Part shown: one piece after another, positions 1 to 43,420 of the stretch
How positions within the stretch are numbered: the first letter of the stretch is position 1
Layout of the letters: each line of letters begins with the position of its first letter
Sequence record: OZ035819.1
Length of the DNA: 43,420 bases
DNA from: Kagunavirus LM02P1
Direction: 5' to 3' (one strand)
The notes under the pieces: model-generated
The model's input: only the letters and a program-made list of their open reading frames with translations
Databases searched by the model: none
What the model was told of the DNA's origin: nothing
Program-made: the position numbers and the translations under genes

Positions 1-30
1 GTTAAGGCTGTTAAACCGGGGGTTGAGTAA
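1..30 (+). CDS. terS: terminase small subunit, 3' end (continuation of the ORF that runs off the window end at 43420)
   Basis: Frame 1 is open from position 1 to TAA at 28-30 and is exactly in phase with ORF 42938..43420 (483 nt, no stop); the stop overlaps the terL ATG at 30. Confidence 0.6.
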   Translation, partial: VKAVKPGVE

Positions 31-1265
31 TGGATATCCCATTAACCGAACCACAACAGGACTTTGTGTTCAGTACAAAGACACATCCAGCTATTGTCGC
101 GGGACTGGGGGCGGGCAAGTCCCGCGCGGCCACTATGCGTCTCCTGTATCTCATGTTGCGCGAGCGCGGGATAAACACCCTGTACACCATGCCTACGTAT
201 GACCTGTTGAAGCTGCGCGCCATCCCTGGTGTGGTTGATGACCTGAACATGATGGGGCTTAAGTATGACCTCAACAAATCAGAATACAGTATCCATGTTA
301 AGGGGTACGGCACTATGTTTTTCAGGTCATACGACAACCCGAACCGTCTAATCGCTTTTGAAGTAGCCCATTCTGTAGCCGATGAACTTGACGTTCTTAC
401 TAAAGAACAGGCGTCTCTGGTGTGGCGTAAAATTTCAGAGCGTACCCGACAGCCTTGCAGAGGGGGTAACAGTATTGCTGCTGTGACCACACCTGACCAG
501 GGATTCTCTGGATTTGTGTATGACTATTGGGTTACTAACGCTGACAGTTCTACGGAACTGATTAAGGCGTCTACGTTGTCTAACCCCTATTTACCTGATG
601 GCTACGTCGAACAGATACGCAGGAACTACGACGCGGCTTTGGCCGATATGTATATCAACGGTGAATTTGTCAGTTTGACGGCCAATAAGGTGTATCACTA
701 TTTCAAACGAAGCACCCATGACTCCACTCGCACCTTGCAGAACGGAGACGCTCTGCACATAGGGTTGGACTTTAACATCGGTGGCTGTTGCGCCACCGTG
801 AGCGTTATCGAAGACGGCAACCCGACGGTTGTTGATGAGTTTGTCAGCCATAATACCGACGACTTCGTCAATAATGTCAGGATACGGTATCCGGGCCATA
901 CGGTTACGGTTTACCCCGACGCATCAGGCCGCTCAGGTCACACTAATGCATCATTATCCGACATAGGTATCATAGAAAAGGCTGGCTTGCGTGTTAACGC
1001 TCCAAGTAAGAACCCATTCGTTAAAGACCGAATAAACGCGGTTAACGCTCTTTTGTCACATAGCCGTTTGAAGGTTAACACTTCAAAATGCCCTAAATTA
1101 ACGCAGTCACTGGAGACGCAGGGGTATAACGATAACGGTGAACCGGAGAAGTTTAAAACCCACCCGGCTATTGACGACTGGAACGACAGTTTAGGTTATT
1201 GTATGCATAGGTTGTTCCCTGTTGTCCGCCCTGTTATCAATACCCCAGTTCGTTTCGCACTTTAA
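30..1265 (+). CDS. terL: terminase large subunit
   Basis: 411 aa; Walker A GLGAGKS, Walker B-like VADELD, C-terminal nuclease-type motifs GLDFNIGG and VYPDASGRS; directly follows terS. Confidence 0.85.
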   Translation: MDIPLTEPQQDFVFSTKTHPAIVAGLGAGKSRAATMRLLYLMLRERGINTLYTMPTYDLLKLRAIPGVVDDLNMMGLKYDLNKSEYSIHVKGYGTMFFRSYDNPNRLIAFEVAHSVADELDVLTKEQASLVWRKISERTRQPCRGGNSIAAVTTPDQGFSGFVYDYWVTNADSSTELIKASTLSNPYLPDGYVEQIRRNYDAALADMYINGEFVSLTANKVYHYFKRSTHDSTRTLQNGDALHIGLDFNIGGCCATVSVIEDGNPTVVDEFVSHNTDDFVNNVRIRYPGHTVTVYPDASGRSGHTNASLSDIGIIEKAGLRVNAPSKNPFVKDRINAVNALLSHSRLKVNTSKCPKLTQSLETQGYNDNGEPEKFKTHPAIDDWNDSLGYCMHRLFPVVRPVINTPVRFAL

Positions 1266-1277
1266 GAGGATTATTCA

Positions 1278-2759
1278 ATGTTAACTATGAACGGTCAGAA
1301 TCAGGGTGTTAAAACTAAACACCGGGAATGGCTGCATCACTTCGATAAATGGCAGAAGGTGCGCCACGCACTGGAAGGCGACCTTATCCGCTATCTTCGC
1401 AACGTCGGGAAGAATGAGCCTGACCCGACCTACGCGGCCCAGCGCCAGGAAGAATACGAGAACGGCGCTATCTGCTACAACTTCACCAAGAGAACGCTGG
1501 CTGGGATGGTTGGGTCCGTGATGCGCAAAGACCCCGAGCAGATTATTCCGCCTGAGCTTGAGTACCTGTTGCGCAATGCGGACGGCTCCGGTGTCGGGCT
1601 GTGGCAGCACGCGCAGGATACGTTAATGGAGATTGACTCGGTGGGCCGTGGTGGGTTGCTGGTTGATGCCCCGGAGACTGCTGCGGCAACGGCGGCAGAA
1701 CAGAATGCGGGATTATTAAACCCGGTCATCGCATTTTACACCGCAGAGAACATCATCAACTGGCGACTGACTCGCGTTGGTTCAGTTAACCGCGTGACGA
1801 TGGTCGTGTTGCGCGAGGTGTGGGAGTACTCGGAACCGGGCGCAGAGTTCGAAACCAAGTTCGGTGAGCAGTATCGCGTTCTCGATTTGATTTACGGGCG
1901 CTACCGCCAGCGCATTTACCGCTTCGATGCCGAAGGTGGGGCTAATGGTGAAGTAATCGAAATATTCCCGGAACTTGGCGAACAGTTACGCGGCAAAATC
2001 CCGTTCACGTTCATTGGGGCAAGCAACAACGATGCGACCATCGACGATGCGCCTTTGCTGCCATTAGCTGAGCTTAATATCGGACATTTCCGCAACAGCG
2101 CGGACAACGAGGAATCCAGCTTCGTTGTCGGCCAGCCCACTCTGTTCATTGCTCCGGGTGAGAACATGAGCATGGAACAGTGGGCAGAAGCAAACCCACA
2201 CGGTGTGAGCATGGGGTCGCGTTCAGGCCATAACATCGGCTACGGTGGTAACGCGTTTCTTGTTCAGGCGGGTGAGAATAACCTCGCCAAACAGAACATG
2301 CTGGATAAAGAGAATCAGGCCATCCAGATTGGTGCGCAGCTTATCACGCCGACGCAGCAGATTACCGCTGAATCAGCCCGCCTGCAACGTGGCGCTGATA
2401 CATCCGTAATGGCAACCATTGCGCGTAACGTAAGCATGGCATACACAGAGGCGTTGCGTTGGGTGGCTGCTATGCTGGGCTTGCGCGAAGGCACGGAAAT
2501 TGAGTTCAAGCTAAACATGGAATTCTTCCTGCAACCGATGACGGCGCAAGACCGCGCACAGTGGATGGCAGACATTAACGCTGGTTTACTGCCAGCAACC
2601 GCCTACTACTCCGCGCTGCGTAAGGCCGGGGTAACTGACTGGACCGACGAGGAGATTACAACGGCGATTGAGGACGCACCTGTGCCGTTAGGCGCTGTTA
2701 CTCAGGTAACTGGCGATATTCCGCAGTCGGCGCAACAGCAGGACGCCACTCAGCAATAA
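1278..2759 (+). CDS. portal protein
   Basis: 493-aa ORF immediately after terL with RBS-like AAGAGGA upstream; size and position typical of portal. Confidence 0.7.
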   Translation: MLTMNGQNQGVKTKHREWLHHFDKWQKVRHALEGDLIRYLRNVGKNEPDPTYAAQRQEEYENGAICYNFTKRTLAGMVGSVMRKDPEQIIPPELEYLLRNADGSGVGLWQHAQDTLMEIDSVGRGGLLVDAPETAAATAAEQNAGLLNPVIAFYTAENIINWRLTRVGSVNRVTMVVLREVWEYSEPGAEFETKFGEQYRVLDLIYGRYRQRIYRFDAEGGANGEVIEIFPELGEQLRGKIPFTFIGASNNDATIDDAPLLPLAELNIGHFRNSADNEESSFVVGQPTLFIAPGENMSMEQWAEANPHGVSMGSRSGHNIGYGGNAFLVQAGENNLAKQNMLDKENQAIQIGAQLITPTQQITAESARLQRGADTSVMATIARNVSMAYTEALRWVAAMLGLREGTEIEFKLNMEFFLQPMTAQDRAQWMADINAGLLPATAYYSALRKAGVTDWTDEEITTAIEDAPVPLGAVTQVTGDIPQSAQQQDATQQ

Positions 2760-2795
2760 GTTCACCTGTAGCCCCGAAAGGGGCTTTCTTATAGT

Positions 2796-3872
2796 ATGCT
2801 ATTAACTTTAGCGCCACAGGGTTTATTTATGAGCTTACTGACATCACTAATCAGCCACCAGATTTGGCTGCAACGCAACGCATCTGGCGAAGTGAAAGAC
2901 CTCGCACCGTTCATTCAGGAGATGCGGGATGAAATCAAACGGCAGGTGCTGTTGTTCGGCGACGACGGGAGAAGCACCGCGCGTCTCAATAAACTGTTAC
3001 GCGACTTAGAAGAAGCACTGACAGGGCTAGCCGGAGACTGGCAAACAAAGCTGACCGAAGACCTTAAGGAACTGGCAGCGTATGAGGCTGAGTGGAATGT
3101 GAAAACACTCACGGCTAACGTCAACGCTGAATTTGTTACCCCTACCGCTGAGCAGGTGTGGTCTGCAGCCGTGTTTCAACCGCTGGCGTTACGCGACAAG
3201 CCAGTTGATTTCACTAAGCTAATGGATGGCTGGGGTGAAACAGAAGTATCGCGACTGGTAACTGGTGTTAAGATGGGTTTCGTTCAAGGCCAAACCACAC
3301 GGCAGATTGTTAAAAATGTCGTTGGCGCTGGCGGACTGGCGGACATCTCTGAGCGCAACGCAGCTACGGTAACCCGCACCGCGCTGTCGCACATATCCAA
3401 CGAAGCACGCAACGAGACGTACCGTCAGAACGACGACATCATCGAGAAATATGAATGGGTATCGACGCTTGACAGCCGTACCAGTACGATTTGCAGAGCC
3501 AGGGACGGAATGACGTGGGAAATCGGTAAGGGGCCGATGCCCCCCGCCCATTTTGGCTGCCGAAGCACCACAGCACCTGTAATCAGTTCAGAATTCGACT
3601 TCCTCGATAAAGACGCAAAACGTGCAGCTAAGGGTGCGGACGGCGGAACTCAGGTAAGCGTGGACACCTCTTACTACGAGTTCCTAAAACAACAACCGGC
3701 ATGGTTTCAGGATGAAGCACTCGGTCCTGTTCGCGGTAAGATTTTCCGCAACAGCGGTATATCGCCGGAAGAGTTTCGCGTAATATCTGTAGATGGTTTC
3801 GGGAATCCGCTTACGCTTAAGCAGATGGCGGAACTCGATAAACGTGTTGCTGATTATCTGAAAGGGGAATAA
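2796..3872 (+). CDS. head morphogenesis protein (Mu F / SPP1 gp7-like minor capsid protein)
   Basis: 358 aa; conserved stretch WVSTLDSRTSTICRARDGMTWEI...PPAHFGCRS typical of this family; follows portal; alternative ATG at 2829. Confidence 0.75.
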   Translation: MLLTLAPQGLFMSLLTSLISHQIWLQRNASGEVKDLAPFIQEMRDEIKRQVLLFGDDGRSTARLNKLLRDLEEALTGLAGDWQTKLTEDLKELAAYEAEWNVKTLTANVNAEFVTPTAEQVWSAAVFQPLALRDKPVDFTKLMDGWGETEVSRLVTGVKMGFVQGQTTRQIVKNVVGAGGLADISERNAATVTRTALSHISNEARNETYRQNDDIIEKYEWVSTLDSRTSTICRARDGMTWEIGKGPMPPAHFGCRSTTAPVISSEFDFLDKDAKRAAKGADGGTQVSVDTSYYEFLKQQPAWFQDEALGPVRGKIFRNSGISPEEFRVISVDGFGNPLTLKQMAELDKRVADYLKGE

Positions 3873-4333
3873 TGATGGGCTTTTTCAAAGTAACTGACGT
3901 ACCTTCGCGTCGCGTTGTCCAGTTTGCTCGCGTGTCTGGCTCCGGTGAGAACGTGGTGTCTATTGGGGACGAAAGTGTACTAGGTACGCCAGTAGATGAT
4001 ATGCCGTTTGCAGATAAGACCGGTATTGCGCTACCCGCCGCGGGGATGCTTTACGAGATTCCGTATCTGGCTGACGCCGGCGACGTGTATTTCTCTGTGC
4101 AACCGAAAGACACGGAACTGACAGACGGCAGCGCGACTCTCACTGTCGAAGTTAAAGCCGGTAAAGCGCCATATGCTCTGACCTGGTACAAAGATGGCAA
4201 GGAAGTGGTAAACGCCCCGGAAGAGGCTTTGTCTCTGACGGTTAATGCTGTCGGTGAATACTTCGTTAAAGTTACCGATGCCGATGGTGTAGAGACGGTG
4301 AGTAAAGCGGCGAAGGTCACTAAGCCAGAATGA
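3872..4333 (+). CDS. Ig-like domain protein (possible head decoration/accessory)
   Basis: 153 aa; Ig-like signature YALTWYKDGKEV...GEYFVKVTDADG; ATGA overlap with upstream stop. Confidence 0.45.
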   Translation: MMGFFKVTDVPSRRVVQFARVSGSGENVVSIGDESVLGTPVDDMPFADKTGIALPAAGMLYEIPYLADAGDVYFSVQPKDTELTDGSATLTVEVKAGKAPYALTWYKDGKEVVNAPEEALSLTVNAVGEYFVKVTDADGVETVSKAAKVTKPE

Positions 4334-4336
4334 TAA

Positions 4337-4365
4337 AAGGCCCCGTTATGGGGCCTTAGTTTTAT
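4337..4365. terminator. bidirectional intrinsic terminator
   Basis: GC hairpin AAGGCCCC-gttat-GGGGCCTT flanked by T-runs on both strands, between convergent genes 3872..4333 (+) and 4362..4655 (-). Confidence 0.6.
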
Positions 4366-4655
4366 TTCTTTCCTAATGCTTTCTTGATTGCTTTGCCGGC
4401 CAGATTTAACGGATGGTCTTCATGGCAATCATCAGAAGATACCGCGCAAACATCCTCAACGTAATCGCGAAGCTGGCGAAGTGCTTCAAGTAACTCTGGT
4501 GCCGAGGCGATAAGTTTTGCGTTAGCCAATTTTACTGAGTCCTTTTCCCTCATACTCATTACCTCCGCCACATAAACATCACCCGCCCAGATAGCCGTTC
4601 CGCGATTAACCCATGCACCGTCTGTACCTTTAAATTCGTGTGTCATTTTTTTCAT
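4362..4655 (-). CDS. hypothetical protein (antisense moron, 97 aa)
   Basis: ATG at 4655 with own promoter at 4676-4704 and terminator at 4337-4365; no motif recognised. Confidence 0.55.
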   Translation of the reverse strand: MKKMTHEFKGTDGAWVNRGTAIWAGDVYVAEVMSMREKDSVKLANAKLIASAPELLEALRQLRDYVEDVCAVSSDDCHEDHPLNLAGKAIKKALGKK

Positions 4656-4675
4656 CTCCTGTTCAAGTTAACTGA

Positions 4676-4704
4676 ATAGTACCCTATTATATTGGGGTGT
4701 GCAA
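4676..4704 (-). promoter_or_regulatory. sigma70-type promoter (TTGCAC-N17-TACTAT) for 4362..4655
   Basis: Read on minus strand; core 27 nt (4673-4699) identical to 13905-13931. Confidence 0.55.
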
Positions 4705-4770
4705 ACTATTTGTCTACGTATTCCAGTTATTCCGCTCAATTGTAAATGTTGGAATAAACTATTCGAATAG

Positions 4771-4799
4771 TTGACTTTTCACTGAAAATGTGCTAAGCT
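4771..4799 (+). promoter_or_regulatory. strong sigma70-type promoter TTGACT-N17-TAAGCT with TGn extended -10
   Basis: -35 at 4771-4776, -10 at 4794-4799 preceded by TGC; perfect palindrome CTATTCGAATAG at 4759-4770 abuts the -35. Confidence 0.55.
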
Positions 4800-4805
4800 C
4801 CACCT

Positions 4806-5006
4806 GAGCTTGTGAAGTATGAACAAGCGACCGCGGCGCGGGCAGGTAACGGAGCGGGACGTAAGTCCTGAGTGTAGTTACGCTGACGCGTTCGGAAGGG
4901 CCATACTCTATTGCTTGTGTAAAAAGTAGCTGGTTTACTGAGATTACGCCGTTTTTATGTTTAAATGATAAGGACTAGCGCCCCGCTTTATGGCGGGGCT
5001 TTACTT
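4806..5006 (+). ncRNA. candidate ~200-nt noncoding transcript (or leader) between promoter 4771 and terminator 4978
   Basis: GC-rich, stop-rich region bounded by a promoter and an intrinsic terminator; only coding option is a 36-codon ORF (4819..4929) without a clear RBS. Confidence 0.3.
4978..5006 (+). terminator. intrinsic terminator
   Basis: Hairpin CGCCCCGC-tttatg-GCGGGGC followed by TTTACTT, 18 nt upstream of the Rz ATG. Confidence 0.5.
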
Positions 5007-5023
5007 ATCGAGAAAGGAGAAAC

Positions 5024-5410
5024 ATGAATCTTAAAGCAACTGTCGTAGCTGTAGCATGTTTCATCATCCTTGCCTACGCACACGGCTACTATCAATACCG
5101 CATCGGCTGGAACGAAGGCCGGGTGAATCTCGTTTCGCAGCAACAGCAGAAAGCACAGGCTGAGTTAGCGAAGAAAACACAACGGCAGCAGCAGGACGAA
5201 TCTAAGGCCGCCGCCGCCGATTCCAAAGGCAAGACTGAATCTGAGGTAATCACCCGTGAAGTCGTTAAGTACATTAAAACGCCTGGTCGCAGCGTGTGCA
5301 CTTTCGATGATGCTCGCGTCCTGCTCAAGTCCCGCGCCGTCGCAAACGCCAATTCCATCTCCGGATACGACGATGATACAGCCGCCGTGCAAGCTGGCAC
5401 CGCCAAGTAG
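5024..5410 (+). CDS. Rz: i-spanin (Rz-like inner-membrane spanin subunit)
   Basis: 128 aa; N-terminal TM helix VVAVACFIILAYA then charged Q/K/A-rich periplasmic region; a lipoprotein ORF overlaps in the +1 frame. Confidence 0.65.
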   Translation: MNLKATVVAVACFIILAYAHGYYQYRIGWNEGRVNLVSQQQQKAQAELAKKTQRQQQDESKAAAADSKGKTESEVITREVVKYIKTPGRSVCTFDDARVLLKSRAVANANSISGYDDDTAAVQAGTAK

Positions 5411-5519
5411 CGACGCTGACGAGGATTTGGCTATTGATGTCCAGAACGCCGAATGTGTACGGCAACTGCGTCTTAAGGTATTCCAGTTGCAGGATTATGT
5501 GAGGAATATTCTGGAATAG
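5256..5519 (+). CDS. Rz1: o-spanin (Rz1-like outer-membrane lipoprotein), overlapped architecture
   Basis: 87 aa; signal peptide with lipobox LASC, proline-rich mature part (SSPAPSQTPIPSPD); begins inside Rz in another frame and extends past its stop. Confidence 0.6.
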   Translation: MKSLSTLKRLVAACALSMMLASCSSPAPSQTPIPSPDTTMIQPPCKLAPPSSDADEDLAIDVQNAECVRQLRLKVFQLQDYVRNILE

Positions 5520-5601
5520 TTGCCTTGCATGTTGGAATAATTTATTCTTGACATGTAAATCCGGGTGGCCCGGGTTCCAACGTCCAGGGGACATACTGAC
5601 T

Positions 5602-6303
5602 ATGAATCGTTTTTTACGTTATCCGTTCCAGGAAGAAGCTGGAGCAGAAGATAAATCAGGTGGCGGTGACGCTCCTAAAATGTACACAGCCGAAGAAGTT
5701 CAGGCGCTGATTGAGAAAGAAGTTGCCGGGCTTAAGGCCAATCAGGAAGCATTGCTGGCGGAGAAGAAAGAAGCCGCTCGCAAAGCAAAAGAGGCCGAAG
5801 AAGAACGGCAGCGCGCACACCAGGAGGCACTAAAAGCCGCTGGTAAGATGGATGAGTTCGAAAAGACGATTCGTAGCCAGTATGACCCGGTGTTAGCTGA
5901 GAAAGACGGTCGCATCTCCAGAATGGCAGAGCGCATCCTCGGCAGCGAACGTAAAGCGGTGTTAGGCTCTTTCGCGGGTGACTTCATTACCCCCGAAGCA
6001 GTAGACATTCTTGCGCCGTTCGTTAAGACTGAGTTTGAAGGTGATGATGTGGTTACTAAGTTTGTCGGCGCAGATGGCAACGTAATCACGACTGACCCGG
6101 AACAGTTCCGCAAATACCTGCGTGAACACAAAGCGTTTTCGCATTTGATTAAAGCAAATGCAGCTTCCGGCGGCGGGGCTTCCGGCGGCAAAGGCGGCGG
6201 GGCCGCACCAGCGTTTAAAGATATGAACGAAGCGGAGCGTTTAGCTCTGTACAAATCGAACCCTGCCGAATTTGAACGGCAACTTAAAGCCCTGAGGAAA
6301 TAA
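5602..6303 (+). CDS. scaffolding protein
   Basis: Coiled-coil, E/K/A-rich sequence immediately upstream of major capsid gene; ATG at 5602 chosen, frame is open from 5548. Confidence 0.55.
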   Translation: MNRFLRYPFQEEAGAEDKSGGGDAPKMYTAEEVQALIEKEVAGLKANQEALLAEKKEAARKAKEAEEERQRAHQEALKAAGKMDEFEKTIRSQYDPVLAEKDGRISRMAERILGSERKAVLGSFAGDFITPEAVDILAPFVKTEFEGDDVVTKFVGADGNVITTDPEQFRKYLREHKAFSHLIKANAASGGGASGGKGGGAAPAFKDMNEAERLALYKSNPAEFERQLKALRK

Positions 6304-6305
6304 TA

Positions 6306-7355
6306 ATGGCAATTACCACTATCGGCGATATCGTAACTGGCAACGTACCCGTCCTTCTGTCTTATATGACTGAGGACCCGGTAGAGAAAACCGCGTTCTT
6401 CCAGTCCGGCATCCTGACCCCTACCCCGTACGCAGCAGATATTGCTCGTGGCCCGTCCAACATCGCTAATATTCCTTTCTGGAAAGCGATTGATACTTCT
6501 ATCGAGCCGAACTACTCGAACGATGTATACCAGGACATCGCCACTCCGCGCAACGTACAAACCGGTGAGATGATGGCGCGCGTCGCTTATCTGAACGAAG
6601 GTTTCGGACAAGCTGACCTGACTGTTGAACTGACCAGCCAGAACCCGCTGCAATCTGTTGCCTCTCGTCTGGATAACTTCTGGCAGCGTCAGGCTCAGCG
6701 CCGTCTGATTGCTACCGCCCTCGGTCTGTACAACGACAACGTAACGGCTACCGATGCCTACCACGAGCAGAACGACATGGTTATCGACGTGTCTGCAACT
6801 CTGGGATTCGATTCCGGTGCGTTCATTGATGCTACCCAGACCATGGGTGATGCGCTGATGGGTAACAGCGGTGAAGTGCTGGGTGCAATCGCGATGCACA
6901 GCTTTGTGTATGCACAGGCGCGTAAGCAACAGCTCATCGACTTCATCCGTGATGCCGACAACAACACCATGTTTGCCACCTACCAGGGCTACCGCGTGAT
7001 TGTTGACGACAGCATGACCGTAGTCGGCACTGGCCCTAGCCGTAAGTTCATCTCCATCATCTTCGGCAACGGTGCTATCGGTTACGGCGAGGGCAACCCG
7101 TCCAACCCTCTGGAATACGGGCGTGAAGCGTCTCGCGGTAACGGCGGCGGTGTTGAAACCCTGTGGACCCGTAAGACCTGGTTGCTGCACCCACTGGGCT
7201 ACAGCTTCACCAGTGCGGTAATCACCGGTAACGGTACTGAAACCGTAGCACGCTCTGCTTCCTGGCAGGACCTGGCAAACGCCTCCAACTGGAACCGCGT
7301 TGTTGACCGTAAGCATGTACCTATTGCCTTCCTGGTAACTGGTGTCGGTGCTTAA
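6306..7355 (+). CDS. major capsid protein
   Basis: 349-aa ORF after scaffold, followed by strong terminator at 7371-7395; codon-biased, highly expressed-looking. Confidence 0.75.
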   Translation: MAITTIGDIVTGNVPVLLSYMTEDPVEKTAFFQSGILTPTPYAADIARGPSNIANIPFWKAIDTSIEPNYSNDVYQDIATPRNVQTGEMMARVAYLNEGFGQADLTVELTSQNPLQSVASRLDNFWQRQAQRRLIATALGLYNDNVTATDAYHEQNDMVIDVSATLGFDSGAFIDATQTMGDALMGNSGEVLGAIAMHSFVYAQARKQQLIDFIRDADNNTMFATYQGYRVIVDDSMTVVGTGPSRKFISIIFGNGAIGYGEGNPSNPLEYGREASRGNGGGVETLWTRKTWLLHPLGYSFTSAVITGNGTETVARSASWQDLANASNWNRVVDRKHVPIAFLVTGVGA

Positions 7356-7370
7356 GGTTAAGCTATAATC

Positions 7371-7395
7371 GGGAGGGACTTCGGTCCCTCTTTTC
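7371..7395 (+). terminator. intrinsic terminator after capsid gene
   Basis: Hairpin GAGGGAC-ttcg-GTCCCTC followed by TTTT. Confidence 0.65.
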
Positions 7396-7414
7396 ATTTA
7401 CTAAGAGGTAAATT

Positions 7415-7714
7415 ATGGCTAAGACCGGAAAAGGCTTACCGCGTAGTCTCCAGAATGTCGACTTCGGCGACTTTGACATCCCAGTAACGCCGGCTACTAC
7501 CAGCGTAGTTGGCGGGGTTAAAAAGTCAGCTACTGTAGCCGCCCCCGCGGCCATTACTGCTGGTGAAGGAGCGCAGTCTGCTGATGCCCCGACTAAGACC
7601 GAGTTCGATGCTCTTGTAGCGGAGTACAACAAACTTCGAACTGATGTAACCGCGCTGCGCACTACCGTAGCAAATCTGTTGACTGCGCTTAAAAACGCAG
7701 GAACTGTAAGCTAA
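7415..7714 (+). CDS. hypothetical structural protein (99 aa)
   Basis: RBS AAGAGG upstream; A/T/S-rich with C-terminal amphipathic helix; position between capsid and connector genes. Confidence 0.4.
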   Translation: MAKTGKGLPRSLQNVDFGDFDIPVTPATTSVVGGVKKSATVAAPAAITAGEGAQSADAPTKTEFDALVAEYNKLRTDVTALRTTVANLLTALKNAGTVS

Positions 7715-7726
7715 AGGAGCTTAAAA

Positions 7727-8077
7727 ATGGTTGATGTAATCAAACGTCGTATTACCGGTGTTTCTGACGATTCTCCTGCCGATGGTCAGGTTGAAATCGA
7801 CATGGCGAATATCTCGCCAGCGTCTTTTTCTACCGCACTGAACGCCACAACGGCAGTTACGGCAGGGCAGACTATGACTCTTACCGTAGTGGTAACTGGC
7901 GGTATGGAGCCCTATTCCTACCAGTGGTACAAGAACAACAATGCCATCGCCGGGGCTACCGCGGCTACCTACGCTAAAGCGTCAACCACTACCGCCGATT
8001 CTGGTACGTATAAAGTGGTTGTTCACGATGTATATGGTAATATTATCTCCAGCAGCACCGTAGCAACTGTATCTTAA
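7727..8077 (+). CDS. Ig-like domain protein (possible decoration protein)
   Basis: 116 aa; Ig-like signature YSYQWYKNNNAI...SGTYKVVVHDVYGN. Confidence 0.45.
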   Translation: MVDVIKRRITGVSDDSPADGQVEIDMANISPASFSTALNATTAVTAGQTMTLTVVVTGGMEPYSYQWYKNNNAIAGATAATYAKASTTTADSGTYKVVVHDVYGNIISSSTVATVS

Positions 8078-8113
8078 TACAACGGCCCTTCGGGGCCGTA
8101 ATAAGGAAAGGTC

Positions 8114-8293
8114 ATGGCAGATAATTATGTAATCCGCGAAAAGTACACCCACGTTGATGTTGTTGACGGTCAGGTGATGCCTGTTCGCGGTGTGGTAGAA
8201 GCGGATGAACTGGTTGCGACTCAACCGGACAACGAAGAAGCGCACAACAACGGCGGTGGTACTAAGCGTCGCCGCCGTAAGTCAGAGGAATAG
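8114..8293 (+). CDS. small hypothetical protein (59 aa, basic C-terminus KRRRRK)
   Basis: ATG at 8114 with RBS AGGAAAGG; not in ORF track (below length cutoff); coordinates checked codon by codon. Confidence 0.3.
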   Translation: MADNYVIREKYTHVDVVDGQVMPVRGVVEADELVATQPDNEEAHNNGGGTKRRRRKSEE

Positions 8294-8296
8294 TAC

Positions 8297-8449
8297 ATGA
8301 ATATCGTGCGCCGCTTGCTCTGTACCCACAAATACCGAACGGTAAGAGTCGCATATGGTGACGAGATAATTGGTAGAAATTACAAGCGATATTGCCAAGA
8401 GTGCACAAAATGCGGCGCAATCAGATACGTGGGTGGTGATAAATGTTAA
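8297..8449 (+). CDS. small Cys-rich protein (50 aa; CxH...CxxCxxC)
   Basis: ATG at 8297 with RBS GAGGAA; stop overlaps ATG of next gene (ATGTTAA). Confidence 0.3.
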   Translation: MNIVRRLLCTHKYRTVRVAYGDEIIGRNYKRYCQECTKCGAIRYVGGDKC

Positions 8450-8952
8450 TTGTAGAAACAGGTCAAATTGTAGATGGGGCCGATTCGTACATCTCGCTAG
8501 CTGACGCCCGCGCGTTAGCGGCTAATTATGGCCTGGAGTTGCCGGAAGACGATACCGCCGCCGAAGTAGCCTTGCGCAACGGTGCTACTTATGTAGGGCT
8601 TGCAGAACCGCAGATGTGCGGTCGTCGAGTATCCGCAGAGCAGTCTCTTGCGTACCCCCGTACCGGCATTACGTTAAATGGGTTCCCTGTAGCGAACAAT
8701 GTCATTCCGAAGCAGGTAATTCTTGCGCAGGTAATCGCCGCCGTTACGTATGGCGCAGGCACCGAAGTGCGCGCCAACTCAGACGGTCGTTCCGTGCAGA
8801 CGGAGCGTGTAGAGGGTGCAGTAACGGTGACATACTTCAACAACGGCAACAGTGGTGCTACGACCTCGATCACCGCTGCGGACGACGCTTTACGCCCGCT
8901 ACTGTGTGGCGGTCTTAATAATGGTTTCTCGTTTAATGTGTACCGGGGTTAA
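8443..8952 (+). CDS. structural protein, head-tail connector region (function unassigned)
   Basis: 169-aa ORF in the connector block between capsid and tail genes. Confidence 0.4.
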   Translation: MLIVETGQIVDGADSYISLADARALAANYGLELPEDDTAAEVALRNGATYVGLAEPQMCGRRVSAEQSLAYPRTGITLNGFPVANNVIPKQVILAQVIAAVTYGAGTEVRANSDGRSVQTERVEGAVTVTYFNNGNSGATTSITAADDALRPLLCGGLNNGFSFNVYRG

Positions 8953-8954
8953 AA

Positions 8955-9569
8955 ATGGCTAAGACTAAAACAGAGATATTTACGCTAATCGGTTCAGAGC
9001 TACCCGACAACACAACCGGGCTTATCACTCCAGCGAAGTTACGCACGGTACTAACACAGATGGCAGACTCACCTATTTACGCCACTCCAGGCGTTAAAGA
9101 GGTTGAAGTTCTGCGCGCTGCGTCGACCGTAACACAAGCGCCCACCGCAGTAGATACAGCATTGCAGTTAACTTTCGGCTCCGCCCAGGGAAGCGCATCT
9201 GACCCGGTAATGATTAATGCTGCTGGGCTGGTTACGTTCAACACTGCGGGTAACTACGCCGTTCGAATCAAGTTACAGGCTGGTCGTACAGGGGCCAGCG
9301 GCACGTCTATCCTGCTATCGCGCATCCTCGTCAACGGCGCTCAGTACGGCTCGCCCGCCGCCACTAAACTGGTAAGCGCCGACATGACAATCCCGATTGA
9401 GTCTCGCGTCGTTATTAACCCGACCGCAGGCCAGACGTTTGCCGTTCAGATTATGCGGGACAGCGCCGGGAGTGACTTCGGCGGTGTATACCCACAAGCG
9501 GCTACTGTAGCCTCATGGGGTACCGCCCCGTCAGCACTACTGGTTATCTCGAGACTGGAGGCAGCCTGA
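8955..9569 (+). CDS. structural protein (204 aa, function unassigned)
   Basis: Position in connector block; RBS upstream; no diagnostic motif recognised. Confidence 0.4.
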   Translation: MAKTKTEIFTLIGSELPDNTTGLITPAKLRTVLTQMADSPIYATPGVKEVEVLRAASTVTQAPTAVDTALQLTFGSAQGSASDPVMINAAGLVTFNTAGNYAVRIKLQAGRTGASGTSILLSRILVNGAQYGSPAATKLVSADMTIPIESRVVINPTAGQTFAVQIMRDSAGSDFGGVYPQAATVASWGTAPSALLVISRLEAA

Positions 9570-9928
9570 TGGGCACCGCTTTCAGTAGACGTATGCAAGG
9601 CGTGGGCACACGCCTGCTAACCAAATTCGGTAGCACGGTATCTCTGGTTCGCGCTGGATCGAAAGTGTGGGATGAAGTTCTCGGTGAGTACATCTGGTCC
9701 GCAGACGAAGTGTTGCCGTTGAAGGCCGTTCCGGTCCCTGTTAACGCAGGACTGGTAAACGGTACGACGATTCAGGCGGGCGACATGATTGTTAAAGCCG
9801 ATTGCAGTGTCGTTCCTAAGATGGAAGACAAGGTGCAATTCGGCGGCGAGCAATGGTCTGTCGTAGCCATTGAGAAGAAGATGGTTAACGATGATGTCGT
9901 GGCCTACTTTATTCAGGTGAGAAAATGA
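9569..9928 (+). CDS. head-tail joining/adaptor protein (putative)
   Basis: ATG at 9569 preceded by GGAGG and overlapping upstream stop by 1 nt; ~119 aa; position. Confidence 0.4.
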   Translation: MGTAFSRRMQGVGTRLLTKFGSTVSLVRAGSKVWDEVLGEYIWSADEVLPLKAVPVPVNAGLVNGTTIQAGDMIVKADCSVVPKMEDKVQFGGEQWSVVAIEKKMVNDDVVAYFIQVRK

Positions 9929-10323
9929 GTTTCGCGCTTGATGTCTCTAAGTTCGTGGAAAAGGCGAAGAAGAATACCGAGAAGGTGATGCGTCAGGTGT
10001 CTATCAAGCTGTTTTCCGCTATCATAAAGGCGAGTCCGGTAGATACAGGCCGCTTTCGTATGAACTGGATGGTATCTGGCGGCACTCCTGCTTTCGGGGT
10101 TACAGATGCTACGGATAAATCAGGAAACGCCGCAATCGGAAACGCTACAAGTTTCGTACTGAAAGCAGCAGACTGGCACGAGTTCACGCTGACAAATAAT
10201 CTGCCGTATGCGCAACGGTTGGAGTACGGCCATTGGTCGAAACAGGCCCCACAAGGCATGGTCAGGATAAATGTGTCTCGCTTCCAGCAACTCATTAACG
10301 AAGAAGCCAACAAGGTGAAATGA
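9925..10323 (+). CDS. HK97 gp10-family head-tail connector/tail completion protein
   Basis: 132 aa; family-like motifs SPVDTGRFRMNW and NNLPYAQRLEYGHWSKQAPQGMV. Confidence 0.6.
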   Translation: MSFALDVSKFVEKAKKNTEKVMRQVSIKLFSAIIKASPVDTGRFRMNWMVSGGTPAFGVTDATDKSGNAAIGNATSFVLKAADWHEFTLTNNLPYAQRLEYGHWSKQAPQGMVRINVSRFQQLINEEANKVK

Positions 10324-10736
10324 TGGGCTACTTTGAGGACTTAACCAAAGCGTTCGATGTGCCGCTGGTAGCCTTCGGAACCACCAACGGCATCAAGGTC
10401 GCGCTTGAGAACATTGACGCGCCGACGTCAACCAATACGCCGTATCTGGCGAGTTACATGTTGCTGGCGGATACCGAGCAGGCGGATTTGTTCTTCACGG
10501 AACAACGCGCCGGTGTTTATCAGGTAGACATTAACTACGCATCGGTGAAAGGTAGCGCGCCAATCAATAAAATGGCAGACTTACTTAACACGGCGTTTAA
10601 AGCAGGTAAGTCATTTTCACGTAACGACATCTGCGCCGAGGTTCAATCGGTTAGCCTGGGGCCGCTGATTGTAGAAAACGGATGGGCCAAAAGACCATTG
10701 TCAATTAACTTTATTGCATTCACCAAGAGGCTGTGA
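10320..10736 (+). CDS. tail completion/terminator protein (putative)
   Basis: 138-aa ORF between gp10-like gene and major tail gene; ATGA overlap. Confidence 0.4.
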   Translation: MMGYFEDLTKAFDVPLVAFGTTNGIKVALENIDAPTSTNTPYLASYMLLADTEQADLFFTEQRAGVYQVDINYASVKGSAPINKMADLLNTAFKAGKSFSRNDICAEVQSVSLGPLIVENGWAKRPLSINFIAFTKRL

Positions 10737-11905
10737 ATATGGCTACAACTCCTTTTAAGGGCGCGACTACCGCGCAATTCTATGTGGCGGAAGTCACCCC
10801 GGGCGTAACACCGACTAACCCGGTATGGTCGCCGTTGCGTAACACAGGTGGCGTTCCTGCGATCACCCGCGACACGCTGACCTCCAACGAACTGGACGGC
10901 AGCCGTGAAACTACATCCATCCGCACCGGTAACAAACAGGTTAGCGGAGAATACGCCATCGAGCTTAGCTCGAAAAGCCAGGACGACTGGCTGGCGGGTG
11001 CTTTAGGCTCTACGTGGCAATCTGGTGTTTCCCTGTCCAGTCTGTCGATTACGGTCGCACCGGCGGGCAAGACGTTCACCCGTGCTGATGGCAGCTTTAT
11101 TACTGACGGCGTTGAAGTGGGCGACCTGATCGCGTTTACCGACTTGACGGGCGACAACGCAAAACCGTTTATCGTTACTGCGGTAGAGGCACTGGTAGTT
11201 ACCGGTGCGGGTATTCAACACACTCTGACCACCGAGACCGCTACTACCGCGGCTAAGACCGGCGACAAACTGGAAACTGGTAACGCGTGTAAGACGTTCT
11301 CTATCCTCACCTGGTACAAAGGCCAGTGCGGTGGGGCCGACGCGTACACACTGACCAAAGGTGTGGAAGTTTCTGGTTTCACTGTCGAGCAGGCTGTTAA
11401 CGCGATGGTAACAGGTAGCTTCCCGTTCATCGGACGTAGTCAGGAGATTCTCACCGAGCCGCCATCTGGTTCTGACTTCTCCTCTGTTACGTTTGGTGAT
11501 GAGCCGTTCTCCTCAGTTGACGTTTCTGTGTTCGATGGCTCTACGCCGTTGCGTTGCGATAGCCTTACCATCACCAACGACAACAGCGCGTCCGCACAGT
11601 TCGAACTCGGCAACACTAACGTTGCGTTTGTGGAACGTAGCCGCGCAGCTAACACCTTCTCCATCTCCGGTAAGCTGTATGACATGGCGATGATTCAGAA
11701 GTTTATCAACGAACAGCAGGTAGAGATTAACTCTATTCTGGCCGGGGTAAACGGTGCTATGTCTTTCAGCCTGAAACGTGCGGAACTTACGGCGGTTACG
11801 CCAGAGATTGGTGGGCCTGAGTCAATTACTCAGTCCATTGAAGGCCAGGCTACCGGTAACCAGTACCAGTCATCTATTGTTATTCAGCGTATCACCTACG
11901 CATAA
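10733..11905 (+). CDS. major tail protein (putative)
   Basis: 390-aa ORF, last structural gene before the chaperone/tape-measure block; followed by terminator. Confidence 0.5.
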   Translation: MNMATTPFKGATTAQFYVAEVTPGVTPTNPVWSPLRNTGGVPAITRDTLTSNELDGSRETTSIRTGNKQVSGEYAIELSSKSQDDWLAGALGSTWQSGVSLSSLSITVAPAGKTFTRADGSFITDGVEVGDLIAFTDLTGDNAKPFIVTAVEALVVTGAGIQHTLTTETATTAAKTGDKLETGNACKTFSILTWYKGQCGGADAYTLTKGVEVSGFTVEQAVNAMVTGSFPFIGRSQEILTEPPSGSDFSSVTFGDEPFSSVDVSVFDGSTPLRCDSLTITNDNSASAQFELGNTNVAFVERSRAANTFSISGKLYDMAMIQKFINEQQVEINSILAGVNGAMSFSLKRAELTAVTPEIGGPESITQSIEGQATGNQYQSSIVIQRITYA

Positions 11906-11909
11906 AACT

Positions 11910-11935
11910 AAGGCCCCTTCCGGGGCCTTTTTCTT
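11910..11935. terminator. bidirectional intrinsic terminator
   Basis: Hairpin AGGCCCC-ttcc-GGGGCCT followed by TTTTCTT; same hairpin family recurs at 4337, 22745, 25394 and 28778. Confidence 0.65.
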
Positions 11936-12107
11936 ATTCCTTCAATTGCATAGGGTAGAAGTTAACGAGTTCTCCTTTATCCCGAAGCTGTGAACATTCA
12001 TCTAACGCGTCTTCCTGGCTACTTACGGCATAGATATCATCCCACTCGTCCCATTCTTTGTCGTATACACGGATTACATATATTGTTTTCATTATAGTCT
12101 TACTCAT
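11934..12107 (-). CDS. small acidic protein (57 aa)
   Basis: ATG at 12107 with AGGAG RBS; D/E-rich (EWDEWDD...EDALDE); last gene of antisense island. Confidence 0.4.
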   Translation of the reverse strand: MSKTIMKTIYVIRVYDKEWDEWDDIYAVSSQEDALDECSQLRDKGELVNFYPMQLKE

Positions 12108-12330
12108 CAATATTACTCCTGTACTCCCGTAACTTCTCCAGACTTTCAATTGCTTCTGCCAAGTCTGTTCCGGTGTCCTTGTGACCCCGCAAGCCCATAC
12201 ACAGCAGTTTCTTTAAAGCATGCTGTAACGCCGGGTCGCGGATATCGAAGGCGCGCAGCACATCATAAACGTCTACTGTCATAGTGCTGCCGTGAGTGTT
12301 TGTCATTGTGCGGTTGTATTTATTTGTCAC
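12100..12330 (-). CDS. small hypothetical protein (76 aa from GTG; internal ATGs possible)
   Basis: Minus-strand ORF with overlapping start/stop coupling to neighbours. Confidence 0.4.
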   Translation of the reverse strand: MTNKYNRTMTNTHGSTMTVDVYDVLRAFDIRDPALQHALKKLLCMGLRGHKDTGTDLAEAIESLEKLREYRSNIDE

Positions 12331-12520
12331 TGTTAACTCTCTTAAATCTGGCTATGCCTGACTCGTTAATGTTGCCTATTTCAAAGAAGCTGCGATATTT
12401 AGGCGAATACATTTTTACATCGCCATTCTCTAGGGTGACCCCTTCATATACAGCACCTACTTCGAATCCATTTTTCTCCGCGTACGGACTAACCTCGGTA
12501 CATTCATACATGTCTTTCAT
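12320..12520 (-). CDS. small hypothetical protein (66 aa)
   Basis: ATG at 12520 overlaps the stop of 12517..13647 (ATGA coupling). Confidence 0.45.
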   Translation of the reverse strand: MKDMYECTEVSPYAEKNGFEVGAVYEGVTLENGDVKMYSPKYRSFFEIGNINESGIARFKRVNSDK

Positions 12521-13647
12521 CCCAGCATCTCCGGTGAAATAGTTAAACGTGCGACCTCGCCATATTCGGCGCTATAAGTAATTACATTTGCACTGCGGCC
12601 TGACATCCATCCGCCGCGGGAGGCGTAGGCGTCTTTAGCCGCTAAGGTGCGGTGTTGCTCAACAACCATGTTACGGCTTTCTACAATCTTCTGATGGTGC
12701 AGGTGGCCCACGTGGGCGTAGCTATAGGCACTCTCACCGAACGCTTTGCGGAACTTGGCAATCATAACCGGTTCGATAGCGTCGAAGCGTGCTTTATGTC
12801 CGTGATGAAAGAACAGCGTAGTTTTGCCGTGTTGTACCATCTTGTAAACATCCGGCGACGTATCGACGAACACACGCGGCTCGTTGTCGTACAGCGTACT
12901 GAACATCTCGGCTAACCAAATCATACCCGATTCGTCGTGGTTCCCTTGCACGATAAGCAGTCGGACGTTTTTATGTTTAACCAGTGCCATATCAACAACA
13001 CGGCGAACCATACGAATCATGTAGCGTACAAGTTTCTGATAGCGTGTGTCCGCATCAAGAACATGACCACTCGCTGGCGTAACTGCGTCCAGACTATCGA
13101 AGTGCGCAAGGTCGCCGAGCAGGTTAATAACTCCTGTTCCCGCGTCCGGTGCTTTCTGAAACGCCGCGTCGAACCATCGGGAGAACAGGTCTTCAGCAAT
13201 CTTCATATCCCAGTCGTCGCCGCTTTCATCGGCCCAGGCCAGCATACCGAGATGGAAATCAGATACCGTGTAAAGATTAAGTAGCTTGTCGTCGCGTTTG
13301 GCTCGAGTCGCTTTAACAGGCGCAACCGGCGTAATCTCTGACTTCATACCTTCGATTACGGCTTTCATCAACTCGACCTGACGTTCGGCGTCGGTGTCAG
13401 TCTTAACCCATTGCAGTTTGGTGTTGCCGAACTCATCCACCAGTGACGACGTCCCCTTAATCTTGTAGCCGTCCGGCACAAGGTGACTAACGTCGCGCCC
13501 GTGGCCTACGCCTTTCTTTGCCAGCTTCGCTTTACGGATACGAATAACGCGGTCTGAGATGCCGTATTTACGGGCGATGTCTACATTCTTCATCCCGGCG
13601 TTCAATTCTTCCTGTAACTGCTCGTCGGTTATTTTCTTCTGGGCCAT
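12517..13647 (-). CDS. HTH domain fused to calcineurin-like metallophosphoesterase (SbcD/Mre11-like or phosphodiesterase-like)
   Basis: 376 aa; N-terminal HTH NVDIARKYGISDRVIRIRKAKL; full metallophosphatase motif set SDFHLG, GDLAHFD, GNHDE, HHGH, GHLHH; RBS GAGGAAG. Confidence 0.7.
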   Translation of the reverse strand: MAQKKITDEQLQEELNAGMKNVDIARKYGISDRVIRIRKAKLAKKGVGHGRDVSHLVPDGYKIKGTSSLVDEFGNTKLQWVKTDTDAERQVELMKAVIEGMKSEITPVAPVKATRAKRDDKLLNLYTVSDFHLGMLAWADESGDDWDMKIAEDLFSRWFDAAFQKAPDAGTGVINLLGDLAHFDSLDAVTPASGHVLDADTRYQKLVRYMIRMVRRVVDMALVKHKNVRLLIVQGNHDESGMIWLAEMFSTLYDNEPRVFVDTSPDVYKMVQHGKTTLFFHHGHKARFDAIEPVMIAKFRKAFGESAYSYAHVGHLHHQKIVESRNMVVEQHRTLAAKDAYASRGGWMSGRSANVITYSAEYGEVARLTISPEMLG

Positions 13648-13685
13648 GCTTACTTCCTCGTGTTTAGGATTTGTCCTATACTAGC

Positions 13686-13892
13686 TCACTTCTCTTTGAC
13701 ATTCGAGTTGCACGCCCAGATTAAAATAAATACCCACGGCAGCAGAACCCAGCCAAGAAACAGATTAGCCATGAATATCGCTAATTTCGCTTTATGGTCG
13801 CGGAAATATGCAACCAGAAACGGCGCGAAATAAGCGAGCAGTGCAAACAGAATTAAGGAAACTGGTAAACTTGACATTTTAAACCCCTTCAT
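13686..13892 (-). CDS. small 2-TM membrane protein, superinfection-immunity (Imm)-like
   Basis: 68 aa; two hydrophobic helices around YFAPFLVAYFRDHKAKLAIFMANLFLGWVLLPWVFILIWA, matching the Imm-type signature as I recall it; first gene after promoter. Confidence 0.5.
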   Translation of the reverse strand: MKGFKMSSLPVSLILFALLAYFAPFLVAYFRDHKAKLAIFMANLFLGWVLLPWVFILIWACNSNVKEK

Positions 13893-13907
13893 TGTTGGTG
13901 TAAGTGA

Positions 13908-13936
13908 ATAGTACCCTATTATATTGGGGTGCGCAA
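13908..13936 (-). promoter_or_regulatory. sigma70-type promoter (TTGCGC-N17-TACTAT) for the antisense island
   Basis: Spacer identical to promoter at 4676-4704; sits 16 nt upstream of the ATG at 13892. Confidence 0.55.
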
Positions 13937-14043
13937 GTAATGTGATAGAATAATTTTGCGCCTAGTGTCGCACACGAAAAGCGGGTGGTTCCCGTCTGGC
14001 GCGTCAACCTTAACCTGTAACCTCTTAACCAAAGGATTAAAGA

Positions 14044-14460
14044 ATGAAACTTTCCGATTTTTATTACGAAGCTGAAGCTGAAAAGGGTGCACGTATGCCG
14101 ATACCATTAAAAGACGGTACCGATTCCGGGGAATGGCTTAATGTTGTTTCTCCTGAGGCAGACGTTGCCGTTAAGGCTATGCGCGCGTTCACCCTTGCAT
14201 ACCGGGCAGTGTTAGGGAAATTAAAACCGCTTCGTGATAAGTGCGAAGAGATGAAAGATTTCTCTGAATACAACCTGAAGATGGAAGACGCGGCGACGGA
14301 CCTTAACCGCCAGTTAGCACTTGAACTGGTTAACGGTTGGAGTCTCGACGATGAATTTAATAAAGAGAACCTGAATACTCTTTTCTCACAATATAAACGC
14401 CTCGCTGAACACGTTGTTGTTTTCCACAACGAACAGCTTCACCAATTGCAGGAAAAGTAG
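14044..14460 (+). CDS. tail assembly chaperone (G-like, putative)
   Basis: 138-aa acidic ORF immediately upstream of tape measure gene; RBS AAAGGA. Confidence 0.5.
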   Translation: MKLSDFYYEAEAEKGARMPIPLKDGTDSGEWLNVVSPEADVAVKAMRAFTLAYRAVLGKLKPLRDKCEEMKDFSEYNLKMEDAATDLNRQLALELVNGWSLDDEFNKENLNTLFSQYKRLAEHVVVFHNEQLHQLQEK

Positions 14461-14465
14461 ACGCG

Positions 14466-14825
14466 TTGCTCCAGTTTGCCCGTTGGAACTTCATAACCCG
14501 CCACAAACGGCAGGAGTTTGACAGTATTGCCGACGGGCATAAAGCCGCGCTAATTGCTATGGGGGTTATGCAAGATGCGCCGGAAGCAACGCAGGACACC
14601 GGGCCAGAATGCCCCCATGAGCTATTAACCACCTTCGAGAAGTACAGGGAAATCAAATTCACCCGCCGAGTTGACGACGATGGCATCAAGATGTACCCGC
14701 GCGAACAGTTAAGATGGTCAGATTTAGTGGCGTACAGTACCGTTTCAGGCCAGAATATAGACATGTTTGAATCTGACATCATCATGAGCTTAGACGCTAT
14801 TTTCGAGGGTAGAAACGATGGCTGA
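14466..14825 (+). CDS. second tail assembly chaperone ORF (T-like, putative)
   Basis: 119-aa ORF, TTG start without good RBS, -1 frame relative to upstream ORF and open from 14409; overlaps tape measure start. Confidence 0.35.
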   Translation: MLQFARWNFITRHKRQEFDSIADGHKAALIAMGVMQDAPEATQDTGPECPHELLTTFEKYREIKFTRRVDDDGIKMYPREQLRWSDLVAYSTVSGQNIDMFESDIIMSLDAIFEGRNDG

Positions 14826-17154
14826 TGTAGCTAGTTTAGTTGTAAAAGTATCGGAGCAAGGCGCGAAAGCTACATCGGACCGTCTTGATAATCTCTCCAA
14901 GTCGGCAAAGGTAGCCGGAGCTGCGGTAGCGGGCCTCGCTTCCATCGTCGCCGCTACCGCGTACAAGGCCGCACAGGAACTGGTAGACTCCCAACGGCAA
15001 CTGGACAAGATGTCCGCCAGCCTGAAAACACTAACCGGAAGCACGCAGGGTGCAAGACAGGCATTAAGCATCCTGCAAGACTTCGCGCGAGACACTCCGT
15101 ATGGCCTTGAACAGGCGGTAGAGGGATTCCGTAAACTGGTGGCTCTCGGCCTTACCCCCTCAGAAGAAGCGTTGCGATCCTATGGCAACACTGCCGCTGC
15201 TATGGGCAAAGACCTTAATCAGATGATTGAGGCCGTTGCGGACGCCAGTACATTTGAATTTGAGCGCCTTAAAGAATTCGGCATCAAGGCCAAGCAAAAC
15301 AAAGACGATGTTGAATTTACCTTCCAGGGCACCACTACGGTAGTTAAGAAGAGCGCTGCCGACATCGAGCAATACCTGCTCAACATTGGTAACGTAAACT
15401 TCGCGGGGGCTATGGCGGACCAGGCCAACACACTTAACGGGGCCATCGCCAGTGCCAGCGATTCCTGGTCACAGTTAAAAATGACACTGGCTACCAGCCT
15501 TGATGTTGGCGCTCTTGCGGAACCCATCCGGTACATCGATGATTTAATCCAGGAACTTAACGCACAGGTAGCATCCGGCGAACTCGCCGCTGAGATGCGT
15601 ATGTGGGGTGACATCGCGTCGGAAGTAGGAAGCGCGATAGAGATGTCGTTCGATGCGGCATTTGGTTTCGTAGGTGACGCGATAAACGGGCTGAATGAAC
15701 TTTGGGATTTTAGCAGTAAAAGCATCACAGACAGCGGCGAACAAACGGCGACAACCATCGCGGAATCAGCTGCCGATGCGCTCGATTTCATCGCAGAAGA
15801 ATTTACCGCGATGGAGCGATTCTTTGAAGATATGGTTAAAGGGGCACAGGACGCTGGCCGGTTGGTGAAAGCTGCCTTCACACCAGGGGAATCTGTAGAC
15901 GTAGCAAAAAACATTAACTTCCAGCTAGGGATGGCACTGGATACTCAGCGCGATGTTGCGGACCTGACCCGTAAAAGTTTCCGCGAACAGGTGGAGGCCC
16001 AGCAAAATATTGTCGCGCTTAAACGCGCAGCATATGACATCGACAAAGAAGCCGCTAAGGAAGAAGGGCTTAGTAAATTTAAGGTAACTGGTACTGGTGG
16101 CGGGTCCGAAGATGATAACGCTAGCGCAAAAGCCGCCAAGAAAGCTGCGGATGCGTTCGAGCGCCAGAAGAAAGCCGCTGAGGATTTCTACTACCAGTCG
16201 ATTCATCTCAATGATGACGTATTCCAGAAAATAGAAGCCAACCAGGAACAGCAGTTAACCAAGCTACAAGAGTTTTACGGCAATCAGCTTCTTAGCGACC
16301 AGCAATACGAGAACGCTAAAACTCAGATTATGCTGGAGGCGGACACCGCACGTCAGGAAGAACTCGCCAAGCGAGAGAAAGAACGACAGGAGAAGAACCA
16401 GAAAGGCGAAGACTTCATGGCTCAGATTATGGGCCAGAACGCCGCTGAGCTTGAGCTTCTGGAGATTCAGGAGCAACAAAAACTTGACGTTGCAGACAAA
16501 TACCGCGAACAGAACCTTATTAACGAGGAGCAGTACCAAGCAGCGGTTAACGCGATAAATGACCAGTACGCATTGAAACGCGCCAACGCGACAGGTAATG
16601 CTTTCGGGATGATGGCGGATAATATTAAGTCGTCTCTCGGCGAAGCGTCTACGGCGTACAAAGCGTTTGCTATCGCCCAGGCCACCATAGCCACATACAC
16701 ATCCGCTATAGAGGCATATAAGTCCGCGTCCGCGATTCCTATTGTCGGCTGGGTGCTCGGCCCGGTGGCTGCTGCCGCAGCCGTAGCAGCGGGTCTGGCG
16801 AACATTGGTAAGATTCGCTCCGCACGTGAACAGGGGGGTAACCTAGCCGCCGGTCAGTTATCTACCATCGCAGAACGAAACAAACCAGAAGTTATCATGC
16901 CAGCAGGCGCATCGCGTGTTCGCACCGCACAGCAAATGAAAGAGATTATGGGCGAGAACGGCAACAAGTCAGGCGGTGACAGCGTTACAATCGTCAACAA
17001 CACCACCGGACGTGTTGATTCCGCCGTTACAGAGCGTGACGACGAAGGGCGGTTACGTGTTATCATCAGCGAAACAGTATCGGCGGCGTTACAAGACAGC
17101 AACAGTGCAATCTCTAAGTCACGCCGTGCTACACGAAACCAGCCGGGGTATTAA
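14818..17154 (+). CDS. tail tape measure protein
   Basis: 778 aa; alpha-helical, A/Q/E-rich; largest gene in the tail block, preceded by chaperone pair. Confidence 0.8.
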   Translation: MADVASLVVKVSEQGAKATSDRLDNLSKSAKVAGAAVAGLASIVAATAYKAAQELVDSQRQLDKMSASLKTLTGSTQGARQALSILQDFARDTPYGLEQAVEGFRKLVALGLTPSEEALRSYGNTAAAMGKDLNQMIEAVADASTFEFERLKEFGIKAKQNKDDVEFTFQGTTTVVKKSAADIEQYLLNIGNVNFAGAMADQANTLNGAIASASDSWSQLKMTLATSLDVGALAEPIRYIDDLIQELNAQVASGELAAEMRMWGDIASEVGSAIEMSFDAAFGFVGDAINGLNELWDFSSKSITDSGEQTATTIAESAADALDFIAEEFTAMERFFEDMVKGAQDAGRLVKAAFTPGESVDVAKNINFQLGMALDTQRDVADLTRKSFREQVEAQQNIVALKRAAYDIDKEAAKEEGLSKFKVTGTGGGSEDDNASAKAAKKAADAFERQKKAAEDFYYQSIHLNDDVFQKIEANQEQQLTKLQEFYGNQLLSDQQYENAKTQIMLEADTARQEELAKREKERQEKNQKGEDFMAQIMGQNAAELELLEIQEQQKLDVADKYREQNLINEEQYQAAVNAINDQYALKRANATGNAFGMMADNIKSSLGEASTAYKAFAIAQATIATYTSAIEAYKSASAIPIVGWVLGPVAAAAAVAAGLANIGKIRSAREQGGNLAAGQLSTIAERNKPEVIMPAGASRVRTAQQMKEIMGENGNKSGGDSVTIVNNTTGRVDSAVTERDDEGRLRVIISETVSAALQDSNSAISKSRRATRNQPGY

Positions 17155-17157
17155 CCA

Positions 17158-17652
17158 ATGAGTGATTTGAGATTCCCTATGTCCCTTCGACCAATAGTGT
17201 CGAAGGGGTACTCCCAAACGCGAGGGAGTAATATCTGGCGTACAGAAGTGCAAGGCGGCGTTCCGCGTCAGGGCCGAGACACATACTTCGAACCGGTGCC
17301 GATTAGCGTTACCCTGGTTGTGTCGTCACTAGGCCGCCAGGCTTTCTATAGCTTTCTGAATAACATAGACGGCGGGGCGTCTTCGTTCATCATGCCTCAC
17401 GATACCGGTTTAGGTATCGAAGACCACCAGGTTCTTATTACGTCTGATATTAGCGATAGCACTGACGATGGTAAGAACTGGGTGATTACGTTCACAGCCA
17501 CCGCGGAGCGGACTGCGATTCAGGAAGACACATGTCTTACTAAGAATCTACCGGATTTGTTTGGTTGTTATGGTGATTGCTTGGGTGGGTTCCTTAAAGC
17601 ATACGGAACCGCGCAGTCAACGTTTCCACGAATTTGGGACCCTATGCAATGA
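17158..17652 (+). CDS. minor tail protein (lambda M-like)
   Basis: 164 aa; KGYSQTRG and FYSFLNNIDGGASSF resemble the lambda gpM pattern; follows tape measure. Confidence 0.5.
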   Translation: MSDLRFPMSLRPIVSKGYSQTRGSNIWRTEVQGGVPRQGRDTYFEPVPISVTLVVSSLGRQAFYSFLNNIDGGASSFIMPHDTGLGIEDHQVLITSDISDSTDDGKNWVITFTATAERTAIQEDTCLTKNLPDLFGCYGDCLGGFLKAYGTAQSTFPRIWDPMQ

Positions 17653-18164
17653 GCCAGGAATCAGTAGAAGCAGCCTATCGCCGTAAACTGGCCTCCAACC
17701 CGGACGGCGAAATTGACTACACGACGCTGGAGATAGTGCATCCGCTTCTTTCGAAGCGGTATTTACTTGTGCGCGGAACTTCTGACCTGACGGCAACGTT
17801 AGAGACCGGAGAAGTAGTTACGTTTGAGGCCACACCAATGGAGGCTAAAGGGGCCGCCAACAATAATGATATGGACCAGCGGGCATCATTCGCACTACCC
17901 GACATCGGCAACCAGTTAGACGATGAGATGGATAGGATACCCCCCGATAATACCGTGTTGCCTAAGTTTATATTCCGCCGTTTTGTTAGTACCGATTTGT
18001 CTTATCCGGCGGATGGGCCTGTTGTGTACGAGTTGCAGTCAATAAACCAGGAAAAGGGGATATTCACCGCTGACGTCGGCGTACCTATGTTGAACCAAAG
18101 GGCCACTGGTGAACTAATGACCCCTTCGATGATCCCATTGTTACGCGGTGTTTTGTCTACATGA
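17634..18164 (+). CDS. minor tail protein
   Basis: 176-aa ORF overlapping upstream gene by 19 nt; position between M-like and K-like genes. Confidence 0.45.
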   Translation: MGPYAMSQESVEAAYRRKLASNPDGEIDYTTLEIVHPLLSKRYLLVRGTSDLTATLETGEVVTFEATPMEAKGAANNNDMDQRASFALPDIGNQLDDEMDRIPPDNTVLPKFIFRRFVSTDLSYPADGPVVYELQSINQEKGIFTADVGVPMLNQRATGELMTPSMIPLLRGVLST

Positions 18165-18526
18165 ACATTAATTCTTATACAGGGTTGCCGTACGATTTTC
18201 GCCGTCGTAATTGCTGGCACCATGTGCGTAACGTCCGTGCGGACGCGGGCCTGGCCACGCCTGAGTTTAACGTCGCATCGCCAACACAGATTAATGATGC
18301 ATTTGAAGAAGGTCATAAAAACGCTAAAGGTCTCGTACGCGTAGAAACCCCGCAAAACTTTGATGCCGTTCTGATGGCAACACGGCACAGAAACCGTGTA
18401 ATCTGGCACGCTGGCATATATTATGATGGTATGGTCAGTCATTGCGAGCTAGCAAGTCGCCAGGTACGGTTAGACCGACTGGAAGACTTGCGCGAAACTT
18501 ATGCGGAGATAGAATTTTGGCGCTGA
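18161..18526 (+). CDS. tail assembly protein K-like (NlpC/P60-type Cys/His fold)
   Basis: 121 aa; candidate catalytic Cys in RRRNCWHHV and downstream His residues (VIWHAGIY, VSHCE); position. Confidence 0.45.
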   Translation: MNINSYTGLPYDFRRRNCWHHVRNVRADAGLATPEFNVASPTQINDAFEEGHKNAKGLVRVETPQNFDAVLMATRHRNRVIWHAGIYYDGMVSHCELASRQVRLDRLEDLRETYAEIEFWR

Positions 18527-21069
18527 TATTACATTACACCCGTAACGAAGACGGTACTTTTGACCGCAAACGGTATAACGTACCCCCGATGGAATACGTC
18601 GTTGCTAACATCCCAGACGGGGTACCTGTGCGTATTTACCGCGGCGAGATTGGTGATGATACAGACGTAACGGAAAACTTCGAAGCGCTGAAAGAAGATG
18701 ACGTTTTCCATATCATCGAGGGCGCTGGCGGCGGCGGTGGTTTTCTGGGTAAACTCCTGGACCCTTTGGGTGTGCTTAAATTTGTTACCAAGTTGATTTC
18801 TCCGTCGCAGAAAACGCCTAAAACGAGTTTAGCGAACCAGCAGGCGGAGTCCCCCAACAACAGCTTGACGGACCGAAACAATAAACCGCGTCCGTATGAA
18901 CGGTCGTATGATATTTGCGGCAGGGTCCAGACTATCCCTAATAACCTCATGACTACGTATAAGGTCTTCAATGACGCAGGTGTGGTAGTTGAATACGGCT
19001 ACTATGACGCCGGTCGCGGGTATCTTGATATTAAAGCCGAAGACATCACCGACGGCGATACTAAAGTACAGGAGATTACAGGAACTTCTGTAGCGGTATA
19101 CGCCCCATTTACGTCCCCTAACAACACAAATACGCCTCAGCTTCTGGTAGGGGATCCTATTAATCAGAATCTATACATAACTATTGCCTCGAACGAGGTA
19201 GATGGGGTCGTTCTTAAAGCGCAGAACGACATCAGGGTTAATCCCAGTGATACCGGGGAGATTTCATTGCAGGGGGCAACTGGTGTCGTCCGCGATAACA
19301 CTGGCGACTCTGCTTTCTCTGAGATTTTATCAGTTGGGGACATAGCTGTTTTTAACCTTATTCTGGTAAAAGACGTGGCTAACGTCAGTGGTAGCTATAC
19401 TGTTACATACGTAGATGACTTTGAGGTAAGAGTAGCCGCCGGAGGGATGTTGTCAGAATGGCAAAAATTGCCATCGGGATTCACTCCTTTAACGCAAGGT
19501 ACCGAAGCATGGATTTCACCATCTAACACCTACGATAAGTCGTTAACGGACTGGACTACTTTAAACCGCCTGGAAATTGAACGCGTAGTAGCCAACATCG
19601 CGGCCGCGAATGGTATGTATAAAGACAACGGTAGTAAATTGCGCACGTCGGTAACTGTCGAGATTCAGTATCAACTCCTTGATGAAACTGGCGTGCCGTA
19701 CGGTGATGTTTACTCAAAACAGGCCGTTATATCAGGTCGTTCTGCGGATTACACAGGTGTTACTATTTACGCCGACTTGCCCGTGCGGTCTAAAGTTAGA
19801 GTGCGCGCCCGCCGTGTTACTAACCTTGACCTCAGTTTCGAGGGGACCGTGGTAGACGAGGTTTCCTACATCAACCTTTATGGGCAGGTACGCGACACTA
19901 CACCGCATTACGGCAACCGTACTACCGTGCACTCCGCACGTAAGCAGACGCCGCGGGCCGCAGAGATTAAGCAGCCGCAACTACGTATGGTTGCCACAGA
20001 GATGGTGTACAAATACCTCGGCAACGGCATATTCGACACGGTTATGACGCCTAATACTCAGGCGATTCAGTCCTTAATCCGTCTTGCCCGCGACCCGGCA
20101 GTAGGTAATCTCAACCTAACAACATCCAATATGGACAAGTTGTTAGCGACTCAGACCGAGATAGAAAACTATTTCGGTAGCGCAGAGGCTGGTCAATTCT
20201 GCTACACTTTTGACGATTATAAAATGACCATGCAGGATATCATCAGCACAATAGCTGATGCTATTTTCTGTACGCCGTATCGTAAAGGGCGGGACATATT
20301 ACTGGATTTCGAGCGCCCTCGTATGGGGCCGGAGATGGTATTCACCCACCGCAGTAAGACAACGGCATCTGAGAAGTGGACTAGGACATTCAACGACGCT
20401 CAGGTATACGATAGTCTTAAGTTCTCCTACATCGACCCAGATACCAACGTAAAAGAGACTATTAGCATTCCAGCCGAAGGTGGTGTTAATACTGAAACGT
20501 ATGACTCCAAAGGTATACGTAACTATCGCCAGGCGTATTGGGCAGCTTATCGACGTTACCAGAAAAACTTGTTGAAGAAAGTCACGGTGTCCTTTACGGC
20601 GACAGAAGAAGGAGTTTTTGTGCTGCCGGGTCGCGCAATAAGCGTCGTTAAAGGTTCGCGCGTAGCGCCTCAAGACGGCTATGTTGTTGCCGTTAATGGT
20701 CTTACCCTGACGTTATCACAGCCTGTCACATTTACTCCGGGTGACGACCACTCTTTAATCCTTAAGAAGCGCGACGGTGGTGTTCAGAGCGTCTCGGTAG
20801 TTCCTGGAAGTCACGAACGGGAAGTAATTATGTTATCCGCGCCGCAGGAGGCGATATACACAGGGAATAGCGCGCTAAAAACTGAGTTTTCATTCGGCAA
20901 CGAAGCAAGGCATAATGCTCAGATGATTCTTGTTTCTACAGTTGACCCAGGAGATGACAGAACAGTTAAGATTACCGGGATTAACTACGAAGCAGATTTC
21001 TATAAATACGACGGCGTCGCACCTTTCGGTAGCGGTTTCTCCGGCGGATTCAGCAACGGTTTTAGTTAA
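18442..21069 (+). CDS. central tail fibre / host specificity protein (lambda J-like) with gpI-like N-terminal region; true start unresolved
   Basis: 875-aa frame; N-terminal ~150 aa resemble lambda gpI (VFHIIEGAGGGGGF); remainder is a large beta-rich tail tip protein. Confidence 0.55.
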   Translation: MRASKSPGTVRPTGRLARNLCGDRILALILHYTRNEDGTFDRKRYNVPPMEYVVANIPDGVPVRIYRGEIGDDTDVTENFEALKEDDVFHIIEGAGGGGGFLGKLLDPLGVLKFVTKLISPSQKTPKTSLANQQAESPNNSLTDRNNKPRPYERSYDICGRVQTIPNNLMTTYKVFNDAGVVVEYGYYDAGRGYLDIKAEDITDGDTKVQEITGTSVAVYAPFTSPNNTNTPQLLVGDPINQNLYITIASNEVDGVVLKAQNDIRVNPSDTGEISLQGATGVVRDNTGDSAFSEILSVGDIAVFNLILVKDVANVSGSYTVTYVDDFEVRVAAGGMLSEWQKLPSGFTPLTQGTEAWISPSNTYDKSLTDWTTLNRLEIERVVANIAAANGMYKDNGSKLRTSVTVEIQYQLLDETGVPYGDVYSKQAVISGRSADYTGVTIYADLPVRSKVRVRARRVTNLDLSFEGTVVDEVSYINLYGQVRDTTPHYGNRTTVHSARKQTPRAAEIKQPQLRMVATEMVYKYLGNGIFDTVMTPNTQAIQSLIRLARDPAVGNLNLTTSNMDKLLATQTEIENYFGSAEAGQFCYTFDDYKMTMQDIISTIADAIFCTPYRKGRDILLDFERPRMGPEMVFTHRSKTTASEKWTRTFNDAQVYDSLKFSYIDPDTNVKETISIPAEGGVNTETYDSKGIRNYRQAYWAAYRRYQKNLLKKVTVSFTATEEGVFVLPGRAISVVKGSRVAPQDGYVVAVNGLTLTLSQPVTFTPGDDHSLILKKRDGGVQSVSVVPGSHEREVIMLSAPQEAIYTGNSALKTEFSFGNEARHNAQMILVSTVDPGDDRTVKITGINYEADFYKYDGVAPFGSGFSGGFSNGFS

Positions 21070-21081
21070 AGAGGACTCTAT

Positions 21082-22551
21082 ATGTCAAGCGGATGCGGTG
21101 ACGTTTTAAGCCTGGCGGATTTACAGACCGCCAAGAAACACCAGATTTTCGAAGCTGAGGTTATCACCGGTAAATCCGGCGGCGTTGCTGGTGGCGCTGA
21201 TATTGATTACGCGACAAATCAGGTTACGGGGCAGACTCAGAAGACCGTGCCTAAGGTTATTTCAGACATCGGCATCGAGCGAATCGGCGACTTCACGAAC
21301 GGAGGTACGGTCACTGCAAGAAATCAGGGCATGTTGGAGGAGGGTGGGTCGGTGTACACCTGGCGCGGTTCCCTGCCGAAGGTAGTACCGGCTGGAAGTA
21401 CTCCACAGTCAACCGGCGGAATATACCCAAACGGGGACTGGATTGACGTAGGCGACGCTACCATACGCTCGGTGCTTAATGGCCCGGACGGGACGGGACT
21501 GAATTATTTCTTCGGTGGTGGGGGATGGGCCGGAGAAAATGCTGCGGGTGTTAATATATACAATAACGACACTATAACCTACGACAATGCCCTCCGTCAG
21601 CGATTTTCAATACCGGATACCGCTAATCCTCTCCCAATAGAGTGGCTCGAGAAGGTTACATCCGCTACCCGCGAGGACGAGGTGAAAAGATGGGAGCAAG
21701 GTTGTTCTTACCATTCCCTCACTAAAGTTAGCGGTTCCGCATACGGGGCCACAGATACCTCAGTAGCCACCCATTCGTCTGGTACAGGGCAACTTATTGC
21801 TAAGCATATGCGCGGTGAGTCCCGTCACAGTAATGCAGAGACGTGGGGGGGATGGTCATATGGCGCGGTTCTTGGTGAAGCAATCGATACAGGTGCCAAA
21901 AGCACTATTGCACATGAGTTTAACCTAAATAACCGCGGCCCCGACATGGGGTGGATGCAGAATGCTGTTGATGGGAGCACAAGGGGGCTTGTATGCGTAA
22001 CCCAAGACAATAGTAACCCGGTAACACAGATGCTTGTGATAGGGAGAGGTTCCGCGGCCCCTAATGGTTATATATGGACCGGTGCACTTTTTCGGGCTAA
22101 CTCTTTTGTTGCCCCAACTGAGCCATTAACAGAGGTCGGGAACGGGGAGGCTATTAGACTCGAGGGGAGTTCAGTGCTTTTGGTGTCCAACGGTATAAGA
22201 TTCCGCGGTGGCGCATTTAGAACCGGTATTTCGTTGACAGAAAGTACGTTTTCCTCAAACTGCGCAATTTTATTAGGTGATAACCAACGAATTACCGTAG
22301 GTACTGGTCCGGCAAACACCACATATCTCGCGTTTAACCGGTCCGAGGGGTGGGTTGATTTTTCTAATTTAAATATACGCTTGAATGGGACAAAAATTTT
22401 AGGGCCACGTGTTACGGGGATAAACCAGTTAACCGGAACCGCCGACGGGGTTTCAAAAAACACCGAGACTGTTACCCTGCAAGAACTGGCCCGTTATGTT
22501 AAAAAGGTTACAGACGCCCTGATTGCTCATGGTATAATGGGTCCTTCTTAA
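21082..22551 (+). CDS. tail fibre/spike (receptor-binding) protein
   Basis: 489 aa, Gly/Thr/Asn-rich, last large gene of late operon; RBS AGAGGA. Confidence 0.55.
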   Translation: MSSGCGDVLSLADLQTAKKHQIFEAEVITGKSGGVAGGADIDYATNQVTGQTQKTVPKVISDIGIERIGDFTNGGTVTARNQGMLEEGGSVYTWRGSLPKVVPAGSTPQSTGGIYPNGDWIDVGDATIRSVLNGPDGTGLNYFFGGGGWAGENAAGVNIYNNDTITYDNALRQRFSIPDTANPLPIEWLEKVTSATREDEVKRWEQGCSYHSLTKVSGSAYGATDTSVATHSSGTGQLIAKHMRGESRHSNAETWGGWSYGAVLGEAIDTGAKSTIAHEFNLNNRGPDMGWMQNAVDGSTRGLVCVTQDNSNPVTQMLVIGRGSAAPNGYIWTGALFRANSFVAPTEPLTEVGNGEAIRLEGSSVLLVSNGIRFRGGAFRTGISLTESTFSSNCAILLGDNQRITVGTGPANTTYLAFNRSEGWVDFSNLNIRLNGTKILGPRVTGINQLTGTADGVSKNTETVTLQELARYVKKVTDALIAHGIMGPS

Positions 22552-22565
22552 CTTGGGAGGTGGCT

Positions 22566-22718
22566 ATGAGCGAAGAAATTATCAAGATAATTATGCAGTT
22601 TATGATGCGCGTAGATCTAAAAGGTCAAGAAGTTCCGGCCTTCAATAAGGTCATGTCGGCGCTGCAACATGAGATTGATTCTAAGAGCGAGCCTAAGAGC
22701 GAGCCTAAGAGCGAGTAG
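22566..22718 (+). CDS. small protein with C-terminal (SEPK)x3 repeat
   Basis: ATG at 22566 with RBS GGGAGG; 50 aa; ends in tandem 12-nt repeat. Confidence 0.35.
   Translation: MSEEIIKIIMQFMMRVDLKGQEVPAFNKVMSALQHEIDSKSEPKSEPKSE
22683..22715 (+). repeat. tandem 12-nt repeat AAGAGCGAGCCT x2.75
   Basis: Direct in-frame repeat at the 3' end of ORF 22566..22718. Confidence 0.8.
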
Positions 22719-22744
22719 CCCTGTGCTTAATTTAACATAAAACT

Positions 22745-22768
22745 AAGGCCCCAAACGGGGCCTTTTCT
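22745..22768. terminator. bidirectional intrinsic terminator between convergent late (+) and replication (-) transcription
   Basis: Hairpin AAGGCCCC-aaac-GGGGCCTT followed by TTCTC. Confidence 0.65.
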
Positions 22769-22906
22769 CTACTCTTCGGATAACTTCTCCAGAATAAACG
22801 CCAGTTGCGCATTGGCGGCGTCTCTCTGTTGCCGTAGTCTTAGGACTTCCTCTTCGAGTTCCTTGATACGTTTCTGTAAAGCTGGGATTGGGGCTACGAT
22901 GTTCAT
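22769..22906 (-). CDS. small coiled-coil protein (45 aa)
   Basis: ATG at 22906 overlaps the stop of 22903..23088; sequence IKELEEEVLRLRQQRDAANAQL; ends at the terminator. Confidence 0.3.
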   Translation of the reverse strand: MNIVAPIPALQKRIKELEEEVLRLRQQRDAANAQLAFILEKLSEE

Positions 22907-23088
22907 TTCTTACCATCACTTTTCTTGAAGCTACGTTTTATATCTGGCAGCGTGTAGCATCTCGACTTCTCATATTTCCCGTCAGAGCTTACCAAAACAA
23001 AGCTGTTGCCGTCGTTTGATATGTACTCGATGGTGAAAGTATTGAACGAATGTACGCTGTATATTTCATCGCCAACATTAAGTTTCAT
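22903..23088 (-). CDS. hypothetical protein (61 aa)
   Basis: ATGA-coupled to the helicase gene upstream. Confidence 0.4.
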   Translation of the reverse strand: MKLNVGDEIYSVHSFNTFTIEYISNDGNSFVLVSSDGKYEKSRCYTLPDIKRSFKKSDGKK

Positions 23089-24509
23089 TTCTTACCTCGT
23101 CTCTTCATGTAATTAAGCAACTCTTCCTGTACTGATTTCTTCTCGTCTGTACGCGCGGAAACAACCTCATCCAGCGTGTCTTTAGCGACGATGTGATAGA
23201 GGAACACCGGGCGCTCGTGACCGGCCTGTTTCTGACGAACGGGCCCTATGCGTTCTACAACCTGTAAATAATGCTCAAGGTTCCAGCCTTGCGAAATAAA
23301 CGCCAGATGATGCCCGCCGTCCTGTAAATTCAAACCATGCCCGGCTGACGCAGGATGAACGCATAATATTTCGATTTCACCTCTGTTCCACGCTTCCATC
23401 TGTTTATTACCCTTAGCACCTTTGGCGAACGCCTGTGCCTGCGGGAATCGTTTCAGGATGCGCTCAAGCTCATGCTTGAACTGGTAGGCCACCAGTAACG
23501 GCGCACCCTGCAATTCCTCAACAATGGACTCCAGTGCGTCCAGTTTCGTGTCGTGCACTTTCTCCCAGTCTTTGGTCGCTTCGCCGTCTGGCCCTGACAC
23601 ATACACGGCACCAGATGCAATCTGTAGGCACTTCGACGTCTTCGCAGCGGCGTTAGCCGCTTCAACTTCCCCGCTCTCCAGTTCTGCGAATAGCTTTTCC
23701 TCCATATCGATGTACGCCTGACGTGCTTTCTTCGGCAGGTCAATTTCCACGGGCACGATAATCGGCGCTTCACATCCAAACCACTCGGCAGCATCAATCG
23801 TTAGACTAATGTCCTTCATCTTCTGGTGAATCTCGGTATCCGCTCCCGGGCGAGCGTGATACTCCCGCGCCATCGCGGATTTACCTTTCTGTACCGAGTT
23901 AAACCAGCGGTCGGTGAATGCCGTGTACGACGACCCCAGGCGCTCGCCCGCGTCGATAAACCAGTTCTGACCCCACAAGTCTTTGAGGCCATTTGGCGAC
24001 GGGGTGCCAGTAAGGTTAATGAAACGCTTAACCTTTCCGAATGCCACCTTACTGAGCGCCTTTGCTCGCTTGCTTCCACCAGAACGGCTACGGAATGATT
24101 TCAGCTTCGTGCTTTCATCTGCGACGATAACGGTAAAAGGCCAGTCGTCTTTGCCGTAGTAGTCAATCAGCCACTCGATAACTTCGTAGTTCGTACACAC
24201 TACGTTAGCATCGGACTCAAGCGCCGCGATGCGGCGCTTTTCTGAACCAGTTGCATCGACGACATTCAGGCAGGGGAATTGCCATTTCTCTTGTTCTGCC
24301 GGCCACGTACCGGACGCAACGCGCAACGGGGCGAGGATTAACACACGGTCCTCTTCAGTAAGCTGCCCGTTACGGAACAGTCGGTTTAATGTCCACAGTA
24401 CGCTGCCGGTCTTCCCGGCGCCCATGCTTGCCCATATGTTGCAGCGATGATGTTGCAACATGAACGAAGTCATGAGTTTCTGGTACTCGCGCCTTTGAAA
24501 CTTAGACAT
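23085..24509 (-). CDS. SNF2/DEAD-like superfamily 2 helicase
   Basis: 474 aa; Walker A ASMGAGKT, DExx-type box VIVADESTKLK, C-terminal helicase domain. Confidence 0.8.
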   Translation of the reverse strand: MSKFQRREYQKLMTSFMLQHHRCNIWASMGAGKTGSVLWTLNRLFRNGQLTEEDRVLILAPLRVASGTWPAEQEKWQFPCLNVVDATGSEKRRIAALESDANVVCTNYEVIEWLIDYYGKDDWPFTVIVADESTKLKSFRSRSGGSKRAKALSKVAFGKVKRFINLTGTPSPNGLKDLWGQNWFIDAGERLGSSYTAFTDRWFNSVQKGKSAMAREYHARPGADTEIHQKMKDISLTIDAAEWFGCEAPIIVPVEIDLPKKARQAYIDMEEKLFAELESGEVEAANAAAKTSKCLQIASGAVYVSGPDGEATKDWEKVHDTKLDALESIVEELQGAPLLVAYQFKHELERILKRFPQAQAFAKGAKGNKQMEAWNRGEIEILCVHPASAGHGLNLQDGGHHLAFISQGWNLEHYLQVVERIGPVRQKQAGHERPVFLYHIVAKDTLDEVVSARTDEKKSVQEELLNYMKRRGKK

Positions 24510-25185
24510 GATTAGCCTCGTAAACTGCTTTTGCGAAACCCCGCGGGGTAAGGCTGCGGATTGTTTTTGTCCTCACCGATTTACCGCCTAATTTATTGTG
24601 TTGGTCAGAATACTCATCATCCACAGCAACGACTGACTTAACCGGCATTACGAAACCATTACCTGTCCAAAGACATGTCTTTTTAGGGTACGCGTCCCTC
24701 GGTTTTATGTACTCTGGGAACATTGGATGTGTGTCGTCTTCGGGTAAATAGCCGCCGTATTCGTACGGGTTGAACGTGTAGTCAGGCTTACGCCATAAAG
24801 ACGAAAGAACGCTAACCGGATTCTCAATCATATAGGGCACGTTGTACCTTTTAGCCAGACGCGCCGCCACTTTGCATGTAATCACGGCCTCTACCTGAAA
24901 AGTTGGATTCTTCTTCCGCTTCGTTTCAAAATGCGCCGCGCCGCTAACGGCTAAATCTGTGCACGGAGGGAACGCGAAAATAATATCCGGTGCAACCTCG
25001 AAGTCGAACTTATTATCAATCCACGCGTTTATATAGTGAATGTTCTCGTGTTCAACTTTTGCACCCAATCGCGCGTAGTCGCCGTGGTCGGCGCCGTCGT
25101 AGTTGAAACAATAGCAAGTATGGCCTGCTTCCGCCCACGGTTGGGCCATAAGGCCCGAACCGTCAAACAATGACCAGACAATCAT
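24502..25185 (-). CDS. compact DNA cytosine-C5 methyltransferase-like protein
   Basis: 227 aa; motif I-like LFDGSGL, motif IV-like DIIFAFPPCTDLAVSG (Pro-Cys dipeptide), motif VI-like MIENPV; no obvious target-recognition domain. Confidence 0.5.
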   Translation of the reverse strand: MIVWSLFDGSGLMAQPWAEAGHTCYCFNYDGADHGDYARLGAKVEHENIHYINAWIDNKFDFEVAPDIIFAFPPCTDLAVSGAAHFETKRKKNPTFQVEAVITCKVAARLAKRYNVPYMIENPVSVLSSLWRKPDYTFNPYEYGGYLPEDDTHPMFPEYIKPRDAYPKKTCLWTGNGFVMPVKSVVAVDDEYSDQHNKLGGKSVRTKTIRSLTPRGFAKAVYEANHV

Positions 25186-25373
25186 TTTGCCACCAGCACC
25201 AGTTCTTTACGCCCGAACGCCGTAACGTTGCCTGTTACATCTTCGATAACCAGTTTACCGTTCGACTCGACGTACACCGTATCAACGGCAGCCGGACGTC
25301 GGGTCTTAACGTTGAAAATCATGTCGCCCGGTACGATGTCACGTGCGGGTTTGCGGTCATATTCGTGTTTCAT
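25182..25373 (-). CDS. hypothetical protein (63 aa)
   Basis: Coupled to the methyltransferase-like gene. Confidence 0.4.
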   Translation of the reverse strand: MKHEYDRKPARDIVPGDMIFNVKTRRPAAVDTVYVESNGKLVIEDVTGNVTAFGRKELVLVAK

Positions 25374-25412
25374 TTCTCAATTCCTTATAGTTAAGGCCCC
25401 GAAGGGCCTGTA

Positions 25413-25667
25413 TTAGTTAGATAATTCGCCTTGAACTTGCTTAATAAGTTCTCTGGCCGTTGTGAAGTCTACGGACAGCCCTTTAGCGACGTCTTCCGCA
25501 AGCACCTTGTGACCAACTGACCCGAAGCCCAGGATACGGTTTACTTCCGAAACCTTCATAGACCATGAGTAATTAACTGACGCCCCTGTGTATTTACCGA
25601 TACGAACAGATGAATCGATTGAACCAATAATCATGGTGTTTACTGACAGTTGAAGTTCGATAGCCAT
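25413..25667 (-). CDS. hypothetical protein (84 aa)
   Basis: ATG at 25667 downstream of promoter 25702-25730. Confidence 0.4.
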   Translation of the reverse strand: MAIELQLSVNTMIIGSIDSSVRIGKYTGASVNYSWSMKVSEVNRILGFGSVGHKVLAEDVAKGLSVDFTTARELIKQVQGELSN

Positions 25668-25668
25668 T

Positions 25669-25983
25669 TTATAATTCCTTATATTGTTGGGGTATGTGCT
25701 TACTATAATAGTCTGCTATTAGGGTGTCAATCTGTTTTATCGAACCAACGACAAAAACATTTGCGCCACGTTTGCGCATCCGCTCATGCTCACGTAGCTG
25801 GTGGGGGTCAGGCTTCGTGTTTTCGTCTTTCTTAACCTCGACGAACCAGACGACGCCGCCGGGGAGAATTGCCAGCAGGTCGGGGGCGCCGGAACGCCCC
25901 TCGTAGGAAAGTTTACGAACGAGGCCACCAAGGGCCTCGAATCGCTCCTTTGCATATTTCTGTATTTTGCCTTCCGGGGTCAT
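25669..25983 (-). CDS. VRR-NUC domain nuclease (PD-(D/E)XK fold)
   Basis: Motif GAPDLLAILPGGVVWFVEVK (D...E-V-K core); ATG at 25983 preferred over upstream TTG at 25998. Confidence 0.65.
   Translation of the reverse strand: MTPEGKIQKYAKERFEALGGLVRKLSYEGRSGAPDLLAILPGGVVWFVEVKKDENTKPDPHQLREHERMRKRGANVFVVGSIKQIDTLIADYYSKHIPQQYKEL
25702..25730 (-). promoter_or_regulatory. sigma70-type promoter TTGACA-N17-TATAGT inside the 3' end of the VRR-NUC gene
   Basis: Near-consensus hexamers read on minus strand; would drive 25413..25667 and downstream genes. Confidence 0.5.
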
Positions 25984-26132
25984 GAGCGCAGAACCCAAGT
26001 AAGGAAAGCCCCGCCCAGAACGGCAACACCGACAAAATTAAAGAACAGGCCATAGCAGAACATCGCGGCTATTCCCGCACCGAGTAGAAGTGCGAGCATG
26101 GTTACTATCGTCCAAAATACAAGCATTGTCAT
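25980..26132 (-). CDS. small membrane protein (50 aa, 2 predicted TM)
   Basis: ATG at 26132 with GGAGG RBS; hydrophobic throughout; stop overlaps VRR-NUC start. Confidence 0.35.
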   Translation of the reverse strand: MTMLVFWTIVTMLALLLGAGIAAMFCYGLFFNFVGVAVLGGAFLTWVLRS

Positions 26133-26214
26133 AATACGCACTCCTCCCGTTTCGTATGCTCAATCCCACAGCGCGGACAGATTCGACAGTCTTCTTCATA
26201 GAACCAGTAAATTT

Positions 26215-26346
26215 TCATTCCAGCACCCACAGATAAATTGCGATGAACATGCCCAGTACGGCGGCCATCATGCTGTATTGACCCTCGTGGCAGTAGACAC
26301 CGGCGGCGAATCCCGCCAGTACCGCGATAATAAGTTTACTTAGCAT
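26215..26346 (-). CDS. small membrane protein (43 aa)
   Basis: ATG at 26346 overlapping the 3' end of the polymerase gene; hydrophobic. Confidence 0.3.
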   Translation of the reverse strand: MLSKLIIAVLAGFAAGVYCHEGQYSMMAAVLGMFIAIYLWVLE

Positions 26347-28609
26347 AGCGGTACACCTCTTCCCCAGCCCATGTTAACGGGAACCCTTCAGCCCATTCAG
26401 GTAATGCGCATAGCAGGTCACCCATCTCTTTAACCGTGTACTCCGGCGTATCTGGCGTTTCAGCCACACATTCGTCGTGTACGTGGAGCACAATCGGGTA
26501 GCCCGCCGCCTCGACCGTCAGGAGTCCGTTAACTAGTAAGTCACGGCACAACGCCTGGATGATGTTTTCACACAATTTTCCGCCGTGGGTGTACAAAGTT
26601 GTCCACTGGCGGGTGGTCTGATTCTCACCCTGGTACTTGATGCGGACGTTAGTAGTGACACGCCCATCCTCGTCAGTTTCTTTAGTAACGCTCAGACCTA
26701 TGCCGGGGTATGACATGATGCGCCCCGACGGCAGTTCCACGCACAACCACCAACCCGGCACAAAGTTACCCTGTCTGTCTTTCTCTTTAGTACGCCAGAT
26801 GCGGATGGCTCTGTCGCCGTTAAGGCGTACTCGGGCCCCCGCCCAAAACTCTCGTCCCGGATTTCTAATGGCGGCTATCACCGAATCCTTAAGGTCATTC
26901 CAGAATTTCACTGTTTCCGGATGGGCTTCCCGCCACATGCGCTTAATGGCGTCACAGGTGCGCCAGACTTCTTTAGGCAGCACATAAGAGGCCCGTTCAT
27001 CTTTTTTACCAGGCTTTGGCGGGCGTTTAGCCTCCTGAATTCTGGCCCATTCGTAGCCACGGGCGGTAGCCGCCCAAATGTGGTCGGGGAACGTGCCCCG
27101 CATTGTCTCTGTCATTTTAAAGAGGTCCAGCCCGTAAGTTTTAGCCATAGTCATAAAAGCCCCTACGCCCCCCTCGTAGCCGAGGCCGAGTTCGCAACAT
27201 TTCCCGACCTGACGTAGGTCCTTACGGGTGGCTTTTAGTTCTACGGGGTCCATGCCGAACATCTTACCAGCTGTGGCGCAATAGATATCAATCCCCGCGC
27301 GGAACGTCTCAAGGGCGGACGTCTCCCCCGCCGTCCAGGCTAGCCCGCGCCCTTCCACGTTTGAGTAGTCGGCAACGAGCAACTTATTACCTTTTTCCGG
27401 GATGATGCAACTGCGGACAGTCGAGGCCGTTAGTTTAGACACATCGAAACGGCGATGCGCCCGGCCCTTTAAAAGCAAATTGATGCCAAATGATAGCGGG
27501 TTAAGCCTGCGGTTCCAGTCTTCGTCGGACTCCCACGGCTGGCGCACAAGTTTCTTTTCCTCGTTAGTCGGGTCGTCGTGGTAGTACCCGCGCGACAGGT
27601 TCTGCGGTTGGAACCCTTTACCCGCAAATCGTAAAGTGCGCTTTGCCCCACCGTACTGGATGCAACCGCGGCGGCGGCCGTCTTTGGACCGTCCTAGCAG
27701 GAGCGGTTTGTATTTTGTCGACGCCGTGGAGGCCGCGCCGAGGCGCATCTCAATGATTGTGCGCGCATCGTCAGGTAAGTCGTCGTCCTCTAGCAAACCT
27801 TCGAGCGTTGCTTTCTGTGCATTATAGATATTGTAGGCCGGTGCCAGCTCCCGAAGGATTGGCAGGAAGTCTTTACCCGTTAGCTTCCCGCCAAATTTAG
27901 CCCTGGCCTCGTTTTTTAGCTCTTGCTTGTGGCGTTCAACTGCTGCTACCGCCGCCTCAGCAAGAGCCGCATCAACAAAGAAGCCTCGGTCGTTGATTAA
28001 CTGGTCAAGTTCAAGTACACGGTCCTCGAAATCGGAGTTACCCCAACGTGGCAGCTTATGGAAGACTTCACGCATCGCTGTGATGTCGCTCACGGCGTAC
28101 TTGATGAACAGCGCCCACTCGTCCGGGTGCGTCTCCGCGGTGTAGCGGCGGATTTTGTAGTTCTTCGGCGTCGGTTTAGAAAAACGCTGAATCAGCGCCT
28201 TACCGCGTTTGTCTTTCGCATTGTCCGCAGATACGCCCAACACTTCGCACAATGCGTCAAGTGAACCCGGCAGCGCGTGACGAAACGCCCAAATCATCGT
28301 ATCAATGGTGTTGCTTACCGGAATATCAAAGCCCCAGCAGTGCTTCATGATGAGTCTGTCGAACATTGAGCCGTTGTGCCACACCATCTTAATGCGACTG
28401 TTAGGCTTAACCAGACGGCGTAACGCGCGGTGCAAATCCCCCGGCATGTCGCTGCCGTTGGTGCAATCCCACACCTGCACAGGCTCGTCGTCAAAAGCGT
28501 ATGTACAGATAAGGACTTCTGTGGTTGGGTGTTCGGCGTAAGCGTAGGAGCCGACTTTCTTTAAATCGGCTTCGGAGAATGTTTCAAAGTCAAGGTATAA
28601 GTAGCTCAT
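26336..28609 (-). CDS. family A DNA polymerase with 3'-5' exonuclease domain
   Basis: Exo I YLDFETFS; Pol motif A LLVADYSNVEGR, motif B RQVGKCCELGLGYEGG, motif C VLHVHDE; ATG at 28609 with AGGAAA RBS preferred over TTG at 28663. Confidence 0.85.
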   Translation of the reverse strand: MSYLYLDFETFSEADLKKVGSYAYAEHPTTEVLICTYAFDDEPVQVWDCTNGSDMPGDLHRALRRLVKPNSRIKMVWHNGSMFDRLIMKHCWGFDIPVSNTIDTMIWAFRHALPGSLDALCEVLGVSADNAKDKRGKALIQRFSKPTPKNYKIRRYTAETHPDEWALFIKYAVSDITAMREVFHKLPRWGNSDFEDRVLELDQLINDRGFFVDAALAEAAVAAVERHKQELKNEARAKFGGKLTGKDFLPILRELAPAYNIYNAQKATLEGLLEDDDLPDDARTIIEMRLGAASTASTKYKPLLLGRSKDGRRRGCIQYGGAKRTLRFAGKGFQPQNLSRGYYHDDPTNEEKKLVRQPWESDEDWNRRLNPLSFGINLLLKGRAHRRFDVSKLTASTVRSCIIPEKGNKLLVADYSNVEGRGLAWTAGETSALETFRAGIDIYCATAGKMFGMDPVELKATRKDLRQVGKCCELGLGYEGGVGAFMTMAKTYGLDLFKMTETMRGTFPDHIWAATARGYEWARIQEAKRPPKPGKKDERASYVLPKEVWRTCDAIKRMWREAHPETVKFWNDLKDSVIAAIRNPGREFWAGARVRLNGDRAIRIWRTKEKDRQGNFVPGWWLCVELPSGRIMSYPGIGLSVTKETDEDGRVTTNVRIKYQGENQTTRQWTTLYTHGGKLCENIIQALCRDLLVNGLLTVEAAGYPIVLHVHDECVAETPDTPEYTVKEMGDLLCALPEWAEGFPLTWAGEEVYRYAK

Positions 28610-28761
28610 TTCTTTTTCCTTAAATCTAGTGCCTTCGTTTCGCTGAGTCTTATTTTCATACAATCACGGCAAATCCACACATGCCGGTATCCGGCCCGGT
28701 ACTTATCCGCGTACCACGGAAGAGGTTTCATATAGCGATAAACGTGCTTACAGAAAAACAT
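28606..28761 (-). CDS. small Cys/His-containing protein (51 aa)
   Basis: ATG at 28761; CKH...CRDC; stop TGA overlaps the polymerase ATG (ATGA coupling); coordinates checked by hand translation. Confidence 0.3.
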   Translation of the reverse strand: MFFCKHVYRYMKPLPWYADKYRAGYRHVWICRDCMKIRLSETKALDLRKKK

Positions 28762-28777
28762 TATTTTCGACCCTTAG

Positions 28778-28801
28778 TAAAAAGGCCCAATGAAGGGCCT
28801 T
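28778..28801 (-). terminator. intrinsic terminator after SSB gene
   Basis: Hairpin AGGCCC-ttcatt-GGGCCT followed by TTTTT on minus strand. Confidence 0.55.
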
Positions 28802-28820
28802 AGTTAAATTGATTCAGATA

Positions 28821-29447
28821 TTAACGGCGGCGACGTTCGCGGCGCGGTGCGTCATCTTCTTCGTCGTCTTCCAGGTCATTGACGCTTGCAGCGACTTTAG
28901 AACCGCCAAACGCTTTACCTTCGCCGACGTATTTAATCGCCAACAGGTTAACTCCGAGGACTTTGTATTTCTGGCTGAACCAGATTTCTACGCTTACGTT
29001 AGCAACGCAGCCGCTGTAAACCTGTTCGCCTTCAATCTGTTCGCCGTCTACGTTGAAGTCCTGCTCTACCTGAGTCTCACCTTTTTTAGAGGTTACAATC
29101 AGTGGCTGTTTCTGTGCTTTCGCTTTGAAGTAGAAGCCTTCCGGGAAGTCTTCAAACGGATTGTCGCGCTCGGCAATGTCTTTAATAGCGCATTTATCCA
29201 TGTGCTTACCTTCGCCGTAGTTGGACTTCATCCATTTCTCGGCAGCAGCTGCGCCTAACGCCTCTTCAACTACAGCGTAAACCGTGTCGTAGAGTGCGTC
29301 GATTTGAGCATGGTCGGACGGCAGGATAATAGTTGCGCTGTACTGGCCTTTAGTGATTGAGCCATCATCGTTTTCACGGTCTTTTTCGCGTTCGAATACG
29401 TTAACCCAAGCAGTGTTTACTTTACGCAGATTTAATTTCAGTCCCAT
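28821..29447 (-). CDS. single-strand DNA-binding protein (DUF2815-like)
   Basis: 208 aa with acidic C-terminal tail DLEDDEEDD typical of SSB; own near-consensus promoter; adjacent to DUF2800-like nuclease. Confidence 0.55.
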   Translation of the reverse strand: MGLKLNLRKVNTAWVNVFEREKDRENDDGSITKGQYSATIILPSDHAQIDALYDTVYAVVEEALGAAAAEKWMKSNYGEGKHMDKCAIKDIAERDNPFEDFPEGFYFKAKAQKQPLIVTSKKGETQVEQDFNVDGEQIEGEQVYSGCVANVSVEIWFSQKYKVLGVNLLAIKYVGEGKAFGGSKVAASVNDLEDDEEDDAPRRERRRR

Positions 29448-29499
29448 TTGATTTCTCGCTTTTCAGTTTACTCCGGGAACTGCCCGGCCAGTGATTAGA

Positions 29500-29528
29500 A
29501 ATATAATAGCTAACTATTCAGGTGTCAA
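29500..29528 (-). promoter_or_regulatory. sigma70-type promoter TTGACA-N17-TATATT for SSB gene
   Basis: Near-consensus hexamers read on minus strand, ~50 nt upstream of the ATG at 29447. Confidence 0.6.
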
Positions 29529-29791
29529 CCCTTCCATCCAGTTATTTTCTCAACTATCAATACGTATTCGAAAGGCCACTCCAAATTCTGCACCCATTTA
29601 ATTTCCTTCGTCTGGTCCAGTTGCTCGGGGTCTACCGTTTCATACTTAATCGCAACGTAGACCGTTAGTGGAAGAAGGATAATTAGAAGCGGCACTAACA
29701 TTGCCCAGTAACAAACAAATGCCACAAACCCGCCAAATACCCTGAACGTTTTACGAATCATTTCAAATCCTCCTCTGTTACCCGATTCCAC
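29525..29791 (-). CDS. small membrane protein
   Basis: Hydrophobic segment FVAFVCYWAMLVPLLIILLPLTVYVAI; start uncertain (overlaps nuclease gene end). Confidence 0.35.
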   Translation of the reverse strand: MESGNRGGFEMIRKTFRVFGGFVAFVCYWAMLVPLLIILLPLTVYVAIKYETVDPEQLDQTKEIKWVQNLEWPFEYVLIVEKITGWKG

Positions 29792-30999
29792 TCAGGCCGT
29801 TTGTCGTCTGCCGTTGCAACGCATGGTGCGCCTGGCTTACGGGTGATGAAGTCTTTCAGTTCTTCTTCCGGTATTACTTTAACCGCTTCGGTAGGGGTCA
29901 TGAGCACTTCTTTAGTCAGCTTGTCGCCGTAGAGTTCTGCCACTTTCTCTGCGTCTTTCCACGCACGATTACCCGGCCTGCCTTCAACCAACTTGTACCC
30001 CGGCACTTTCTTACCGGAATGCAAAGCGGCGGCCATAGCTTTCTCAACCTTGTCGATGTGCTGGCGCAACAACGGCAACTTCTCATACTCAGATACGAGT
30101 TGCTCCGGCGTAAGTTCCAGTGCAAAGTCATCTTCCAGTTCTCCGGCCAGTACCGAATTAACGGTTTTTGTACGCGCGGCGCACTGTTCAGAGAACCGGC
30201 ACCACTGACAGCCATCGACCGACGGCCTGAAGTCCGACGCCTTCAGGTTCTTCTTACCGCGGAAATAGGCATCAAGAGCCAACAGCGCGCGTTTCTGGGC
30301 AAACTTAGCGAACAGCTCCAGCCCCTCAGCCGAGATGTCCCACTCCGACGCGCCACCCGCGTACGGCTGGAAGATAACCAGGCGAACTGTTGTTATGTGA
30401 TAACGTCTCTTGAGTCGGCGATAAACACCGAGAGCATAGAGCATAAGCTGTTTGTTTTCTTTCGCTTCGACACGATGCCGCCCTGTTTTAAGGTCGCCAA
30501 TAATTAGCATGTGCTCGTCTGTGTTCGCCAGCTCCTGGACGGCAACAAGGTCGGCGGTTCCGAATGTCTCGACGCCTTCGTAACCTGGATGCAGCACCTC
30601 AGTAAGATTGACGCGCATCTCCAGTTTTGCGTAAGTAGCCACGTCGATAATCGCTTTGCAGTAGTCGGTGTACTTTGTACACTGGTCAATCATGTCCGCC
30701 GTAATAAGTACCGCGCCTTTCATCGGACTGATTAGCGCCTTAATCTGGCCTTTACCCTCATCCAGTACATATGCACCTACTTCACGTGCTAACGGTAGCG
30801 CAGTTCCGCGGATATAGGCATTTAGGTGCACTTCTGCGATTGTATGACATGCGGTCCCTGTAACGGCAGCTTTACCCGATTCGTTAGGAATGTCTTTTTC
30901 ACACGCCAGTGATGCGGCACAGGTAAGCCACTTTTTAGCACCTGATGGCGACAGTAAGGCGTGCACATCGTTATTGCCGCCGCGTTCTTTTAAAATCAT
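29758..30999 (-). CDS. PD-(D/E)XK nuclease, DUF2800/Cas4-like
   Basis: 413 aa; N-terminal LSPSGAKKWLTCAAS motif as I recall for this family; sits between SSB and primase as in many phage replication modules. Confidence 0.55.
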   Translation of the reverse strand: MILKERGGNNDVHALLSPSGAKKWLTCAASLACEKDIPNESGKAAVTGTACHTIAEVHLNAYIRGTALPLAREVGAYVLDEGKGQIKALISPMKGAVLITADMIDQCTKYTDYCKAIIDVATYAKLEMRVNLTEVLHPGYEGVETFGTADLVAVQELANTDEHMLIIGDLKTGRHRVEAKENKQLMLYALGVYRRLKRRYHITTVRLVIFQPYAGGASEWDISAEGLELFAKFAQKRALLALDAYFRGKKNLKASDFRPSVDGCQWCRFSEQCAARTKTVNSVLAGELEDDFALELTPEQLVSEYEKLPLLRQHIDKVEKAMAAALHSGKKVPGYKLVEGRPGNRAWKDAEKVAELYGDKLTKEVLMTPTEAVKVIPEEELKDFITRKPGAPCVATADDKRPEWNRVTEEDLK

Positions 31000-31493
31000 T
31001 TCTCGGCTCCGTTAACTGTAAACCCGTATTTAATTTCGGCTTGCCTACGAGCCTTAGCCGCGTTCTCTAACCTATCGTAAGCACCTAAATAAATTGGCGC
31101 CCCATCTACATAAATTCTGGCGACCCACTTACCAGAGCGTTTATGAAACCCAACGCCTTTAACACCTGAAGCATTGTCAGTCCGTATTTTGGTGCCGTGG
31201 GCGATACTACCTCGTCGCATTTTTATAAGATTTTCTATTCTGTTATCAGTTCTATCTTTATTTGCGTGGCGAATTACTTCCCCTGGCGCTATCTCCCCAT
31301 TAAACATCTCCCAAACCACGTGGTGGATAAGTTTAGTAACCCCGTTAAAACGTAGTATTTTGAATTCACTTCCGTCGTTATCCACCCTCACACTCCCAGC
31401 TTCTTGGCCTATTTTTACCGATTTTGATGGTCTTATCTTCCAATACAATTTCCCTGTGACAGGGTCGTAGTCAAACAGTTCATGCCAATTCAT
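30996..31493 (-). CDS. HNH homing endonuclease with C-terminal AP2 DNA-binding domain
   Basis: HNH region HHVVWEMFNG...IRHANKDRTDNRIENL; AP2-like region GVKGVGFHKRSGKWVARIYVDG; ATG at 31493 with GGGAGG RBS; locally AT-rich by eye. Confidence 0.7.
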   Translation of the reverse strand: MNWHELFDYDPVTGKLYWKIRPSKSVKIGQEAGSVRVDNDGSEFKILRFNGVTKLIHHVVWEMFNGEIAPGEVIRHANKDRTDNRIENLIKMRRGSIAHGTKIRTDNASGVKGVGFHKRSGKWVARIYVDGAPIYLGAYDRLENAAKARRQAEIKYGFTVNGAEK

Positions 31494-31762
31494 ACCCTGA
31501 CCTCCCACTGGTCGATTAAATGCCGTGTCTTATGGTCACAATGCATCGCCCAGCTATACATCGACTCGAAGACATAAAAGTCACTTTTAACGAAAGTCGT
31601 GCGCTTAATCTGCGACAGGTGACGGCCTATATCTTTCGGCTTTGGTACTTTGCCTAAGAACGCCATCTCTTCCATCTGGTGCGCACCCGACGGCGCACGT
31701 AACAGCCACAACACCTCTGTGTTATCCCGGCGGTCGATGCCGCGGTAGAGTTGGTAAATCAT
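31490..31762 (-). CDS. hypothetical protein (90 aa)
   Basis: Stop overlaps HNH start (ATGA coupling). Confidence 0.4.
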   Translation of the reverse strand: MIYQLYRGIDRRDNTEVLWLLRAPSGAHQMEEMAFLGKVPKPKDIGRHLSQIKRTTFVKSDFYVFESMYSWAMHCDHKTRHLIDQWEVRV

Positions 31763-31804
31763 ATTCCGGCCCTCTGTTAAAGCGGCCCGAAGGCCGCAGG
31801 TAAA

Positions 31805-32317
31805 TTATTCTTCTTCGAAATACTTGTTCTTAATCGCCGTCAGACGTTCCAGGTATTCAGCCAGGTCTTCGTCTTTAATCGCGGCAATCTTCATCTTCTT
31901 GCCGGTGAACTCTTCCAGCAGTTCATCGGAATCGTCACACGCGGCATCGCTCGGACCCTCGTTAATCGCATCGTCGATAGCCTGAATCTGGTCGCGCAGA
32001 GACTGGTAATCGACTTCTTCCGGCTCTGGCGTCGGCGCATCTACAGGTTTAGGGGCTGGTTTTGATTTGCCAGGCTTGCGTTTAGGCTTTTCTTCTTCTG
32101 CCGGTTTAGTGTCAACGAGGTCTTCACCTTCAACCGGGATTTCTTTCCCGATGCCAGTGCCTGGGTCGACTTCAAGCACCTCTCCAGTAACCGATACATC
32201 TACAAGCATTTCACCTACATGCTCAGTTGGCGGCACCGGTCGTTTCGCGCTATTCGCAGCAATCAGTTCATGCGCAACTACGAAACGTTCCAGTAATTTT
32301 AAAAATTGGTCTAACAT
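31805..32317 (-). CDS. acidic hypothetical protein (170 aa)
   Basis: ATG at 32317; Pro/Lys-rich linker and strongly acidic C-terminal half; preceded by conserved leader and promoter. Confidence 0.45.
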   Translation of the reverse strand: MLDQFLKLLERFVVAHELIAANSAKRPVPPTEHVGEMLVDVSVTGEVLEVDPGTGIGKEIPVEGEDLVDTKPAEEEKPKRKPGKSKPAPKPVDAPTPEPEEVDYQSLRDQIQAIDDAINEGPSDAACDDSDELLEEFTGKKMKIAAIKDEDLAEYLERLTAIKNKYFEEE

Positions 32318-32348
32318 TTGTTTCTCTCCTCTCGTTTGGTATGGGCTA

Positions 32349-32378
32349 ACTATAATAGCTAACTATTCATGATGTCAA
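32349..32378 (-). promoter_or_regulatory. sigma70-type promoter TTGACA-N18-TATAGT for 31805..32317
   Basis: Read on minus strand; leader 32318-32348 shares 15-nt AAACGAGAGGAGAGA with the leader at 37094-37122. Confidence 0.5.
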
Positions 32379-32442
32379 TGGGCTTTTCTAAAATAATTAA
32401 TATGGTACTATTCACATATCAACTAACTAAGGAGTAATTGAC

Positions 32443-32658
32443 ATGCAACCATCTGAACTAGGCATCCGTGTAGAGCAACGCCGCAAAGAACTCGGCATCT
32501 CCCAGCGCCGTCTGGCTGTCCTGGCCGGTGTTTCTCAGGGAGCGATTAACCAGCTGGCACTTGGAGTAACTCAGGACGTCCGACCGGCGACGCTGTTTAA
32601 ACTGGCGGAAGTGCTGGAAGTAGACGCCAAGTGGCTGGCGTTCGGTGAAGGGGCTTAA
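32443..32658 (+). CDS. XRE-family helix-turn-helix transcriptional regulator
   Basis: 71 aa; HTH LGISQRRLAVLAGVSQGAINQLALG; RBS AAGGAG; only + strand gene inside the - strand replication module. Confidence 0.7.
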   Translation: MQPSELGIRVEQRRKELGISQRRLAVLAGVSQGAINQLALGVTQDVRPATLFKLAEVLEVDAKWLAFGEGA

Positions 32659-32673
32659 CGCCCCTTTCTTTTT
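32648..32673. terminator. bidirectional intrinsic terminator
   Basis: Hairpin AGGGGC-ttaac-GCCCCT followed by TTCTTTTT; overlaps XRE stop; primase stop at 32676. Confidence 0.6.
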
Positions 32674-32675
32674 AT

Positions 32676-34943
32676 CTATTCCAAATCTTCCTCTGTCACT
32701 GTCAGCATTTCATTCGGTTCGTATATTGTCTTCGGAATCTTGTTATCCGTTATTCGGGTGTTCAGCCTGTAACGGCCTGGAATTATCTGATTGTTTTCGT
32801 CGGTCCCTGGCACAAGATAACCCGCCTCAACCATTTTCTTAATCTTCCCACGTTCTATGGCTTCTTTGGAGTTAAACGCCTTTGCGTTAGGGTCGGACTG
32901 TGCGAGCTTATTTGCCGCAGCTACTGTGATACCTTCGTTGCCATTGTAGGTTCCTTCCGCCAGTTCAAACGCCGCCAGTATCGTGGCCTCCGAACTGTTG
33001 ACGGCGTTCTCTACGGTTTTACGTACGTTTTCTTTACCTTCCTTTGTCAGCCCTTCTTCCCGCTCTTTCTCCTCATCGGTCTTGAATGGCTCGAATCCCC
33101 AAGGCATCAATACAAGCGCCTTGTGCGGTTCAGGCAGGTCGAGGTTTACGATTGTGCCGTATTCCTCGGTGGAACCGAGGAACTCAACCGCGCGGTACTC
33201 TTTCGGCGGAGGTGCTTCACGGAACTGTACCGACTCCAGCACCATGCCAACCGTCTTCTGTTGGGGGCCGTGCTTAAATTTCGAGTGGTATACGTTTATC
33301 TGACGGTCGGTTGCACGTTCGATTGTCAGTTCCACGTCGACACCCGCATACAGCGCCCCGCTGCCACGGGCTTTCTTTCCGCCCTTCGGGGTATGGTGGA
33401 CAACGCCTACCGCAGCTTTAGTCGCGTCGCGTACTTCTTTCAGGATGGCGATAACTTTACCCATACCGATCGCCGTTGATGAACTGTTCTCGTCGAACTT
33501 ATCAATCGTCAGGGCCAGCGTCTGGTTGAGTGTGTCGAACGCAACCATACCAATTGGCTCGTCGCCTGCAGTTTCGCGCATCAACTTAATCAGGTTTTTC
33601 AGTTTGCCGACTTCGCCCATGTCGATGACATGTACGTAATCTTTACCTTCCTCGCCATATTTAGCGGCTAGTGCATCAATACGGGTGCGTGTAGCGGCAC
33701 CGCCCTCGCCATCGATATAGAAATGGTGGCAACGCTGGGTATCCGCCCCCGCAAACCGGTATCCGGCGGCGCTGAGGTACATCATCCCCAGCGTATAGAA
33801 CGATTTGTACGTACCTGATTCCCCGACAATATCCCAGATACAATCTGACGGCATGTACCCTTCAACGACGAAATCCGCCTTTACTGGTTCTGGTAGCTCG
33901 TCCTCCTCTGAGTCATCATTGTCTTCCAGGTCGTCGAGGCTGCATGAAACTGATTCACGCGCACCCCAGCCGATAGCCTCTGCGACTTCACTGAATGGCA
34001 GCCCTGTAGCGTCACACGCATACTTCCACACCTCTTTCGGCGACATGCCCTCGGTTGCCGTGATGTCGGTGTCGTGAATCATGGTTACGTTAGGCGCTTC
34101 GTATCCCTCGCGCGGGAAGCACAACAGGAAGTCGTCCGGGCGTGGAGTCGGGTCGCTATAGTTTTCGGCGTGTTCTGGTGTGGCGGGCATCTTAAGGCCG
34201 CGTGGCGTCAAGATGCCGCCGTGCTCGAAGGCCAGTGCTTCAAACGCATCGGTAAACGCAGTGCGCAGTTCTTCCGGTATCTGGTAATCCGATGCGCTGC
34301 TCACCTCGTAATCCGGGATGCCTTCCAGTAACTCGCCGGGGTCAATCAGGTCATTGCGGCGCGACCAGATAACCTGAGAGCCAACCGGCGGCAGGTACAT
34401 CGGCTGGGACAGAGTAAACCCGCTGCGGTCCGCGCCCATGCCTTTGAAGAAGTGCTCCAGCAACCCGTGACGTACGCGGATGATGTCACCGCCTTCGACC
34501 GGGCGGGCCAGCGGCATGACGACGCGAAAGCGTGGAGACTCATCGGTATGGGATGCCGTGGTGTAAACGCACATGGCTTTACGGCCTCGCTTAACCAGGC
34601 GCACTGCTTCCTGGTACTCTTCCGGCGTTGCGCTGTCGAAGTCAAGATACGCCAGTGACGATTTGGTTACAGACGCGTCACAGCGATAGAAGAAGCCTTT
34701 ACGCGCATGCTTAAAGTCACCTGTTTCCGGGTCTTTTACGGTGCTGTGCGTTGAGTCGCACGCGGCAGTGATATACCCCGGCGCTGTCTTAGGGTTAATC
34801 CCGTCATGAACAGCATCAAGCGGCTGGATTAACTCTTTCAGGTCGTCCAGTGTTGCCGTATGTGTGGTTCTGACGTTTATATCCTTTTTCTCCGCCCGCG
34901 CGTTGCGACGGGACCACGAGTAGGATAAAATTACATCGGACAT
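32676..34943 (-). CDS. bifunctional primase-polymerase (AEP) / P-loop helicase
   Basis: 755 aa; AEP motifs AYLDFD and TTASHTDESPRFRVVMP; C-terminal Walker A GESGTYKS, Walker B-like MVAFD. Confidence 0.75.
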   Translation of the reverse strand: MSDVILSYSWSRRNARAEKKDINVRTTHTATLDDLKELIQPLDAVHDGINPKTAPGYITAACDSTHSTVKDPETGDFKHARKGFFYRCDASVTKSSLAYLDFDSATPEEYQEAVRLVKRGRKAMCVYTTASHTDESPRFRVVMPLARPVEGGDIIRVRHGLLEHFFKGMGADRSGFTLSQPMYLPPVGSQVIWSRRNDLIDPGELLEGIPDYEVSSASDYQIPEELRTAFTDAFEALAFEHGGILTPRGLKMPATPEHAENYSDPTPRPDDFLLCFPREGYEAPNVTMIHDTDITATEGMSPKEVWKYACDATGLPFSEVAEAIGWGARESVSCSLDDLEDNDDSEEDELPEPVKADFVVEGYMPSDCIWDIVGESGTYKSFYTLGMMYLSAAGYRFAGADTQRCHHFYIDGEGGAATRTRIDALAAKYGEEGKDYVHVIDMGEVGKLKNLIKLMRETAGDEPIGMVAFDTLNQTLALTIDKFDENSSSTAIGMGKVIAILKEVRDATKAAVGVVHHTPKGGKKARGSGALYAGVDVELTIERATDRQINVYHSKFKHGPQQKTVGMVLESVQFREAPPPKEYRAVEFLGSTEEYGTIVNLDLPEPHKALVLMPWGFEPFKTDEEKEREEGLTKEGKENVRKTVENAVNSSEATILAAFELAEGTYNGNEGITVAAANKLAQSDPNAKAFNSKEAIERGKIKKMVEAGYLVPGTDENNQIIPGRYRLNTRITDNKIPKTIYEPNEMLTVTEEDLE

Positions 34944-35002
34944 ATTGTATATTCCTTCAGCAAGTAATTTGGCCTCGGCGTTCGCCGCGTCGGGGCTTTC
35001 TT

Positions 35003-35278
35003 TTATTCCAGGTCGCGGGAGATATTACCCTCGGGGACCAACACTTTTCCAATACTTCTCGCTTTCTCTGTAATAGGCGTCGCTCTTGTTGCCCGATAAA
35101 ACTTTCCTTTATTAAGAATCTCACCATGTCGCTCGAGCACATCTAAAGCATGTTTAATCGGGCTTACACCGTAATTATCCAACCGGTATCTCCGAAGCCC
35201 GTCTACTGTAAAAGCGCCGTTCGCTTCGGTCAGTCTGCGTGCACACATTAATATGTTTTTCTGGAATTTAGTTAGCAT
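35003..35278 (-). CDS. hypothetical protein (91 aa)
   Basis: Second gene of leftward early operon. Confidence 0.4.
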   Translation of the reverse strand: MLTKFQKNILMCARRLTEANGAFTVDGLRRYRLDNYGVSPIKHALDVLERHGEILNKGKFYRATRATPITEKARSIGKVLVPEGNISRDLE

Positions 35279-35447
35279 CTTTTACGTTCTCCTTAATCCA
35301 CGCCTCCACAGTAGCGCGGTCAAACGTACCCGGCTGACGGTAGCCGTTAATAACACGACAACACTCCGGGAACTTTCCTGACCGAAGCCAGCGATTAAGA
35401 GTCATAGGGGAAACCCCGATTAAGTCTGCTACTTCTTTCTGTGTCAT
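35268..35447 (-). CDS. AlpA/excisionase-type HTH DNA-binding protein
   Basis: ATG at 35447 with RBS; motif MTQKEVADLIGVSPMTLNRWLRSGKFP. Confidence 0.55.
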   Translation of the reverse strand: MTQKEVADLIGVSPMTLNRWLRSGKFPECCRVINGYRQPGTFDRATVEAWIKENVKDAN

Positions 35448-35476
35448 TTTATGCGCCCTCTTTATCAAGTGAAACA

Positions 35477-35505
35477 ACTATAACACCTACAATAGCCAAA
35501 CACAA
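35477..35505 (-). promoter_or_regulatory. sigma70-type promoter TTGTGT-N17-TATAGT for leftward replication operon
   Basis: Hexamers with 17-nt spacer read on minus strand upstream of 35447. Confidence 0.45.
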
Positions 35506-35868
35506 CCTATTGACAAAATAAAATGTAGCTGTAAAATCAACGTATCGAAGAGCTTTAGTTCAGAATTACTTAGAAACAATATTCTTAAGTCTCGGGTACT
35601 TAAAGCCCCGCCCTAAAGCGGGGCGCTAAATAGTACTCTTGGTAACGTTAGTATCTAAGTTTCCTCAAAGTAACAGCAAGTGGCAAGAAAGCCCCCGTCT
35701 ATTTAAATTTTACCCTCCTACATAAGCCACTGATAATTAAAAGTTTCTATAGATGCCGTAAGCAAGGTAGAGAGTACTTCACTCCGCTGGGGTGGGCTAA
35801 CGCCCACCCACTGCGTTGCGTACTCTTTTAAGAAACGAAAGAATCACAACGGCAACGTAACTATTCTC

Positions 35869-35897
35869 TTGCACGCCCCAACATAATAGGATACTAT
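35869..35897 (+). promoter_or_regulatory. sigma70-type early promoter TTGCAC-N17-TACTAT
   Basis: Same architecture as 37065-37093, 4676-4704 and 13908-13936; followed by conserved leader TTATCGAAACGAGA. Confidence 0.55.
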
Positions 35898-35931
35898 TCA
35901 CTTATCGAAACGAGACAGAGGAGTGAGGGTT

Positions 35932-36114
35932 ATGTTTAAACGTGGTCAGTTGGTTAAAACTGTACAGGGCCAATATGGAATTATTAAACGAGTTCCGAAT
36001 AAAGTTCCAGGGTCGTACCATCTCACGCACCCAGAATGGGACTTTGACGTGGGGGTGCGTGAAGACGAGCTAACACTCATCGGCAACAATTTTAAATTCA
36101 AAGGGGCGAAGTGA
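35932..36114 (+). CDS. early protein (60 aa)
   Basis: ATG at 35932 with RBS GGAGTGAGGG; first gene after early promoter. Confidence 0.45.
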   Translation: MFKRGQLVKTVQGQYGIIKRVPNKVPGSYHLTHPEWDFDVGVREDELTLIGNNFKFKGAK

Positions 36115-36347
36115 TGGAAGAATTAATTTGCGTTACCAGTCTCTGCGATTACTTCACAGAAGGAAAGCGTTATACGTTAAGTATCGATGGGTACGTTACC
36201 TCTGATGATGGCGATGATTATCGGGTAACTGACGAGGATGTATATGAAGGGCGTATGGGTGTTTATACCTGGAGATGGTTAGCATTATTCACAACGGCAT
36301 CGAATCATGATGCTCGTGCCGACGACTCTGAGGGAGGTTGCCGTTAA
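36114..36347 (+). CDS. early acidic protein (77 aa)
   Basis: ATGA coupling; D/E-rich (DDGDDYRVTDEDVYEG). Confidence 0.45.
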   Translation: MEELICVTSLCDYFTEGKRYTLSIDGYVTSDDGDDYRVTDEDVYEGRMGVYTWRWLALFTTASNHDARADDSEGGCR

Positions 36348-36604
36348 TGACTAACACTGAACTGGAAACTGTTGCCGAAAAACTGCATAAGGCGCGAGTA
36401 ATGGCCCGGGGCGCTGGACTGGAGCAGTTTTACAACATGTGGCGCACCGCAACGCGCGACCCTGATTTTCTGCGAACTGGGTGTCTCTTGTATAAAGACG
36501 TTTATCCTGTTCGTGCTCGCAAGGACTACGGGTGGGTTCGTGAGACACCTAATCTTTTGTGGTGTTGGGCGCATGGTGAGTTTTGGGTAAGGGTTAAGGA
36601 CTAA
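36347..36604 (+). CDS. early protein (85 aa)
   Basis: ATG at 36347 with RBS GAGGGAGG. Confidence 0.45.
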   Translation: MTNTELETVAEKLHKARVMARGAGLEQFYNMWRTATRDPDFLRTGCLLYKDVYPVRARKDYGWVRETPNLLWCWAHGEFWVRVKD

Positions 36605-36607
36605 GTT

Positions 36608-36769
36608 ATGAGAGAAGCATCCGAACGGTGGGCCGTCGTCGAAGGGCTGCCCGTTAACAAGGGTTCAAAGAAAGAGTACCTGAACGTTAAGACGCGTCTC
36701 GCGTGGCGGGCGTGGAAAGCTGGTGTGCAGTTCCGTGCTGGTATAACAGGTGGGGTGACAGGTCAATAG
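36608..36769 (+). CDS. small basic protein (53 aa)
   Basis: ATG at 36608 with RBS AAGGA; below ORF-track cutoff. Confidence 0.35.
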   Translation: MREASERWAVVEGLPVNKGSKKEYLNVKTRLAWRAWKAGVQFRAGITGGVTGQ

Positions 36770-36792
36770 CTTACTATTTTACTGAGTGACTT

Positions 36793-36830
36793 ACGCTGCT
36801 ACACAGCAGCGTATCATTTTTCTCATTTTT
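36793..36830 (+). terminator. intrinsic terminator
   Basis: Hairpin ACGCTGCT-acac-AGCAGCGT followed by ATCATTTTTCTCATTTTT. Confidence 0.6.
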
Positions 36831-36883
36831 GTTCTATTTCACCAAACGCAACAATCGAAGCGACTATTGCAGGAGATGCAACA

Positions 36884-37057
36884 ATGATTACTAGAGAACA
36901 GGCCGAACGACTAATCACGTTAATCGACACGATGATTGATGTAAAAACCGATTTAGCAACGGCAACAGAGGAATACGCTACCTGGTCGCTTGAAGAAAGA
37001 GAAGCAGAAGCGGAGCGCGAGTTACTGGCGTTCATCGATTCCATAACACACCAATAA
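36884..37057 (+). CDS. small protein (57 aa)
   Basis: ATG at 36884 with RBS AGGAGA. Confidence 0.35.
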   Translation: MITREQAERLITLIDTMIDVKTDLATATEEYATWSLEEREAEAERELLAFIDSITHQ

Positions 37058-37064
37058 AATTTAC

Positions 37065-37093
37065 TTGCACACACAGATATAATAGACTACTAT
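37065..37093 (+). promoter_or_regulatory. sigma70-type promoter TTGCAC-N17-TACTAT
   Basis: Same architecture as 35869-35897; followed by leader TTATCGAAACGAGAGGAGAGAGAAG. Confidence 0.55.
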
Positions 37094-37122
37094 TCAGTTA
37101 TCGAAACGAGAGGAGAGAGAAG

Positions 37123-37251
37123 ATGAAAGATTATAGCGAAGTGACTTTAGGTGAGTTGCAGGGCGAGTACGAAGATATGCTCTACCCGTTCATCTGCGAC
37201 GGAGATTACAACGGCGTCTATAACGGAGTGAGCGAAGAATATGAACACTAA
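37123..37251 (+). CDS. small acidic protein (42 aa)
   Basis: ATG at 37123 after conserved leader/RBS. Confidence 0.3.
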   Translation: MKDYSEVTLGELQGEYEDMLYPFICDGDYNGVYNGVSEEYEH

Positions 37252-37975
37252 AAACGAAGTATTCGAATACCTGATTGACCAGCTATGGCATCAGGTAAAT
37301 AAGAAAGATGTCACATCTTTCAATGTGTCTGTGCGGATATCCGACCTTGATGAGGTCAAGCAGGTAATTCACAACCTACAGCAGCATATCGCTGGTAAGG
37401 ACGACGAAATACGTATGCTGAAAGACAGCCTACGGCAGCAGATGGCGAACAACCCCCACAAGCAGCAGTGCGAAGACCTGGCGCATGAGGTGCAGTCACT
37501 TAAGAATCAGTTACGTGATATGTCGGAATTGGTGGATGAGTTGATGGGTACAATAACGTTAATGAATGAAGACTTTGGCCGCGTAACAGGGCGGAGCGGT
37601 CCTTTACCTAAAGGGGAGAGCTACGTAGTAGGTGAGCACGGGCCTGAGCAATCCGGTTGCCGTAAGGGAGATACTCAGGAATGCGAGCACTCTTGGATTA
37701 TTATGCCTGGGTTGTTTCTTAGCGAAGGCAATCCGAACAACGTTCCTGGTAGTGAGTTATGCTGTAAATGTGGTAAGCGTGAGTGGGATGTTAAGGGATA
37801 TAAACCGAAAGATGATACCCAGGAATGCTCCTATAACTGGCGATTCGTTAATGGTAAGGCTCCCGCCGTATGTATTAATTGCGGAATGACTAAATCCAGC
37901 AAGTGTGAGCACGAATGGTGCTTTTACGATGGTGGTGCTTTGAAGATGTGCAGAATATGCGGGCTAAAGAAATGA
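37241..37975 (+). CDS. coiled-coil protein with three C-terminal zinc-ribbon-like repeats
   Basis: 244 aa; three units of C-x-H/Y-x-W ... C-x-x-C-G (CEHSW...CCKCG, CSYNW...CINCG, CEHEW...CRICG). Confidence 0.55.
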   Translation: MNTKNEVFEYLIDQLWHQVNKKDVTSFNVSVRISDLDEVKQVIHNLQQHIAGKDDEIRMLKDSLRQQMANNPHKQQCEDLAHEVQSLKNQLRDMSELVDELMGTITLMNEDFGRVTGRSGPLPKGESYVVGEHGPEQSGCRKGDTQECEHSWIIMPGLFLSEGNPNNVPGSELCCKCGKREWDVKGYKPKDDTQECSYNWRFVNGKAPAVCINCGMTKSSKCEHEWCFYDGGALKMCRICGLKK

Positions 37976-38175
37976 CCAGTATCTTATTTATCTGGGTACT
38001 ATCCGCAGGCCAGATGCACCTCGCGGCATCGGAAACGTTTTATTCTATGGAGGCGTGCCAGTCCGCGGCACGCGCAGCAGAGAACGCGCACTTCCTGTTT
38101 CAGGGTGACAAGCCCAACGATTCAGAGGTACGCGCTATCTGCTCACCTAAGCGACTCGGTAAACAGGAGAAGTGA
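37972..38175 (+). CDS. small secreted/periplasmic protein (67 aa)
   Basis: ATGA coupling; N-terminal signal-peptide-like ILFIWVLSAGQMHLAAS, two Cys in mature part. Confidence 0.4.
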   Translation: MTSILFIWVLSAGQMHLAASETFYSMEACQSAARAAENAHFLFQGDKPNDSEVRAICSPKRLGKQEK

Positions 38176-38176
38176 T

Positions 38177-38443
38177 ATGGTACAGAGATACGAGTTATCG
38201 GATAAATGGGAAGAGCCTAAGATGGCGAAGTATGACTGGGGTGATTATGTAGAGTACGACAGCTATAAGGAACTTGACGACTATTACCAGGAACGCATCG
38301 CCGATGCCAACGAGGAAATAGAGGTTCTCGTCGCAAGACTGGCGGAAGTAAACGCCGAGTTACAGAAATACAAAGACCAGTTCCCGGATTACGTCGAGTG
38401 CGCGAACTGTGGGTCAGTTACGCATGTGGAAGGGGTGGAGTGA
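38177..38443 (+). CDS. small acidic protein, MVQRY paralogue A (88 aa)
   Basis: ATG at 38177 with RBS AGGAGA; begins MVQRY; C-terminal CANCG. Confidence 0.45.
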   Translation: MVQRYELSDKWEEPKMAKYDWGDYVEYDSYKELDDYYQERIADANEEIEVLVARLAEVNAELQKYKDQFPDYVECANCGSVTHVEGVE

Positions 38444-38667
38444 TGGTACAGAGATACTTATTACAGGGTGGTTTAATAGGGCCGCACGATGAAGGTGATT
38501 GGGTAGGTTACGAAGACTACGCGGCGCTTGAGCGTAAGTTTGACTCGATATTAAACCTCCTTGTTAAACTAGATGATGATTTGGGTTACGGTAAGATACC
38601 TGATGAATATGCCTACGACAGAATCGGTGAGATTATCGAGAAGCACCAAAATGACCTTAGCGACTGA
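38443..38667 (+). CDS. small acidic protein, MVQRY paralogue B (74 aa)
   Basis: ATG at 38443 (TGATG coupling); begins MVQRY like the upstream gene. Confidence 0.45.
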   Translation: MVQRYLLQGGLIGPHDEGDWVGYEDYAALERKFDSILNLLVKLDDDLGYGKIPDEYAYDRIGEIIEKHQNDLSD

Positions 38668-38818
38668 CATCCTGAAAAACAGCGGCAAAGCGCCGCTGTC
38701 GCCACGTAAACGACATTTCAACACGCATCCGACGTATCTTGAATTACATGAGCGCCGGAAGACACCGGCGCAACGACTGGCTGAATATTGGAGAAAGCAT
38801 GACTACTATCGCGTTTGA
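38651..38818 (+). CDS. small basic protein (55 aa)
   Basis: ATG at 38651 overlapping the upstream gene end; K/R-rich. Confidence 0.3.
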   Translation: MTLATDILKNSGKAPLSPRKRHFNTHPTYLELHERRKTPAQRLAEYWRKHDYYRV

Positions 38819-39236
38819 CGGTAAGACGATGGCCTGCGACACCCGAGTTACCGCGGGCGACACGTATTTCAACACAGATACCAAGATATACGAGAGTGAT
38901 GCTTATGTTATCGGGGTCGCCGGTGACGCGGGCTGTGGTACTATGCTTGTTCAGGTATCAAATATCCTGACCATGCGTACCTATGAGTATAACTTTAAGG
39001 CTATTGTATACGAGAAGCACACCAGACGTGTTTTCTATGTGTCATTCGATAAAAGCTGGGGGTCAAATAGCTGCGTTGTCCCAATTGTTGATAGCTACTT
39101 CGCCGTCGGTTCAGGGGCTGATTTCGCGCGCGCAGCTATGGAATGTGAGTATTCCGCACAGGGGGCAGTGGCCGTTGCATCGAAGTTTGACACTAACACC
39201 GGCGGCAAGATTATTACCAAACAACTATTAGGATAA
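38799..39236 (+). CDS. HslV/proteasome beta-subunit-like Ntn hydrolase
   Basis: ATG at 38799 with RBS GGAGA; after Met the protein starts TTI (HslV starts TTIVSV); VTAGDTYFNTDTK, YVIGVAGDAGCG and FAVGSGADFARAA parallel HslV segments. Confidence 0.55.
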   Translation: MTTIAFDGKTMACDTRVTAGDTYFNTDTKIYESDAYVIGVAGDAGCGTMLVQVSNILTMRTYEYNFKAIVYEKHTRRVFYVSFDKSWGSNSCVVPIVDSYFAVGSGADFARAAMECEYSAQGAVAVASKFDTNTGGKIITKQLLG

Positions 39237-39295
39237 TTCCTACCCGTGGTATCCTCCAGTTACTGCATACTTAATACGCACCTGGAGGATTCATC

Positions 39296-39604
39296 TTGGA
39301 TAAATTTACTGAAACTGTGACAGGCTGGCTTCTCGCTGCCGCGCTAGCCGGAGGGGTTATCGGACTACGGCAACATAAGTCCGTTATTTCTGGGCCTATA
39401 GACGGCTTCTGCTTTATTGCAACTGGCTTCACTTGTGCCGTGTTTGGTGCACCTCTCGCGGCTCAATGGTTTGGCATTACGGGCGACCGTGAAATCGCAG
39501 GCCTGGGCTTCATTATCGCTATTCTCTGGATGCCTATCTATTCCCGCCTCTCTGGTATTGTTGCCGGAGAATATATCGCACGTCGAGGAGGCCCAGATGA
39601 ATGA
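39296..39604 (+). CDS. holin
   Basis: 102 aa, three hydrophobic helices, charged C-terminus; immediately upstream of lysozyme. Confidence 0.6.
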   Translation: MDKFTETVTGWLLAAALAGGVIGLRQHKSVISGPIDGFCFIATGFTCAVFGAPLAAQWFGITGDREIAGLGFIIAILWMPIYSRLSGIVAGEYIARRGGPDE

Positions 39605-39869
39605 GTTATTCTGGTTCGGCGGTATGCTGGCAATCGGAGGCGCATCGCTGTTTAATGTATATCATCCCAGCGTTGACGACGGGCTATTTGGCCGGGTGCT
39701 CTATATCCTGACCGCTATTGTCTGCGCCGCCGGGTGTATCCACCTGTTACAGGGCAGCATGTCACCTACGCTGCCTGAGACATTAATCACATTAGTTGCG
39801 CTGCGTCAGATTCGTCATGCGTGGCTGTCATACGGAGGATATAAGCGTGTCTCGAAATATTTCAGATAA
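39597..39869 (+). CDS. small membrane protein (second holin-like / lysis regulator, putative)
   Basis: ATG at 39597 with RBS GGAGG, overlapping holin stop (ATGAATGA); two hydrophobic segments. Confidence 0.45.
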   Translation: MNELFWFGGMLAIGGASLFNVYHPSVDDGLFGRVLYILTAIVCAAGCIHLLQGSMSPTLPETLITLVALRQIRHAWLSYGGYKRVSKYFR

Positions 39870-40335
39870 TGGATTGCATTTTACCGCTGCGTTCGAGGGG
39901 TTCCGCGGAACTGCATATCGCGCTACACCGAACGAGACGTACCTGACTATTGGTTACGGTCATTACGGGCCGGATGTAACGCCAGGCAAGACCATCACCC
40001 CGGGGCAAGGCCTCCTGTTACTAAATCGCGATATGGCGAAGGCCGTAGGCGCGGTTGATGCAGCAGCACACCATTCACTGACACAGGCACAGTTCGACGC
40101 TGTGTGCGACCTGGTCTATAACGCGGGTGCGGGCGTGATTGCCGCTACCACCGGAACCGGTAAGGCGCTGCGCTCCGGTGATGTTGCGACGCTGCGGGCT
40201 AAGCTGGCGCTGTTCATCAACCAGAACGGCAAACCGTTGCTCGGCCTGCGCCGCCGTACAGCCGGACGGCTCGCACTGTTCGACGGTAAACCGTGGCAGG
40301 AGGCTGAGGCTATTGGGCGCGCGGTGAAAGGTTGA
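39847..40335 (+). CDS. endolysin, GH24 phage lysozyme
   Basis: GTG at 39847 after GGAGG; ISDNGLHFTAAFEGFRGTAYRA...YLTIGYGH (catalytic E, TIGxGH) and C-terminal RRRTAGRLALF; frame open from 39796. Confidence 0.75.
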   Translation: MSRNISDNGLHFTAAFEGFRGTAYRATPNETYLTIGYGHYGPDVTPGKTITPGQGLLLLNRDMAKAVGAVDAAAHHSLTQAQFDAVCDLVYNAGAGVIAATTGTGKALRSGDVATLRAKLALFINQNGKPLLGLRRRTAGRLALFDGKPWQEAEAIGRAVKG

Positions 40336-40402
40336 CACTTAAGACTAATCCGACGATACTTAAATCACCTCCTGCTTCACCCCTCTACTCTCCAGTTTTC
40401 TC

Positions 40403-40433
40403 CCGGCCCTGACCCAGCCGGGATTTTTTTTAT
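40403..40433 (+). terminator. intrinsic terminator after lysis cassette
   Basis: Hairpin CCCGGC-cctgaccca-GCCGGG followed by ATTTTTTTTT. Confidence 0.7.
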
Positions 40434-40453
40434 CTATTTTCTGCAATGACTAG

Positions 40454-40482
40454 TTGACTATTACCTACGACCCTATTATATT
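40454..40482 (+). promoter_or_regulatory. sigma70-type promoter TTGACT-N17-TATATT
   Basis: Near-consensus; leader 40483-40515 carries the ATCGACAACGAGA variant of the conserved leader. Confidence 0.6.
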
Positions 40483-40515
40483 TACTCCATCGACAACGAG
40501 AACGGAGTAGAGAAG

Positions 40516-40764
40516 ATGGGTGACGTATCGACGATAGAAATAACCGAGGAACTTGAAGCTAAATGCATCACATGGACTATGGATAACGACCCGGTTGCTA
40601 TGCGTAAATTTCCAATGAAAATCACAGATATCGAAGCATTCGAAGACGCACAACTGATGGCACGCATTGCCGTTAGCCACCGGGGTGGAAGCATTCCAGC
40701 GGACTCGTTCTGGGCCGCAGCGATGCAGGCACTTAAAGCAGCTTATGCGGGAGAGAAGAAATGA
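40516..40764 (+). CDS. hypothetical protein (82 aa)
   Basis: RBS GGAGTAGAGAAG upstream; first gene after promoter 40454. Confidence 0.45.
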   Translation: MGDVSTIEITEELEAKCITWTMDNDPVAMRKFPMKITDIEAFEDAQLMARIAVSHRGGSIPADSFWAAAMQALKAAYAGEKK

Positions 40765-40955
40765 AAGTTAAAGCAACTAAAGTTACCTGGTTACATACCC
40801 TGGACTATGTGACAGAGGGTAAAGAGTATGATGTGTACAACCCGACAACCAGTGGCCTAGGTTGGGTGGTGGATGATGTTGGTGATTCTATTCTTATAGA
40901 CTTTAGTGACGAAGGTGAGTGCTACCACGGCGTTAAATGGGAGATTGTAGAATGA
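40761..40955 (+). CDS. hypothetical protein (64 aa)
   Basis: ATGA coupling. Confidence 0.45.
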   Translation: MKVKATKVTWLHTLDYVTEGKEYDVYNPTTSGLGWVVDDVGDSILIDFSDEGECYHGVKWEIVE

Positions 40956-41107
40956 GCGAACAAGGACCAGCAAGCCAACCATTACGAGTAGGCCGTAAAG
41001 TCAGTCACACTCCGTTCCCTACACGCGAGGAACTGATGAAACGTAACAGTTTCCCAGGGCCGGACAAGAACAAGTATCTCAATCGCATGTGGGGAGAGCG
41101 TAAATAA
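40952..41107 (+). CDS. small protein (51 aa)
   Basis: ATG at 40952 overlapping upstream stop; below ORF-track cutoff. Confidence 0.3.
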   Translation: MSEQGPASQPLRVGRKVSHTPFPTREELMKRNSFPGPDKNKYLNRMWGERK

Positions 41108-41280
41108 TGACTAACAACGAATACGAGAAACTCAGCGTAGAATCCGCGACTGGTGAATCTGAAATAGTGTGGATTGACGCCCACATAGAGCACCACTTAC
41201 GGCAGGTAGATAAACTTATGGAGCGCCGCCGTGAACTGATTAACCGTTTCAATCTGAACAAAGGTGACACCAATGCCTAA
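41107..41280 (+). CDS. small protein (57 aa)
   Basis: ATG at 41107 overlapping upstream stop; below ORF-track cutoff. Confidence 0.3.
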   Translation: MTNNEYEKLSVESATGESEIVWIDAHIEHHLRQVDKLMERRRELINRFNLNKGDTNA

Positions 41281-41512
41281 AATCACAATCGCATCGCTGG
41301 AGCGCCGTATTCTGGTGCTTGAGTCAGAGAAACAGACGTTAGGAGGGCAATTGTCGATTAACGGTGAATTTCAACTGGAGGCGTTTAAGATGTTGCTTGA
41401 TAAGTTGAAAGCGGACGAAAAGCCTTGCGAGCACGATTACTACCTACATGTGGTTGGTGGATTACATCGGGCCACGTGCATCAAATGTGGTAAAGCGTAT
41501 GGAGTCGCCTGA
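41273..41512 (+). CDS. hypothetical protein with C-terminal CxxC...CxxC
   Basis: ATG at 41273; C-terminal CEHDYYLHVVGGLHRATCIKCG. Confidence 0.4.
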   Translation: MPKITIASLERRILVLESEKQTLGGQLSINGEFQLEAFKMLLDKLKADEKPCEHDYYLHVVGGLHRATCIKCGKAYGVA

Positions 41513-41681
41513 GCCAGTAGTTATCGATGGCGTCCTGTGGAAACCCTACGCGGTTAACCACATCGACGCCGACGGGAAGAAGTTCAGCTTCTACATTTTT
41601 GCAATTAGCCGTGAGCACGCCGCTTGTGTGGTCGACGATATACGAGAAACGGCGTGGCTCGGTGACGAGATAGTGGGGTGA
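41499..41681 (+). CDS. hypothetical protein (60 aa)
   Basis: ATG at 41499 overlapping upstream gene end. Confidence 0.4.
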   Translation: MESPEPVVIDGVLWKPYAVNHIDADGKKFSFYIFAISREHAACVVDDIRETAWLGDEIVG

Positions 41682-41683
41682 GT

Positions 41684-41944
41684 ATGGAACAGATTGAGCA
41701 ACTCAAGAAGAACAACAAAGACCTTAAGAAGGCGCTTGATAAGATTAACGGTAAGTATTCAAAAGCAACCCAGGAACTGACCGCTGCAAAACTGGAGATT
41801 GAACACCTAACGCGTGTTCGCGACATTCTGGAGAACGCCGAAACCTTGCGTAGCCAGAGGGCTTGGATTGATACGCCAGTATCAATTCTGATTGGCGTAG
41901 CGGTTGGGATGATATTTATGTGGGGTGTTGGGCATGTTCAGTGA
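41684..41944 (+). CDS. coiled-coil protein with C-terminal TM anchor
   Basis: ATG at 41684 (frame open from GTG 41678); hydrophobic C-terminus ILIGVAVGMIFMWGV. Confidence 0.45.
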   Translation: MEQIEQLKKNNKDLKKALDKINGKYSKATQELTAAKLEIEHLTRVRDILENAETLRSQRAWIDTPVSILIGVAVGMIFMWGVGHVQ

Positions 41945-42116
41945 CATCGACGCAGCAATCGAAGAAGCAATCGAAGAAGCAATCTGGCGTCGCTACAACG
42001 GCGAGCAACAGCGCCACTTCTGCCTGGTGCAACGAGGTAACTTGATTGCCGTAGTGCAGGACCGCGATAACAAATATCCGAATGCGATGTGGACAACGAG
42101 GAATTTCTTAGGATGA
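41934..42116 (+). CDS. small protein with (AIEE)x2.5 repeat
   Basis: ATG at 41934; contains tandem 12-nt repeat GCAATCGAAGAA at 41954-41983. Confidence 0.35.
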   Translation: MFSDIDAAIEEAIEEAIWRRYNGEQQRHFCLVQRGNLIAVVQDRDNKYPNAMWTTRNFLG

Positions 42117-42121
42117 TTACC

Positions 42122-42349
42122 AGCATTCCGAACCTGATTAAAGAATACGGCACGATGGCGGAGACGTGCAGACAAACCGGCATCAACGAAATGACGATTG
42201 CGAAGTACAGTAAAGACGTGAACTGCGAGCGCCACGTAATTTATAACAACCGTCTGATGACGCACGTTAAAACAAGCCCGGTGTTATTCACGCGCCGCGG
42301 TATCACTAAAACAGAGCAACGCATTGCTAAAGGGGAGAGTAGGGAATGA
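42122..42349 (+). CDS. small putative HTH DNA-binding protein
   Basis: ATG at 42122; helix-turn-helix-like YGTMAETCRQTGINEMTIAKYS. Confidence 0.4.
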   Translation, partial: SIPNLIKEYGTMAETCRQTGINEMTIAKYSKDVNCERHVIYNNRLMTHVKTSPVLFTRRGITKTEQRIAKGESRE

Positions 42350-42546
42350 GCGAAAAACTATTGTTACTTATGCTGCATACGCTTCTTGACGACAACGGGC
42401 AGGTGGTATTCCAGTTTATCGGGCGCGATGACCTCCTAATCGACGTCTCTGATGGAATATTTGCTATTGGCGACGAGTTTGTAGAAAGGGGTGATGCGTT
42501 CCAGTATCTAAGTGATAATTACGACGTACTGGAAGATATTTGCTGA
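42346..42546 (+). CDS. acidic hypothetical protein (66 aa)
   Basis: ATGA coupling; D/E-rich. Confidence 0.4.
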   Translation: MSEKLLLLMLHTLLDDNGQVVFQFIGRDDLLIDVSDGIFAIGDEFVERGDAFQYLSDNYDVLEDIC

Positions 42547-42661
42547 TGAAACTGTTGATCATCCCTAACGCCTGGACTATAGCCGTAGCTAACGACCATT
42601 ACGGCGGCGATGGTAAAAGAGCACCACGACACGGCCTATATAACTGATTGGAGAGTGAAAA

Positions 42662-42811
42662 ATGATTGAATTTGATGATGTTTTATTTGAGAAATATAAC
42701 GGAAGGGTGTTTTTGACTGTGATGTACGGTGTTTACTCAAAGTCCTTTGACGGGTTTTCGAAAGCAGATTGTATAAATCAACTACTATCGTGGGTCGCAA
42801 GACGCAAATAA
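42662..42811 (+). CDS. small protein (49 aa)
   Basis: ATG at 42662 with RBS GGAGAG; followed by terminator. Confidence 0.3.
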   Translation: MIEFDDVLFEKYNGRVFLTVMYGVYSKSFDGFSKADCINQLLSWVARRK

Positions 42812-42820
42812 CCAATAACA

Positions 42821-42845
42821 AGCCCTCTACGGAGGGCTTTTCTGT
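42821..42845 (+). terminator. intrinsic terminator upstream of the late operon
   Basis: Hairpin AGCCCTC-tacg-GAGGGCT followed by TTTCT. Confidence 0.65.
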
Positions 42846-42937
42846 ACATCCCGCCCAATCCCCTTATATAATCCCTTTAGACGCGTAGGGCGCGTCTGAT
42901 GCGCTCTGATGGTCAGACGCATATGTCAGGGGGTTAT

Positions 42938-43420
42938 ATGAAACTTACACTTAAGCAACCATCACCTGAGGTGGTGCAAGCTGCGCATGAAGAGGCTGTT
43001 AGCGCCAACCGTCGCCGTAAACGACCGCGCGGCAAACAGAGCCTTTATCAATCATCCCGTAATTCCGCGGCATTGTGGAATCCAGATTATTGCGACGAAC
43101 TGATTCGTTTCTTTGACCGCAACTCGTGGGAACTTGTGCCCACGTCCAAGGGTGATGAACGTCCTCTTATTCAGGATAAGCCCCCGTCACTGGCTCGCTT
43201 CGCCTTACACATCGGCGTTACTATCCCGATTATTAAGCTGTGGCTGCGCGAGATTCCCGCATTTGCAGAAGCCTATGAAACCGCTCAGGCGCTGGAAGAG
43301 GCGTATTTCACTGAGACAGGCGCAGCTGGTATCTCGGCTACGTTTGCTGCTGCTAAGTTGGGGTTGAATAAGAAAGAAGAATCAACGGGCGAGGGTTCAG
43401 AACCTATTGAGATTCGATTC
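42938..43420 (+). CDS. terS: terminase small subunit (5' part; ORF continues at 1..30)
   Basis: ATG at 42938 with RBS AGGGGG; no stop to window end; basic N-terminus RRRKRPRGK and HTH-like SLARFALHIGVTIPIIKLWLRE; directly precedes terL across the window junction. Confidence 0.65.
   Translation, partial: MKLTLKQPSPEVVQAAHEEAVSANRRRKRPRGKQSLYQSSRNSAALWNPDYCDELIRFFDRNSWELVPTSKGDERPLIQDKPPSLARFALHIGVTIPIIKLWLREIPAFAEAYETAQALEEAYFTETGAAGISATFAAAKLGLNKKEESTGEGSEPIEIRF

Follow-up and report, generated by a model that had tools for sequence, protein, structure and literature searches.

A minus-strand gene cassette with reused regulatory ends among the structural genes of Kagunavirus LM02P1

The 43,420-nt stretch of DNA analysed in this work (record OZ035819.1, Kagunavirus LM02P1; hereafter the window) carries, at positions 4334-4706, a single-gene unit on the minus strand. 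Our main reading, to which we assign a probability of about 0.6, is that this unit is an exchangeable cassette headed by a promoter of a dyad-bearing family, that it would be expressed early and then repressed by a Cro-like protein, and that its 94-aa product may serve as an early accessory protein.

Genomic setting and anatomy of the cassette

The window corresponds to a virulent coliphage, a siphophage of the Kagunavirus type (Guernseyvirinae) with a genome of 43 kb. Kagunavirus phages (Snoke, hz69, K1G and others) show about 90% nucleotide identity to the region under study and to the first 25 kb. The plus strand up to ~22.5 kb encodes terminase, portal, head morphogenesis, Hoc-like decoration, spanin, scaffold, capsid, tail and tailspike proteins; the segment from 23 to 35.5 kb is a minus-strand DNA replication block with genes for helicase, methyltransferase, polymerase, a Gp2.5-like ssDNA-binding/annealing protein, exonuclease, HNH endonuclease and primase-helicase; and the right arm, on the plus strand, contains small genes and lysis genes. 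The cassette lies amid the structural genes, at the site between the Hoc-like and spanin genes (the Hoc/spanin site), and runs antisense to them. At 0.40-0.46 across 4350-4800, the GC content is below that of the flanks (0.51-0.56), and the GC skew is reversed. Neither Rfam families nor tRNA genes were detected in scans of the window. A plus-strand promoter-like site was observed nearby, at 4770-4798, and a 12-mer repeat (ATGTTGGAATAA, at 4746 and 5529) was set aside, as it is not significant by itself. The elements of the cassette are the following.

4334..4706, minus strand: whole cassette, delimited by alignment with the insert of EF2-1 between the portal and head-morphogenesis genes
4337..4357, no strand assigned: two-way intrinsic terminator, AAGGCCCC-loop-GGGGCCTT, with T-runs on both strands, from terminator scoring and folding
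4362..4646, minus strand: coding sequence of 94 aa with a match to PHROG_1273 and close homologs in PF27050 (Phage_P22_Y8K6)
4656..4660, minus strand: Shine-Dalgarno sequence AGGAG, 9 nt upstream of the ATG at 4646, from direct reading of the sequence
4675..4688, no strand assigned: 14-bp dyad AATAG-N4-CTATT, a putative operator overlapping the -10
4676..4681, minus strand: predicted -10 hexamer TACTAT, 17 bp from TTGCAC and kept in relatives as (T/C)ACTAT
4699..4704, minus strand: predicted -35 hexamer TTGCAC

A first-pass annotation of this region had described an autonomous minus-strand unit with its own promoter-like site, directed against the structural genes and closed by a bidirectional terminator, and the sequence matches this description. 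The segment 4337-4357 scored as terminator-like on both strands, with predicted folding energies of -17.7 kcal/mol on the plus strand and -16.5 kcal/mol on the minus strand (z about -3.4 and -3.3), and the annotation of phage Snoke marks terminators on both strands at the homologous spot. The extended terminator sequence, ATAAAACTAAGGCCCC..GGGGCCTTTT, recurs at 11912 (11910-11929) and 22747 (22745-22764). The copy at 4337-4357 is inverted relative to the other two, so that its 'strong' direction would serve the cargo gene.

The same annotation had placed a 97-aa gene at 4362..4655. This ORF is present on the minus strand, with its upstream ATG at 4655, and only its proposed start has to be moved: the real gene is most likely 4362..4646, starting 9 nt further in and encoding 94 aa, because the AGGAG (4660..4656) abuts the first ATG and is separated by 9 nt from the second (4646), because close homologs are 94 aa long and start at the Met equivalent to the second ATG, and because relatives with other cargo keep the leader 'AGGAGATGAAAAATG' and have the second ATG used by annotators. 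This leader, of ~25 nt and including the AGGAG, is conserved before unrelated cargo genes in relatives.

The dyad-bearing promoter family and its candidate regulator

The segment 4673-4699 is identical over 27 nt to 13905-13931, exactly as the first-pass annotation had stated, a similarity far above chance; over 36 nt (4669-4704 vs 13901-13936) there are 2 mismatches. Read on the minus strand, the repeat consists of TTGCAC, 17 bp, TACTAT and TCA, in this order, with the dyad inside. A generic TTGACA/TATAAT sigma70 scan does not call a promoter here, TTGCAC agreeing with TTGACA at 3/6 positions, and we infer a sigma70-type promoter of the form TTGCAC-17-TACTAT. This element had been regarded as a duplicated promoter, a description that proved too narrow: AATAG-N4-CTATT occurs in 8 exact copies in the window (0.05 expected by chance), the remaining ones preceding genes of the replication block, the right arm and the tail island. 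The longer form ATAATAG-N4-CTATTCA has 6 exact copies, and 10 matches with up to 2 mismatches vs 0.15 expected. Enrichment was observed at spacing 4 only, and exact dyads (8) outnumber those with one mismatch (5), the reverse of the chance pattern, with 11 dyads at two mismatches. The co-regulation of the two antisense units that had been proposed from their shared promoter is a reasonable deduction; the promoter itself belongs to a set of 8 dyad sites and not to a pair. The further sites, and the gene of a candidate dyad binder, are listed below.

13901..13936, minus strand: second promoter copy, TTGCGC-17-TACTAT, with dyad 13907-13920, heading the tail island
35863..35915, plus strand: class-A promoter at the head of the right arm, with dyad 35885-35898
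37059..37111, plus strand: class-A promoter, with dyad 37081-37094
29505..29518, promoter on the minus strand: class-B dyad in a TTGACA-17-TATATT promoter, upstream of the ssDNA-binding/annealing gene
25707-25720 and 32354-32367, promoters on the minus strand: class-B equivalents of the 29505 site
36765-36778: further exact dyad without a clear promoter
32443..32658, plus strand: 71-aa HTH_3 protein, 434-Cro-like, candidate dyad binder

Seven of the 8 exact dyads overlap predicted promoters, which are of two types. The class-A geometry (TTGCAC-17-TACTAT) is found at 4673(-), 13905(-), 35883(+) and 37079(+). At the class-B sites (25705, 29503 and 32352), the dyad falls within the spacer of minus-strand promoters close to consensus (TTGACA-17/18-TATAGT or TATATT), which precede methyltransferase, ssDNA-binding and unknown genes of the replication block. 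In the Jerseyvirus S100, of a different genus, 5 exact dyads with different N4 sequences were found at the corresponding promoters. The tail island itself (11934..13877) comprises 5 genes, the first of which encodes a small membrane protein of 63 aa; its superinfection-immunity label comes from the annotation of another phage and from our own reading of the sequence. No description of a promoter or cassette arrangement of this kind in Kagunavirus or Guernseyvirinae was found in the literature.

The first-pass annotation had proposed an alignment of the promoter across related phages. Since a survey of IMG/VR with the promoter core is biased to the exact core, it was redone anchored on the leader and not on the dyad. 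In the 13 distinct leader-anchored Guernseyvirinae promoters thus obtained, AATAG and CTATT never vary, while variation affects the 3' half of the -35, the spacer, the TATAAT-like stretch and N4. The neighbouring TATAAT is changed in relatives to CATAAT (often) or AAAAT (once), and (T/C)ACTAT is retained, a pattern from which we argue that (T/C)ACTAT is the -10. The alternative choice, TATAAT in the 4686-4691 region, was discarded, as it mutates in relatives and has no -35 at 16-18 bp in the 4673 copy. The invariance of the half-sites while TATAAT varies also argues for a constraint on the dyad beyond the sigma70 hexamers. The half-sites overlap -10-like sequence, and promoter constraint alone could explain part of their conservation.

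The protein encoded at 32443..32658 is the likely ligand of these putative operators, judging from its relatives and from the position of its gene. This is a lone gene running against the minus-strand replication block and preceded by two dyads, one of them exact (32354) and the other with a single mismatch (32399). The 71-aa product matches HTH_3 (E 2.3e-12), and its best solved relative is 434 Cro (E 5.4e-7), to which it aligns over nearly its full length (residues 6-68). The protein is found at a coverage of at least 80% in 453 phage records, overwhelmingly of Salmonella and Escherichia phages, and the versions of the window and of S100 agree at the start of the recognition helix (AGVSQ). 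In phage 434, the operators are dyads of 14 bp whose outer bases are conserved and whose centre varies; the candidate sites described here have the same length and the same pattern, and overlap promoters. On the other hand, the present phage is virulent, no CI partner or immunity region was seen, the predicted sites are 8 and dispersed instead of forming two tripartite operators, and the half-site is AATAG, vs ACAA in 434.

Two other explanations bear on this regulation. The unit could be a simple moron whose host-type promoter is not regulated; the dyad would then be a by-product of AT-rich -10-like sequence or the result of recent copying between cassettes, and no phage repressor would be involved. 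That the right half-site supplies the -10 (TACTAT), that the left half overlaps TATAAT and that the three cassette-site promoters are nearly identical, possibly as recent copies, would fit such an origin. We consider it unlikely, if still to be reckoned with, in view of the presence of the same dyad in a different register in TTGACA-type promoters on the other strand, its occurrence in Jerseyvirus around a different N4, the enrichment of spacing 4 alone, the stability of AATAG next to a mutating TATAAT, and the widely conserved 434-Cro-like protein encoded beside two dyads.

The second explanation, which we judge improbable, is that the dyad promoters are activated or delayed by the HTH protein or by another phage factor, so that the cassette would carry a middle or late accessory gene. 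The -35 of class A is weak (TTGCAC), and the promoter of the Cro-like gene itself has no good -35. In the only RNA-seq study of a Kagunavirus that we found (vB_Eco_K1B4), moreover, the superinfection-immunity gene, which we regard as corresponding to the first gene downstream of the 13905 promoter, peaks in the 'late' class, an assignment that does not fit early expression followed by shut-off and that belongs to a coarse set of time classes (5-120 min, with only 4 'early' genes). No gene is called in the Hoc site in the supplement of that study, which consequently gives no expression values for the cargo. Against activation or delay, a dyad over the -10 or spacer is in the usual position for repression, and the class-B promoters are near-consensus sigma70 promoters that should fire unaided and that lie upstream of replication genes. 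Early expression with subsequent repression by the Cro-like protein remains our preferred reading.

Portability of the unit and the family of its cargo

The promoter-gene-terminator unit is portable between sites, a property that had been missed in the first-pass annotation. A scan of IMG/VR with the 23-nt promoter core gave 38 stretches, which together with GenBank loci made 46 instances, and 48 with the two of the window. All of them fall into three sites, namely the portal/head-morphogenesis junction, the Hoc/spanin site and the tail island, and a GGCCCC-loop-GGGGCC hairpin closes each of the complete cassettes examined in relatives. Clustering assigned the cargo of the Hoc site to at least 9 families and that of the portal site to 7, nearly all of unknown function. 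At the Hoc/spanin site of relatives, the same promoter, leader and terminator enclose other minus-strand cargo, such as a sliding-clamp-like protein in truncated form (Snoke and others), a methylase of the DpnA type together with a hypothetical gene (ER23 and S100), and proteins of 67 aa and 55 aa.

Three cargo families, of 94 aa, 173 aa (clamp-like) and 57 aa, are present at both the Hoc and the portal sites. The homology between Hoc-site and portal-site copies (88-92% identity) spans from the -35 box to the terminator, and the flanks are unrelated. EF2-1 provides the case that concerns the cassette of the window: there, the 94-aa cassette lies between the portal and head-morphogenesis genes, with ~92% identity from the terminator to just past the -35 box and unrelated flanks. 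The same junction is uninterrupted in the window, with the two genes ~70 nt apart, and in 107 of the 492 matching records. No genome with an empty Hoc/spanin site was seen, relatives having only alternative cargo there, so that insertion at this site is deduced from the portal site.

These data bear on a further explanation, according to which the shared ends are fixed furniture of three ancient sites, and the presence of the same cargo at two of them reflects an old duplication followed by differential loss. In Kagunavirus as in Jerseyvirus genomes, the three sites do keep their positions and their orientation. Such a history is nevertheless very improbable: in three unrelated cargo families the cross-site homology stops precisely at the two regulatory ends (the -35 box and the terminator), cargo differs from site to site within one genome, many relatives have an uninterrupted portal junction, and the cargo repertoire is large and patchy.

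The cargo of the window had been considered a protein with no recognisable motif. A family could be assigned to it through its match to PHROG_1273 (E 2.2e-17, residues 4-96) and through PF27050, the precomputed assignment of all 108 homologs, those with 82-96% identity included. A profile search collected 13,358 cluster representatives at E <= 1e-3, nearly all of them stand-alone proteins of 90-120 aa. Three motifs mark the family and are all present in the window protein: an N-terminal MxEFKGTxGxW, a central NAxLIAAAPELLEAL and a C-terminal AIxKALG. Between the first and the second of these, the whole segment is exchanged among members, with indels. In the subfamily of the window, the central beta region is likewise swapped as a whole, the third helix region, RQLRDYVEDVCAVSSDDCHEDHPL, is unusually conserved, and the C-terminal 50 residues are almost invariant.

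Lack of conservation of the ORF in related phages had been named as an observation that would speak against the gene. The ORF is conserved, and its C-terminal half is under purifying selection, as judged from the ratios of synonymous to non-synonymous differences in the C-terminal 50 codons (17:4, 10:2 and 12:4). The synonymous excess persists in comparisons with T1-like copies with unrelated flanks, which argues for selection on the protein and not for recent transfer of DNA. It is in consequence hardly credible that the product is a non-coding antisense RNA interfering with late transcription and that the ORF is incidental: the unit is short and head-on to the late genes, as such an RNA would be, but the synonymous differences far exceed the non-synonymous ones, the more than 13,000 family representatives occur in many genomic contexts and orientations, the ribosome-binding site is well placed, and the terminator bounds the predicted transcript before the Hoc-like gene.

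Regarding structure, the AlphaFold (AF2) model of the 94-aa protein is a small, confidently predicted fold that consists of a three-strand meander and three helices (mean pLDDT 84.6). The homology and structure searches suggested in the first pass yielded the family match described above and no significant structural match: comparison of the model with PDB gave none, Foldseek against BFVD recovered uncharacterised phage proteins only (best E 9e-3), and searches of PDB by sequence and by profile gave nothing significant. The protein had no match in NCBIfam or PADLOC, and neither it nor 36 remote relatives matched a copy of Pfam that does not contain the PF27050 model. A possible zinc site (C-x6-CH-x2-H) was dropped, since the cysteines are not conserved across the family, as was a diversity-generating retroelement as the source of the variable centre, given the large indels and the lack of a reverse transcriptase among the annotated ORFs.

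The genomic context of the family offers some indication of its role. In T1-like phages, the family gene stands first in a plus-strand block that includes ParB-like and clamp-like genes; in lambdoid contigs, kil lies to one side of it and gam/recT or erf to the other; and in three other sampled contigs, it is the first or second gene of a small-gene block facing away from the lysis or structural genes. This placement at or near the start of early-looking blocks of small genes suggests an early accessory role, which may be host takeover, counter-defence or a recombination-associated function, and which would be dispensable for virion assembly. No account of these promoters or cassettes was found in the literature on PF27050 and on the APELLEAL motif.

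Proposed mode of action and relation to known systems

Judging from the promoter sequences and from the genes that they precede, host RNA polymerase would fire the dyad-bearing promoters on entry of the phage DNA, and the 94-aa gene would be expressed at the outset of infection, along with the replication genes and those for other early functions. The orientation of the cassette and its two-way terminator would keep its transcription out of the structural genes, and the same terminator would halt late transcripts coming from upstream; the promoter-like site at 4770-4798 on the plus strand may then allow transcription to resume in the direction of the spanin genes. With rising levels of the Cro-like protein, its binding to the dyads over the -10 or spacer would shut down the whole set of promoters. 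Exchange of cassettes would proceed by homologous recombination (double crossover or gene conversion) within the ~35-nt promoter and the ~30-nt terminator, and could be supported by the Gp2.5-like annealing protein and the exonuclease encoded by the phage.

We also put forward, as a tentative and rather doubtful extension, that, across the whole subfamily Guernseyvirinae, the three docking sites of the structural block accept promoter-to-terminator cassettes with ORFan early genes, all placed under one Cro-like repressor through a 14-bp operator and subject to shuffling by recombination between their common ends, and that PF27050 is a two-part effector. If this were true, the replaceable beta region of PF27050 could set target specificity, for instance against host defence or DNA-metabolism proteins. 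Standardised regulatory ends would double as expression signals and as recombination handles, and a small virulent siphophage would in this way keep a fast-evolving accessory repertoire without disturbing its late block. The regulon hypothesis, with 8 putative operators and one Cro-like protein, would concern a subfamily widely used for biocontrol of Salmonella and E. coli and in therapy, and the three sites may offer natural landing pads, with promoter and terminator ready, for payload engineering in Kagunavirus and Jerseyvirus. The placement of PF27050 near the start of early-looking blocks makes this family, with more than 13,000 cluster representatives, a candidate host-takeover or counter-defence factor.

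The arrangement described here is a variant of known phage biology, that of morons and PeSL cassettes, and not a new kind of system. In the concept of Juhala and Hendrix, a moron, as found in lambdoid and HK97-like phages, is one additional gene equipped with a promoter and a terminator of its own. The unit of the window would have the same layout, with one gene between a predicted promoter and a predicted terminator, and shares with morons a differing base composition and a location between genes that are adjacent in relatives (the portal and head-morphogenesis genes in the case of EF2-1), to which standardised, reused regulatory ends are added. Since the host phage is virulent, the term moron, already applied to this unit in the first pass, is valid in the structural sense and not in that of lysogenic conversion. 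Guernseyvirinae are described in the literature as lytic, and no integrase was noticed among the annotated genes of the window, so the criterion of prophage expression that belongs to the classical moron is probably inapplicable. Unlike in morons, the promoter is of the phage's own repeated type, with a putative operator, instead of being unrelated; the same regulatory ends are reused at three sites; and the cargo is swapped and not simply added.

By analogy, the closest known counterpart is the PeSL (promoter-early stem-loop) regulatory cassette of T4-type phages. In these myoviruses, repeated sigma70-like promoters and stem-loops flank ORFans, as compact promoter-plus-stem-loop motifs present at ~50 per genome; recombination between these repeats accounts for the insertions, deletions and replacements that distinguish close relatives, and the terminators keep early transcription out of virion genes (Arbiol et al. 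2010, PMC2839356; Comeau et al. 2014, PMC4122927). The present units likewise tie a repeated sigma70-like promoter motif to variable ORFan genes, differences between relatives map to exchanges bounded by the repeats (in three cargo families), and a palindrome lies between or over the promoter hexamers. They differ from PeSLs in that promoter and terminator are ~320 nt apart, at opposite ends of the cargo, and do not form a compact motif; in that there are only three docking sites, inside the late block of a 43-kb siphovirus; in that the units are antisense to their surroundings; and in that the palindrome is a short AT-rich dyad resembling a protein operator and not a G/C stem. At the portal junction of the window (2770-2803), the only such place, a hairpin abuts a degenerate dyad.

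Repeated elements around the cassette in the late region

Just downstream of the cassette (the minus-strand promoter-gene-terminator unit 4334..4706), analysis of the plus strand revealed a perfect 16-bp palindrome, AACTATTCGAATAGTT, at positions 4757-4772. This palindrome carries the same GAATAG half-site as the cassette dyad (14-bp AATAG-N4-CTATT, a putative operator), but arranged in the opposite way. The elements that follow it, up to the spanin gene (5024), are listed here.

Plus-strand features between the palindrome and the spanin gene
Adjoining 4757-4772, plus strand: promoter-like site TTGACT-17-TAAGCT
Between this site and the terminator, plus strand: leader of approximately 180 nt
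4980-4999: strong intrinsic terminator, directly before the spanin gene

A search of Rfam gave no match for the region 4746-5023, and a 36-aa CDS is annotated at its counterpart in the related Kagunavirus phage Snoke. This region could act as a regulated restart or as an attenuator for the late genes located downstream. In addition, a 12-mer, ATGTTGGAATAA, with TTATTC and TTGAC after it, was found at two places, at 4746 and at 5529 (within 5529-5560, upstream of the scaffold gene). Both copies are followed by plus-strand late genes, although two copies alone are not significant.

The extended sequence of the two-way terminator of the cassette at 4337-4357, ATAAAACTAAGGCCCC..GGGGCCTTTT, was present in two further copies, at 11910-11929 and 22745-22764. 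These copies correspond to the other two points of the window at which plus- and minus-strand genes converge, and their orientation is opposite to that of the copy at 4337-4357.

A hairpin, AGCCCCGAAAGGGGCT, is still present at 2770-2785 in the portal|head-morphogenesis junction, which is uninterrupted in the window, and a one-mismatch copy of the dyad, TATAGTATGCTATT, is located four bases past it. The hairpin and the imperfect dyad may represent a relic of the cassette or a docking site. The ORF start listed at 2796 in this junction is probably wrong, the ATG at 2830 (MSLLTS...) being in agreement with the relatives.

Layout of other counter-oriented and variable units

The gene encoding the 434-Cro-like protein (32443..32658) is a lone plus-strand gene opposing the minus-strand replication block, and it ends in a hairpin at about 32650-32672, just before the 3′ end of the primase-helicase gene. 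Being single, counter-oriented and provided with its own hairpin, this gene has a layout like that of the cassette.

Roughly 400 nt (35478-35883) separate the leftward HTH_17 gene from the rightward class-A promoter (TTGCAC-17-TACTAT type). This region, which could correspond to a short transcript or to an origin-like region, contains the following elements.

Features within 35478-35883
35491: AATAG-N11-CTATT
About 35512-35539, plus strand: TTGACA-16-TAAAAT site
About 35604-35627: G/C hairpin, after the TTGACA-16-TAAAAT site

The sister promoter heads the tail island (11934-13892), for which comparison of relatives (loci L008-L044) revealed three alternatives for the first gene. Its product is either the small membrane protein of 63 aa, a secreted protein of 108 aa or a membrane protein of 97 aa. 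The distal genes were variable too (HAD-like phosphatase plus 184-aa P-loop protein, HNH/AP2 endonuclease, small ORFs). The constant member is a 376-aa protein, in which an HTH-like N-terminus precedes a body resembling a metallophosphatase/exonuclease.

PF27050 homologs in other phages

An IMG/VR locus matching the T1-like phage swi2 (L048, 2983-5268) encodes a PF27050 protein, a 179-aa clamp-like protein and a ParB-like protein. In T1-like phages these three genes share a single plus-strand block, and the Kagunavirus homologs of the PF27050 and clamp-like genes are alternative cargo at one cassette site. The PF27050 homolog gp32 of phage EF2-1 (GenBank PQ571290.1) is labelled 'Efflux RND transporter permease subunit'. 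As this protein is soluble and has only 94 aa, the label is almost certainly wrong.

Follow-up and report, generated by a model that had tools for sequence, protein, structure and literature searches.

The window analysed here, 43,420 nucleotides of the Kagunavirus LM02P1 record (OZ035819.1), is a near-complete Kagunavirus genome (Guernseyvirinae) with about 89-90% nucleotide identity to Snoke, fFiEco03 and K1G/K1H. The phage is virulent and infects Escherichia coli; its operons are separated by many terminators. Distributed over it is a family of promoters that share a dyad of 18 bp, TGAATAG-N4-CTATTAT, whose central 14 bp, AATAG-N4-CTATT, form its core. The core is present in 8 exact copies against 0.05 expected, a number reached in 0 of 100 shuffles, and it is the most repeated of all 5+5 inverted repeats in the window. 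It also tops the inverted repeats of fBC-Eco01, of 34/34 Kagunavirus loci from IMG/VR and of most Jerseyvirus loci, tying for first place in the remaining ones. The repeat itself is real, conserved and already known: it was published as PHIRE "phage promoters" in Kagunavirus fBC-Eco01 (PMC9825357; OM272052.1) and in VB_EcoS-Golestan (PMC7203180), as the same motif at orthologous positions (consensus tgAATAGTa-ccTATTat-T, seven copies each). These papers present a 20-mer promoter word, assigned to a phage RNA polymerase in the case of fBC-Eco01, and are silent on its dyad symmetry, two orientations, -35/-10 context, third register and candidate binder.

An earlier note on this DNA had listed nine promoter stretches of 29-30 bp, whose coordinates and strands are accurate, with a start codon downstream of each. 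The consensus written there, TTG(A/C)(C/A)(A/C)-N17-TA(C/T)(T/A)(A/T)T, has 4 matches against 0.35 expected; it is exact at 4676, 29500, 35869 and 37065 and fails at the other five of the nine. The spacers "built around ATAATAG / CTATTCA" are a real shared feature, namely the dyad, which is perfect in seven of the nine sites (classes A and B), while 40454 carries a one-mismatch copy shifted onto the -35 and 35477 does not belong. Every operator-bearing promoter has a sigma-70 -35/-10 pair 17-18 bp apart; these are host-type sigma-70 promoters, predicted to be active. The dyad, a putative operator, can face either way along the promoter and takes one of three registers, each of which overlaps the -10 or the -35.

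In class A the dyad lies over the -10, centred at -12.5. The promoter at 4673-4704(-) combines a -35 TTGCAC (4699-4704), a 17-bp spacer and a -10 TACTAT (4676-4681) with the operator TGAATAGTACCCTATTAT (4673-4690), and precedes a 97-aa ORF (4362-4655, -), its putative target; its orthologue in fBC-Eco01 is annotated as PHIRE promoter2 (OM272052.1). The promoter at 13905-13936(-), with -35 TTGCGC, -10 TACTAT (13908-13913) and operator 13905-13922, differs from it at just 2 of 36 nt, and its putative targets are a superinfection-immunity gene (13686-13892) and a 376-aa gene (12517-13647), both on the minus strand. Two further members on the plus strand, 35869-35931 and 37065-37122 including their leaders, both read TTGCAC-17-TACTAT, with operators at 35883-35900 and 37079-37096, AACGAGA at 35909-35915 and 37105-37111, and ATG codons at 35932 and 37123, respectively.

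In class B the dyad is inverted and reaches from the spacer into the first bases of the -10, with its centre at about -18.5. The hexamers are near-consensus (TTGACA-17/18-TATAGT or TATATT, 11/12), so that an activator should be unneeded at these promoters. The first, at 25702-25730(-), has a -35 TTGACA, a -10 TATAGT (25702-25707) and the operator CTAATAG-CAGA-CTATTAT (25705-25722), and would serve gene 25413-25667 followed by methyltransferase and SNF2 helicase genes, all on the minus strand. It is embedded in the last ~20 codons of ORF 25669-25998(-), as had been noticed; this ORF is a nuclease in the annotation of relatives, and its sole Pfam match, to VRR_NUC, falls short of the cut-off (16.3 bits where 23.8 are required; E 0.011). 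The second, at 29500-29528(-), reads TTGACA-17-TATATT with the operator TGAATAG-TTAG-CTATTAT (29503-29520), upstream of an Enc34-type ssDNA-binding gene (28821-29447) and a DNA polymerase gene (26336-28663), both minus and both putative targets. The third, at 32318-32378(-) including its leader (32318-32348, AACGAGA at 32330-32336), reads TTGACA-18-TATAGT with the operator at 32352-32369; it is divergent from an Xre gene and would drive a 170-aa gene (31805-32317) and the exonuclease operon on the minus strand.

Class C places a one-mismatch dyad over the -35, centred at about -33.5. At 40447-40515(+), leader included, TTGACT-17-TATATT bears TGACTAG-TTGA-CTATTAC (40447-40464), with AACGAGA at 40495-40501 and an ATG at 40516, at the head of the block leading into the packaging genes. 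At 4764-4799(+), a -35 TTGACT (4771-4776) and a -10 TAAGCT (4794-4799) preceded by TGc bear the one-mismatch core AATAG-TTGA-CTTTT (4766-4779); downstream are about 180 nt and then a terminator (4980-4999), and fBC-Eco01 has a counterpart at 6154. The promoter at 4771-4799(+) is missing from the earlier note, as are an orphan palindrome at 36765-36778 and a degenerate copy at 32397-32414(+), in the promoter of the Xre gene. The latter promoter has an extended -10 (TGg TACTAT, 32403-32411) and a poor -35, and its operator TTAATAT-GGTA-CTATTCA (32397-32414), in the class A register, keeps an intact right half-site next to a degenerate left one. In Jerseyvirus this operator is degenerate in the same manner; the promoter corresponds to PHIRE PP5 of fBC-Eco01 (PMC9825357).

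Outside the family lies the site at 35477-35505(-), TTGTGT-17-TATAGT, which has no operator. It belongs to an allelic module common to just 2 of 45 related loci, and stands back-to-back with the promoter P35510(+), TTGACA-16-TAAAAT. The orphan, a perfect palindrome AATAGCTTACTATT (36765-36778, no strand), has no usable -35; most relatives have CAATAGTTTGGGATTTT at this position, so that the palindrome is specific to the window and probably without function.

The heptamer AACGAGA does occur in all four leaders in which it had been reported, beginning 11-12 nt past the -10, and the 15-nt identity AAACGAGAGGAGAGA between leaders 37094-37122 and 32318-32348 is correct. Over the whole genome the heptamer shows no enrichment (8 copies, 5.7 expected). 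Shuffled versions of the four leaders fold better than the leaders do (z +0.9 to +1.8), and no Rfam family matched them; the leaders are conserved and continue directly into the Shine-Dalgarno sequence, and in relatives the gene content changes right after them. The first gene after the 37065 promoter is hypervariable, with 14 different first ORFs downstream of this type of cassette in 24 loci. Because they are unstructured, run into the Shine-Dalgarno sequence and are directly followed by diverging gene content, the leaders look like the 5'UTR/Shine-Dalgarno part of a portable promoter cassette, and not like the post-transcriptional signal once proposed; AACGAGA(GG)AG would be the unstructured, purine-rich portion of an operator-promoter unit. 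The promoter-5'UTR-Shine-Dalgarno cassette marks mosaic gene junctions. The signal held in common is the DNA element inside the core promoter, and for the other half of the proposal, a dedicated regulon, sequence argues well: the dyad is conserved in at least nine promoters, with purifying selection acting on its half-sites.

Conservation was measured in unbiased orthologue alignments of 27-34 distinct Kagunavirus sequences per site. Where a half-site lies outside the -10, its bases have a mean entropy of 0.06 bit and 83% of them are invariant; in the same alignments the -35 stands at 0.05 bit, the other spacer bases at 0.57 and the central N4 at 0.54. The contrast gives a Mann-Whitney p of 1e-9, which is descriptive only since the aligned sequences are related. 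In the spacer, sigma-70 contacts no specific bases. Part of each dyad is also the -10 hexamer, so the conservation of that part is not wholly independent of sigma-70. Invariant half-sites set in a variable N4 and spacer fit a protein-binding operator. Between Kagunavirus and Jerseyvirus the core is identical, whereas the flanking spacer and the N4 differ. The outer operator base is T on both half-sites in Jerseyvirus (74/74), whereas in Kagunavirus one half-site typically has G and the other T (about half G overall).

With moderate confidence, we read these sites as sigma-70 promoters with built-in operators, bound and repressed by a small phage helix-turn-helix protein acting as a dimer, the likeliest being the 71-aa HTH_3 (Xre/Cro-type) product of 32443-32658(+) (Pfam HTH_3, E 2.3e-12). 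Repression, protein binding and the identity of the binder are all inferred from sequence. Sitting on the operators, the dimer would block RNA polymerase and jointly down-regulate early, replication, moron and packaging-proximal transcription units, with a response graded between the perfect operators of classes A and B and the one-mismatch operators of class C. The Xre gene lies between a perfect operator (in the divergent 32349 promoter) and the half operator of its own promoter, an arrangement found in both genera; having half an operator only, it would be shut off last. The best solved relative of the protein is phage 434 Cro (E 5.4e-7, 71 aa each), and it is 33% identical to the N-terminal DNA-binding domain of P22 C2. 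The P22 OR/OL operators recognised by C2 and Cro (AnTnAAG-N4-CTTnAnT, 18 bp) have the same 7-4-7 layout and inner AG/CT as the phage dyad, while that of 434 Cro and cI is ACAA-N6-TTGT (14 bp). Common to these systems are a small HTH_3 protein of about 70 aa, homologous in all three, a dyad with a variable, presumably uncontacted central 4 bp that overlaps the core promoter, and a regulator gene divergent from a regulated promoter. Unlike the two tripartite OL/OR clusters of P22 and 434, the putative operators here are single and scattered over about ten promoters, the half-site sequence differs, and this phage has neither a cI partner nor an integrase; a search for prophage copies in 185,579 bacterial species genomes found none.

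The repressor might instead be the 59-aa HTH_17 protein (MerR/Xis/BldC-like; Pfam HTH_17, 37.5 bits) encoded at 35268-35447(-), which we regard as a possible, less probable candidate. Its gene is the first of the leftward operon from the operator-less promoter 35477-35505, from which it would be made first and then act on all operators. Its phyletic range is exactly that of the strong palindrome, which speaks against Xre: of the 443 phage records that contain it, essentially all belong to Kagunavirus or Jerseyvirus, over 87 loci its presence goes together with more than one perfect palindrome, and the palindrome-less Cornellvirus, SenTO17 and Klebsiella phage lack it. Xre orthologues, by contrast, are present at 40-43% identity in Cornellvirus SP-031, SenTO17 and Klebsiella phage VLCpiS11a, in none of which the palindrome or an equivalent repeated motif was found. 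Also against Xre, its recognition helices differ between the genera (SQGAINQ in Kagunavirus, SQSLITH in Jerseyvirus) over an identical 14-bp core. A coarse RNA-seq paper on a Kagunavirus counts one HTH gene in its set of four early genes; judged from gene order, this is probably HTH_17. Yet in Serratia phage Smarc3 three promoters of this kind (one with a perfect operator, two with one mismatch) occur together with an Xre gene, and there is no HTH_17 gene (best HMM E 1.2). Kagunavirus has four HTH_17 recognition-helix alleles over an unchanged operator, and even the allele that shares the Jerseyvirus helix leaves the outer base different; that base tracks the genus-specific Xre helix instead, a contrast that amounts effectively to n = 2 lineages. 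Winged helices of the BldC/gpNu1 type bind direct repeats head to tail, not dyads. The closest solved relatives of HTH_17 are BldC (6AMA, E 0.005) and gpNu1-type winged helices.

It is rather unlikely that no regulator is involved and that a successful promoter-5'UTR cassette was copied by duplication and recombination, the dyad arising incidentally from AT-rich sequence that resembles a -10 on both strands. The near-identity of paralogues such as 4676 and 13908, the cassette ends at mosaic junctions and the overlap of half of each dyad with the -10 would suit such copying. The spacer half-site, unread by sigma-70, is nonetheless on a par with the -35 in its invariance, next to spacer and N4 bases that drift, the core is kept between genera despite differing surroundings, and simple copying predicts neither inverted copies nor a third register over the -35. 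Less probable still is a host nucleoid or transcription factor exploited by the phage. Nothing direct favours it beyond the sameness of the element in E. coli and Salmonella phages with differing candidate proteins; the genus-specific outer base points to a phage-lineage determinant, as does its absence from sister lineages that infect the same hosts (Salmonella for SP-031 and SenTO17). E. coli factors with such a consensus are not known to us, and the ARG box has a different spacing.

We give very little credence to a Q/AlpA-type antiterminator loading site, with AACGAGA as a -10-like pause signal in the initially transcribed region. As at lambda Q and Pseudomonas aeruginosa AlpA sites, a cis element between -35 and -10 is combined with a conserved initially transcribed motif, here at a fixed +5 to +11; P. 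aeruginosa PalpB has a pause hexamer, CACGAT, to which AACGAGA is similar (PMC9371919), and many terminators lie between operons. The final T of that hexamer is essential, however, and AACGAG lacks it; in AlpA the numbering of residues that contact DNA goes up to 142, and there is an RNA-exit-channel ring besides (PMC9371919), against 59 residues in HTH_17, and no Q-like protein was found among those scanned. The leader motif is moreover present in just 4 of about 10 promoters, and the element shares bases with the -10 or -35. Promoters for a phage-encoded RNA polymerase, the label given to the PHIRE output in PMC9825357 and GenBank OM272052.1, are refuted barring an unrecognised enzyme, and the assignment in fBC-Eco01 is wrong: PHIRE detects repeated words only, sigma-70 hexamers at 17-18 bp are present in every site, the annotation of fBC-Eco01 (78 CDS) includes no RNA polymerase gene, and the window's ORFs of at least 400 aa correspond to terminase, portal, tape measure, tail, tailspike, helicases, DNA polymerase and exonuclease.

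If repression by the Xre protein is the correct reading, one small phage repressor probably turns down about ten host-type promoters together. LexA is one repressor with many dispersed operators of graded affinity over promoters. By analogy, the SOS boxes are likewise palindromes on the -35/-10 of many unlinked promoters, with a weaker site at the regulator's gene; the protein family and the box are unrelated, and nothing here points to an inducing signal. As to the cassette, T4-type phages have repeated early-promoter cassettes, PeSL (promoter-early stem-loop), bordering hypervariable gene slots and reportedly, after Arbiol, Comeau and Krisch in 2010, mediating modular gene shuffling; the present cassette differs in having no stem-loop and in including an operator and a 5'UTR/Shine-Dalgarno sequence.

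All nine promoters that an earlier note had assigned to one family are present at their coordinates and on their strands, with a ribosome-binding site and then a start codon downstream of each. The family is real, non-random and conserved. Judged from the sequence, its common signal is an operator inside the promoter and not, as the note had proposed, the AACGAGA-bearing leader found after some of its members. The consensus written for the nine sites is indeed enriched (4 matches against 0.35 expected), but only four of them fit it exactly. The paired words first described as spacer sequence, ATAATAG and CTATTCA, give a stronger signal than that consensus, and are better seen jointly as one 18-bp dyad, TGAATAG-N4-CTATTAT. 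Its core, AATAG-N4-CTATT, occurs 8 times where 0.05 copies are expected, a number reached in none of 100 shuffles, and no other 5+5 inverted repeat of the window comes near it in copy number. One proposed member drops out: the promoter at 35477(-) has no dyad, and belongs to an allelic module present in only 2 of 45 related loci.

The dyad occupies three registers, here called classes A, B and C, with promoters named by their window coordinate. Class A, found at 4676(-), 13908(-), 35869(+) and 37065(+), is arranged as TTGCAC-N8-ATAATAG-nnTA-CTATTCA, with a TACTAT -10 hexamer and the dyad centred at about -12.5. Class B, at 25702(-), 29500(-) and 32349(-), holds the element in inverted orientation with respect to the -35, in the form TTGACA-N2/3-TGAATAG-N4-CTATTATAGT, centred at about -18.5. 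At 40454(+), a one-mismatch copy (TGACTAG-TTGA-CTATTAC) covers the -35 itself and is centred at about -33.5; this class C arrangement recurs at 4771-4799(+), a promoter overlooked in the earlier note. In all cases, across both orientations and the three registers, the dyad overlies a core hexamer. The promoter of Xre, a 71-aa HTH_3 candidate regulator encoded at 32443-32658(+), holds a class A copy at 32397-32414 whose left half is degenerate, a change that yields a TGn extended -10. An eighth perfect palindrome, at 36765, has no -35 and is not kept by relatives. A one-mismatch palindrome (TATAG-TATG-CTATT) also lies at 2788-2805, across the start codon of the head-morphogenesis gene, and figures in the PHIRE list for Golestan. 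At the equivalent position fBC-Eco01 has a full class A promoter and an extra leftward gene, and the window copy may be what is left of a gene island since lost.

The family sites are predicted sigma-70 promoters, with TTGACA- and TATAAT-like hexamers 16-18 bp apart upstream of a gene and 20-60 nt from its start codon. Class B cores are near-consensus (11 of 12 positions, 17/18-bp spacers), class A is TTGCAC-17-TACTAT, thus TTG plus TAnnAT, and class C is TTGACT-17 followed by TATATT or TAAGCT. Seven copies of the motif were reported in fBC-Eco01, with the consensus tgAATAGTa-ccTATTat-T, and called phage-RNA-polymerase promoters, as they are also annotated in GenBank (PMC9825357); the Golestan paper found seven copies by PHIRE. 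That label is wrong, since every site has a sigma-70 -35/-10 pair. There is no RNA polymerase among the annotated fBC-Eco01 CDS, and the window ORFs of at least 400 aa all have other known functions. The motif itself is already in the literature; we found no paper on Guernseyvirinae that points out its dyad symmetry, its two orientations or a regulator of Cro type. On inspection, a bidirectional promoter can be dismissed: the class A reverse strands have no usable -35, and two -10-like hexamers would face each other. The TATAAT of the class A left half-site is not a general alternative -10 either, as it has a suitable -35 only at 13908 (ATCACA-17-TATAAT); at 4676 the spacing is 19 bp. The temporal RNA-seq paper on K1B4, which is gene-level, sampled at 5-120 min and contains at most 9% phage reads, is too coarse for promoters, and its supplement is host annotation only.

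The window, 43.4 kb long, is the near-full genome of a virulent siphophage of E. coli that belongs to Kagunavirus (Guernseyvirinae). It has about 89-90% nucleotide identity with Snoke, fFiEco03, fBC-Eco01, K1G and K1H, and shares the gene order of the annotated fBC-Eco01. Structural genes occupy the + strand, with two small counter-oriented gene islands among them; the replication block (22.7-35.5 kb) runs leftward, and a rightward block (35.9-43.4 kb) combines small genes with those for lysis and packaging. Among inverted repeats, the palindrome ranks first in fBC-Eco01 (7 copies) and in 34 of 34 Kagunavirus loci from IMG/VR. In Jerseyvirus loci, which carry 2-5 copies each, it ranks top in most and ties for top in the others. 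A weaker form exists in Serratia phage Smarc3 and two IMG/VR lineages; Cornellvirus SP-031, SenTO17 and Klebsiella phage VLCpiS11a lack the palindrome. A PHIRE-like scan of SP-031 and SenTO17 for an equivalent repeated motif (20-mers, up to 4 mismatches) returned terminators only.

Orthologous promoters were then compared, these being located through flanking similarity and not through the motif (27-34 distinct Kagunavirus sequences per site). The -35 hexamer has a mean entropy of 0.05 bit, with 90% of positions invariant, and the half-site bases outside the -10 behave almost identically (0.06 bit, 83%). The central N4 (0.54 bit, 12%) and the other spacer bases (0.57 bit, 35%) are variable. 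Between Kagunavirus and Jerseyvirus, likewise, the -35, half-sites and -10 are kept, while the N4 and the remaining spacer differ. Sigma-70 does not read spacer bases, and the invariance of the half-sites therefore points to a second, sequence-specific reader of the dyad. The position of the dyad, always over a core hexamer whatever its orientation or register, argues for action by occlusion, that is repression, and not by activation.

Which protein, then, would read it? Xre matches Pfam HTH_3 with an E-value of 2e-12 (47.2 bits, where 23 is the cut-off). Among proteins of solved structure, phage 434 Cro is the closest to it (residues 6-68, E 5.4e-7, both proteins having 71 aa), and it is 33% identical to the N-terminal DNA-binding domain of P22 C2 (E 8e-7). 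It is thus a small HTH_3 protein homologous to Cro and to cI N-terminal domains, and the site is of the corresponding type, a 7-4-7 dyad with invariant half-sites and a variable N4 that overlaps promoter elements. The Xre gene and P32349 are arranged divergently, and in both genera P32349 has a perfect operator where the promoter of the Xre gene has half of one. The rival candidate is HTH_17, a 59-aa protein encoded at 35268-35447(-) that resembles BldC and gpNu1-type winged helices. Written out, the operator DNA is TGAATAGnnnnCTATTAT.

Xre and the operator co-occur in Kagunavirus, Jerseyvirus and Smarc3, the last of which has no HTH_17 gene. The genera differ systematically at one operator position only, the outer base. 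Both half-sites have T there in Jerseyvirus (74/74); Kagunavirus typically has G on one and T on the other (about half G overall). This base tracks the Xre recognition helix and not the HTH_17 allele, and HTH_17 has four recognition-helix alleles within Kagunavirus although the operator is unchanged. Xre is favoured for these reasons, but orthologues of about 40% identity also exist in lineages that lack the palindrome, and its recognition helices differ between Kagunavirus and Jerseyvirus despite the same operator core. With evidence on both sides, the identity of the binder is something we infer, and we hold Xre to be that binder with a confidence just short of even. That neither protein binds the dyad is a serious possibility too. 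The PHROGs and Pfam scan of 30 window proteins yielded no further regulator, sigma factor or antiterminator. HTH_17 is an unlikely binder, even though its range (Kagunavirus and Jerseyvirus, 443 records) is exactly that of the strong palindrome. One locus (L072), considered as a natural case of swapped Xre, is in fact an ordinary Jerseyvirus whose alignment was partial.

The allelic module mentioned above consists of the HTH_17 gene and its promoter (35268-35505). The window shares its allele with K1H at 100% identity; with the alleles of nearly every other Kagunavirus and Jerseyvirus the identity is only about 70%. A 390-bp intergenic region (35478-35868) contains back-to-back operator-less promoters, 35477-35505(-) and 35510-35537(+) (TTGACA-16-TAAAAT), and two GC-rich hairpins. 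Its possible roles include an origin, a non-coding RNA and the immediate-early control region.

Closest in mechanism are the Cro/C2 operators of phages 434 and P22. Those of P22 (P22 record) read AnTnAAG-N4-CTTnAnT, and the window dyad has the same 7-4-7 layout with inner AG/CT. Unlike 434 and P22, however, the window has single operators spread over about 10 promoters, and neither a cI partner nor an integrase. It is no lambdoid immunity region: there is no cI-type repressor with a cleavable C-terminal domain, only the 71-aa protein, and no integrase is annotated in relatives (PMC9825357 for fBC-Eco01). There also appear to be no prophage relatives, as the class B promoter pattern matched a single, unrelated MAG among 185,579 bacterial species genomes. 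We advance only as a rather doubtful proposal that in Kagunavirus and Jerseyvirus, siphophages that are strictly virulent, one Cro-like protein, acting through an 18-bp operator in three registers at about ten host-type promoters, would govern nearly all transcription as a genome-wide timer or throttle without a lysogeny partner, the promoter-operator-5'UTR unit also being a portable cassette for early-gene swaps.

For phage therapy and food biocontrol these phages are isolated widely; they have also been proposed as small chassis for phage engineering. To our knowledge, there has been essentially no study of how their genes are regulated. Reading the motif as a sigma-70 promoter that contains an operator would correct the mislabelling in GenBank and in print. 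It offers a testable model (one small protein, one 18-mer, about 10 targets) and, for engineering, a graded, repressible promoter set with a conserved insertion cassette; it opens no new class of mechanism.

As for the leader, AACGAGA is not enriched in the window (8 copies against 5.7 expected). Four copies begin 11-12 nt past the -10 of family promoters (P35869, P37065, P40454 and P32349) and are kept at orthologous sites in both genera; family transcripts are predicted to begin with AUCGAAACGAGAGGAG or similar. The four leaders fold worse than their own shuffles (z +0.9 to +1.8), and a whole-window Rfam scan gave no match, which disposes of an RNA element, structured leader or riboswitch. 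A Q/AlpA-type pause signal is unlikely: the AlpA/Q element, -10-like and situated in the initially transcribed region, has A at position 2 and an essential T at position 6 (PMC9371919), where AACGAG has G, and the proteins scanned include none of that kind or of suitable size. For HTH_17, an AlpA/Q role is rejected on the size of the protein and on the missing T. Instead, the leaders run straight into the Shine-Dalgarno sequence, and in relatives conservation ends at AACGAGA(GG), the breakpoint falling right after it, with different genes beyond. First genes were compared with loci L007-L040 from 37123 onward, from 40516 onward and from 32317 downward: 14 distinct first ORFs occur in 24 loci at the P37065 type, about 8 in 25 loci at the P40454 type and 7 in 36 loci at the P32349 type. 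The simplest reading is that promoter, operator and 5'UTR/Shine-Dalgarno would form one portable cassette at which early genes exchange.

Two other regions deserve mention. The leader of the ssDNA-binding gene (28821-29447), at 29449-29492(-), reads CACTGGCCGGGCAGTTCCCGGAG and includes a CCGGG/CCCGG hairpin. Both Kagunavirus and Jerseyvirus conserve this leader, and the operator-less SP-031 and SenTO17 conserve its 5' part, CACTGGCCGGGCAG. The leader may act as a translational operator through which the ssDNA-binding protein regulates itself. Downstream of P4771, about 180 nt precede a strong terminator, 4980-4999(+), which lies ahead of the spanin gene. At the spot matching 4800-4999, fBC-Eco01 has an annotated CDS of 38 codons. 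Rfam gives no match here, and the region (+ strand) could encode a small RNA or a peptide of about 38 aa.

Elsewhere in the genome, the large terminase (30-1265) shares only about 39% identity with its fBC-Eco01 and SETP7 counterparts, and nucleotide similarity to most Kagunaviruses begins at about 1253; the packaging module (1-1265) appears to have been swapped. In the P25702 operon, a DNA methyltransferase gene, 24502-25185(-) (PHROG 757), is absent from fBC-Eco01 and SETP7 and has 62% identity with that of VLCpiS11a, a mosaic insertion. The replication operon contains, at 30996-31508(-), an HNH endonuclease of 170 aa that carries an AP2 DNA-binding domain. It shares only 34-46% identity with its counterparts in relatives and probably acts as a homing endonuclease. 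Finally, three tandem copies of GAGCCTAAGAGC (about 22690-22725) are found at the 3' end of a small ORF, just ahead of the bidirectional terminator at 22745-22764.

Follow-up and report, generated by a model that had tools for sequence, protein, structure and literature searches.

A conserved structured RNA directly downstream of the Rz operon promoter in Kagunavirus LM02P1, a candidate cis-acting transcription leader

Several RNA elements that stand at the head of long operons have been described. Phage HK022 carries two of them, the polymerase-utilisation RNAs putL and putR, one in each of its long terminator-containing operons and just after host-polymerase promoters; put comprises about 72 nt and its structure starts at +3 (PMC9378689). 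B. subtilis EAR, canT of Tn916 and conAn2 of pLS20 are structured cis-acting RNAs heading very long operons, in which polymerase bypasses internal terminators (PMC11658703). In lambda and Stx phages the short late-leader RNA can itself be functional, StxS being an example (PMC7547250). In this study, we analysed a stretch of 43,420 nt (the window) from Kagunavirus LM02P1, a K1G-like Kagunavirus (sequence record OZ035819.1). Kagunaviruses and Jerseyviruses are widely isolated and find therapeutic and biocontrol use. As far as we know, it is not understood by what means they set the timing of transcription and keep it going with the host polymerase alone; our literature search found a Kagunavirus RNA-seq study (phage vB_Eco_K1B4; PRJNA939978/PRJCA028359, PMC12645636), in which non-coding RNA is not addressed. 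Their main operons begin with a conserved structured RNA, which can be tested as a candidate regulator.

An earlier note on this DNA had described a promoter-terminator unit upstream of Rz/Rz1 and had proposed a regulatory RNA, a micro-protein or an attenuating leader as its product. The promoter, the GC hairpin and the 36-codon ORF on which that description was built are all present where it had placed them. The transcript begins with an untranslated leader of ~215 nt, the first ~110 nt of which form a structured core. The promoter and its surroundings comprise the following elements.

4751-4770, no strand assigned: operator-like inverted repeats GGAATAAACTATTCGAATAG, which adjoin the -35 and contain a palindrome at 4759-4770
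4771-4799, plus strand: sigma70-type promoter TTGACT-N17-TGcTAAGCT, supported by its sequence, by a scan crediting TG and by conservation in 75 RNA copies
4771-4776, plus strand: -35 element TTGACT, followed by a 17-nt A/T-rich spacer
4791-4793, plus strand: extended -10 element TGc (TG at 4791-4792)
4794-4799, plus strand: -10 element TAAGCT
4805-4810, plus strand: TGAGCT, a 5/6 repeat of the -10 hexamer, 5 nt 3′ of the -10, read from the sequence

The promoter had been called near-consensus, which is apt for the -35 (5/6) and the TGn extension and not for the -10: TAAGCT matches TATAAT at only 3/6 positions (T1, A2 and T6), and for this reason 4771-4799 is absent from the list of a stock promoter scan. 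A scan that credits the TG lists it, as the sole strong plus-strand site preceding the late operon. The promoter is above chance, since all 75 homologous copies of the RNA that were examined, with 39 different sequences upstream, have the same promoter at a constant distance. All 75 copies begin 3-5 nt past the same TGnTA(A/C)GCT -10, placing the RNA start at about +1 to +3. The promoter reads T(T/A)GACT-N17-TGtTACGCT in type D and TGGACT-N17-TGaTAACCT in type E, two of at least seven variant types of the core RNA.

The predicted 5′ end of the core transcript is G4806 or A4807, and the core consists of a 5′-terminal hairpin (P1) followed by a long irregular stem.

4806-4918, plus strand: structured RNA core (covariance model R1, 143.6 bits, E 2.5e-36)
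4808-4828, plus strand: P1 hairpin, GCUUGU (4808-4813), loop GAAGUAUGA, ACAAGC (4823-4828)
4831-4895, plus strand: long irregular stem P2a-P4, ~23 bp with an internal loop
4831-4833 with 4893-4895, plus strand: P2a, the base of the stem, CCG with CGG
4835-4839 with 4888-4892, plus strand: P2b, GGCGC with GCGUU, including two invariant G.U pairs
4843-4845 with 4883-4885, plus strand: P2c, CAG with CUG
4846-4850 with 4877-4881, plus strand: P3, GUAAC with GUUAC
4851-4854 facing 4871-4876, plus strand: conserved internal loop, GGAG facing AGUGUA
4855-4870, plus strand: P4, CGGGAC-GUAA-GUCCUG
4896-4913, plus strand: conserved unpaired segment AAGGGCC-N6-UAUUG, immediately 3′ of the long stem

All model pairs are formed in the window core, and 4806-4918 carries the whole signature of the family: the P1 5′ hairpin, the CCGCGG-NGC...GCN′-UUCGG stem with its GRAG/AGYGUA loop and P4 hairpin, and AAGGGCC-N6-UAUUG, directly 3′ of TGnTA(A/C)GCT. 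In every type P1 starts no more than 2-3 nt from the predicted 5′ end, and it is swapped wholesale among types with its pairing retained (GCUUGUG-AGAUAU-CGCAAGC in B1, UACGCU-UUC-AGCGUA in D and UUCGU-UCU-ACGAA in E). The internal-loop consensus GRAG/AGYGUA is common to types A, A′, B1, C and D; AAGGGCC-N6-UAUUG is found in types A, B, C and D, and type E retains CGGAAGGGUC. The N6 is variable and has no compensating changes elsewhere. Three further structural proposals were set aside. A pairing of the P1 loop with the 3′ segment (AGUAUG with CAUACU), taken from a single-sequence fold, involves a 3′ segment that varies uncompensated, and the pairing itself is missing in the B types; an alternative GCCGU/GCGGC pairing acting as a switch is unsupported by covariation; and the consensus of the internal loop fits neither a K-turn nor a sarcin-ricin motif.

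The core resembles HK022 put in several respects. It stands directly downstream of a host-polymerase promoter, with P1 starting at +2 or +3, and opens with a short 5′ hairpin, after which comes a longer and irregular stem-loop. A -10-like hexamer is found early in the transcribed DNA, and in neither case can an antiterminator protein of the phage's own be recognised. Relatives carry two paralogous copies, each heading a long operon with terminators, the window having one. It differs from put in its length, about 97-113 nt against ~72 nt, and in its carriers, the Guernseyvirinae phage being a virulent siphophage and HK022 being of the lambdoid temperate type. The two-hairpin layout (P1 and the long stem) spans ~90 nt, 4808-4895, with internal motifs that differ from those of put, and when the putL-containing stretch 24000-31000 of HK022 was searched unfiltered with model R1, the best match scored 3.9 bits (E about 7). 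Put itself works in cis and needs no factor, suppressing both intrinsic and Rho-dependent terminators by way of the beta′ zinc-binding domain. Given the missing R1 match in HK022 and the different length, the core is not a put homologue.

Other described systems share less with the locus. The PR′-6S/StxS-tR′ arrangement of lambda and Stx phages likewise has a constitutive sigma70 promoter, a hairpin terminator ~200 nt on, and lysis and then structural genes. The lambda arrangement, however, needs the Q protein and a Q-binding element, whereas the ORFs scanned here have no Q-like domain; the U-tract of the present locus is weak and unconserved across variant types, and a second copy of the core heads an early operon. 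We know of no covariation-supported structured family that includes lambda 6S. Lambda nut is also an RNA signal that occurs once in each of two operons near the promoter, where it loads an antitermination complex on polymerase, but it is a 15-nt hairpin with a boxA motif and requires the N protein; the core has no boxA consensus, and no N-like protein was found among 20 scanned ORFs. A boxA-like UACUCUUUUAAG in the copy-B tail of the window is explained as a hairpin 3′ arm with a U-run. EAR, canT and conAn2 are like the core in being structured and in standing first in very long operons, but belong to Gram-positive hosts and are unrelated in sequence, and the families held in Rfam gave no match; canT, of ~450 nt, and conAn2, which requires a protein partner, are both unlike the core.

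The many self-complementary segments remarked on in the earlier note build a structure with covariation support, and the comparison across homologous phages that it had proposed revealed strong structural covariation. Alignments made with MAFFT misplace P3 and P4 in the central region of types A′, B1 and B2, and pairs were therefore counted on a model-fitted alignment. In these counts, which lean toward the structure and represent ~7-8 independent lineages, 97% of the pair cells of 44 distinct homologues are paired, compared with 83% in shuffles and 27-38% with partners slid, and two-sided compensatory changes occur at 18/29 pairs; for P1 the values are 98.8% and 4/6. One P2b pair is C-G in 21 homologues, U-A in 17 and A-U in four, and the same three pairs are visible at one P2b position in the MAFFT-only alignment. 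P4 has at least eight different sequences, every one pairing, and entire helices are exchanged between variant types. RNAalifold independently recovers P1, P2c, P3 and P4. P2a is invariant, so covariation is no test of it. The invariant G.U pairs rule out the minus strand and DNA cruciforms. Taken from these comparisons of sequence, the core structure is real and lies on the plus strand.

The covariation also bears on the coding option, which concerns one feature.

4819-4929, plus strand: 36-codon ORF, not a gene; its frame and start are unconserved

The ORF is present and, as had been suspected, has no Shine-Dalgarno sequence; the loop of P1 contains its ATG, at 13 nt from the predicted transcript start. 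It is intact in type A copies and is annotated in Shashou and fBC-Eco01, and many GenBank records imply a micro-protein by annotating a hypothetical protein here. In other homologues the ORF is shortened to 9, 17, 19 or 22 codons by frameshifts and truncations, or has 40-41 codons with a different frame and sequence, and the ATG is missing in types B1 and D and in L057. The indels follow the helices and not the reading frame. With strong covariation and an unconserved ORF, the product is RNA and not protein, as the earlier note had favoured; we give the micro-protein it had allowed for practically no credence, and the hypothetical-protein annotations of the core RNA need correction.

The core has no known homologue outside these phages. 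Rfam 15 gave no match in the whole window at gathering thresholds, and a permissive Rfam search of 4700-5050 returned three sub-threshold matches, all to the hairpin and of at most 15 bits; a tRNA/tmRNA search of the window found none, and blastn found no host copy or mimic among 5,426 E. coli genomes. Homologues were sought in three motif scans of viral contigs, one of metagenomes and one of genomes. True matches were exclusively in Guernseyvirinae-like contigs (~40-45 kb if complete, otherwise fragments with the same flanks). The remaining matches are attributable to chance in GC-rich DNA, among them 78 nt belonging to a repeated Actinomycetota element, and two 'bacterial' matches are mis-binned phage contigs. 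On the evidence of these searches, the core is a previously uncatalogued RNA family confined to Guernseyvirinae (Kagunavirus, Jerseyvirus and relatives).

Within this group the core is always promoter-proximal and in the same orientation as the downstream genes. At least 17 IMG/VR contigs, as well as annotated phages, carry two copies per genome, one before Rz and the other (copy B) in the divergent early intergenic region, where it heads a rightward operon of small genes. Copies sharing one genome are always of different variant types, the shape being retained and the sequence diverged. The window has a single copy, and neither self-BLAST nor a filter-free covariance-model search revealed a second one; its copy-B slot is occupied by an unrelated module, so the second copy is dispensable. 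The 3′ hairpin alone is repeated in the window, inverted, at 35601-35628. Across 178/180 phage records, whose hosts are E. coli, Salmonella, Shigella and Raoultella, the core keeps 95-99% identity. Compared with Salmonella phage SETP13, the cassette shows 93-100% identity and the flanking genes 51-93% per 60-nt bin, mostly 60-88%. Conservation of the core above the flanking genes is consistent with a target whose conservation equals that of host RNA polymerase; the high identity between genera may come partly from recent cassette exchange and not from constraint, since other Jerseyviruses have type D at the same site. More distant relatives have different long structured leaders at the Rz site, the core sequence being replaced.

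Between the core and the lysis genes lie a tail and a second structured region.

4919-4966, plus strand: A/U-rich tail with the short motifs ACUGA (4937-4941) and GCCGU (4948-4952), common to all tail types
4967-5009, plus strand: extended hairpin 5′ of the Rz ribosome-binding site, a GC hairpin with a covarying lower stem
4967-4972 with 5004-5009, plus strand: lower stem, GAUAAG with CUUAUC
4980-4999, plus strand: GC hairpin of 8 bp, seven of them GC (-17.9 kcal/mol, z -3.8)
5000-5006, plus strand: imperfect U-tract UUUACUU, directly after the GC hairpin
5013-5019, plus strand: ribosome-binding site AAAGGAG, preceding Rz
5024-5410, plus strand: Rz i-spanin
5256-5519, plus strand: Rz1 o-spanin, embedded

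The tails of types A, B1, B2, D, E, F and G all contain GCCGU(A/U), and in types E and F the motif provides the 3′ side of a hairpin of 9 bp, ACGGCAGCA/UGUUGCCGU. As for the intrinsic terminator reported at 4978-5006, its hairpin stands (4980-4999), and in Shashou the GC stem carries mutually compensating C>A and G>U substitutions; its U-tract is imperfect and not universal among relatives. The sequence that follows the GC hairpin, UUUACUUAUC, is partly paired within the lower stem, where the U-tract pairs with the upstream A-rich arm. The equivalent hairpin of type D (GCCCGAC/GUCGGGC, lower stem UAUACG/CGUAUA) lacks a U-tract, as do those of types E and F, and no terminator was called in the type D leader; the Rz-site leaders of distant relatives also lack a U-tract, so that the 'terminator' is not universal. 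No terminator was called following the core in the type B1 second copy, and B2 has a weak one only; the B2 tails contain a C-rich (CUCA)n tract, which is plausible as a Rho entry site. The hairpin and U-tract of 4967-5009 would be at best a leaky intrinsic terminator. Hairpin and UUUACUU together could end a discrete RNA.

Rz/Rz1 are followed by scaffold, capsid and tail genes to about 22551, an operon of about 17.5 kb, and the two plus-strand units jointly span nearly the whole plus strand. Terminator-like hairpins lie inside the operon at 7371 and 11910, and the promoter scan found no additional strong sigma70-like plus-strand promoter for the Rz-to-tail operon. With one strong promoter (P4771) and these internal hairpins, the operon needs read-through. 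A Pfam scan of 20 phage ORFs, mostly small ones from the early region, gave no Q, N or antiterminator domain.

The position of the core and its duplication suggest help for RNA polymerase in reading through a long operon. Our preferred reading, held tentatively at a probability of about 0.4, is that the core belongs to a promoter-proximal leader that acts in cis on transcription elongation or termination and works like HK022 put without being homologous to it. We infer the cis action and the effect on termination from position and analogy. Host sigma70 RNA polymerase would start the transcript at 4771-4799, and the nascent RNA would fold into the 5′ hairpin and the long irregular stem with GRAG/AGYGUA and AAGGGCC. 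The folded core would then act in cis on its own polymerase, unaided or together with a factor from host or phage, and this polymerase would pass the hairpin or leaky terminator at 4980-5006, escape Rho-dependent termination in the long untranslated leader and pass the internal terminators at 7371 and 11910. The core would, like put, act in processive antitermination or against pausing, and the 5′-terminal hairpin might additionally shield the 5′ end of the transcript. A structured leader is equally suited to stability, processing, translation control or ligand sensing. It is doubtful that the core suffices by itself as an RNA antiterminator or anti-pausing element, binding host RNA polymerase while the RNA is emerging, and that it evolved independently of put; were it so, polymerase would be contacted through the near-invariant GRAG/AGYGUA and AAGGGCC.

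A stand-alone RNA would place the same elements in a different role. A trans-acting sRNA of ~200 nt (4806 to about 5006), constitutive from P4771 and ended at the hairpin, might act on mRNAs or proteins of the host or the phage, perhaps as a decoy, with Rz expressed via leak-through or regulated read-through. The promoter is indeed followed ~200 nt downstream by a stable GC hairpin with UUUACUU, the 5′-terminal and 3′ hairpins would stabilise a discrete RNA, the conserved single-stranded AAGGGCC, CUAUUG, ACUGA and GCCGU could be seeds or protein sites, and StxS, which binds Hfq and is processed from the short PR′-tR′ transcript, is a precedent (PMC7547250). Yet the imperfect U-tract is engaged with the A-rich arm of the covarying lower stem, the long uninterrupted U-tail of Hfq-type sRNAs is lacking in UUUACUUAUC, the type D, E and F hairpins are without a U-tract, the second copies are followed by no called terminator (B1) or one weak one (B2), and all copies are co-oriented with the operon directly downstream. 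The evidence in the sequence leans to an Rz/Rz1 leader over a discrete ~200-nt sRNA because the U-tract is imperfect, the lower stem covaries, the D, E and F hairpins have no U-tract and the core recurs at a second operon without a good terminator; we regard the sRNA as unlikely.

A leader could also be conditional. The order of promoter, structured domain, hairpin and ribosome-binding site is the layout of a transcriptional riboswitch or attenuator; the near-invariant GRAG/AGYGUA, a C bulge and AAGGGCC are like ligand or protein pockets; a near-consensus sigma70 promoter before lysis and structural genes requires delay; and GCCGU of the tail is able to pair with GCGGC in the P2 5′ strand, a possible alternative fold. 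That the core is a small-molecule aptamer, or a site bound by a nut/N-like protein or a translational regulator of phage or host origin, nevertheless seems improbable to us, and we think it similarly improbable that its occupancy sets termination at the hairpin or expression of Rz and the late genes, giving temporal control of an otherwise constitutive promoter: no Rfam riboswitch class matches, the hairpin lies ~75 nt past the core with no strand in common, and GCCGU/GCGGC shows no covariation. The core also heads the early-right operon, whose promoter is otherwise unregulated, which argues against a late-specific switch, and the GGAATA-N3-TATTC operator may set timing at the DNA level instead. 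A passive role in mRNA stability or processing, in which P1 blocks entry of RNase E/RppH and the long stem is an RNase III-type site as in T7 polycistronic mRNAs, together setting half-life and translation of the operon mRNA, accords with the place of P1 at the 5′ end in every type, as 5′ protection requires, and with a P2-P4 stem comparable to RNase III substrates such as the T7 sites. Such elements, however, tolerate wide sequence variation, and the near-invariant loop and junction nucleotides, the 95-99% identity across host genera and the retention of one complex fold at both operons would go unexplained; we hold this role to be very unlikely.

If the core does act in cis on RNA polymerase, it would rank as no more than the second case in phages, after HK022 put, and with an unrelated fold; the strategy would be wider than one lambdoid lineage, and the core would offer a compact part for terminator-proof expression in enterobacteria. 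Were it also self-sufficient, RNA-only processive antitermination would drive both long operons in a whole subfamily of E. coli and Salmonella siphophages that are virulent and in therapeutic use.

Two smaller features adjoin the promoter. The palindrome CTATTCGAATAG noted before at 4759-4770 is there, and it belongs to a bigger GGAATA-N3-TATTC repeat (4751-4764) that occurs in the window also at 5534-5547 and nowhere else (4 matches against 0.5 expected). The repeat was not found upstream of copy-B promoters; in the leaders of types D and E it likewise lies 6 nt 5′ of the -35. The inverted repeats of 4751-4770 are probably a site for a DNA-binding regulator, for which the HTH_17 and NinH-like proteins of the phage are candidates. 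TGAGCT at 4805-4810 is possible, speculatively, as a sigma70-dependent pause element; in type D the -10 is repeated exactly, as TACGCT-N3-TACGCT.

The leader between the Hoc-like gene and Rz is a new structured RNA family, probably with a function related to transcription. The window represents a Kagunavirus (Guernseyvirinae) of the K1G/K1ind type, and its leader begins with a conserved core preceded by the promoter P4771, in the following setting.

Features of the window around the leader and at the early site
Up to 4337-4357, plus strand: terminase, portal, head-morphogenesis and Hoc-like genes, ending at a terminator-like hairpin
4362-4655, minus strand: variable insert ('moron' slot) between the Hoc-like gene and the leader promoter
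From 4771 to ~22.5 kb, plus strand: promoter, flagged interval, Rz/Rz1, scaffold, major capsid and tail genes, in this order
4806-4918, plus strand: core
4808-4828, plus strand: P1, the 5′-terminal hairpin, followed by a 2-nt linker
4831-4895, plus strand: long irregular stem of P2a, P2b (with two G.U pairs), P2c, P3, an internal loop (GGAG/AGUGUA) and P4 (loop GUAA)
3′ of the long stem: unpaired segment AAGGGCC-N6-UAUUG
5024, plus strand: start of Rz
5256-5519, plus strand: Rz1, embedded, with a lipobox
Minus strand: replication genes
35478-35922: divergent intergenic region, origin of the rightward small-gene operon, which continues round into the terminase genes

The insert in the window holds one 97-aa ORF without a Pfam match; in relatives the same slot contains an endonuclease VII, an HNH endonuclease, a DNA methylase or a sliding-clamp-like gene, or is empty. 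The elements from which the earlier note had argued (a palindrome, a −35 and TG-extended −10, a short ORF and a GC hairpin) are all located where it placed them. Its interpretation is partly supported: the product is RNA and not protein, and of its other two options a leader is more likely than an independent sRNA.

Homologues were collected by motif scans and with a covariance model built from types A and C on a hand-drawn structure, which recovered 78 copies of the core, 44 of them distinct. A covariation analysis, of the kind proposed in the earlier note, reveals a conserved structure: standard pairs fill 97.0% of pair cells (shuffling gives 82.7% and sliding the partners 27-38%) and both-sided changes occur at 18 of the 29 pairs, counts that come from an alignment fitted to the model and from 44 sequences that amount to no more than about 7-8 independent lineages. 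The score for covariation is 0.341 versus 0.105. Support for the fold beyond the model-fitted alignment is provided by one P2b pair that appears as C-G, U-A and A-U without breaks in a MAFFT-only alignment, by the re-derivation of P1, P2c, P3 and P4 by RNAalifold and by the exchange of entire helices from type to type. P2a carries no covariation support because it is invariant. The invariant G.U pairs establish that the functional strand is the plus strand and the molecule RNA. The folding energy of a single sequence alone is unremarkable (z of −1.8 to −2.3).

Stem sequences of P1 and P4 in the variants of the core
P1, types A, A′, B2, B3 and C: GCUUGU/ACAAGC
P1, type B1: GCUUGUG/CGCAAGC
P1, type D: UACGCU/AGCGUA
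P4, type A: CGGGAC/GUCCUG
P4, type A′: CGGAC/GUCCG
P4, type B1: GUGCC/GGCAC
P4, type B2: CACG/CGUG
P4, type B3: CACGU/ACGUG
P4, type C: CGGUGC/GCACUG
P4, type D: GGGCG/CGCCC

The 36-codon ORF (4819-4929, plus strand), which had been offered as a possible micro-protein, is present, with its ATG in the P1 loop and without a ribosome-binding site. It was rejected as a gene: homologues are cut to 9, 17, 19 or 22 codons, frameshifted or devoid of the ATG, and their indels track helices, not codons. Several GenBank records place a hypothetical protein at this position, as at L004 2580-2690 (Shashou CPT_Shashou_007) and L001 2236-2352 (fBCEco01_09), and one of these two records also annotates a 'ribosome binding site' at the core; the hypothetical-protein annotations are probably wrong.

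The promoter described in the earlier note, TTGACT (4771-4776), N17 and TGcTAAGCT (4791-4799), is present, but its −10 matches TATAAT at only 3/6 positions, and a stock promoter scan missed it for this reason. A scan crediting the TG extension detects P4771, and finds it to be the only strong σ70-like plus-strand site ahead of the late genes. T(T/A)GACT-N17-TGnTA(A/C)GCT occurs in 75/75 core copies with enough upstream sequence, and in these the core begins 3-5 nt past the −10, so that P1 starts at about +2 or +3 of the transcript. The −10 is repeated by a hexamer just 3′ of it (TAAGCT-N5-TGAGCT in types A, B and C; TACGCT-N3-TACGCT in type D), which, speculatively, is a candidate σ-dependent pause signal. 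Upstream, the palindrome CTATTCGAATAG (4759-4770) is included in a GGAATA-N3-TATTC inverted repeat, found twice in the window (4751-4764 and 5534-5547) against 0.5 expected. The former abuts the −35 of P4771; the latter abuts a TTGACA at 5547 without a −10; the hairpin CCGGGTGGCCCGG comes next, and the scaffold gene begins shortly after. The repeat also precedes the promoters of the type D and type E leaders and is absent at the early-site promoter. It is likely an operator for a phage DNA-binding protein, and probably sets timing at the DNA level, separately from the RNA; the phage encodes HTH_17 and NinH-like ORFs.

The intrinsic terminator that had been assigned to the leader is present as an 8-bp GC hairpin (4980-4999; −17.9 kcal/mol, z −3.8) followed by UUUACUUAUC, but as a terminator it is at most leaky. 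In type A the hairpin is lengthened by a lower stem (GAUAAG 4967-4972 with CUUAUC 5004-5009) that includes the 3′ end of the U-rich run, and in Shashou the GC stem carries a compensatory change. The two-tier hairpin is retained in type D with other sequences (GCCCGAC/GUCGGGC and UAUACG/CGUAUA), where it has no U-tract and is not called as a terminator. In more distant relatives, whose Rz is ~50% identical, the leaders (types E, F and G; 200-300 nt) are different ones; they share the kind of promoter and have a 5′ hairpin, stems rich in GC, CGGAAGGGUC, a ACGGCAGCA/UGUUGCCGU hairpin and, ahead of the ribosome-binding site, a GC hairpin that likewise lacks a U-tract. Retention of the hairpin without a U-tract in other types makes it a structural, conserved part of the leader. 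A terminated trans-acting sRNA, as in λ 6S/StxS (PMC7547250), would use this hairpin as its end and is considered unlikely.

Every copy is the stretch that the host polymerase transcribes first and heads a long operon, keeps its shape and loop nucleotides while stem sequences drift, and has hairpins and a long untranslated stretch after it; in many genomes the RNA precedes each of the two plus-strand operons. Within the late operon lie terminator-like hairpins (7371 and 11910), with no good promoter after either. A scan of 20 phage ORFs, mostly small early-region ones, yielded no Q- or N-like domain. The best-fitting known mechanism, to which we assign a probability of roughly 0.4, is that the nascent core would modify the transcribing polymerase in cis, as HK022 putL and putR do. 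This pair of paralogues lies just 3′ of PL and PR, is structured from +3 with two stem-loops and suppresses pausing as well as the two kinds of termination (PMC9378689). Elements comparable to these include EAR, canT and conAn2 (PMC11658703). The architecture of known promoter-proximal antitermination RNAs is similar to that of the core, with no relatedness. A covariance model run against the HK022 region with putL found no homology to put, so the core may 'work like' put and is not a 'member of' it. An attenuator responsive to a ligand or protein is about as improbable as the sRNA, and a stability or processing element is less probable still. A public RNA-seq series of a Kagunavirus exists; non-coding regions were not its subject.

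The 286-nt cassette at 4740-5025 matched 180 records of phages of Escherichia, Salmonella, Shigella and Raoultella, 178 of them at least 95% identical. Against Salmonella phage SETP13 its identity is 93-100% in 60-nt bins, versus 51-93% (mostly 60-88%) for adjoining genes; cassette exchange may explain part of this, since type D occupies the same site in other Jerseyviruses. Many Kagunaviruses carry a diverged copy (~80% identical) at a second locus, the divergent early intergenic region, where it is flanked by an HTH gene and by the rightward small-gene operon. The Rz site is occupied by types A, A′, C and D, and the early site by types B1, B2, B3 and at times C. Both copies are present on at least 17 IMG/VR contigs, where they share an orientation and invariably differ in type; the window has the Rz-site copy only.

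Viral contigs, metagenomes and one genome per species were covered by motif scans, in which true matches came only from Guernseyvirinae-like contigs, ~40-45 kb where complete; the remainder were chance matches in GC-rich DNA. Rfam 15 has no family matching the core, and blastn found the RNA in none of 5,426 E. coli genomes. Two 'bacterial' records carry the leader on short contigs, L290 (Taishania pollutisoli CZZ-1 scaffold48; type D) and L274 (Bacillota MAG OH_PDB_109; type B3), most likely through phage contamination or mis-binning. Many soil-metagenome and Actinomycetota MAG loci among L178-L289 were rejected as chance matches with none of the helices; what matched there is 78 nt of an element that is repeated many times, almost without differences, in soil Actinomycetota and resembles a piece of mobile or coding sequence.

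The early-site slot of the window is occupied by an unrelated ~210-nt module (35510-35720), common only to K1G, K1H, K1ind2/3 and EC3-1, with its own promoter (TTGACA-16-TAAAAT at 35510) and a hairpin (35601-35628) that is an inverted 27/28 copy of the GC hairpin of the leader. The usual tail of the early-site copy (GUCUAUU...CACUGAUAAUU...long hairpin) resumes 3′ of it, and the 383-nt leader at this locus has a folding z of −3.5. Tails of B2/B3 early-site leaders contain a (CTCA)n microsatellite of 3-7 units (L007 1690-1735; same region in L008-L010), plausible as a Rho entry site or slippage-prone tract because it is C-rich and G-poor. Finally, one bidirectional terminator-like hairpin, AAGGCCCC-loop-GGGGCCTT, is present in three copies (4337-4357, 11910-11929 and 22745-22764), each at a junction between late genes of the plus strand and a gene or insert of the minus strand (4362-4655, 12517-13647 and 23085 onward), which suggests a module boundary used repeatedly.

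Follow-up and report, generated by a model that had tools for sequence, protein, structure and literature searches.

The Kagunavirus LM02P1 encodes an overlapped pair of spanin genes, which we regard, with a probability of roughly 0.85, as the sole outer-membrane-disruption system of this phage. The pair is assigned to the two-component spanins of the Jersey family, occupies an inherited site, and is most likely expressed with the capsid genes. Its location beside the capsid genes, apart from holin and endolysin, belongs to the genome plan inherited by Guernseyvirinae and Dhillonvirus and is not peculiar to LM02P1. Both the pair and its split layout are already known, the former from a curated family and the latter from the published layout for Kagunavirus, Jerseyvirus, and Dhillonvirus.

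The window, i.e., the whole stretch of DNA that was analysed (OZ035819.1, 43,420 nt), represents a Kagunavirus-like coliphage of the subfamily Guernseyvirinae. A 2-kb query around the spanin locus matched 489 phage records, including Kagunavirus, Bas72, fEg-Eco07-type isolates, and NTEC3, with a best identity of ~93-94%. As the gene terS spans both ends of the sequence, LM02P1 is taken to be a complete, circularly permuted, circular genome. The features discussed below are compiled in Table 1.

Table 1. Spanin locus, neighbouring elements, and lysis genes of LM02P1, with positions in the window.
Feature	Position	Strand	Evidence or description
MuF-like head morphogenesis gene	2796..3872		PHROG profiles
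Hoc-like decoration gene	3872..4333		PHROG profiles
Bidirectional terminator-like GC hairpin	4337..4357	both	AAGGCCCCGTTATGGGGCCTT, then T-rich tail
Antisense ORF, 97 aa	4362..4655	-	phrog_1273 (function not known), E 2e-17
Palindromic promoter-like element	4675..4690	+	AATAGTACCCTATTAT, one of 8 genome copies
Operator-like TATTCC/GGAATA repeats	4719..4764	+	palindrome GGAATAAACTATTC at 4751-4764
Sigma-70-type promoter candidate	4771..4799	+	TTGACT 4771-4776, 17-nt spacer, extended -10 TGcTAAGCT 4791-4799
Leader 5' structured domain	4821..4921	+	irregular hairpin, stems P1-P4, GUAA loop
Long GC-rich hairpin	4967..5009 (core 4980-4999)	+	ends 14 nt before i-spanin ATG; terminator-like in LM02P1
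i-spanin gene	5024..5410	+	ATG, 128 aa; phrog_2536 'Rz-like spanin', E 8e-53
o-spanin gene	5256..5519	+	GTG, 87 aa; 'Rz-like spanin', phrog_5672 E 4e-29, phrog_1267 E 1e-17
Conserved regulatory region before scaffold	5503..5601	+	GGAATA repeats, palindrome, TTGACA, hairpin
Scaffold gene	5602..6303	+	phrog_206 head scaffolding protein, E 8e-56
Major capsid gene	6306..7355	+	annotated as major capsid protein at this place in relatives
Holin 1 gene	39296..39604	+	PHROG (phrog_2359 and phrog_2508 are the two holin matches)
Holin 2 gene	39597..39869	+	PHROG (as for holin 1)
Endolysin gene	about 39847..40335 (start uncertain)	+	PF00959 Phage_lysozyme, E 2e-26

The i-spanin gene is preceded by the Shine-Dalgarno sequence AAGGAG, 5 nt 5' of the ATG. 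The N-terminus of its product, MNLKATVVAVACFIILAYAHGYY, contains the best 19-residue Kyte-Doolittle window (1.89, residues 1 to 19), indicating an N-terminal membrane helix. Lys4 is located on the N side of this helix, and the other ~100 residues are hydrophilic. Cys92 is invariant in the i-spanin alignment A2. The o-spanin gene is read in the +1 frame relative to the i-spanin gene, overlaps it by 155 nt, and has its own ribosome-binding site (GAGGT at 5243-5247, 8 nt before the GTG). The o-spanin signal peptide, MKSLSTLKRLVAACALSMMLAS, ends directly before Cys23, the cysteine of the lipobox L-A-S-C. The residue at position +2 after the lipidated cysteine is Ser and not Asp, in agreement with sorting to the outer membrane. 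The mature o-spanin comprises 65 amino acids and contains Cys45 and Cys67; Pro accounts for 30% of its first 30 residues. The lipoprotein signal was judged by a regex heuristic rather than by SignalP or LipoP, and with this filter the o-spanin is the only ORF with such a signal in all six frames of the 43.4-kb genome. The two genes thus combine the hallmarks of a two-component spanin, namely an N-terminal helix, a partner with a lipobox, gene adjacency, and periplasmic cysteines in both subunits.

The lipoprotein ORF is widely conserved. A tblastn search with the o-spanin matched 666 phage records from Kagunavirus, Jerseyvirus, Cornellvirus, Dhillonvirus, and others. An ORF with start codon, signal, and lipobox was recovered in 84 of 85 loci (the LM02P1 window, GenBank relatives, and 80 IMG/VR loci), and the pairing with the i-spanin gene is kept. 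The sole locus in which this ORF was not recovered (L079) still gives a tblastn match. Among the loci, the two genes overlap by as much as 155 nt and by as little as 4-8 nt. The three cysteines of the o-spanin, a DADEDL motif, and a C-terminal helix of the RQLRLKV type are conserved among the loci compared, and Cys45 and Cys67 are kept in all homologues listed. The sequence-only reading of this DNA had named absence of the lipoprotein ORF from relatives as an argument against the pair; given the observed conservation, this argument does not apply. The o-spanin ORF is not a chance ORF.

The same reading had proposed an overlapped spanin pair at 5024..5519, unlinked from a holin and a lysozyme at 39296..40335 and about 8 kb away from them across terS. 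Each element it described was found in place. PHROG profiles and PF00959 place the two holins and the lysozyme in this interval, and the coordinates bear out the separation. On the circular genome, the distance from endolysin to spanins is 43420-40335+5024 = 8.1 kb, and a canonical contiguous holin-endolysin-spanin cluster does not occur in LM02P1. After the endolysin gene, no ORF for a membrane- or lipoprotein-type product was found, and nothing at that place is spanin-like.

The pair had also been placed in the late structural operon. This is imprecise: the pair lies between head genes but is set off from the preceding genes by a terminator, an antisense gene, and its own promoter, leader, and hairpin. 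The terminator-like hairpin at 4337-4357 closes the gene run terS-terL-portal-MuF-Hoc, and a near-identical copy is located at 11910-11929. The antisense ORF that follows sits in a 'moron' slot of variable content, with Hoc on one side and the spanin promoter on the other; it is present in few relatives (loci L008, L013, and L016), and the distance from Hoc to the spanins differs among loci. The promoter-like element AATAGTACCCTATTAT has 8 matches in the genome, compared with 0.19 expected by chance, and fits the consensus tgAATAGTa-ccTATTat-T, which was derived with PHIRE and assigned to a phage-encoded RNA polymerase in the fBC-Eco01 paper (PMC9825357). This AATAGT-N4-CTATTAT element was initially read as a leftward promoter of the antisense gene; the orientation of all eight copies fits transcription in the direction of the motif better. 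Being palindromic, it could act in both directions.

Clusters of the hexamers TATTCC/GGAATA are found only at 4719..4764 and 5479-5547, and those upstream of the spanins are conserved in Kagunavirus, Jerseyvirus, and Cornellvirus relatives. They are followed by the candidate sigma-70-type promoter, whose extended -10 motif, TGnTA[ACT][CG]CT, recurs at the corresponding position in 58 of 67 related loci. A simple consensus promoter scan made no call at 4771..4799, because the -10 hexamer matches at only 4/6 positions. The order on the + strand is thus promoter, leader (~220 nt), strong hairpin, and i-spanin gene.

Folding of the leader yields -77.6 kcal/mol, with z -2.8 relative to shuffled sequences. 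In 18 distinct Kagunavirus versions aligned by plain MAFFT, 96% of the cells of the 5' domain are paired, compared with 22-42% when the partners are slid, and four pairs are changed on both sides. Changes on both sides of the leader stems include GGAC/GUCC to GUGC/GCAC and GUAAC/GUUAC to GGAAC/GUUCC. A covariance model built from the alignment of the 18 versions finds exactly one copy in LM02P1 and one in the whole Bas72 genome. Jerseyvirus copies are found at E 1e-5 to 1e-7, together with one weak TS33-like match (E 0.12), and no Cornellvirus-type leaders are found by this model. Between Kagunavirus and Jerseyvirus leaders, 12 pairs are changed on both sides versus 0-2 in slid controls, in an alignment fitted to the model. 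RNAalifold on the Cornellvirus/TS33 group gave a fold without compensatory changes and thus does not demonstrate one structure common to all groups. When all groups were aligned globally with MAFFT and folded with RNAalifold, the sole structure to emerge was the hairpin near the ribosome-binding site. The promoter and a CGCG..CGGAAGGG motif are also shared by Cornellvirus-type leaders. Within the 5' domain, the available variation does not distinguish stem P1 from a competing 5' hairpin, in which leader positions 9-14 would pair with 24-29. Rfam gave no match in the whole window at gathering thresholds, the leader at 4800-5023 included, and only chance-level matches at 4600-5700 with E up to 10. 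An ORF of 36 amino acids at 4819..4929, annotated in Bas72, is broken by 1-nt indels in several relatives and is therefore unlikely to be coding. The 36-aa 'hypothetical protein' upstream of the spanins in relatives is most likely part of the structured leader RNA and not a gene.

The long hairpin at 4967-5009 (-23 kcal/mol, z -3.9) shows compensatory changes in Bas72 (CCCTGC/GCAGGG) and Jerseyvirus (GCCCGGC/GCCGGGC). Its core at 4980-4999 is followed by the tail UUUACUUAU in LM02P1, UUAGCGUAU in Jerseyvirus, and UGUUACGA in Cornellvirus; the U-tract is decent only in Kagunavirus and poor in the other groups. The tail is able to pair with an upstream GAUAAG. The hairpin could stop most transcripts before the spanins, and it may serve as an attenuator, a processing site, or a stabiliser.

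Downstream of the o-spanin gene, the 82 nt that precede the scaffold gene hardly vary across the subfamily, from Kagunavirus as far as Hafnia phage TS33. This region contains the palindrome GGAATAATTTATTC at 5534-5547, TTGACA at 5548-5553, and the hairpin CCGGGTGGCCCGG before the scaffold gene. A convincing -10 hexamer was not seen after the TTGACA. The palindrome GGAATA-N3-TATTC has exactly two copies in the genome, one at the spanin promoter (4751-4764) and one at the scaffold gene (5534-5547). In the Cornellvirus SP-031, the spanins are followed by an inserted terminator and antisense gene, beyond which the regulatory region remains attached to the scaffold gene. This insertion indicates that the spanin pair is a self-contained unit.

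The restriction of the palindrome to two sites suggests one regulator for the spanin and capsid units, and the spanins are hence read as co-regulated. In a model based on consensus motifs and their conservation, the spanins are most likely late genes expressed under common control with the capsid genes, without lysis-specific timing. The pair would be the first coding unit behind the sigma-70-type promoter, the structured leader, and the hairpin. By class, from lambda Rz/Rz1, the i-spanin is predicted to be held in the inner membrane through its N-terminal helix, while the o-spanin precursor would receive its lipid at Cys23 and be directed to the outer membrane. The C-terminal parts of both would bind across the periplasm, with the periplasmic cysteines forming covalent dimers. 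The complexes would build up harmlessly until the holins trigger and the lysozyme clears the peptidoglycan mesh; once freed, they would be expected to fuse the inner and outer membranes, as in lambda.

From the split of the lysis genes, the sequence-only reading had concluded that the spanins are under separate temporal control. This conclusion does not follow, as the palindrome common to the spanin and scaffold sites points to co-regulation with the capsid genes. It is unlikely that the split has a regulatory meaning, with the spanins being timed or dosed apart from holin and endolysin, for instance through the promoter, leader, and hairpin acting as an attenuator or antitermination switch. 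In favour of such a device are the conserved promoter of the pair, the covarying structure of the leader, and the terminator-like character of the hairpin in Kagunavirus. Furthermore, three terminator-like hairpins on the + strand (2770, 4337, and 4980) and the antisense gene separate the pair from the run of holin, endolysin, and terS. However, a different transcription unit is not equal to different timing, the shared palindrome ties the spanin unit to the capsid genes, and the U-tract of the hairpin at 4980-4999 is not conserved. In Dhillonvirus, where the minor capsid gene and the i-spanin gene overlap, there is no leader, so a spanin at this site can do without one. In the lambda model, spanins accumulate in late infection, held inactive by the intact peptidoglycan, and the holin sets the timing of lysis; spanin genes thus need no timer of their own. 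Literature searches for a transcriptome or transcript mapping of Guernseyvirinae or Jerseyvirus returned nothing relevant.

A tentative proposal, which we consider possible yet on balance doubtful, is that the leader is a new cis-acting regulatory RNA of Guernseyvirinae. Together with the pair of GGAATA-N3-TATTC palindromes, it would switch on the spanin, capsid, and tail genes, with the spanins as the start of the late unit, a place taken in lambda by the lysis genes. Such an RNA may consist of the covarying irregular hairpin of 100 nt with the invariant CGGAAGGG, followed by the long hairpin before the ribosome-binding site. It may function as an antitermination or attenuation device similar to put or pR'-tR', as a processing site, or as a stable small RNA of ~200 nt.

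The family assignment rests on the 'Jersey' overlapped spanin family defined by Kongari et al. 2018 (PMC6139136). Its members include Jersey, SETP3, wksl3, K1G/K1H/K1ind1-3, EP23, HK578, FSL SP-031, and others, with a threshold of 40% identity over 40% of the periplasmic domain, an overlap of 155 bp, and constant Cys45 and Cys67 in the o-spanin (PMC6139136). The LM02P1 i-spanin is 59% identical to that of wksl3 over the full length, and the o-spanin is 64.8% identical to that of wksl3 and 88.5% to that of K1ind1. These identities lie above the family threshold, and thus the LM02P1 pair belongs to the Jersey family; it also has the 155-nt overlap and both constant cysteines. In a Pfam hmmscan with a maximum E-value of 1, neither spanin matched an Rz or Rz1 family, and the matches obtained were at chance level, to unrelated families, and all far below the cut-offs. 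The initial designation of the pair as 'Rz/Rz1-type' is therefore valid for architecture, class, and topology, but not for sequence family.

The Pfam result is in line with another reading, in which the pair is not a spanin and represents a different envelope system, e.g., a superinfection-exclusion or receptor-blocking lipoprotein such as T5 Llp or Cor. Disruption of the outer membrane would then fall to something else. The location among virion genes instead of lysis genes fits this reading as well, and no experiment on spanin activity of the Jersey family was found in the literature searched. Nonetheless, it is very improbable, since homologues fill the spanin slot of canonical holin-endolysin cassettes, and the two partners invariably occur as a pair and have conserved cysteines in the periplasm. 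Moreover, the LM02P1 genome has no second spanin candidate, and the Jersey family is curated as spanins (PMC6139136).

The assignment as a spanin pair is accompanied by a conserved position. Each of the 65 IMG/VR loci L007-L071 has scaffold and capsid genes 3' of the pair, and 61 of them have MuF and/or Hoc 5' of it. The position is the same in wksl3, SP-031, TS33, and the Dhillonvirus PaulFeyerabend, and many GenBank relatives annotate the pair as spanins. Homologues with 36-38% identity follow directly after the endolysin gene in five further loci (L072, L073, L078, L082, and L083). For L072, the order holin, SAR-like endolysin, i-spanin, and o-spanin was confirmed, so this spanin family is elsewhere part of canonical cassettes. 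Alternatively, a mobile spanin 'moron' might have inserted recently between direct repeats (4718-4777 versus 5478-5547). The repeats of 11-19 nt flanking the cassette and the variable antisense genes in the adjoining slot might point to such an event, which nevertheless has only the slightest probability and was rejected in view of the deep synteny: the position is shared across Kagunavirus, Jerseyvirus, Cornellvirus, TS33, and Dhillonvirus, spanin identity drops to 38-53% in step with the neighbouring genes, and both repeat regions are independently conserved as regulatory regions.

Guernseyvirinae are widely used in the biocontrol of Salmonella and E. coli. Many database records mis-call or miss the o-spanin, and in many relatives it is labelled 'hypothetical protein'; the Bas72 record contains only a C-terminal fragment of 48 amino acids. 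Annotation of therapeutic Kagunavirus phages should start the o-spanin at the GTG at 5256 and make use of the lipobox. The spanin finding itself adds little, as it re-derives a curated family and a published layout. The leader RNA and the operator pair merit separate, modest attention: if the leader RNA controls late transcription, it would provide a first handle on gene regulation in this subfamily.

Lambda Rz/Rz1 resembles the LM02P1 pair in combining a type II inner-membrane protein with a lipoprotein of the outer membrane whose gene is read in the +1 frame, and in the periplasmic cysteines of both subunits. Rz1 is fully embedded, whereas the LM02P1 o-spanin gene is overlapped, and a sequence relation between the two systems is not detectable in the Pfam scan. 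In lambda, S, R, and Rz/Rz1 are contiguous, whereas the LM02P1 spanins are apart from holin and endolysin. The lambda lysis genes come first behind a promoter, a leader, and a terminator (pR'-6S-tR'), and this layout resembles that of the LM02P1 spanins, which come first behind promoter, leader, and hairpin.

Scattered lysis genes are known from other phages. They are not clustered in T4-like phages (PMC6139136), and those of P1 are described in the literature as atypically organised. The T4 spanin genes pseT.3/pseT.2 are unlinked from holin and endolysin, as in LM02P1. T4 and other phages with scattered lysis genes, such as P1, differ in that their spanins belong to other families with a separated architecture and other neighbours, whereas those of LM02P1 are overlapped. 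A review of lytic-protein diversity (PMC12596118) contains no statistics on gene linkage. The Dhillonvirus phages PaulFeyerabend, EP23, and HK578 have homologous spanins of 35-40% identity between the minor capsid and capsid genes and a holin-holin-endolysin group near the other genome end. The overlap of their i-spanin gene with the end of the minor capsid gene leaves no intergenic promoter or leader.

The same genome plan as in LM02P1 is found in Schulenberg, fBC-Eco01, and VB_EcoS-Golestan (Guernseyvirinae/Kagunavirus), for which the separation of spanins and lysis genes is stated in the respective papers (PMC6763661, PMC9825357, PMC7203180). A description of the promoter, the leader RNA, and the operator-like palindromes that flank the spanins is not given in these papers. 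The listed members of the Jersey family share 59-88% identity and the overlap architecture with the LM02P1 pair, as well as a conserved C-terminal half and a variable signal peptide. There is no difference of substance, and the LM02P1 pair represents a further, Kagunavirus-like member of this family, with ~93% identity to sequenced phages.

The spanin genes are preceded by a structured leader RNA, which occurs in a single copy per genome and whose stems covary in Kagunavirus and Jerseyvirus. A search of Rfam gave no family match for this leader. Within it lies a 36-aa ORF (4819..4929), named "hypothetical protein" in the annotation of relatives; its frame is disrupted by 1-nt indels, and it is probably not a gene. 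In the Hoc-less subgroup of related loci (L056, L058, L062, and L064-L066), the leader is absent upstream of the i-spanin gene. A different regulatory region is found 5' of the spanins of these loci, in which GACTCGCAAAATTTTGCGAGTC forms a perfect palindrome and TTGCGAGT motifs are repeated.

Features mapped around the spanin and holin genes and elsewhere in the genome
Feature	Coordinates	Strand	Remarks
Structured leader RNA	4800-5023	+	Conserved; between conserved promoter and spanin genes
Palindrome GGAATA-N3-TATTC	4751-4764		Just 5' of spanin promoter
Palindrome GGAATA-N3-TATTC	5534-5547		Just 5' of scaffold gene
AATAGT-N4-CTATTAT	4675, 13907	+	
AATAGT-N4-CTATTAT	25705, 29503, 32352, 32397, 35883, 37079	-	
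Bidirectional terminator-like hairpins AAGGCCCC...GGGGCCTT	4337-4357; 11910-11929		Near-identical pair
Terminator-like hairpin	2770-2785		3' of portal gene
Terminator-like hairpin	7371-7392		3' of capsid gene
HslV-family peptidase-like gene	38739..39236	+	phrog_1040, E 1.5e-37
9-bp stem UCCUCCAG / CUGGAGGA	39250-39292	+	Covers first holin Shine-Dalgarno

The palindrome GGAATA-N3-TATTC, present in exactly two copies in the whole genome, looks like a regulator-binding site. Both copies are located inside clusters of TATTCC/GGAATA hexamers and are kept across the subfamily. A second palindromic element, AATAGT-N4-CTATTAT, occurs eight times in the genome versus 0.19 copies expected by chance, with every copy pointing toward the genes downstream of it. 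This element agrees with the PHIRE consensus reported for the related phage fBC-Eco01, where it was attributed to a phage-encoded RNA polymerase (PMC9825357). In the relative Bas72, however, no gene is annotated as an RNA polymerase.

The paired bidirectional hairpins border stretches of the structural region that carry inserted antisense genes.

In public records, the o-spanin is frequently mis-annotated. Only a 48-aa C-terminal fragment is annotated in Bas72 (L001 5726-5872), while many Salmonella phage records contain the o-spanin as a "hypothetical protein" or without annotation.

The holin genes are adjoined on their 5' side by the peptidase-like gene. The first holin gene starts with TTG, and its Shine-Dalgarno sequence is sequestered in the predicted 9-bp stem (-19.4 kcal/mol, z -3.0). 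This stem resembles sdi, the structure that precedes lambda S, and it may keep holin translation low.

What the first reader, a model, noticed from the sequence alone, without database searches (positions are those of the whole stretch)
11910..13936. Antisense accessory island inside the tail gene cluster: Imm-like membrane protein, HTH-fused metallophosphoesterase and three small proteins
Five minus-strand genes (13686..13892, 12517..13647, 12320..12520, 12100..12330, 11934..12107) sit between the major tail gene and the tail chaperones, bounded by a bidirectional terminator (11910-11935) and a sigma70-type promoter (13908-13936) that is 27/27 nt identical to the promoter of the other antisense moron at 4676-4704. 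Nothing here is needed for morphogenesis. The combination of a superinfection-immunity-like 2-TM protein, a DNA-binding phosphoesterase and small acidic proteins looks like a host-takeover, superinfection-exclusion or anti-defence module; I do not recognise it as a described system.
Basis: partly seen in the sequence, partly recalled or inferred. Interest (0 to 1): 0.85.

Follow-up and report, generated by a model that had tools for sequence, protein, structure and literature searches.

The report
Conserved early antisense operon in Kagunavirus
The five backward-facing genes in the tail cluster are real, but they are a standard, already annotated early gene block of Kagunavirus/Jersey-like phages: a T4-Imm-type exclusion protein, a DNA-binding Mre11/SbcD-like nuclease found in over 2,000 phage genomes, and small add-on genes, not a new integrated system.

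Summary
Five tightly coupled minus-strand genes lie between a bidirectional terminator (11910-11929) and a promoter whose 27-nt core recurs exactly at 4673-4699.

The window is a Kagunavirus-like phage, about 90% identical to Escherichia phage Snoke. The same block, at the same place and in the same orientation, is annotated in hundreds of Guernseyvirinae genomes.

It is a mosaic, not one system:
- The 2-TM protein is a true T4 Imm homologue.
- The 376-aa protein is an HTH fused to a catalytically intact metallophosphoesterase. Its nearest folds and profiles are PolD-DP1, Mre11, SbcD and T4 gp47. The family occurs in 2,050 phage records (T1-like, Dhillonvirus, Webervirus, Vibrio phages), there without Imm and outside the tail genes.
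- The 76-aa protein is a strongly constrained, widespread small domain of unknown fold.
- The 66-aa and 57-aa genes fill variable slots.

Most likely this is an early operon that combines superinfection exclusion with a Rad50-independent, HTH-tethered DNA nuclease. By analogy with T4 gp46/47 and T5 A1, the nuclease would degrade host DNA and/or process phage DNA ends. That function is inferred, not shown.

It is a new member of a known kind, of modest interest. The main value is a testable candidate for the unidentified host-DNA-degrading enzyme of T1-like phages.

The parts
11910..11929 (.). Bidirectional intrinsic terminator: it ends the major tail gene on the + strand and the antisense operon on the - strand.
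   Evidence: 8-bp stem with 6 GC pairs and T-runs on both strands. A near-identical stem, AAGGCCCC...GGGGCCTT, occurs at 4337-4357.
11934..12107 (-). 57-aa acidic protein (pI 4.4) in the variable distal slot.
   Evidence: ORF; RBS AGGAG. No Pfam, PHROG or NCBIfam hit. 83-88% aa identity to Snoke and fBC-Eco01, with 5 synonymous versus 7 non-synonymous codon changes against Snoke. Replaced in relatives by a 40-aa ORF or a Rha/KilAC antirepressor-like gene.
12100..12330 (-). 76-aa conserved small protein (GTG start): a beta-hairpin plus three helices, third member of the conserved triad.
12320..12520 (-). 66-aa protein (pI 5.0) in the variable slot immediately after the MPE.
   Evidence: Found only in 25 Kagunavirus records. 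No family hits. The slot is empty in Shelanagig, holds a 162-aa HAD phosphatase in K-01 and an HNH endonuclease in wast.
12517..13647 (-). HTH-metallophosphoesterase, 376 aa (phrog_704 family).
   Evidence: phrog_704 at E=2.7e-167 over the full length. 2,050 phage records and 4,649 50%-identity cluster representatives. AF2 pLDDT 91.9.
13516..13626 (-). N-terminal three-helix HTH domain of the MPE protein (aa 8-44).
   Evidence: Helices 8-16, 21-28 and 32-44. Family members hit Sigma70_r4_2 (1.5e-9), GerE (2.4e-8) and HTH_8 (2.6e-7). Profile versus PDB gives GerE and RhlR.
12520..13293 (-). Metallophosphoesterase catalytic core (aa 119-376) with all metal-binding motifs intact.
13686..13877 (-). 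Imm-family 2-TM membrane protein (63 aa from the RBS-preceded ATG; the ORF can extend to 13892, 68 aa).
   Evidence: PF14373 at E=1.2e-12, 48 bits against a cut-off of 27.9. phrog_1039 'immunity to superinfection' at E=3.3e-23. BLASTP to T4 Imm E=2e-10. Two hydrophobic segments.
13905..13946 (-). Promoter of the operon: -35 ATCACA (13946-13941), -10 TATAAT (13923-13918), and the palindrome AATAGTACCCTATT (13907-13920) spanning -10 to +1.
   Evidence: 10 of 12 consensus matches. Exact 27-nt repeat; motif family. The same element was reported as a PHIRE 'phage promoter' in fBC-Eco01 (PMC9825357; annotated).
4673..4699 (-). Twin copy of the promoter core, driving the other antisense gene (4362-4655, 97 aa, phrog_1273, function unknown).
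   Evidence: The strict sigma-70 scan does not call a -35 here.

Best explanation
This is the ancestral antisense operon of Guernseyvirinae. It is read from a host-type promoter that belongs to the same motif family as promoters in the early/replication region. It bundles independent functions rather than one system.

1. **Imm-like protein.** The 63-aa, 2-TM protein inserts in the inner membrane. Like T4 Imm, it is expected to keep DNA of superinfecting phages from entering. Homology is shown; activity is inferred.
2. **HTH-MPE.** This is a binuclear-metal DNA phosphodiesterase/nuclease of the Mre11/SbcD/gp47/PolD-DP1 structural class. It has no capping domain and no Rad50/SbcC partner. Its own N-terminal HTH is expected to hold it on DNA. 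An intact active site and the fold are shown; the DNA substrate is inferred. Its most likely job is the one done by T4 gp46/47 and T5 A1: breaking down host chromosomal DNA for nucleotide supply and/or resecting DNA ends for recombination-dependent replication.
3. **76-aa protein.** A strongly constrained accessory factor linked to DNA metabolism. The mechanism is unknown.
4. **66-aa and 57-aa genes.** Lineage-specific cargo in two variable slots.

Sub-probabilities:
- Operon of separable functions: about 0.85.
- The MPE acts on DNA as a nuclease: about 0.65.
- Host-DNA degradation is its main role: about 0.3-0.35.
For: **Operon and early-type regulation.**
- The genes overlap and each has an RBS.
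- There is one promoter and one terminator.
- The promoter motif is shared with sites at 35.9 and 37.1 kb that face the + strand early ORFs, and with sites inside the replication cluster.
- In K1B4 RNA-seq, the Imm gene falls in the same temporal class as DNA polymerase and the methylases (PMC12645636).

**Ancestral and conserved.** The block is at the same position in Kagunavirus and Jerseyvirus and is under strong purifying selection.

**Separable parts.** The MPE is found without Imm in TLS, GeorgBuechner (Dhillonvirus) and a Vibrio phage.

**Imm.** PF14373 above the gathering score and E=2e-10 to T4 Imm.

**MPE as a nuclease.**
- Metal ligands are invariant.
- The AF2 model has pLDDT 92.
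- hhalign to T4 gp47 gives 68% over motifs I-VI.
- The HTH is supported in homologues.
- An HTH-less member in Campylobacter phage F360 sits next to DNA ligase and a Holliday-junction resolvase.

**Precedents for the role.**
- The T4 record describes gp46/47 as 'required for recombination and host-DNA degradation'.
- T5 A1, a putative metallophosphatase said to resemble the same nuclease classes, is necessary and sufficient for host DNA degradation (bioRxiv 10.64898/2026.04.02.716235).
- In T5, A1 is preceded by a 2-TM protein, and a Dmp phosphatase lies in the same pre-early block.
- In some Kagunaviruses a HAD phosphatase of the same PHROG as Dmp (phrog_415, E=3e-64 versus 4e-57) overlaps the MPE stop codon.
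- T1-like phages carry this MPE family and degrade the host genome with an unidentified enzyme (PMC11447400).
Against: - No biochemical or genetic data exist for any member of the family. The labels on homologues ('DNA repair exonuclease', 'DNA polymerase II small subunit', 'proof-reading exonuclease', 'Ser/Thr phosphatase') are all predictions.
- Sequence-profile similarity to T5 A1 is weak (35%, E=4e-4), and the two fall in different PHROGs.
- Host DNA degradation has not been reported for Kagunavirus.
- Dhillonvirus has a 75%-identical MPE, yet behaves differently from Guernseyvirinae towards ApeA, which senses deoxydinucleotides.
- The only transcriptome study classes the Imm gene as 'late' under an unusual scheme, so early timing is inferred from promoter type only.
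- How the phage's own DNA would escape such a nuclease is unexplained.
Confidence: 0.5

Rival explanations
1. The HTH-MPE is purely a phage DNA replication, recombination or repair nuclease. It would process ends, hairpins or concatemer junctions, possibly at a specific site bound by the HTH, and play no part in host takeover. The rest of the block is co-transcribed cargo.
For: - Core-gene behaviour: 2,050 records, full-length conservation and strong purifying selection.
- Homing HNH genes repeatedly sit beside it, as they do beside other conserved genes.
- In F360 the neighbours are DNA ligase and a Holliday-junction resolvase.
- Homologues of the 76-aa protein are fused to BRCT or lie beside a Holliday-junction resolvase or RdgC.
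- It shares its promoter family with the replication genes.
- In Dhillonvirus it is the last annotated gene before the terminase genes on the genome map.
- There is a weak NCBIfam hit to the ligase-associated endonuclease PdeM (E=0.12).
Against: - There is no Rad50/SbcC partner and no capping domain.
- The phage already encodes a DUF2800 PD-(D/E)XK nuclease and an SSB in its replication module.
- In Guernseyvirinae the gene is placed with an exclusion protein outside the replication module.
- T4 gp46/47 shows that the two roles need not be exclusive.
Confidence: 0.3
2. The MPE is a phosphodiesterase acting on small molecules or on RNA ends. It would either destroy cyclic-nucleotide immune signals, or heal RNA 2',3'-cyclic-phosphate ends together with the PNKP-type HAD phosphatase to counter anticodon nucleases. 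In that case the block is an anti-defence module.
For: - Fold hits include the cyclic-nucleotide phosphodiesterase Rv0805, and MJ0936 and YfcE.
- The HAD protein adjacent in some relatives matches PF25109 HAD_PNKP (E=8.7e-20) and T4 PseT-like proteins at about 30% identity.
Against: - A conserved DNA-binding HTH is fused to the enzyme in most of the 65 diverse homologues aligned.
- The best structural and profile matches are DNA nucleases.
- There is no kinase or ligase in the block.
- In T1-like phages the HAD partner overlaps a dNMP kinase gene, which points to nucleotide metabolism.
- PADLOC gave no hit, although that library holds defence rather than anti-defence models.
- BASEL Kagunaviruses are reported as highly sensitive to RM and variably sensitive to Old, with no sign of unusual resistance to the defence systems tested (PMC11990801).
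Confidence: 0.08
3. The five genes form one integrated, previously undescribed system whose parts need each other.
For: Tight translational coupling and a single promoter and terminator. The Imm-MPE-76aa order is kept throughout Guernseyvirinae.
Against: - The MPE occurs without Imm and without the 76-aa gene in the T1-like, Dhillonvirus and Vibrio phage contexts examined.
- The 76-aa domain occurs alone in unrelated phages.
- The 66-aa and 57-aa genes are replaceable.
Confidence: 0.04
4. The HTH-MPE is mainly a transcription factor that binds the AATAG-N4-CTATT palindrome over the -10/+1 of the phage promoter family and switches early transcription off.
For: - An HTH of the sigma-r4/GerE/Fis type.
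- A weak hit to a 'late transcriptional activator' PHROG (E=1e-3).
- Its own promoter carries the palindrome.
- T5 A1 is reported to damp pre-early promoters.
Against: - Dhillonvirus GeorgBuechner has a 75%-identical protein but no copy of the palindrome or of the promoter core in 44 kb.
- The catalytic residues are invariant, which a pure regulator would not need.
Confidence: 0.05

Closest known systems
The annotated Imm / phosphoesterase / hypothetical-gene block of Kagunavirus and Jerseyvirus genomes (e.g. Escherichia phages Snoke MK931441 and fBC-Eco01 OM272052, Salmonella phage Shelanagig MK931446)
   Same: Same five genes in Snoke and fBC-Eco01. Same position between the tail tube gene and the tail assembly chaperone, same antisense orientation, and the same terminator and promoter annotations. 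About 90% nt and 97-100% aa identity for the MPE and the 76-aa protein.
   Different: The window is a distinct, roughly 90%-identical genome. The first TM helix of Imm has diverged. Other relatives carry a HAD phosphatase, an HNH endonuclease or an antirepressor-like gene in the variable slots.
T4 Imm (immunity to superinfection), Pfam PF14373
   Same: A small inner-membrane protein with two TM segments. PF14373 is above the gathering score and BLASTP gives E=2e-10, 28% identity over 54 aa.
   Different: 63 aa instead of 83. Exclusion activity and target range are untested. There is no Sp-like partner.
T4 gp47/gp46 and bacterial SbcD/SbcC, Mre11/Rad50
   Different: No capping domain, no Rad50/SbcC ATPase partner in the window, and an N-terminal HTH plus a beta-hairpin/helix module instead. 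Sequence similarity is at superfamily level only.
T5 pre-early module: A2 (DNA-binding), T5.005 (2-TM protein), A1 (putative metallophosphatase, host-DNA degradation) and Dmp (5'-dNMPase)
   Same: - A short 2-TM protein lies directly upstream of a divergent MPE that resembles DSB-repair and proofreading nucleases.
- A DNA-binding function is associated with it: separate A2 in T5, a fused HTH here.
- A HAD phosphatase of the same PHROG (phrog_415) lies next to the MPE in some Kagunaviruses, and next to A1 in Vibrio D332 and Aeromonas AhSzq-1.
   Different: - Different PHROGs (704 versus 1745).
- hhalign reaches only 35%, E=4e-4.
- A1 is 556 aa with an unrelated N-terminal half.
- T5.005 is not an Imm-family protein.
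- This window has no Dmp-like gene.
- The resemblance is one of architecture and context, not demonstrated homology.
[quoted passage not shown]
   Different: No OB-fold domain is seen in the model. The phage polymerase is family A, with no DP2-like catalytic subunit. The label is a fold-level transfer, not an orthology.

Membership tests
Imm_superinfect (PF14373, T4 Imm family) | Match to the Pfam model above the gathering score | tested here: met
   48 bits against a cut-off of 27.9, E=1.2e-12. phrog_1039 at E=3.3e-23. Direct BLASTP to T4 Imm E=2e-10.
Imm_superinfect (PF14373, T4 Imm family) | Small protein with two transmembrane segments | tested here: met
   Kyte-Doolittle 19-residue windows exceed 2.0 around residues 8-27 and 37-56.
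Imm_superinfect (PF14373, T4 Imm family) | Blocks DNA entry of superinfecting phage | not testable with these tools
   Needs plasmid expression and phage challenge.
Calcineurin-like metallophosphoesterase superfamily | Metal-binding motifs DxH / GD / GNH(D/E) / H / GH / GxH | tested here: met
   D130, H132, G178, D179, N236, H237, H282, G314 and H317 are invariant, and H315 nearly so, in 65 homologues of 33-49% identity.
Calcineurin-like metallophosphoesterase superfamily | Beta-sandwich MPE fold | tested here: met
Calcineurin-like metallophosphoesterase superfamily | Pfam Metallophos or Metallophos_2 above the gathering score | tested here: not met
   21.8 bits against a cut-off of 27, and 18.5 against 21.5. 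This is a divergent family. Motifs and fold still place it in the superfamily.
phrog_704 ('DNA repair exonuclease', predicted name only) | Full-length profile match | tested here: met
   E=2.7e-167, residues 3-375 on profile positions 1-389 of 390.
Mre11/SbcD/T4 gp47 nucleases | Nuclease-domain similarity | tested here: inconclusive
Mre11/SbcD/T4 gp47 nucleases | C-terminal capping domain | tested here: not met
Mre11/SbcD/T4 gp47 nucleases | Rad50/SbcC/gp46 ATPase partner encoded alongside | tested here: not met
   The large proteins of the window are PolA, an AAA_25 primase-helicase, an SNF2 helicase, a DUF2800 nuclease and tail proteins. None is an SMC-like ATPase.
T5 A1 family (phrog_1745) | Sequence or profile membership | tested here: not met
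   No phrog_1745 hit. Profile-profile comparison with 8 diverse A1 homologues gives 35%, E=4e-4, over 67 columns. The motif order is collinear, but this is no better than for gp47.
T5 A1 family (phrog_1745) | Causes host-DNA degradation | not testable with these tools
   Needs ectopic expression with DAPI, flow cytometry or gel assays, as in bioRxiv 10.64898/2026.04.02.716235.
PolD DP1 ('DNA polymerase II small subunit') | OB-fold plus PDE domain, working with a DP2 catalytic subunit | tested here: not met
Known anti-phage defence systems (PADLOC-DB) | Any protein of the block matches a defence-system model | tested here: not met
   No hit at E<=1 for any of the six proteins searched.

The most novel reading that the evidence does not exclude
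The HTH-metallophosphoesterase family (phrog_704; TLS gp66; this gene) may be the long-sought enzyme that destroys the host chromosome in T1-like and allied small virulent siphophages. It would be a Rad50-independent Mre11-like nuclease brought to DNA by its own HTH, and so the functional counterpart of T5 A1 and T4 gp46/47. Where a Dmp-like HAD phosphatase or a dNMP kinase is present, it would be coupled to nucleotide recycling.
Probability: 0.3. Interest if true: 0.6.

Novelty: new member of a known kind. Interest (0 to 1): 0.3.

Why it matters
As a feature of this genome it is ordinary. It is the standard early antisense block of Guernseyvirinae, already annotated in public records.

What remains worth knowing is the role of the HTH-metallophosphoesterase:
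- It is one of the most widespread uncharacterised enzymes of small virulent coliphages, Klebsiella, Salmonella and Vibrio siphophages (about 2,050 phage records).
- Its database names are contradictory.
- A 2024 re-annotation of phage TLS states that the enzymes behind host-genome degradation in T1-like phages are still unidentified.

The family is a concrete candidate that can be tested cheaply. It also matters for phage therapy, where Kagunavirus, Jerseyvirus, Webervirus and T1-like phages are common and host-DNA degradation limits transduction.

Tried and rejected
1. **Defence or anti-defence identity.** PADLOC gave no hits for the five island proteins or the 97-aa protein at 4362-4655.
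2. **Direct sequence match to solved structures.** For the MPE, a single-sequence search found only noise. A profile search found only marginal GerE and SbcD/Mre11 hits.
3. **Specific homology to T5 A1.**
   - I built an 8-member A1 alignment.
   - hhalign reached only 35%, and global mode failed.
   - The T4 gp47 control scored higher.
   - I therefore keep A1 as a functional analogy only.
4. **T5.005 versus Imm, and T5 A2 versus the HTH.** There is no convincing similarity, and T5.005 falls in a different PHROG from Imm (phrog_4820 versus phrog_1039).
5. **HTH-MPE as binder of the promoter palindrome.** Rejected, because Dhillonvirus has the protein but not the motif.
7. **Essentiality data.** The CiPGr genome-reduction paper used a Skatevirus, not a Guernseyvirinae phage, and its supplements are not held.
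8. **Literature searches for a characterised function of the family.** These found only annotation-level mentions.
9. **ApeA sensitivity as a proxy for host-DNA degradation.** Not informative: Guernseyvirinae are sensitive and Dhillonvirus is resistant, although both carry the MPE.
Full report
**1. What is there.**
- The window is a Kagunavirus-like siphophage genome. Bases 1-25000 match Escherichia phage Snoke and relatives at about 90% identity over about 84% of the length. The island itself matches 447 phage records, 326 of them Salmonella and 103 Escherichia.
- The five minus-strand ORFs are present as described.
- They overlap or abut (ATGA, 11-nt and 8-nt overlaps), and the MPE, 66-aa, 76-aa and 57-aa starts and the internal Imm start each have a Shine-Dalgarno sequence.
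- The block ends at a GC-rich hairpin at 11910-11929 that has T-runs on both strands.
- It begins at a promoter with a perfect TATAAT and an ATCACA -35 at 17-nt spacing.
- The 27-nt promoter core is repeated exactly at 4673-4699, against 0 matches in shuffles.
- The Imm gene most likely starts at the second ATG, 13877.

**2. The block is already annotated and ancestral.**
- Snoke and fBC-Eco01 carry the same five genes, the same terminators and, in fBC-Eco01, the same predicted promoter. The annotations read 'superinfection immunity protein', 'phosphoesterase' or 'DNA polymerase II small subunit', and three hypothetical proteins.
- Jerseyviruses (wast, Shelanagig) have the block at the same place between the major tail gene and the tail assembly chaperone.
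- The order Imm, HTH-MPE, 76-aa is constant across these genomes. Two slots vary.
  - After the MPE: nothing, the 66-aa gene (only 25 records), a 162-aa HAD phosphatase (K-01) or an HNH endonuclease (wast).
  - After the 76-aa gene: the 57-aa gene, a 40-aa ORF, or a Rha/KilAC antirepressor-like gene.
- Purifying selection is strong on the MPE (80-85 synonymous versus 9-10 non-synonymous codon changes) and extreme on the 76-aa gene (18-22 versus 0). The 57-aa gene is weakly constrained, and the first TM helix of Imm has diverged while the second is identical.
- The small-gene end has lower G+C, 44-45% against 51-57% in the adjacent tail genes upstream.

**3. The promoter.**
- The shared element is not special to two 'morons'. 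A looser search finds seven related sites: 4673 and 13905 on the minus strand, and 29502, 32351, 32396, 35882 and 37078 on the plus strand.
- The palindrome AATAG-N4-CTATT, which spans -10 to about +1, occurs eight times against 0.045 expected.
- The fBC-Eco01 paper reported the same consensus, tgAATAGTa-ccTATTat-T, as seven PHIRE 'phage promoters' (PMC9825357).
- The sites at 35.9 and 37.1 kb face small + strand ORFs, so the island shares its promoter type with the early/replication region.
- The only transcriptome of a Kagunavirus (K1B4) puts the Imm gene in the same temporal class as DNA polymerase and the methylases, although the authors call that class 'late' (PMC12645636). Early timing is therefore an inference.

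**4. The Imm-like protein.** It passes the PF14373 gathering score and matches phrog_1039. It aligns to T4 Imm with E=2e-10 and has two hydrophobic segments. Membership is met; exclusion activity is untested.

**5. The HTH-metallophosphoesterase.**
- It matches phrog_704 end to end (E=2.7e-167).
- tblastn finds it in 2,050 phage records: Escherichia 560, Klebsiella 468, Salmonella 373, Vibrio 254 and others, with 1,959 covering at least 80% of the protein. An exhaustive HMM search finds 4,649 cluster representatives.
- In 65 homologues of 33-49% identity, all metal-binding residues are invariant. The N-terminal domain hits sigma-70 region 4, GerE, Fis and other HTH models in many members.
- The AF2 model is confident, pLDDT 91.9. 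It shows a three-helix HTH, a linker, a long beta-hairpin plus helix, and then the MPE core to the C-terminus.
- The family profile aligns with T4 gp47 over motifs I-VI (68%, E=4.6e-5).
- There is no capping domain, and the window encodes no Rad50/SbcC-like protein. Its large enzymes are PolA, an AAA_25 primase-helicase, an SNF2 helicase, a DUF2800 PD-(D/E)XK nuclease, an Enc34-type SSB and an HNH-AP2 endonuclease.
- Outside Guernseyvirinae the gene is not in the tail cluster and has no Imm neighbour.
  - In TLS it lies between an HNH gene and the holin.
  - In Dhillonvirus it is the last annotated gene, after the lysis genes and before the terminase genes on the genome map.
  - In a Vibrio phage it lies beside an HNH gene.
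  - In Campylobacter phage F360 an HTH-less member (hhalign 100%, E=4e-50) follows DNA ligase and a Holliday-junction resolvase.

**6. How it most likely works.**
- Shown: an intact binuclear-metal active site, a nuclease-class MPE fold, a fused DNA-binding domain, core-gene conservation, and DNA-metabolism neighbours.
- Inferred: it is a DNA nuclease that uses its own HTH in place of a Rad50 clamp.
- Two well-studied phage precedents suggest its role.
  - T4 gp46/47 is 'required for recombination and host-DNA degradation' (T4 record).
  - T5 A1 is a putative metallophosphatase said to resemble DSB-repair and proofreading nucleases. It is necessary and sufficient for host-DNA degradation.
- The T5 pre-early block has a similar layout: a DNA-binding protein, a 2-TM protein, A1, and a Dmp phosphatase further downstream. 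In Vibrio D332 and Aeromonas AhSzq-1, Dmp directly follows A1.
- In K-01-type Kagunaviruses a HAD phosphatase of the same PHROG as Dmp (phrog_415) overlaps the MPE stop codon. In T1-like phages that HAD gene overlaps a dNMP kinase gene.
- T1 and TLS degrade the host genome, and the responsible early gene products have not been identified (PMC11447400). They carry this MPE.
- Against a specific link to A1: the PHROGs differ, hhalign reaches only 35%, and the gp47 control scores higher. I therefore claim 'works like', not 'is a member of'.

**7. Rivals.**
- A purely replicative or recombinational role is almost as likely (0.3), and the T4 precedent shows it is not exclusive of host degradation.
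- A small-molecule or RNA-end phosphodiesterase (anti-defence) role is unlikely, given the conserved HTH and the nuclease-class matches (0.08).
- A single integrated five-gene system is contradicted by the independent distributions of the parts (0.04).
- A regulator of the palindromic promoters is contradicted by Dhillonvirus, which has the protein but no palindrome (0.05).

**8. The small proteins.**
- Its homologues occur in 773 phage records. They are fused to a BRCT domain in Aeromonas phage AVP3, or lie beside a Holliday-junction resolvase or RdgC. That is a weak pointer to DNA metabolism.
- The 66-aa and 57-aa proteins have no detectable relatives outside Kagunavirus and close kin.

**9. 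Verdict.**
It is wrong on novelty and on unity.
- This is a new member of a known, annotated gene block.
- Interest is modest (0.3). It rests on the uncharacterised but very widespread HTH-MPE family as a testable candidate for host-DNA degradation in T1-like and related phages.

Noticed in passing
window 4675, 13907, 25707, 29505, 32354, 35885, 36765, 37081: The palindrome AATAG-N4-CTATT occurs 8 times against 0.045 expected. At seven of the sites found with the longer promoter-core pattern it overlaps a TATAAT-like -10 and the likely start site. This looks like an operator shared by a whole promoter family. No phage RNA polymerase is evident among the large ORFs, although the fBC-Eco01 paper ascribed the motif to one. 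The binding factor is unknown.
   Followed up: partly
window 4337-4357 and 11910-11929: The two antisense units end at terminators with the same stem (AAGGCCCC...GGGGCCTT) and the same AGTTTTAT tail, but in opposite orientation relative to the genome. The terminator appears to be a reused cassette, like the promoter.
   Followed up: partly
window 4362-4655 (-): The second antisense gene sits inside the head/packaging region. It encodes 97 aa, matches phrog_1273 (unknown function), and has the identical promoter core and its own bidirectional terminator.
   Followed up: partly
window 32351-32414 and 32443-32658 (+): Two tandem promoter-motif copies on the + strand lie inside the minus-strand replication cluster, just upstream of a 71-aa + strand ORF with a good RBS. 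This is another small antisense unit. The copy at 29502 has no obvious ORF downstream and could drive an antisense RNA.
   Followed up: no
window 13686-13877 versus Snoke and fBC-Eco01: The first TM helix of Imm is highly diverged (8 synonymous versus 17 non-synonymous codon changes), while the second helix and the C-terminus are identical. The pattern fits diversifying pressure on one face of an exclusion protein.
   Followed up: partly
window 13924-13952 (+): By eye, a possible + strand promoter (TTGGGG, 16 nt, extended -10 TGaTAGAAT) overlaps the island promoter face to face. It could restart transcription of the tail chaperone and tape-measure genes after the terminator at 11910. The consensus scan did not call it.
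   Followed up: no
L009 (T5) 3473-3670 and L022 (T4) 12445-12585: In T5 (T5.005, 2 TM) and in T4 (47.1, a predicted membrane protein), a very small membrane protein is encoded immediately upstream of the MPE nuclease gene (A1, gp47), as Imm is here. This may be coincidence or a recurring pairing.
   Followed up: partly
window 30996-31508 (-): An HNH_3 plus AP2-domain endonuclease sits inside the replication module, probably a homing endonuclease. HNH genes also sit beside the HTH-MPE in TLS, in wast and in a Vibrio phage.
   Followed up: no
window 14044-14460 and 14466-14825 (+): This is the tail assembly chaperone pair just downstream of the island. Shelanagig annotates the equivalent pair as a programmed frameshift product.
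   Followed up: no
window 11800-12600: G+C drops to 44-45% over the three small genes, against 51-57% in the adjacent tail genes upstream. This fits later acquisition of the variable cargo.
   Followed up: partly

Follow-up and report, generated by a model that had tools for sequence, protein, structure and literature searches.

The window analyzed here, 43.4 kb of DNA, covers nearly all of a Kagunavirus (Guernseyvirinae) genome. It is collinear with phage Snoke, with terminase, portal, capsid and tail genes followed by a replication module on the opposite strand and then by lysis genes; no tRNA genes were found in it. A cassette of five minus-strand genes (11910-14043) interrupts the plus-strand tail operon and comprises a T4 Imm-like gene, a metallophosphoesterase (MPE) gene and three small ORFs. 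It is flanked by the tail-tube gene (10733-11905) on one side and by the tail assembly chaperone gene (14044-14460) on the other, and the region of the MPE gene has 89-91% DNA identity to Kagunavirus phages such as Snoke.

The second cistron of the cassette is a complete HTH-MPE gene encoding 376 aa (12517-13647, minus strand; stop codon at 12517-12519), as judged from the ORF list, the match to PHROG 704 and the identity to phage T1 gp16. In the ORF list it starts with ATG on the minus strand, and a GAGGA ribosome-binding site lies ∼8 nt 5′ of this start. A sequence-only reading had given the same position but left the strand unstated. A plus-strand reading of 12517-13647 was rejected because of its many stops. 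The first cistron, a T4 Imm-like superinfection immunity gene (13686-13892, minus strand), scores 48 bits with Pfam Imm_superinfect (cut-off 27.9) and also matches phrog_1039. Upstream of it lies a sigma-70-like promoter candidate, ATCACA-17-TATAAT (13918-13946, minus strand), which matches the consensus at 10 of 12 positions, the number of such sites in the region being no higher than in shuffled sequence. Inspection of this promoter region for an autoregulatory operator of the HTH turned up no convincing palindrome, and such an operator was rejected.

Downstream of the MPE gene are three small ORFs of 66, 76 and 71 aa (11934-12520, minus strand) taken from the ORF list, with equivalents annotated in Snoke. 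None of the three matches Pfam, and the 76-aa ORF is the only one with PHROG matches, all of unknown function. The stop codon of the MPE gene overlaps the start of the next ORF in an ATGA (12517-12520), a sign that translation may be coupled within the cassette. The matches of the 76-aa ORF (12100-12330, minus strand) are confined to the last ∼70 residues of much longer PHROGs, namely positions 150-220 of 235 in phrog_2452 and 171-237 of 246 in phrog_17613 (‘ATPase’), and the ORF could represent a C-terminal domain that stands alone or the remnant of a gene. A bidirectional intrinsic terminator (11910-11929, both strands) closes the cassette and the tail-tube operon alike. Its stem is 8 bp long and includes 6 GC pairs, and in Snoke terminators are annotated for both strands at the same place.

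Jerseyvirus S528 (55% identity) has the Imm-then-MPE pair at the equivalent position, with a Rha/ANT-type antirepressor-like gene in place of the downstream small ORFs. In the transcriptome of Kagunavirus K1B4 the adjacent Imm gene was classed as ‘late’ in a coarse 5-120 min series; the MPE gene is unmentioned in that paper, whose supplements cover host genes only.

Domain organization and active site

We modeled the protein with AlphaFold2 using an alignment of 98 diverse family representatives with 32-50% identity (alignment A1). The model has a mean pLDDT of 93.3 and a pTM of 0.81. At the N-terminus is a tri-helical, probably LuxR/NarL/sigma-4-like HTH (residues 5-45, model helices within 8-44; 13513-13635, minus strand), in line with the sigma-r4-like HTH claimed from the sequence. 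It is followed by a flexible segment of low confidence (residues 46-58), a family-specific β-hairpin (residues 61-85) with a helix (87-103; together 13339-13473, minus strand) and a second short connector (residues 104-118). The remainder, residues 119-376 (12520-13293, minus strand), is a binuclear metallophosphoesterase core with the α/β-sandwich MPE fold, which contains motifs I-V and is modeled with a pLDDT of 95-99.

The part between HTH and core had earlier been described as a linker of ∼100 aa. This description does not hold for most of it, since residues 59-103 form a conserved, folded β-hairpin and helix. Within this module W80 and G74 are each found in 93 of 98 members, the consensus is KGxSTLYxxxGxxxxQWVKT, and the module is kept even in a Campylobacter-phage homolog that has no HTH. 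The HTH itself is found in 96% of family members and evolves faster than the core (pairwise identity of 24% versus 40%). Longer variants of the family carry two tandem HTHs. Residues 5-36 also match phrog_836, a ‘late transcriptional activator’, weakly (E 9.6e-4).

All five metallophosphatase motifs named in the sequence-only reading are present: SDFHLG (residues 129-134), GDLAHFD (178-184), GNHDE (235-239), HHGH (281-284) and GHLHH (314-318). They correspond to the motif set of the calcineurin-like metallophosphoesterase superfamily (DxH, GD, GNH[D/E], H and GHxH, forming a binuclear metal site). In alignment A1, D130, H132, G178, D179, N236, H237, H282, G314 and H317 show no variation among the 98 homologs, and H182, D184, H284 and H315 are conserved in at least 89%. 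With metal ligands conserved to this degree across the 98 homologs, the active site is real and under selection rather than a chance collection of motifs. The sequence-only observation is thus confirmed, apart from the strand and the ‘linker’.

Family membership and relation to other metallophosphoesterases

The protein matches the profile of PHROG 704 (‘DNA repair exonuclease’) over its full length (residues 3-375 against profile positions 1-389 of 390, E 2.7e-167), and is 45% identical to phage T1 gp16 (ST16, YP_003929.1) over all 376 residues (E 2e-115). The HTH, the hairpin-helix module and the MPE core are all conserved between the window protein and T1 gp16/PHROG 704, while the genomic place differs: in Drexlerviridae the gene lies 3′ of the helicase region and 5′ of the lysis cassette, and in Guernseyvirinae it lies in the tail module with Imm. 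The name ‘DNA repair exonuclease’ for the T1 gp16 family is a guess from homology. The homology search thus leads to PHROG 704 and T1 gp16, an uncharacterized family, and not to a well-characterized one. Scores against the generic Pfam MPE models PF00149 and PF12850 are below the gathering cut-offs (18.5 bits versus 21.5 and 21.8 bits versus 27), and at E<0.01 these models match only 23 and 15 of the 98 homologs. The family is a divergent MPE lineage that has no Pfam model of its own.

A search of a 90%-clustered protein database gave 3,570 matches, the best 120 at 97-99% identity. At the level of 50%-identity clusters there were 4,649 at E≤1e-3 and 1,152 at E≤1e-30; nearly all family clusters are 370-420 aa long with alignments that also cover the former ‘linker’, and most representative matches span residue ∼25-35 to 375. 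By tblastn the family was found in 2,040 of 50,697 phage records (∼4%), including phages of Escherichia, Klebsiella, Salmonella, Vibrio, Campylobacter, Flavobacterium, Rhodobacter and Ruegeria. It is present in both Guernseyvirinae genera examined, and in a Drexlerviridae pangenome the gene belongs to a module retained by 508 of 522 phages, T1 included (PMC13164509). An origin from a resident E. coli prophage or plasmid was rejected, since there were no DNA-level matches in 5,426 complete E. coli genomes and the MPE gene matched only five ‘plasmid’ records, four of them phage-sized (44-50 kb). The family is essentially phage-restricted. As an ordinary and highly conserved representative of a phage family that has been catalogued but not functionally characterized, the gene is no oddity of this genome.

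Depositors have named members of the family phosphoesterase, DNA repair exonuclease, DNA polymerase II small subunit, oxidoreductase or hypothetical protein. Our literature search found no data on the biochemistry, genetics, fitness contribution or temporal expression of any member, and the gene is unmentioned in a transposon-essentiality preprint, a Lamassu preprint and a survey of viral replication. Phage PTXU04 from a CRISPRi-ART fitness screen was rejected as a Kagunavirus on account of its 92 CDSs and 2,198-aa polyvalent protein, so that its fitness data are inapplicable. The family is among the commonest enzymes of unassigned role in coliphage-type siphoviruses. Its labels are inconsistent and misleading, and its role is testable with existing phage collections (BASEL) and defense-system reporters. 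For the window, the practical yield is an annotation corrected in strand, domain map and family.

In order of structural similarity to the core, the solved structures were the PolD small subunit DP1 (score 16.2, 211 residues aligned), Thermotoga maritima Mre11 (15.2), Staphylococcus aureus SbcD (15.0), LpxH (14.0), MJ0936 (13.7), further Mre11/SbcD entries (12.5-13.6), GpdQ (12.6), Rv0805 (12.3), the ADPRibase-like 2nxf (12.1), the Pseudomonas putida nuclease MPE (9.3) and PPP protein phosphatases (about 9). The nearest structures are thus those of the nuclease branch (PolD DP1, Mre11 and SbcD), by a modest margin. In this comparison, which had been proposed along with the sequence-only reading, SbcD does come near the top and the protein phosphatases come last. 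As to the earlier remark that the motifs also fit class III cyclic-nucleotide phosphodiesterases, the closest neighbors are not phosphodiesterases of this kind, and Rv0805 scores below the nuclease branch. A direct sequence search of the PDB with the protein gave nothing meaningful. When the family profile was compared with all PDB sequences, the only MPE matches were T. maritima Mre11/SbcD (E 0.13-0.37) and the P. putida ‘Nuclease MPE’ (E 0.63), all of them sub-threshold. In these alignments four motif blocks are in register and the family GDxxH182 lies over the GDLLH of Mre11, so that an Mre11-type GDxxH motif II is present in the nuclease-like domain. We take H182 to be the equivalent of Pyrococcus furiosus Mre11 H52, which has been implicated in exonuclease action; other MPE families have Asp, Glu or Asn at this position.

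The sequence-only reading had called the core a complete Mre11/SbcD-type core. The top-ranking nuclease structures and the GDxxH motif agree with this, but membership does not follow. The AlphaFold2 model has no C-terminal capping domain after the phosphoesterase domain. No Rad50/SbcC-like gene is annotated in the compared parts of the syntenic Snoke genome or found among the large ORFs of the window, which agrees with the earlier statement that no such partner is encoded nearby. There is also no significant sequence similarity to Mre11/SbcD, the best E value being 0.13 (T. maritima Mre11), with no Pfam or NCBIfam SbcD/Mre11 matches. For these three reasons the protein at best resembles the Mre11/SbcD branch in function, and lies outside Mre11/SbcD itself. 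Unlike Mre11, SbcD and T4 gp47, it lacks the cap, the Rad50-binding region and an accompanying Rad50/SbcC gene, and has the N-terminal HTH and the hairpin-helix module instead. Archaeal DP1, a 3′-5′ proofreading exonuclease subunit, is only 12% identical to it; a DP2-type partner is missing, and the polymerase of the window phage belongs to family A, unlike PolD. The signature of PPP Ser/Thr phosphatases such as lambda-PP/NinI (GDxHG, GDxVDRG, GNHE) is absent from the protein. Foldseek against viral models matched only other uncharacterized phage MPEs, and a relationship to defense systems was rejected, as PADLOC models gave no matches at E≤1.

Possible roles of the protein

The genes around the MPE gene vary from phage to phage. 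In Drexlerviridae a dNMP kinase or ‘polynucleotide kinase’ gene often comes next (PMC13164509). The gene before it encodes an SSB in a Vibrio phage and an ATP-dependent DNA ligase in a Campylobacter phage, the latter with a Holliday-junction resolvase gene nearby. Many lambdoid-like contigs carry it in a nin-like region, with the replication initiator and DnaB 5′, a Q-like antiterminator and terminase 3′, and NinG/Rap, a MazG-like pyrophosphohydrolase and HNH/EndoVII genes alongside. A search for related loci with 13 sequences from the 98-sequence alignment showed no neighbor family in more than 9 of 52 diverse IMG/VR loci, and the hypothesis of a conserved partner was therefore rejected. Since the neighbors vary and no partner recurs, the protein is a standalone enzyme that accompanies genes of DNA and nucleotide metabolism. 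In this it is comparable to the P. putida MPE/PdeM, a standalone, ligase-associated Mn2+ DNA endonuclease; the Campylobacter-phage homolog is likewise ligase-associated.

On balance we favor the view that the protein is a DNA nuclease. Its more specific assignment to host takeover we put forward tentatively, as one possibility. The core would act as a Mn2+/Mg2+-dependent DNA exo- or endonuclease, held on duplex DNA by the HTH through the flexible segment and the β-hairpin/helix module, and would need neither a Rad50/SbcC-like ATPase nor another obligate partner. Breakdown of host or other non-phage DNA would shut off the host and supply dNMPs for phage DNA synthesis. In Guernseyvirinae the gene would be co-transcribed with the T4 Imm-like gene from the minus-strand cassette in the tail module. 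A more speculative variant of this view would be an HTH-guided, partner-free, Mre11-like nuclease that destroys host DNA selectively and spares the phage genome.

The T5 protein A1, a putative metallophosphatase, is necessary and sufficient in vivo for host DNA degradation without other viral factors, and has been likened to double-strand-break repair nucleases and polymerase proofreading subunits (bioRxiv 10.64898/2026.04.02.716235). It is a plausible functional analogue. A1 differs in its length (556 aa), has its own PHROG (phrog_1745) and is largely confined to Demerecviridae. A specific homology between the two was rejected: they belong to separate PHROGs, hhalign gave a probability of 18.8% over 19 columns covering motif III only, and A1 was outside the top 50 viral fold matches. 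A second such enzyme is Gp48 of mycobacteriophage A10ZJ24, a Cluster A MPE with the five motifs, phosphodiesterase activity and host toxicity, which disrupts host genomic DNA (PMC12287305). In Gp48 motif I begins at residue ∼10, so that there is neither an HTH nor a hairpin module. The window protein would be analogous, rather than homologous, to both. If it is a host-chromosome nuclease of T1-like and Jersey-like phages, three independent MPE lineages, counting those of T5 A1 and Gp48, would serve host takeover, and the dNMP/m6dAMP danger signals to which Metis and PUA-Cal-HAD respond would probably originate from its activity. Restriction of a T1-like phage by an m6dAMP-sensing system implies that such phages break down host DNA. 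Escape mutants of the m6dAMP system were rejected as evidence on the MPE family, since they map to denA of T4/T2/T6.

A nuclease could also serve the DNA of the phage itself, trimming ends, hairpins or flaps in an Mre11-like manner but without Rad50 during replication, recombination-dependent replication, repair or the processing of concatemers. The database label ‘DNA repair exonuclease’ points this way, as do the neighboring NinG/Rap, DNA ligase, Holliday-junction resolvase, SSB and helicase genes, the wide, housekeeping-like conservation, and the lambdoid-like contigs that carry the MPE gene where lambda has its nin recombination and repair genes. T4 gp46/47 serves both recombination and the breakdown of host DNA, a dual use that lends this role some support. 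However, the window phage and T1 already have dedicated exonuclease-annealase pairs. In the window, a phrog_69 exonuclease (413 aa) lies beside a gp2.5-like SSB/annealase (28821-30999, minus strand), and T1 has RecE and Erf. Because of these separate pairs the MPE protein is unlikely, from gene content, to be the main recombination exonuclease, and host-DNA breakdown is the most likely role. The lack of a conserved partner among the 52 loci argues in the same direction, as does the finding that in Guernseyvirinae the gene shares a moron-like cassette with Imm instead of lying in the replication module. We consider a role on the DNA of the phage itself rather unlikely.

Three other explanations have a lower probability: that the protein degrades signaling nucleotides, that it heals nucleic-acid ends, or that it is a protein phosphatase or regulator. 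A phosphodiesterase that degrades immune signals (cGAMP/cA3 of CBASS, cyclic mononucleotides of Pycsar or ADP-ribose-derived signals of Thoeris), with the HTH as an Aca-like autorepressor, would be the first viral one of the MPE type; we know of no MPE-type anti-signaling enzyme in phages. Such phosphodiesterase families score below the nuclease branch in the structure comparison and gave no sequence matches at E<10 when the profile was run against the PDB. The promoter region of the cassette has no operator-like palindrome, and some family members have duplicated HTHs. Moreover, anti-defense genes are fast-evolving and patchy, whereas this gene is near-universal in Drexlerviridae and its core retains 40% pairwise identity. 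We regard this explanation as improbable. As a whole, then, the sequence-only interpretation, which offered a DNA-targeted nuclease for host takeover or a phosphodiesterase for cyclic immune signals, is partly supported.

Very improbable, in our judgment, is a 3′-end-healing enzyme, that is, a 2′,3′-cyclic phosphodiesterase or 3′-phosphatase that would mend defense-made breaks together with a polynucleotide kinase or ligase in the manner of the MPE domain of bacterial Pnkp. The ‘polynucleotide kinase’ gene that is often next in Drexlerviridae (PMC13164509) and the ATP-dependent ligase adjoining the Campylobacter-phage homolog would fit it. An MPE acting as the 3′-phosphatase for a kinase-only enzyme was rejected in T1, whose ‘polynucleotide kinase’ ST64 (176 aa; 4948-5478 of T1 sequence L087) consists only of a HAD-type PNKP 3′-phosphatase domain (Pfam HAD_PNKP, 62 bits). 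Pfam detects no kinase domain in ST64, so that the deposited name is misleading. Least probable of all is a protein phosphatase, as a counterpart of lambda NinI (lambda-PP), or mainly a transcription factor with a regulatory MPE domain. The HTH and the weak phrog_836 match would suit a regulator. The nin region of lambda contains an MPE phosphatase of its own, NinI, which is likewise a standalone MPE, and the nin-like position in lambdoid-like contigs is analogous.

Other features of the window

Several genes of the window differ from their counterparts in Snoke. The family A DNA polymerase ORF (26336-28663, minus strand) encodes 775 aa compared with 741 aa in Snoke. Residues 486-581 of the polymerase match phrog_93 (‘endonuclease’) and its polymerase PHROG matches are split around this stretch, which could be an inserted element or a profile artefact. 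The replication module also contains a DNA methyltransferase gene (phrog_757; 24502-25185, minus strand) and an HNH endonuclease gene (phrog_99; 30996-31508, minus strand). Since the Snoke annotation has no genes so named at the matching positions, these two may be variable or mobile insertions. The Snoke equivalent of the phrog_69 exonuclease, 414 aa in length, is annotated only as hypothetical. The ORF 3′ of the J-like tail-tip gene (21082-22551, plus strand) encodes 489 aa, compared with a 790-aa tail fiber/tailspike at 23491-25863 in Snoke, and this difference in size fits receptor-binding-protein swapping among Kagunavirus isolates.
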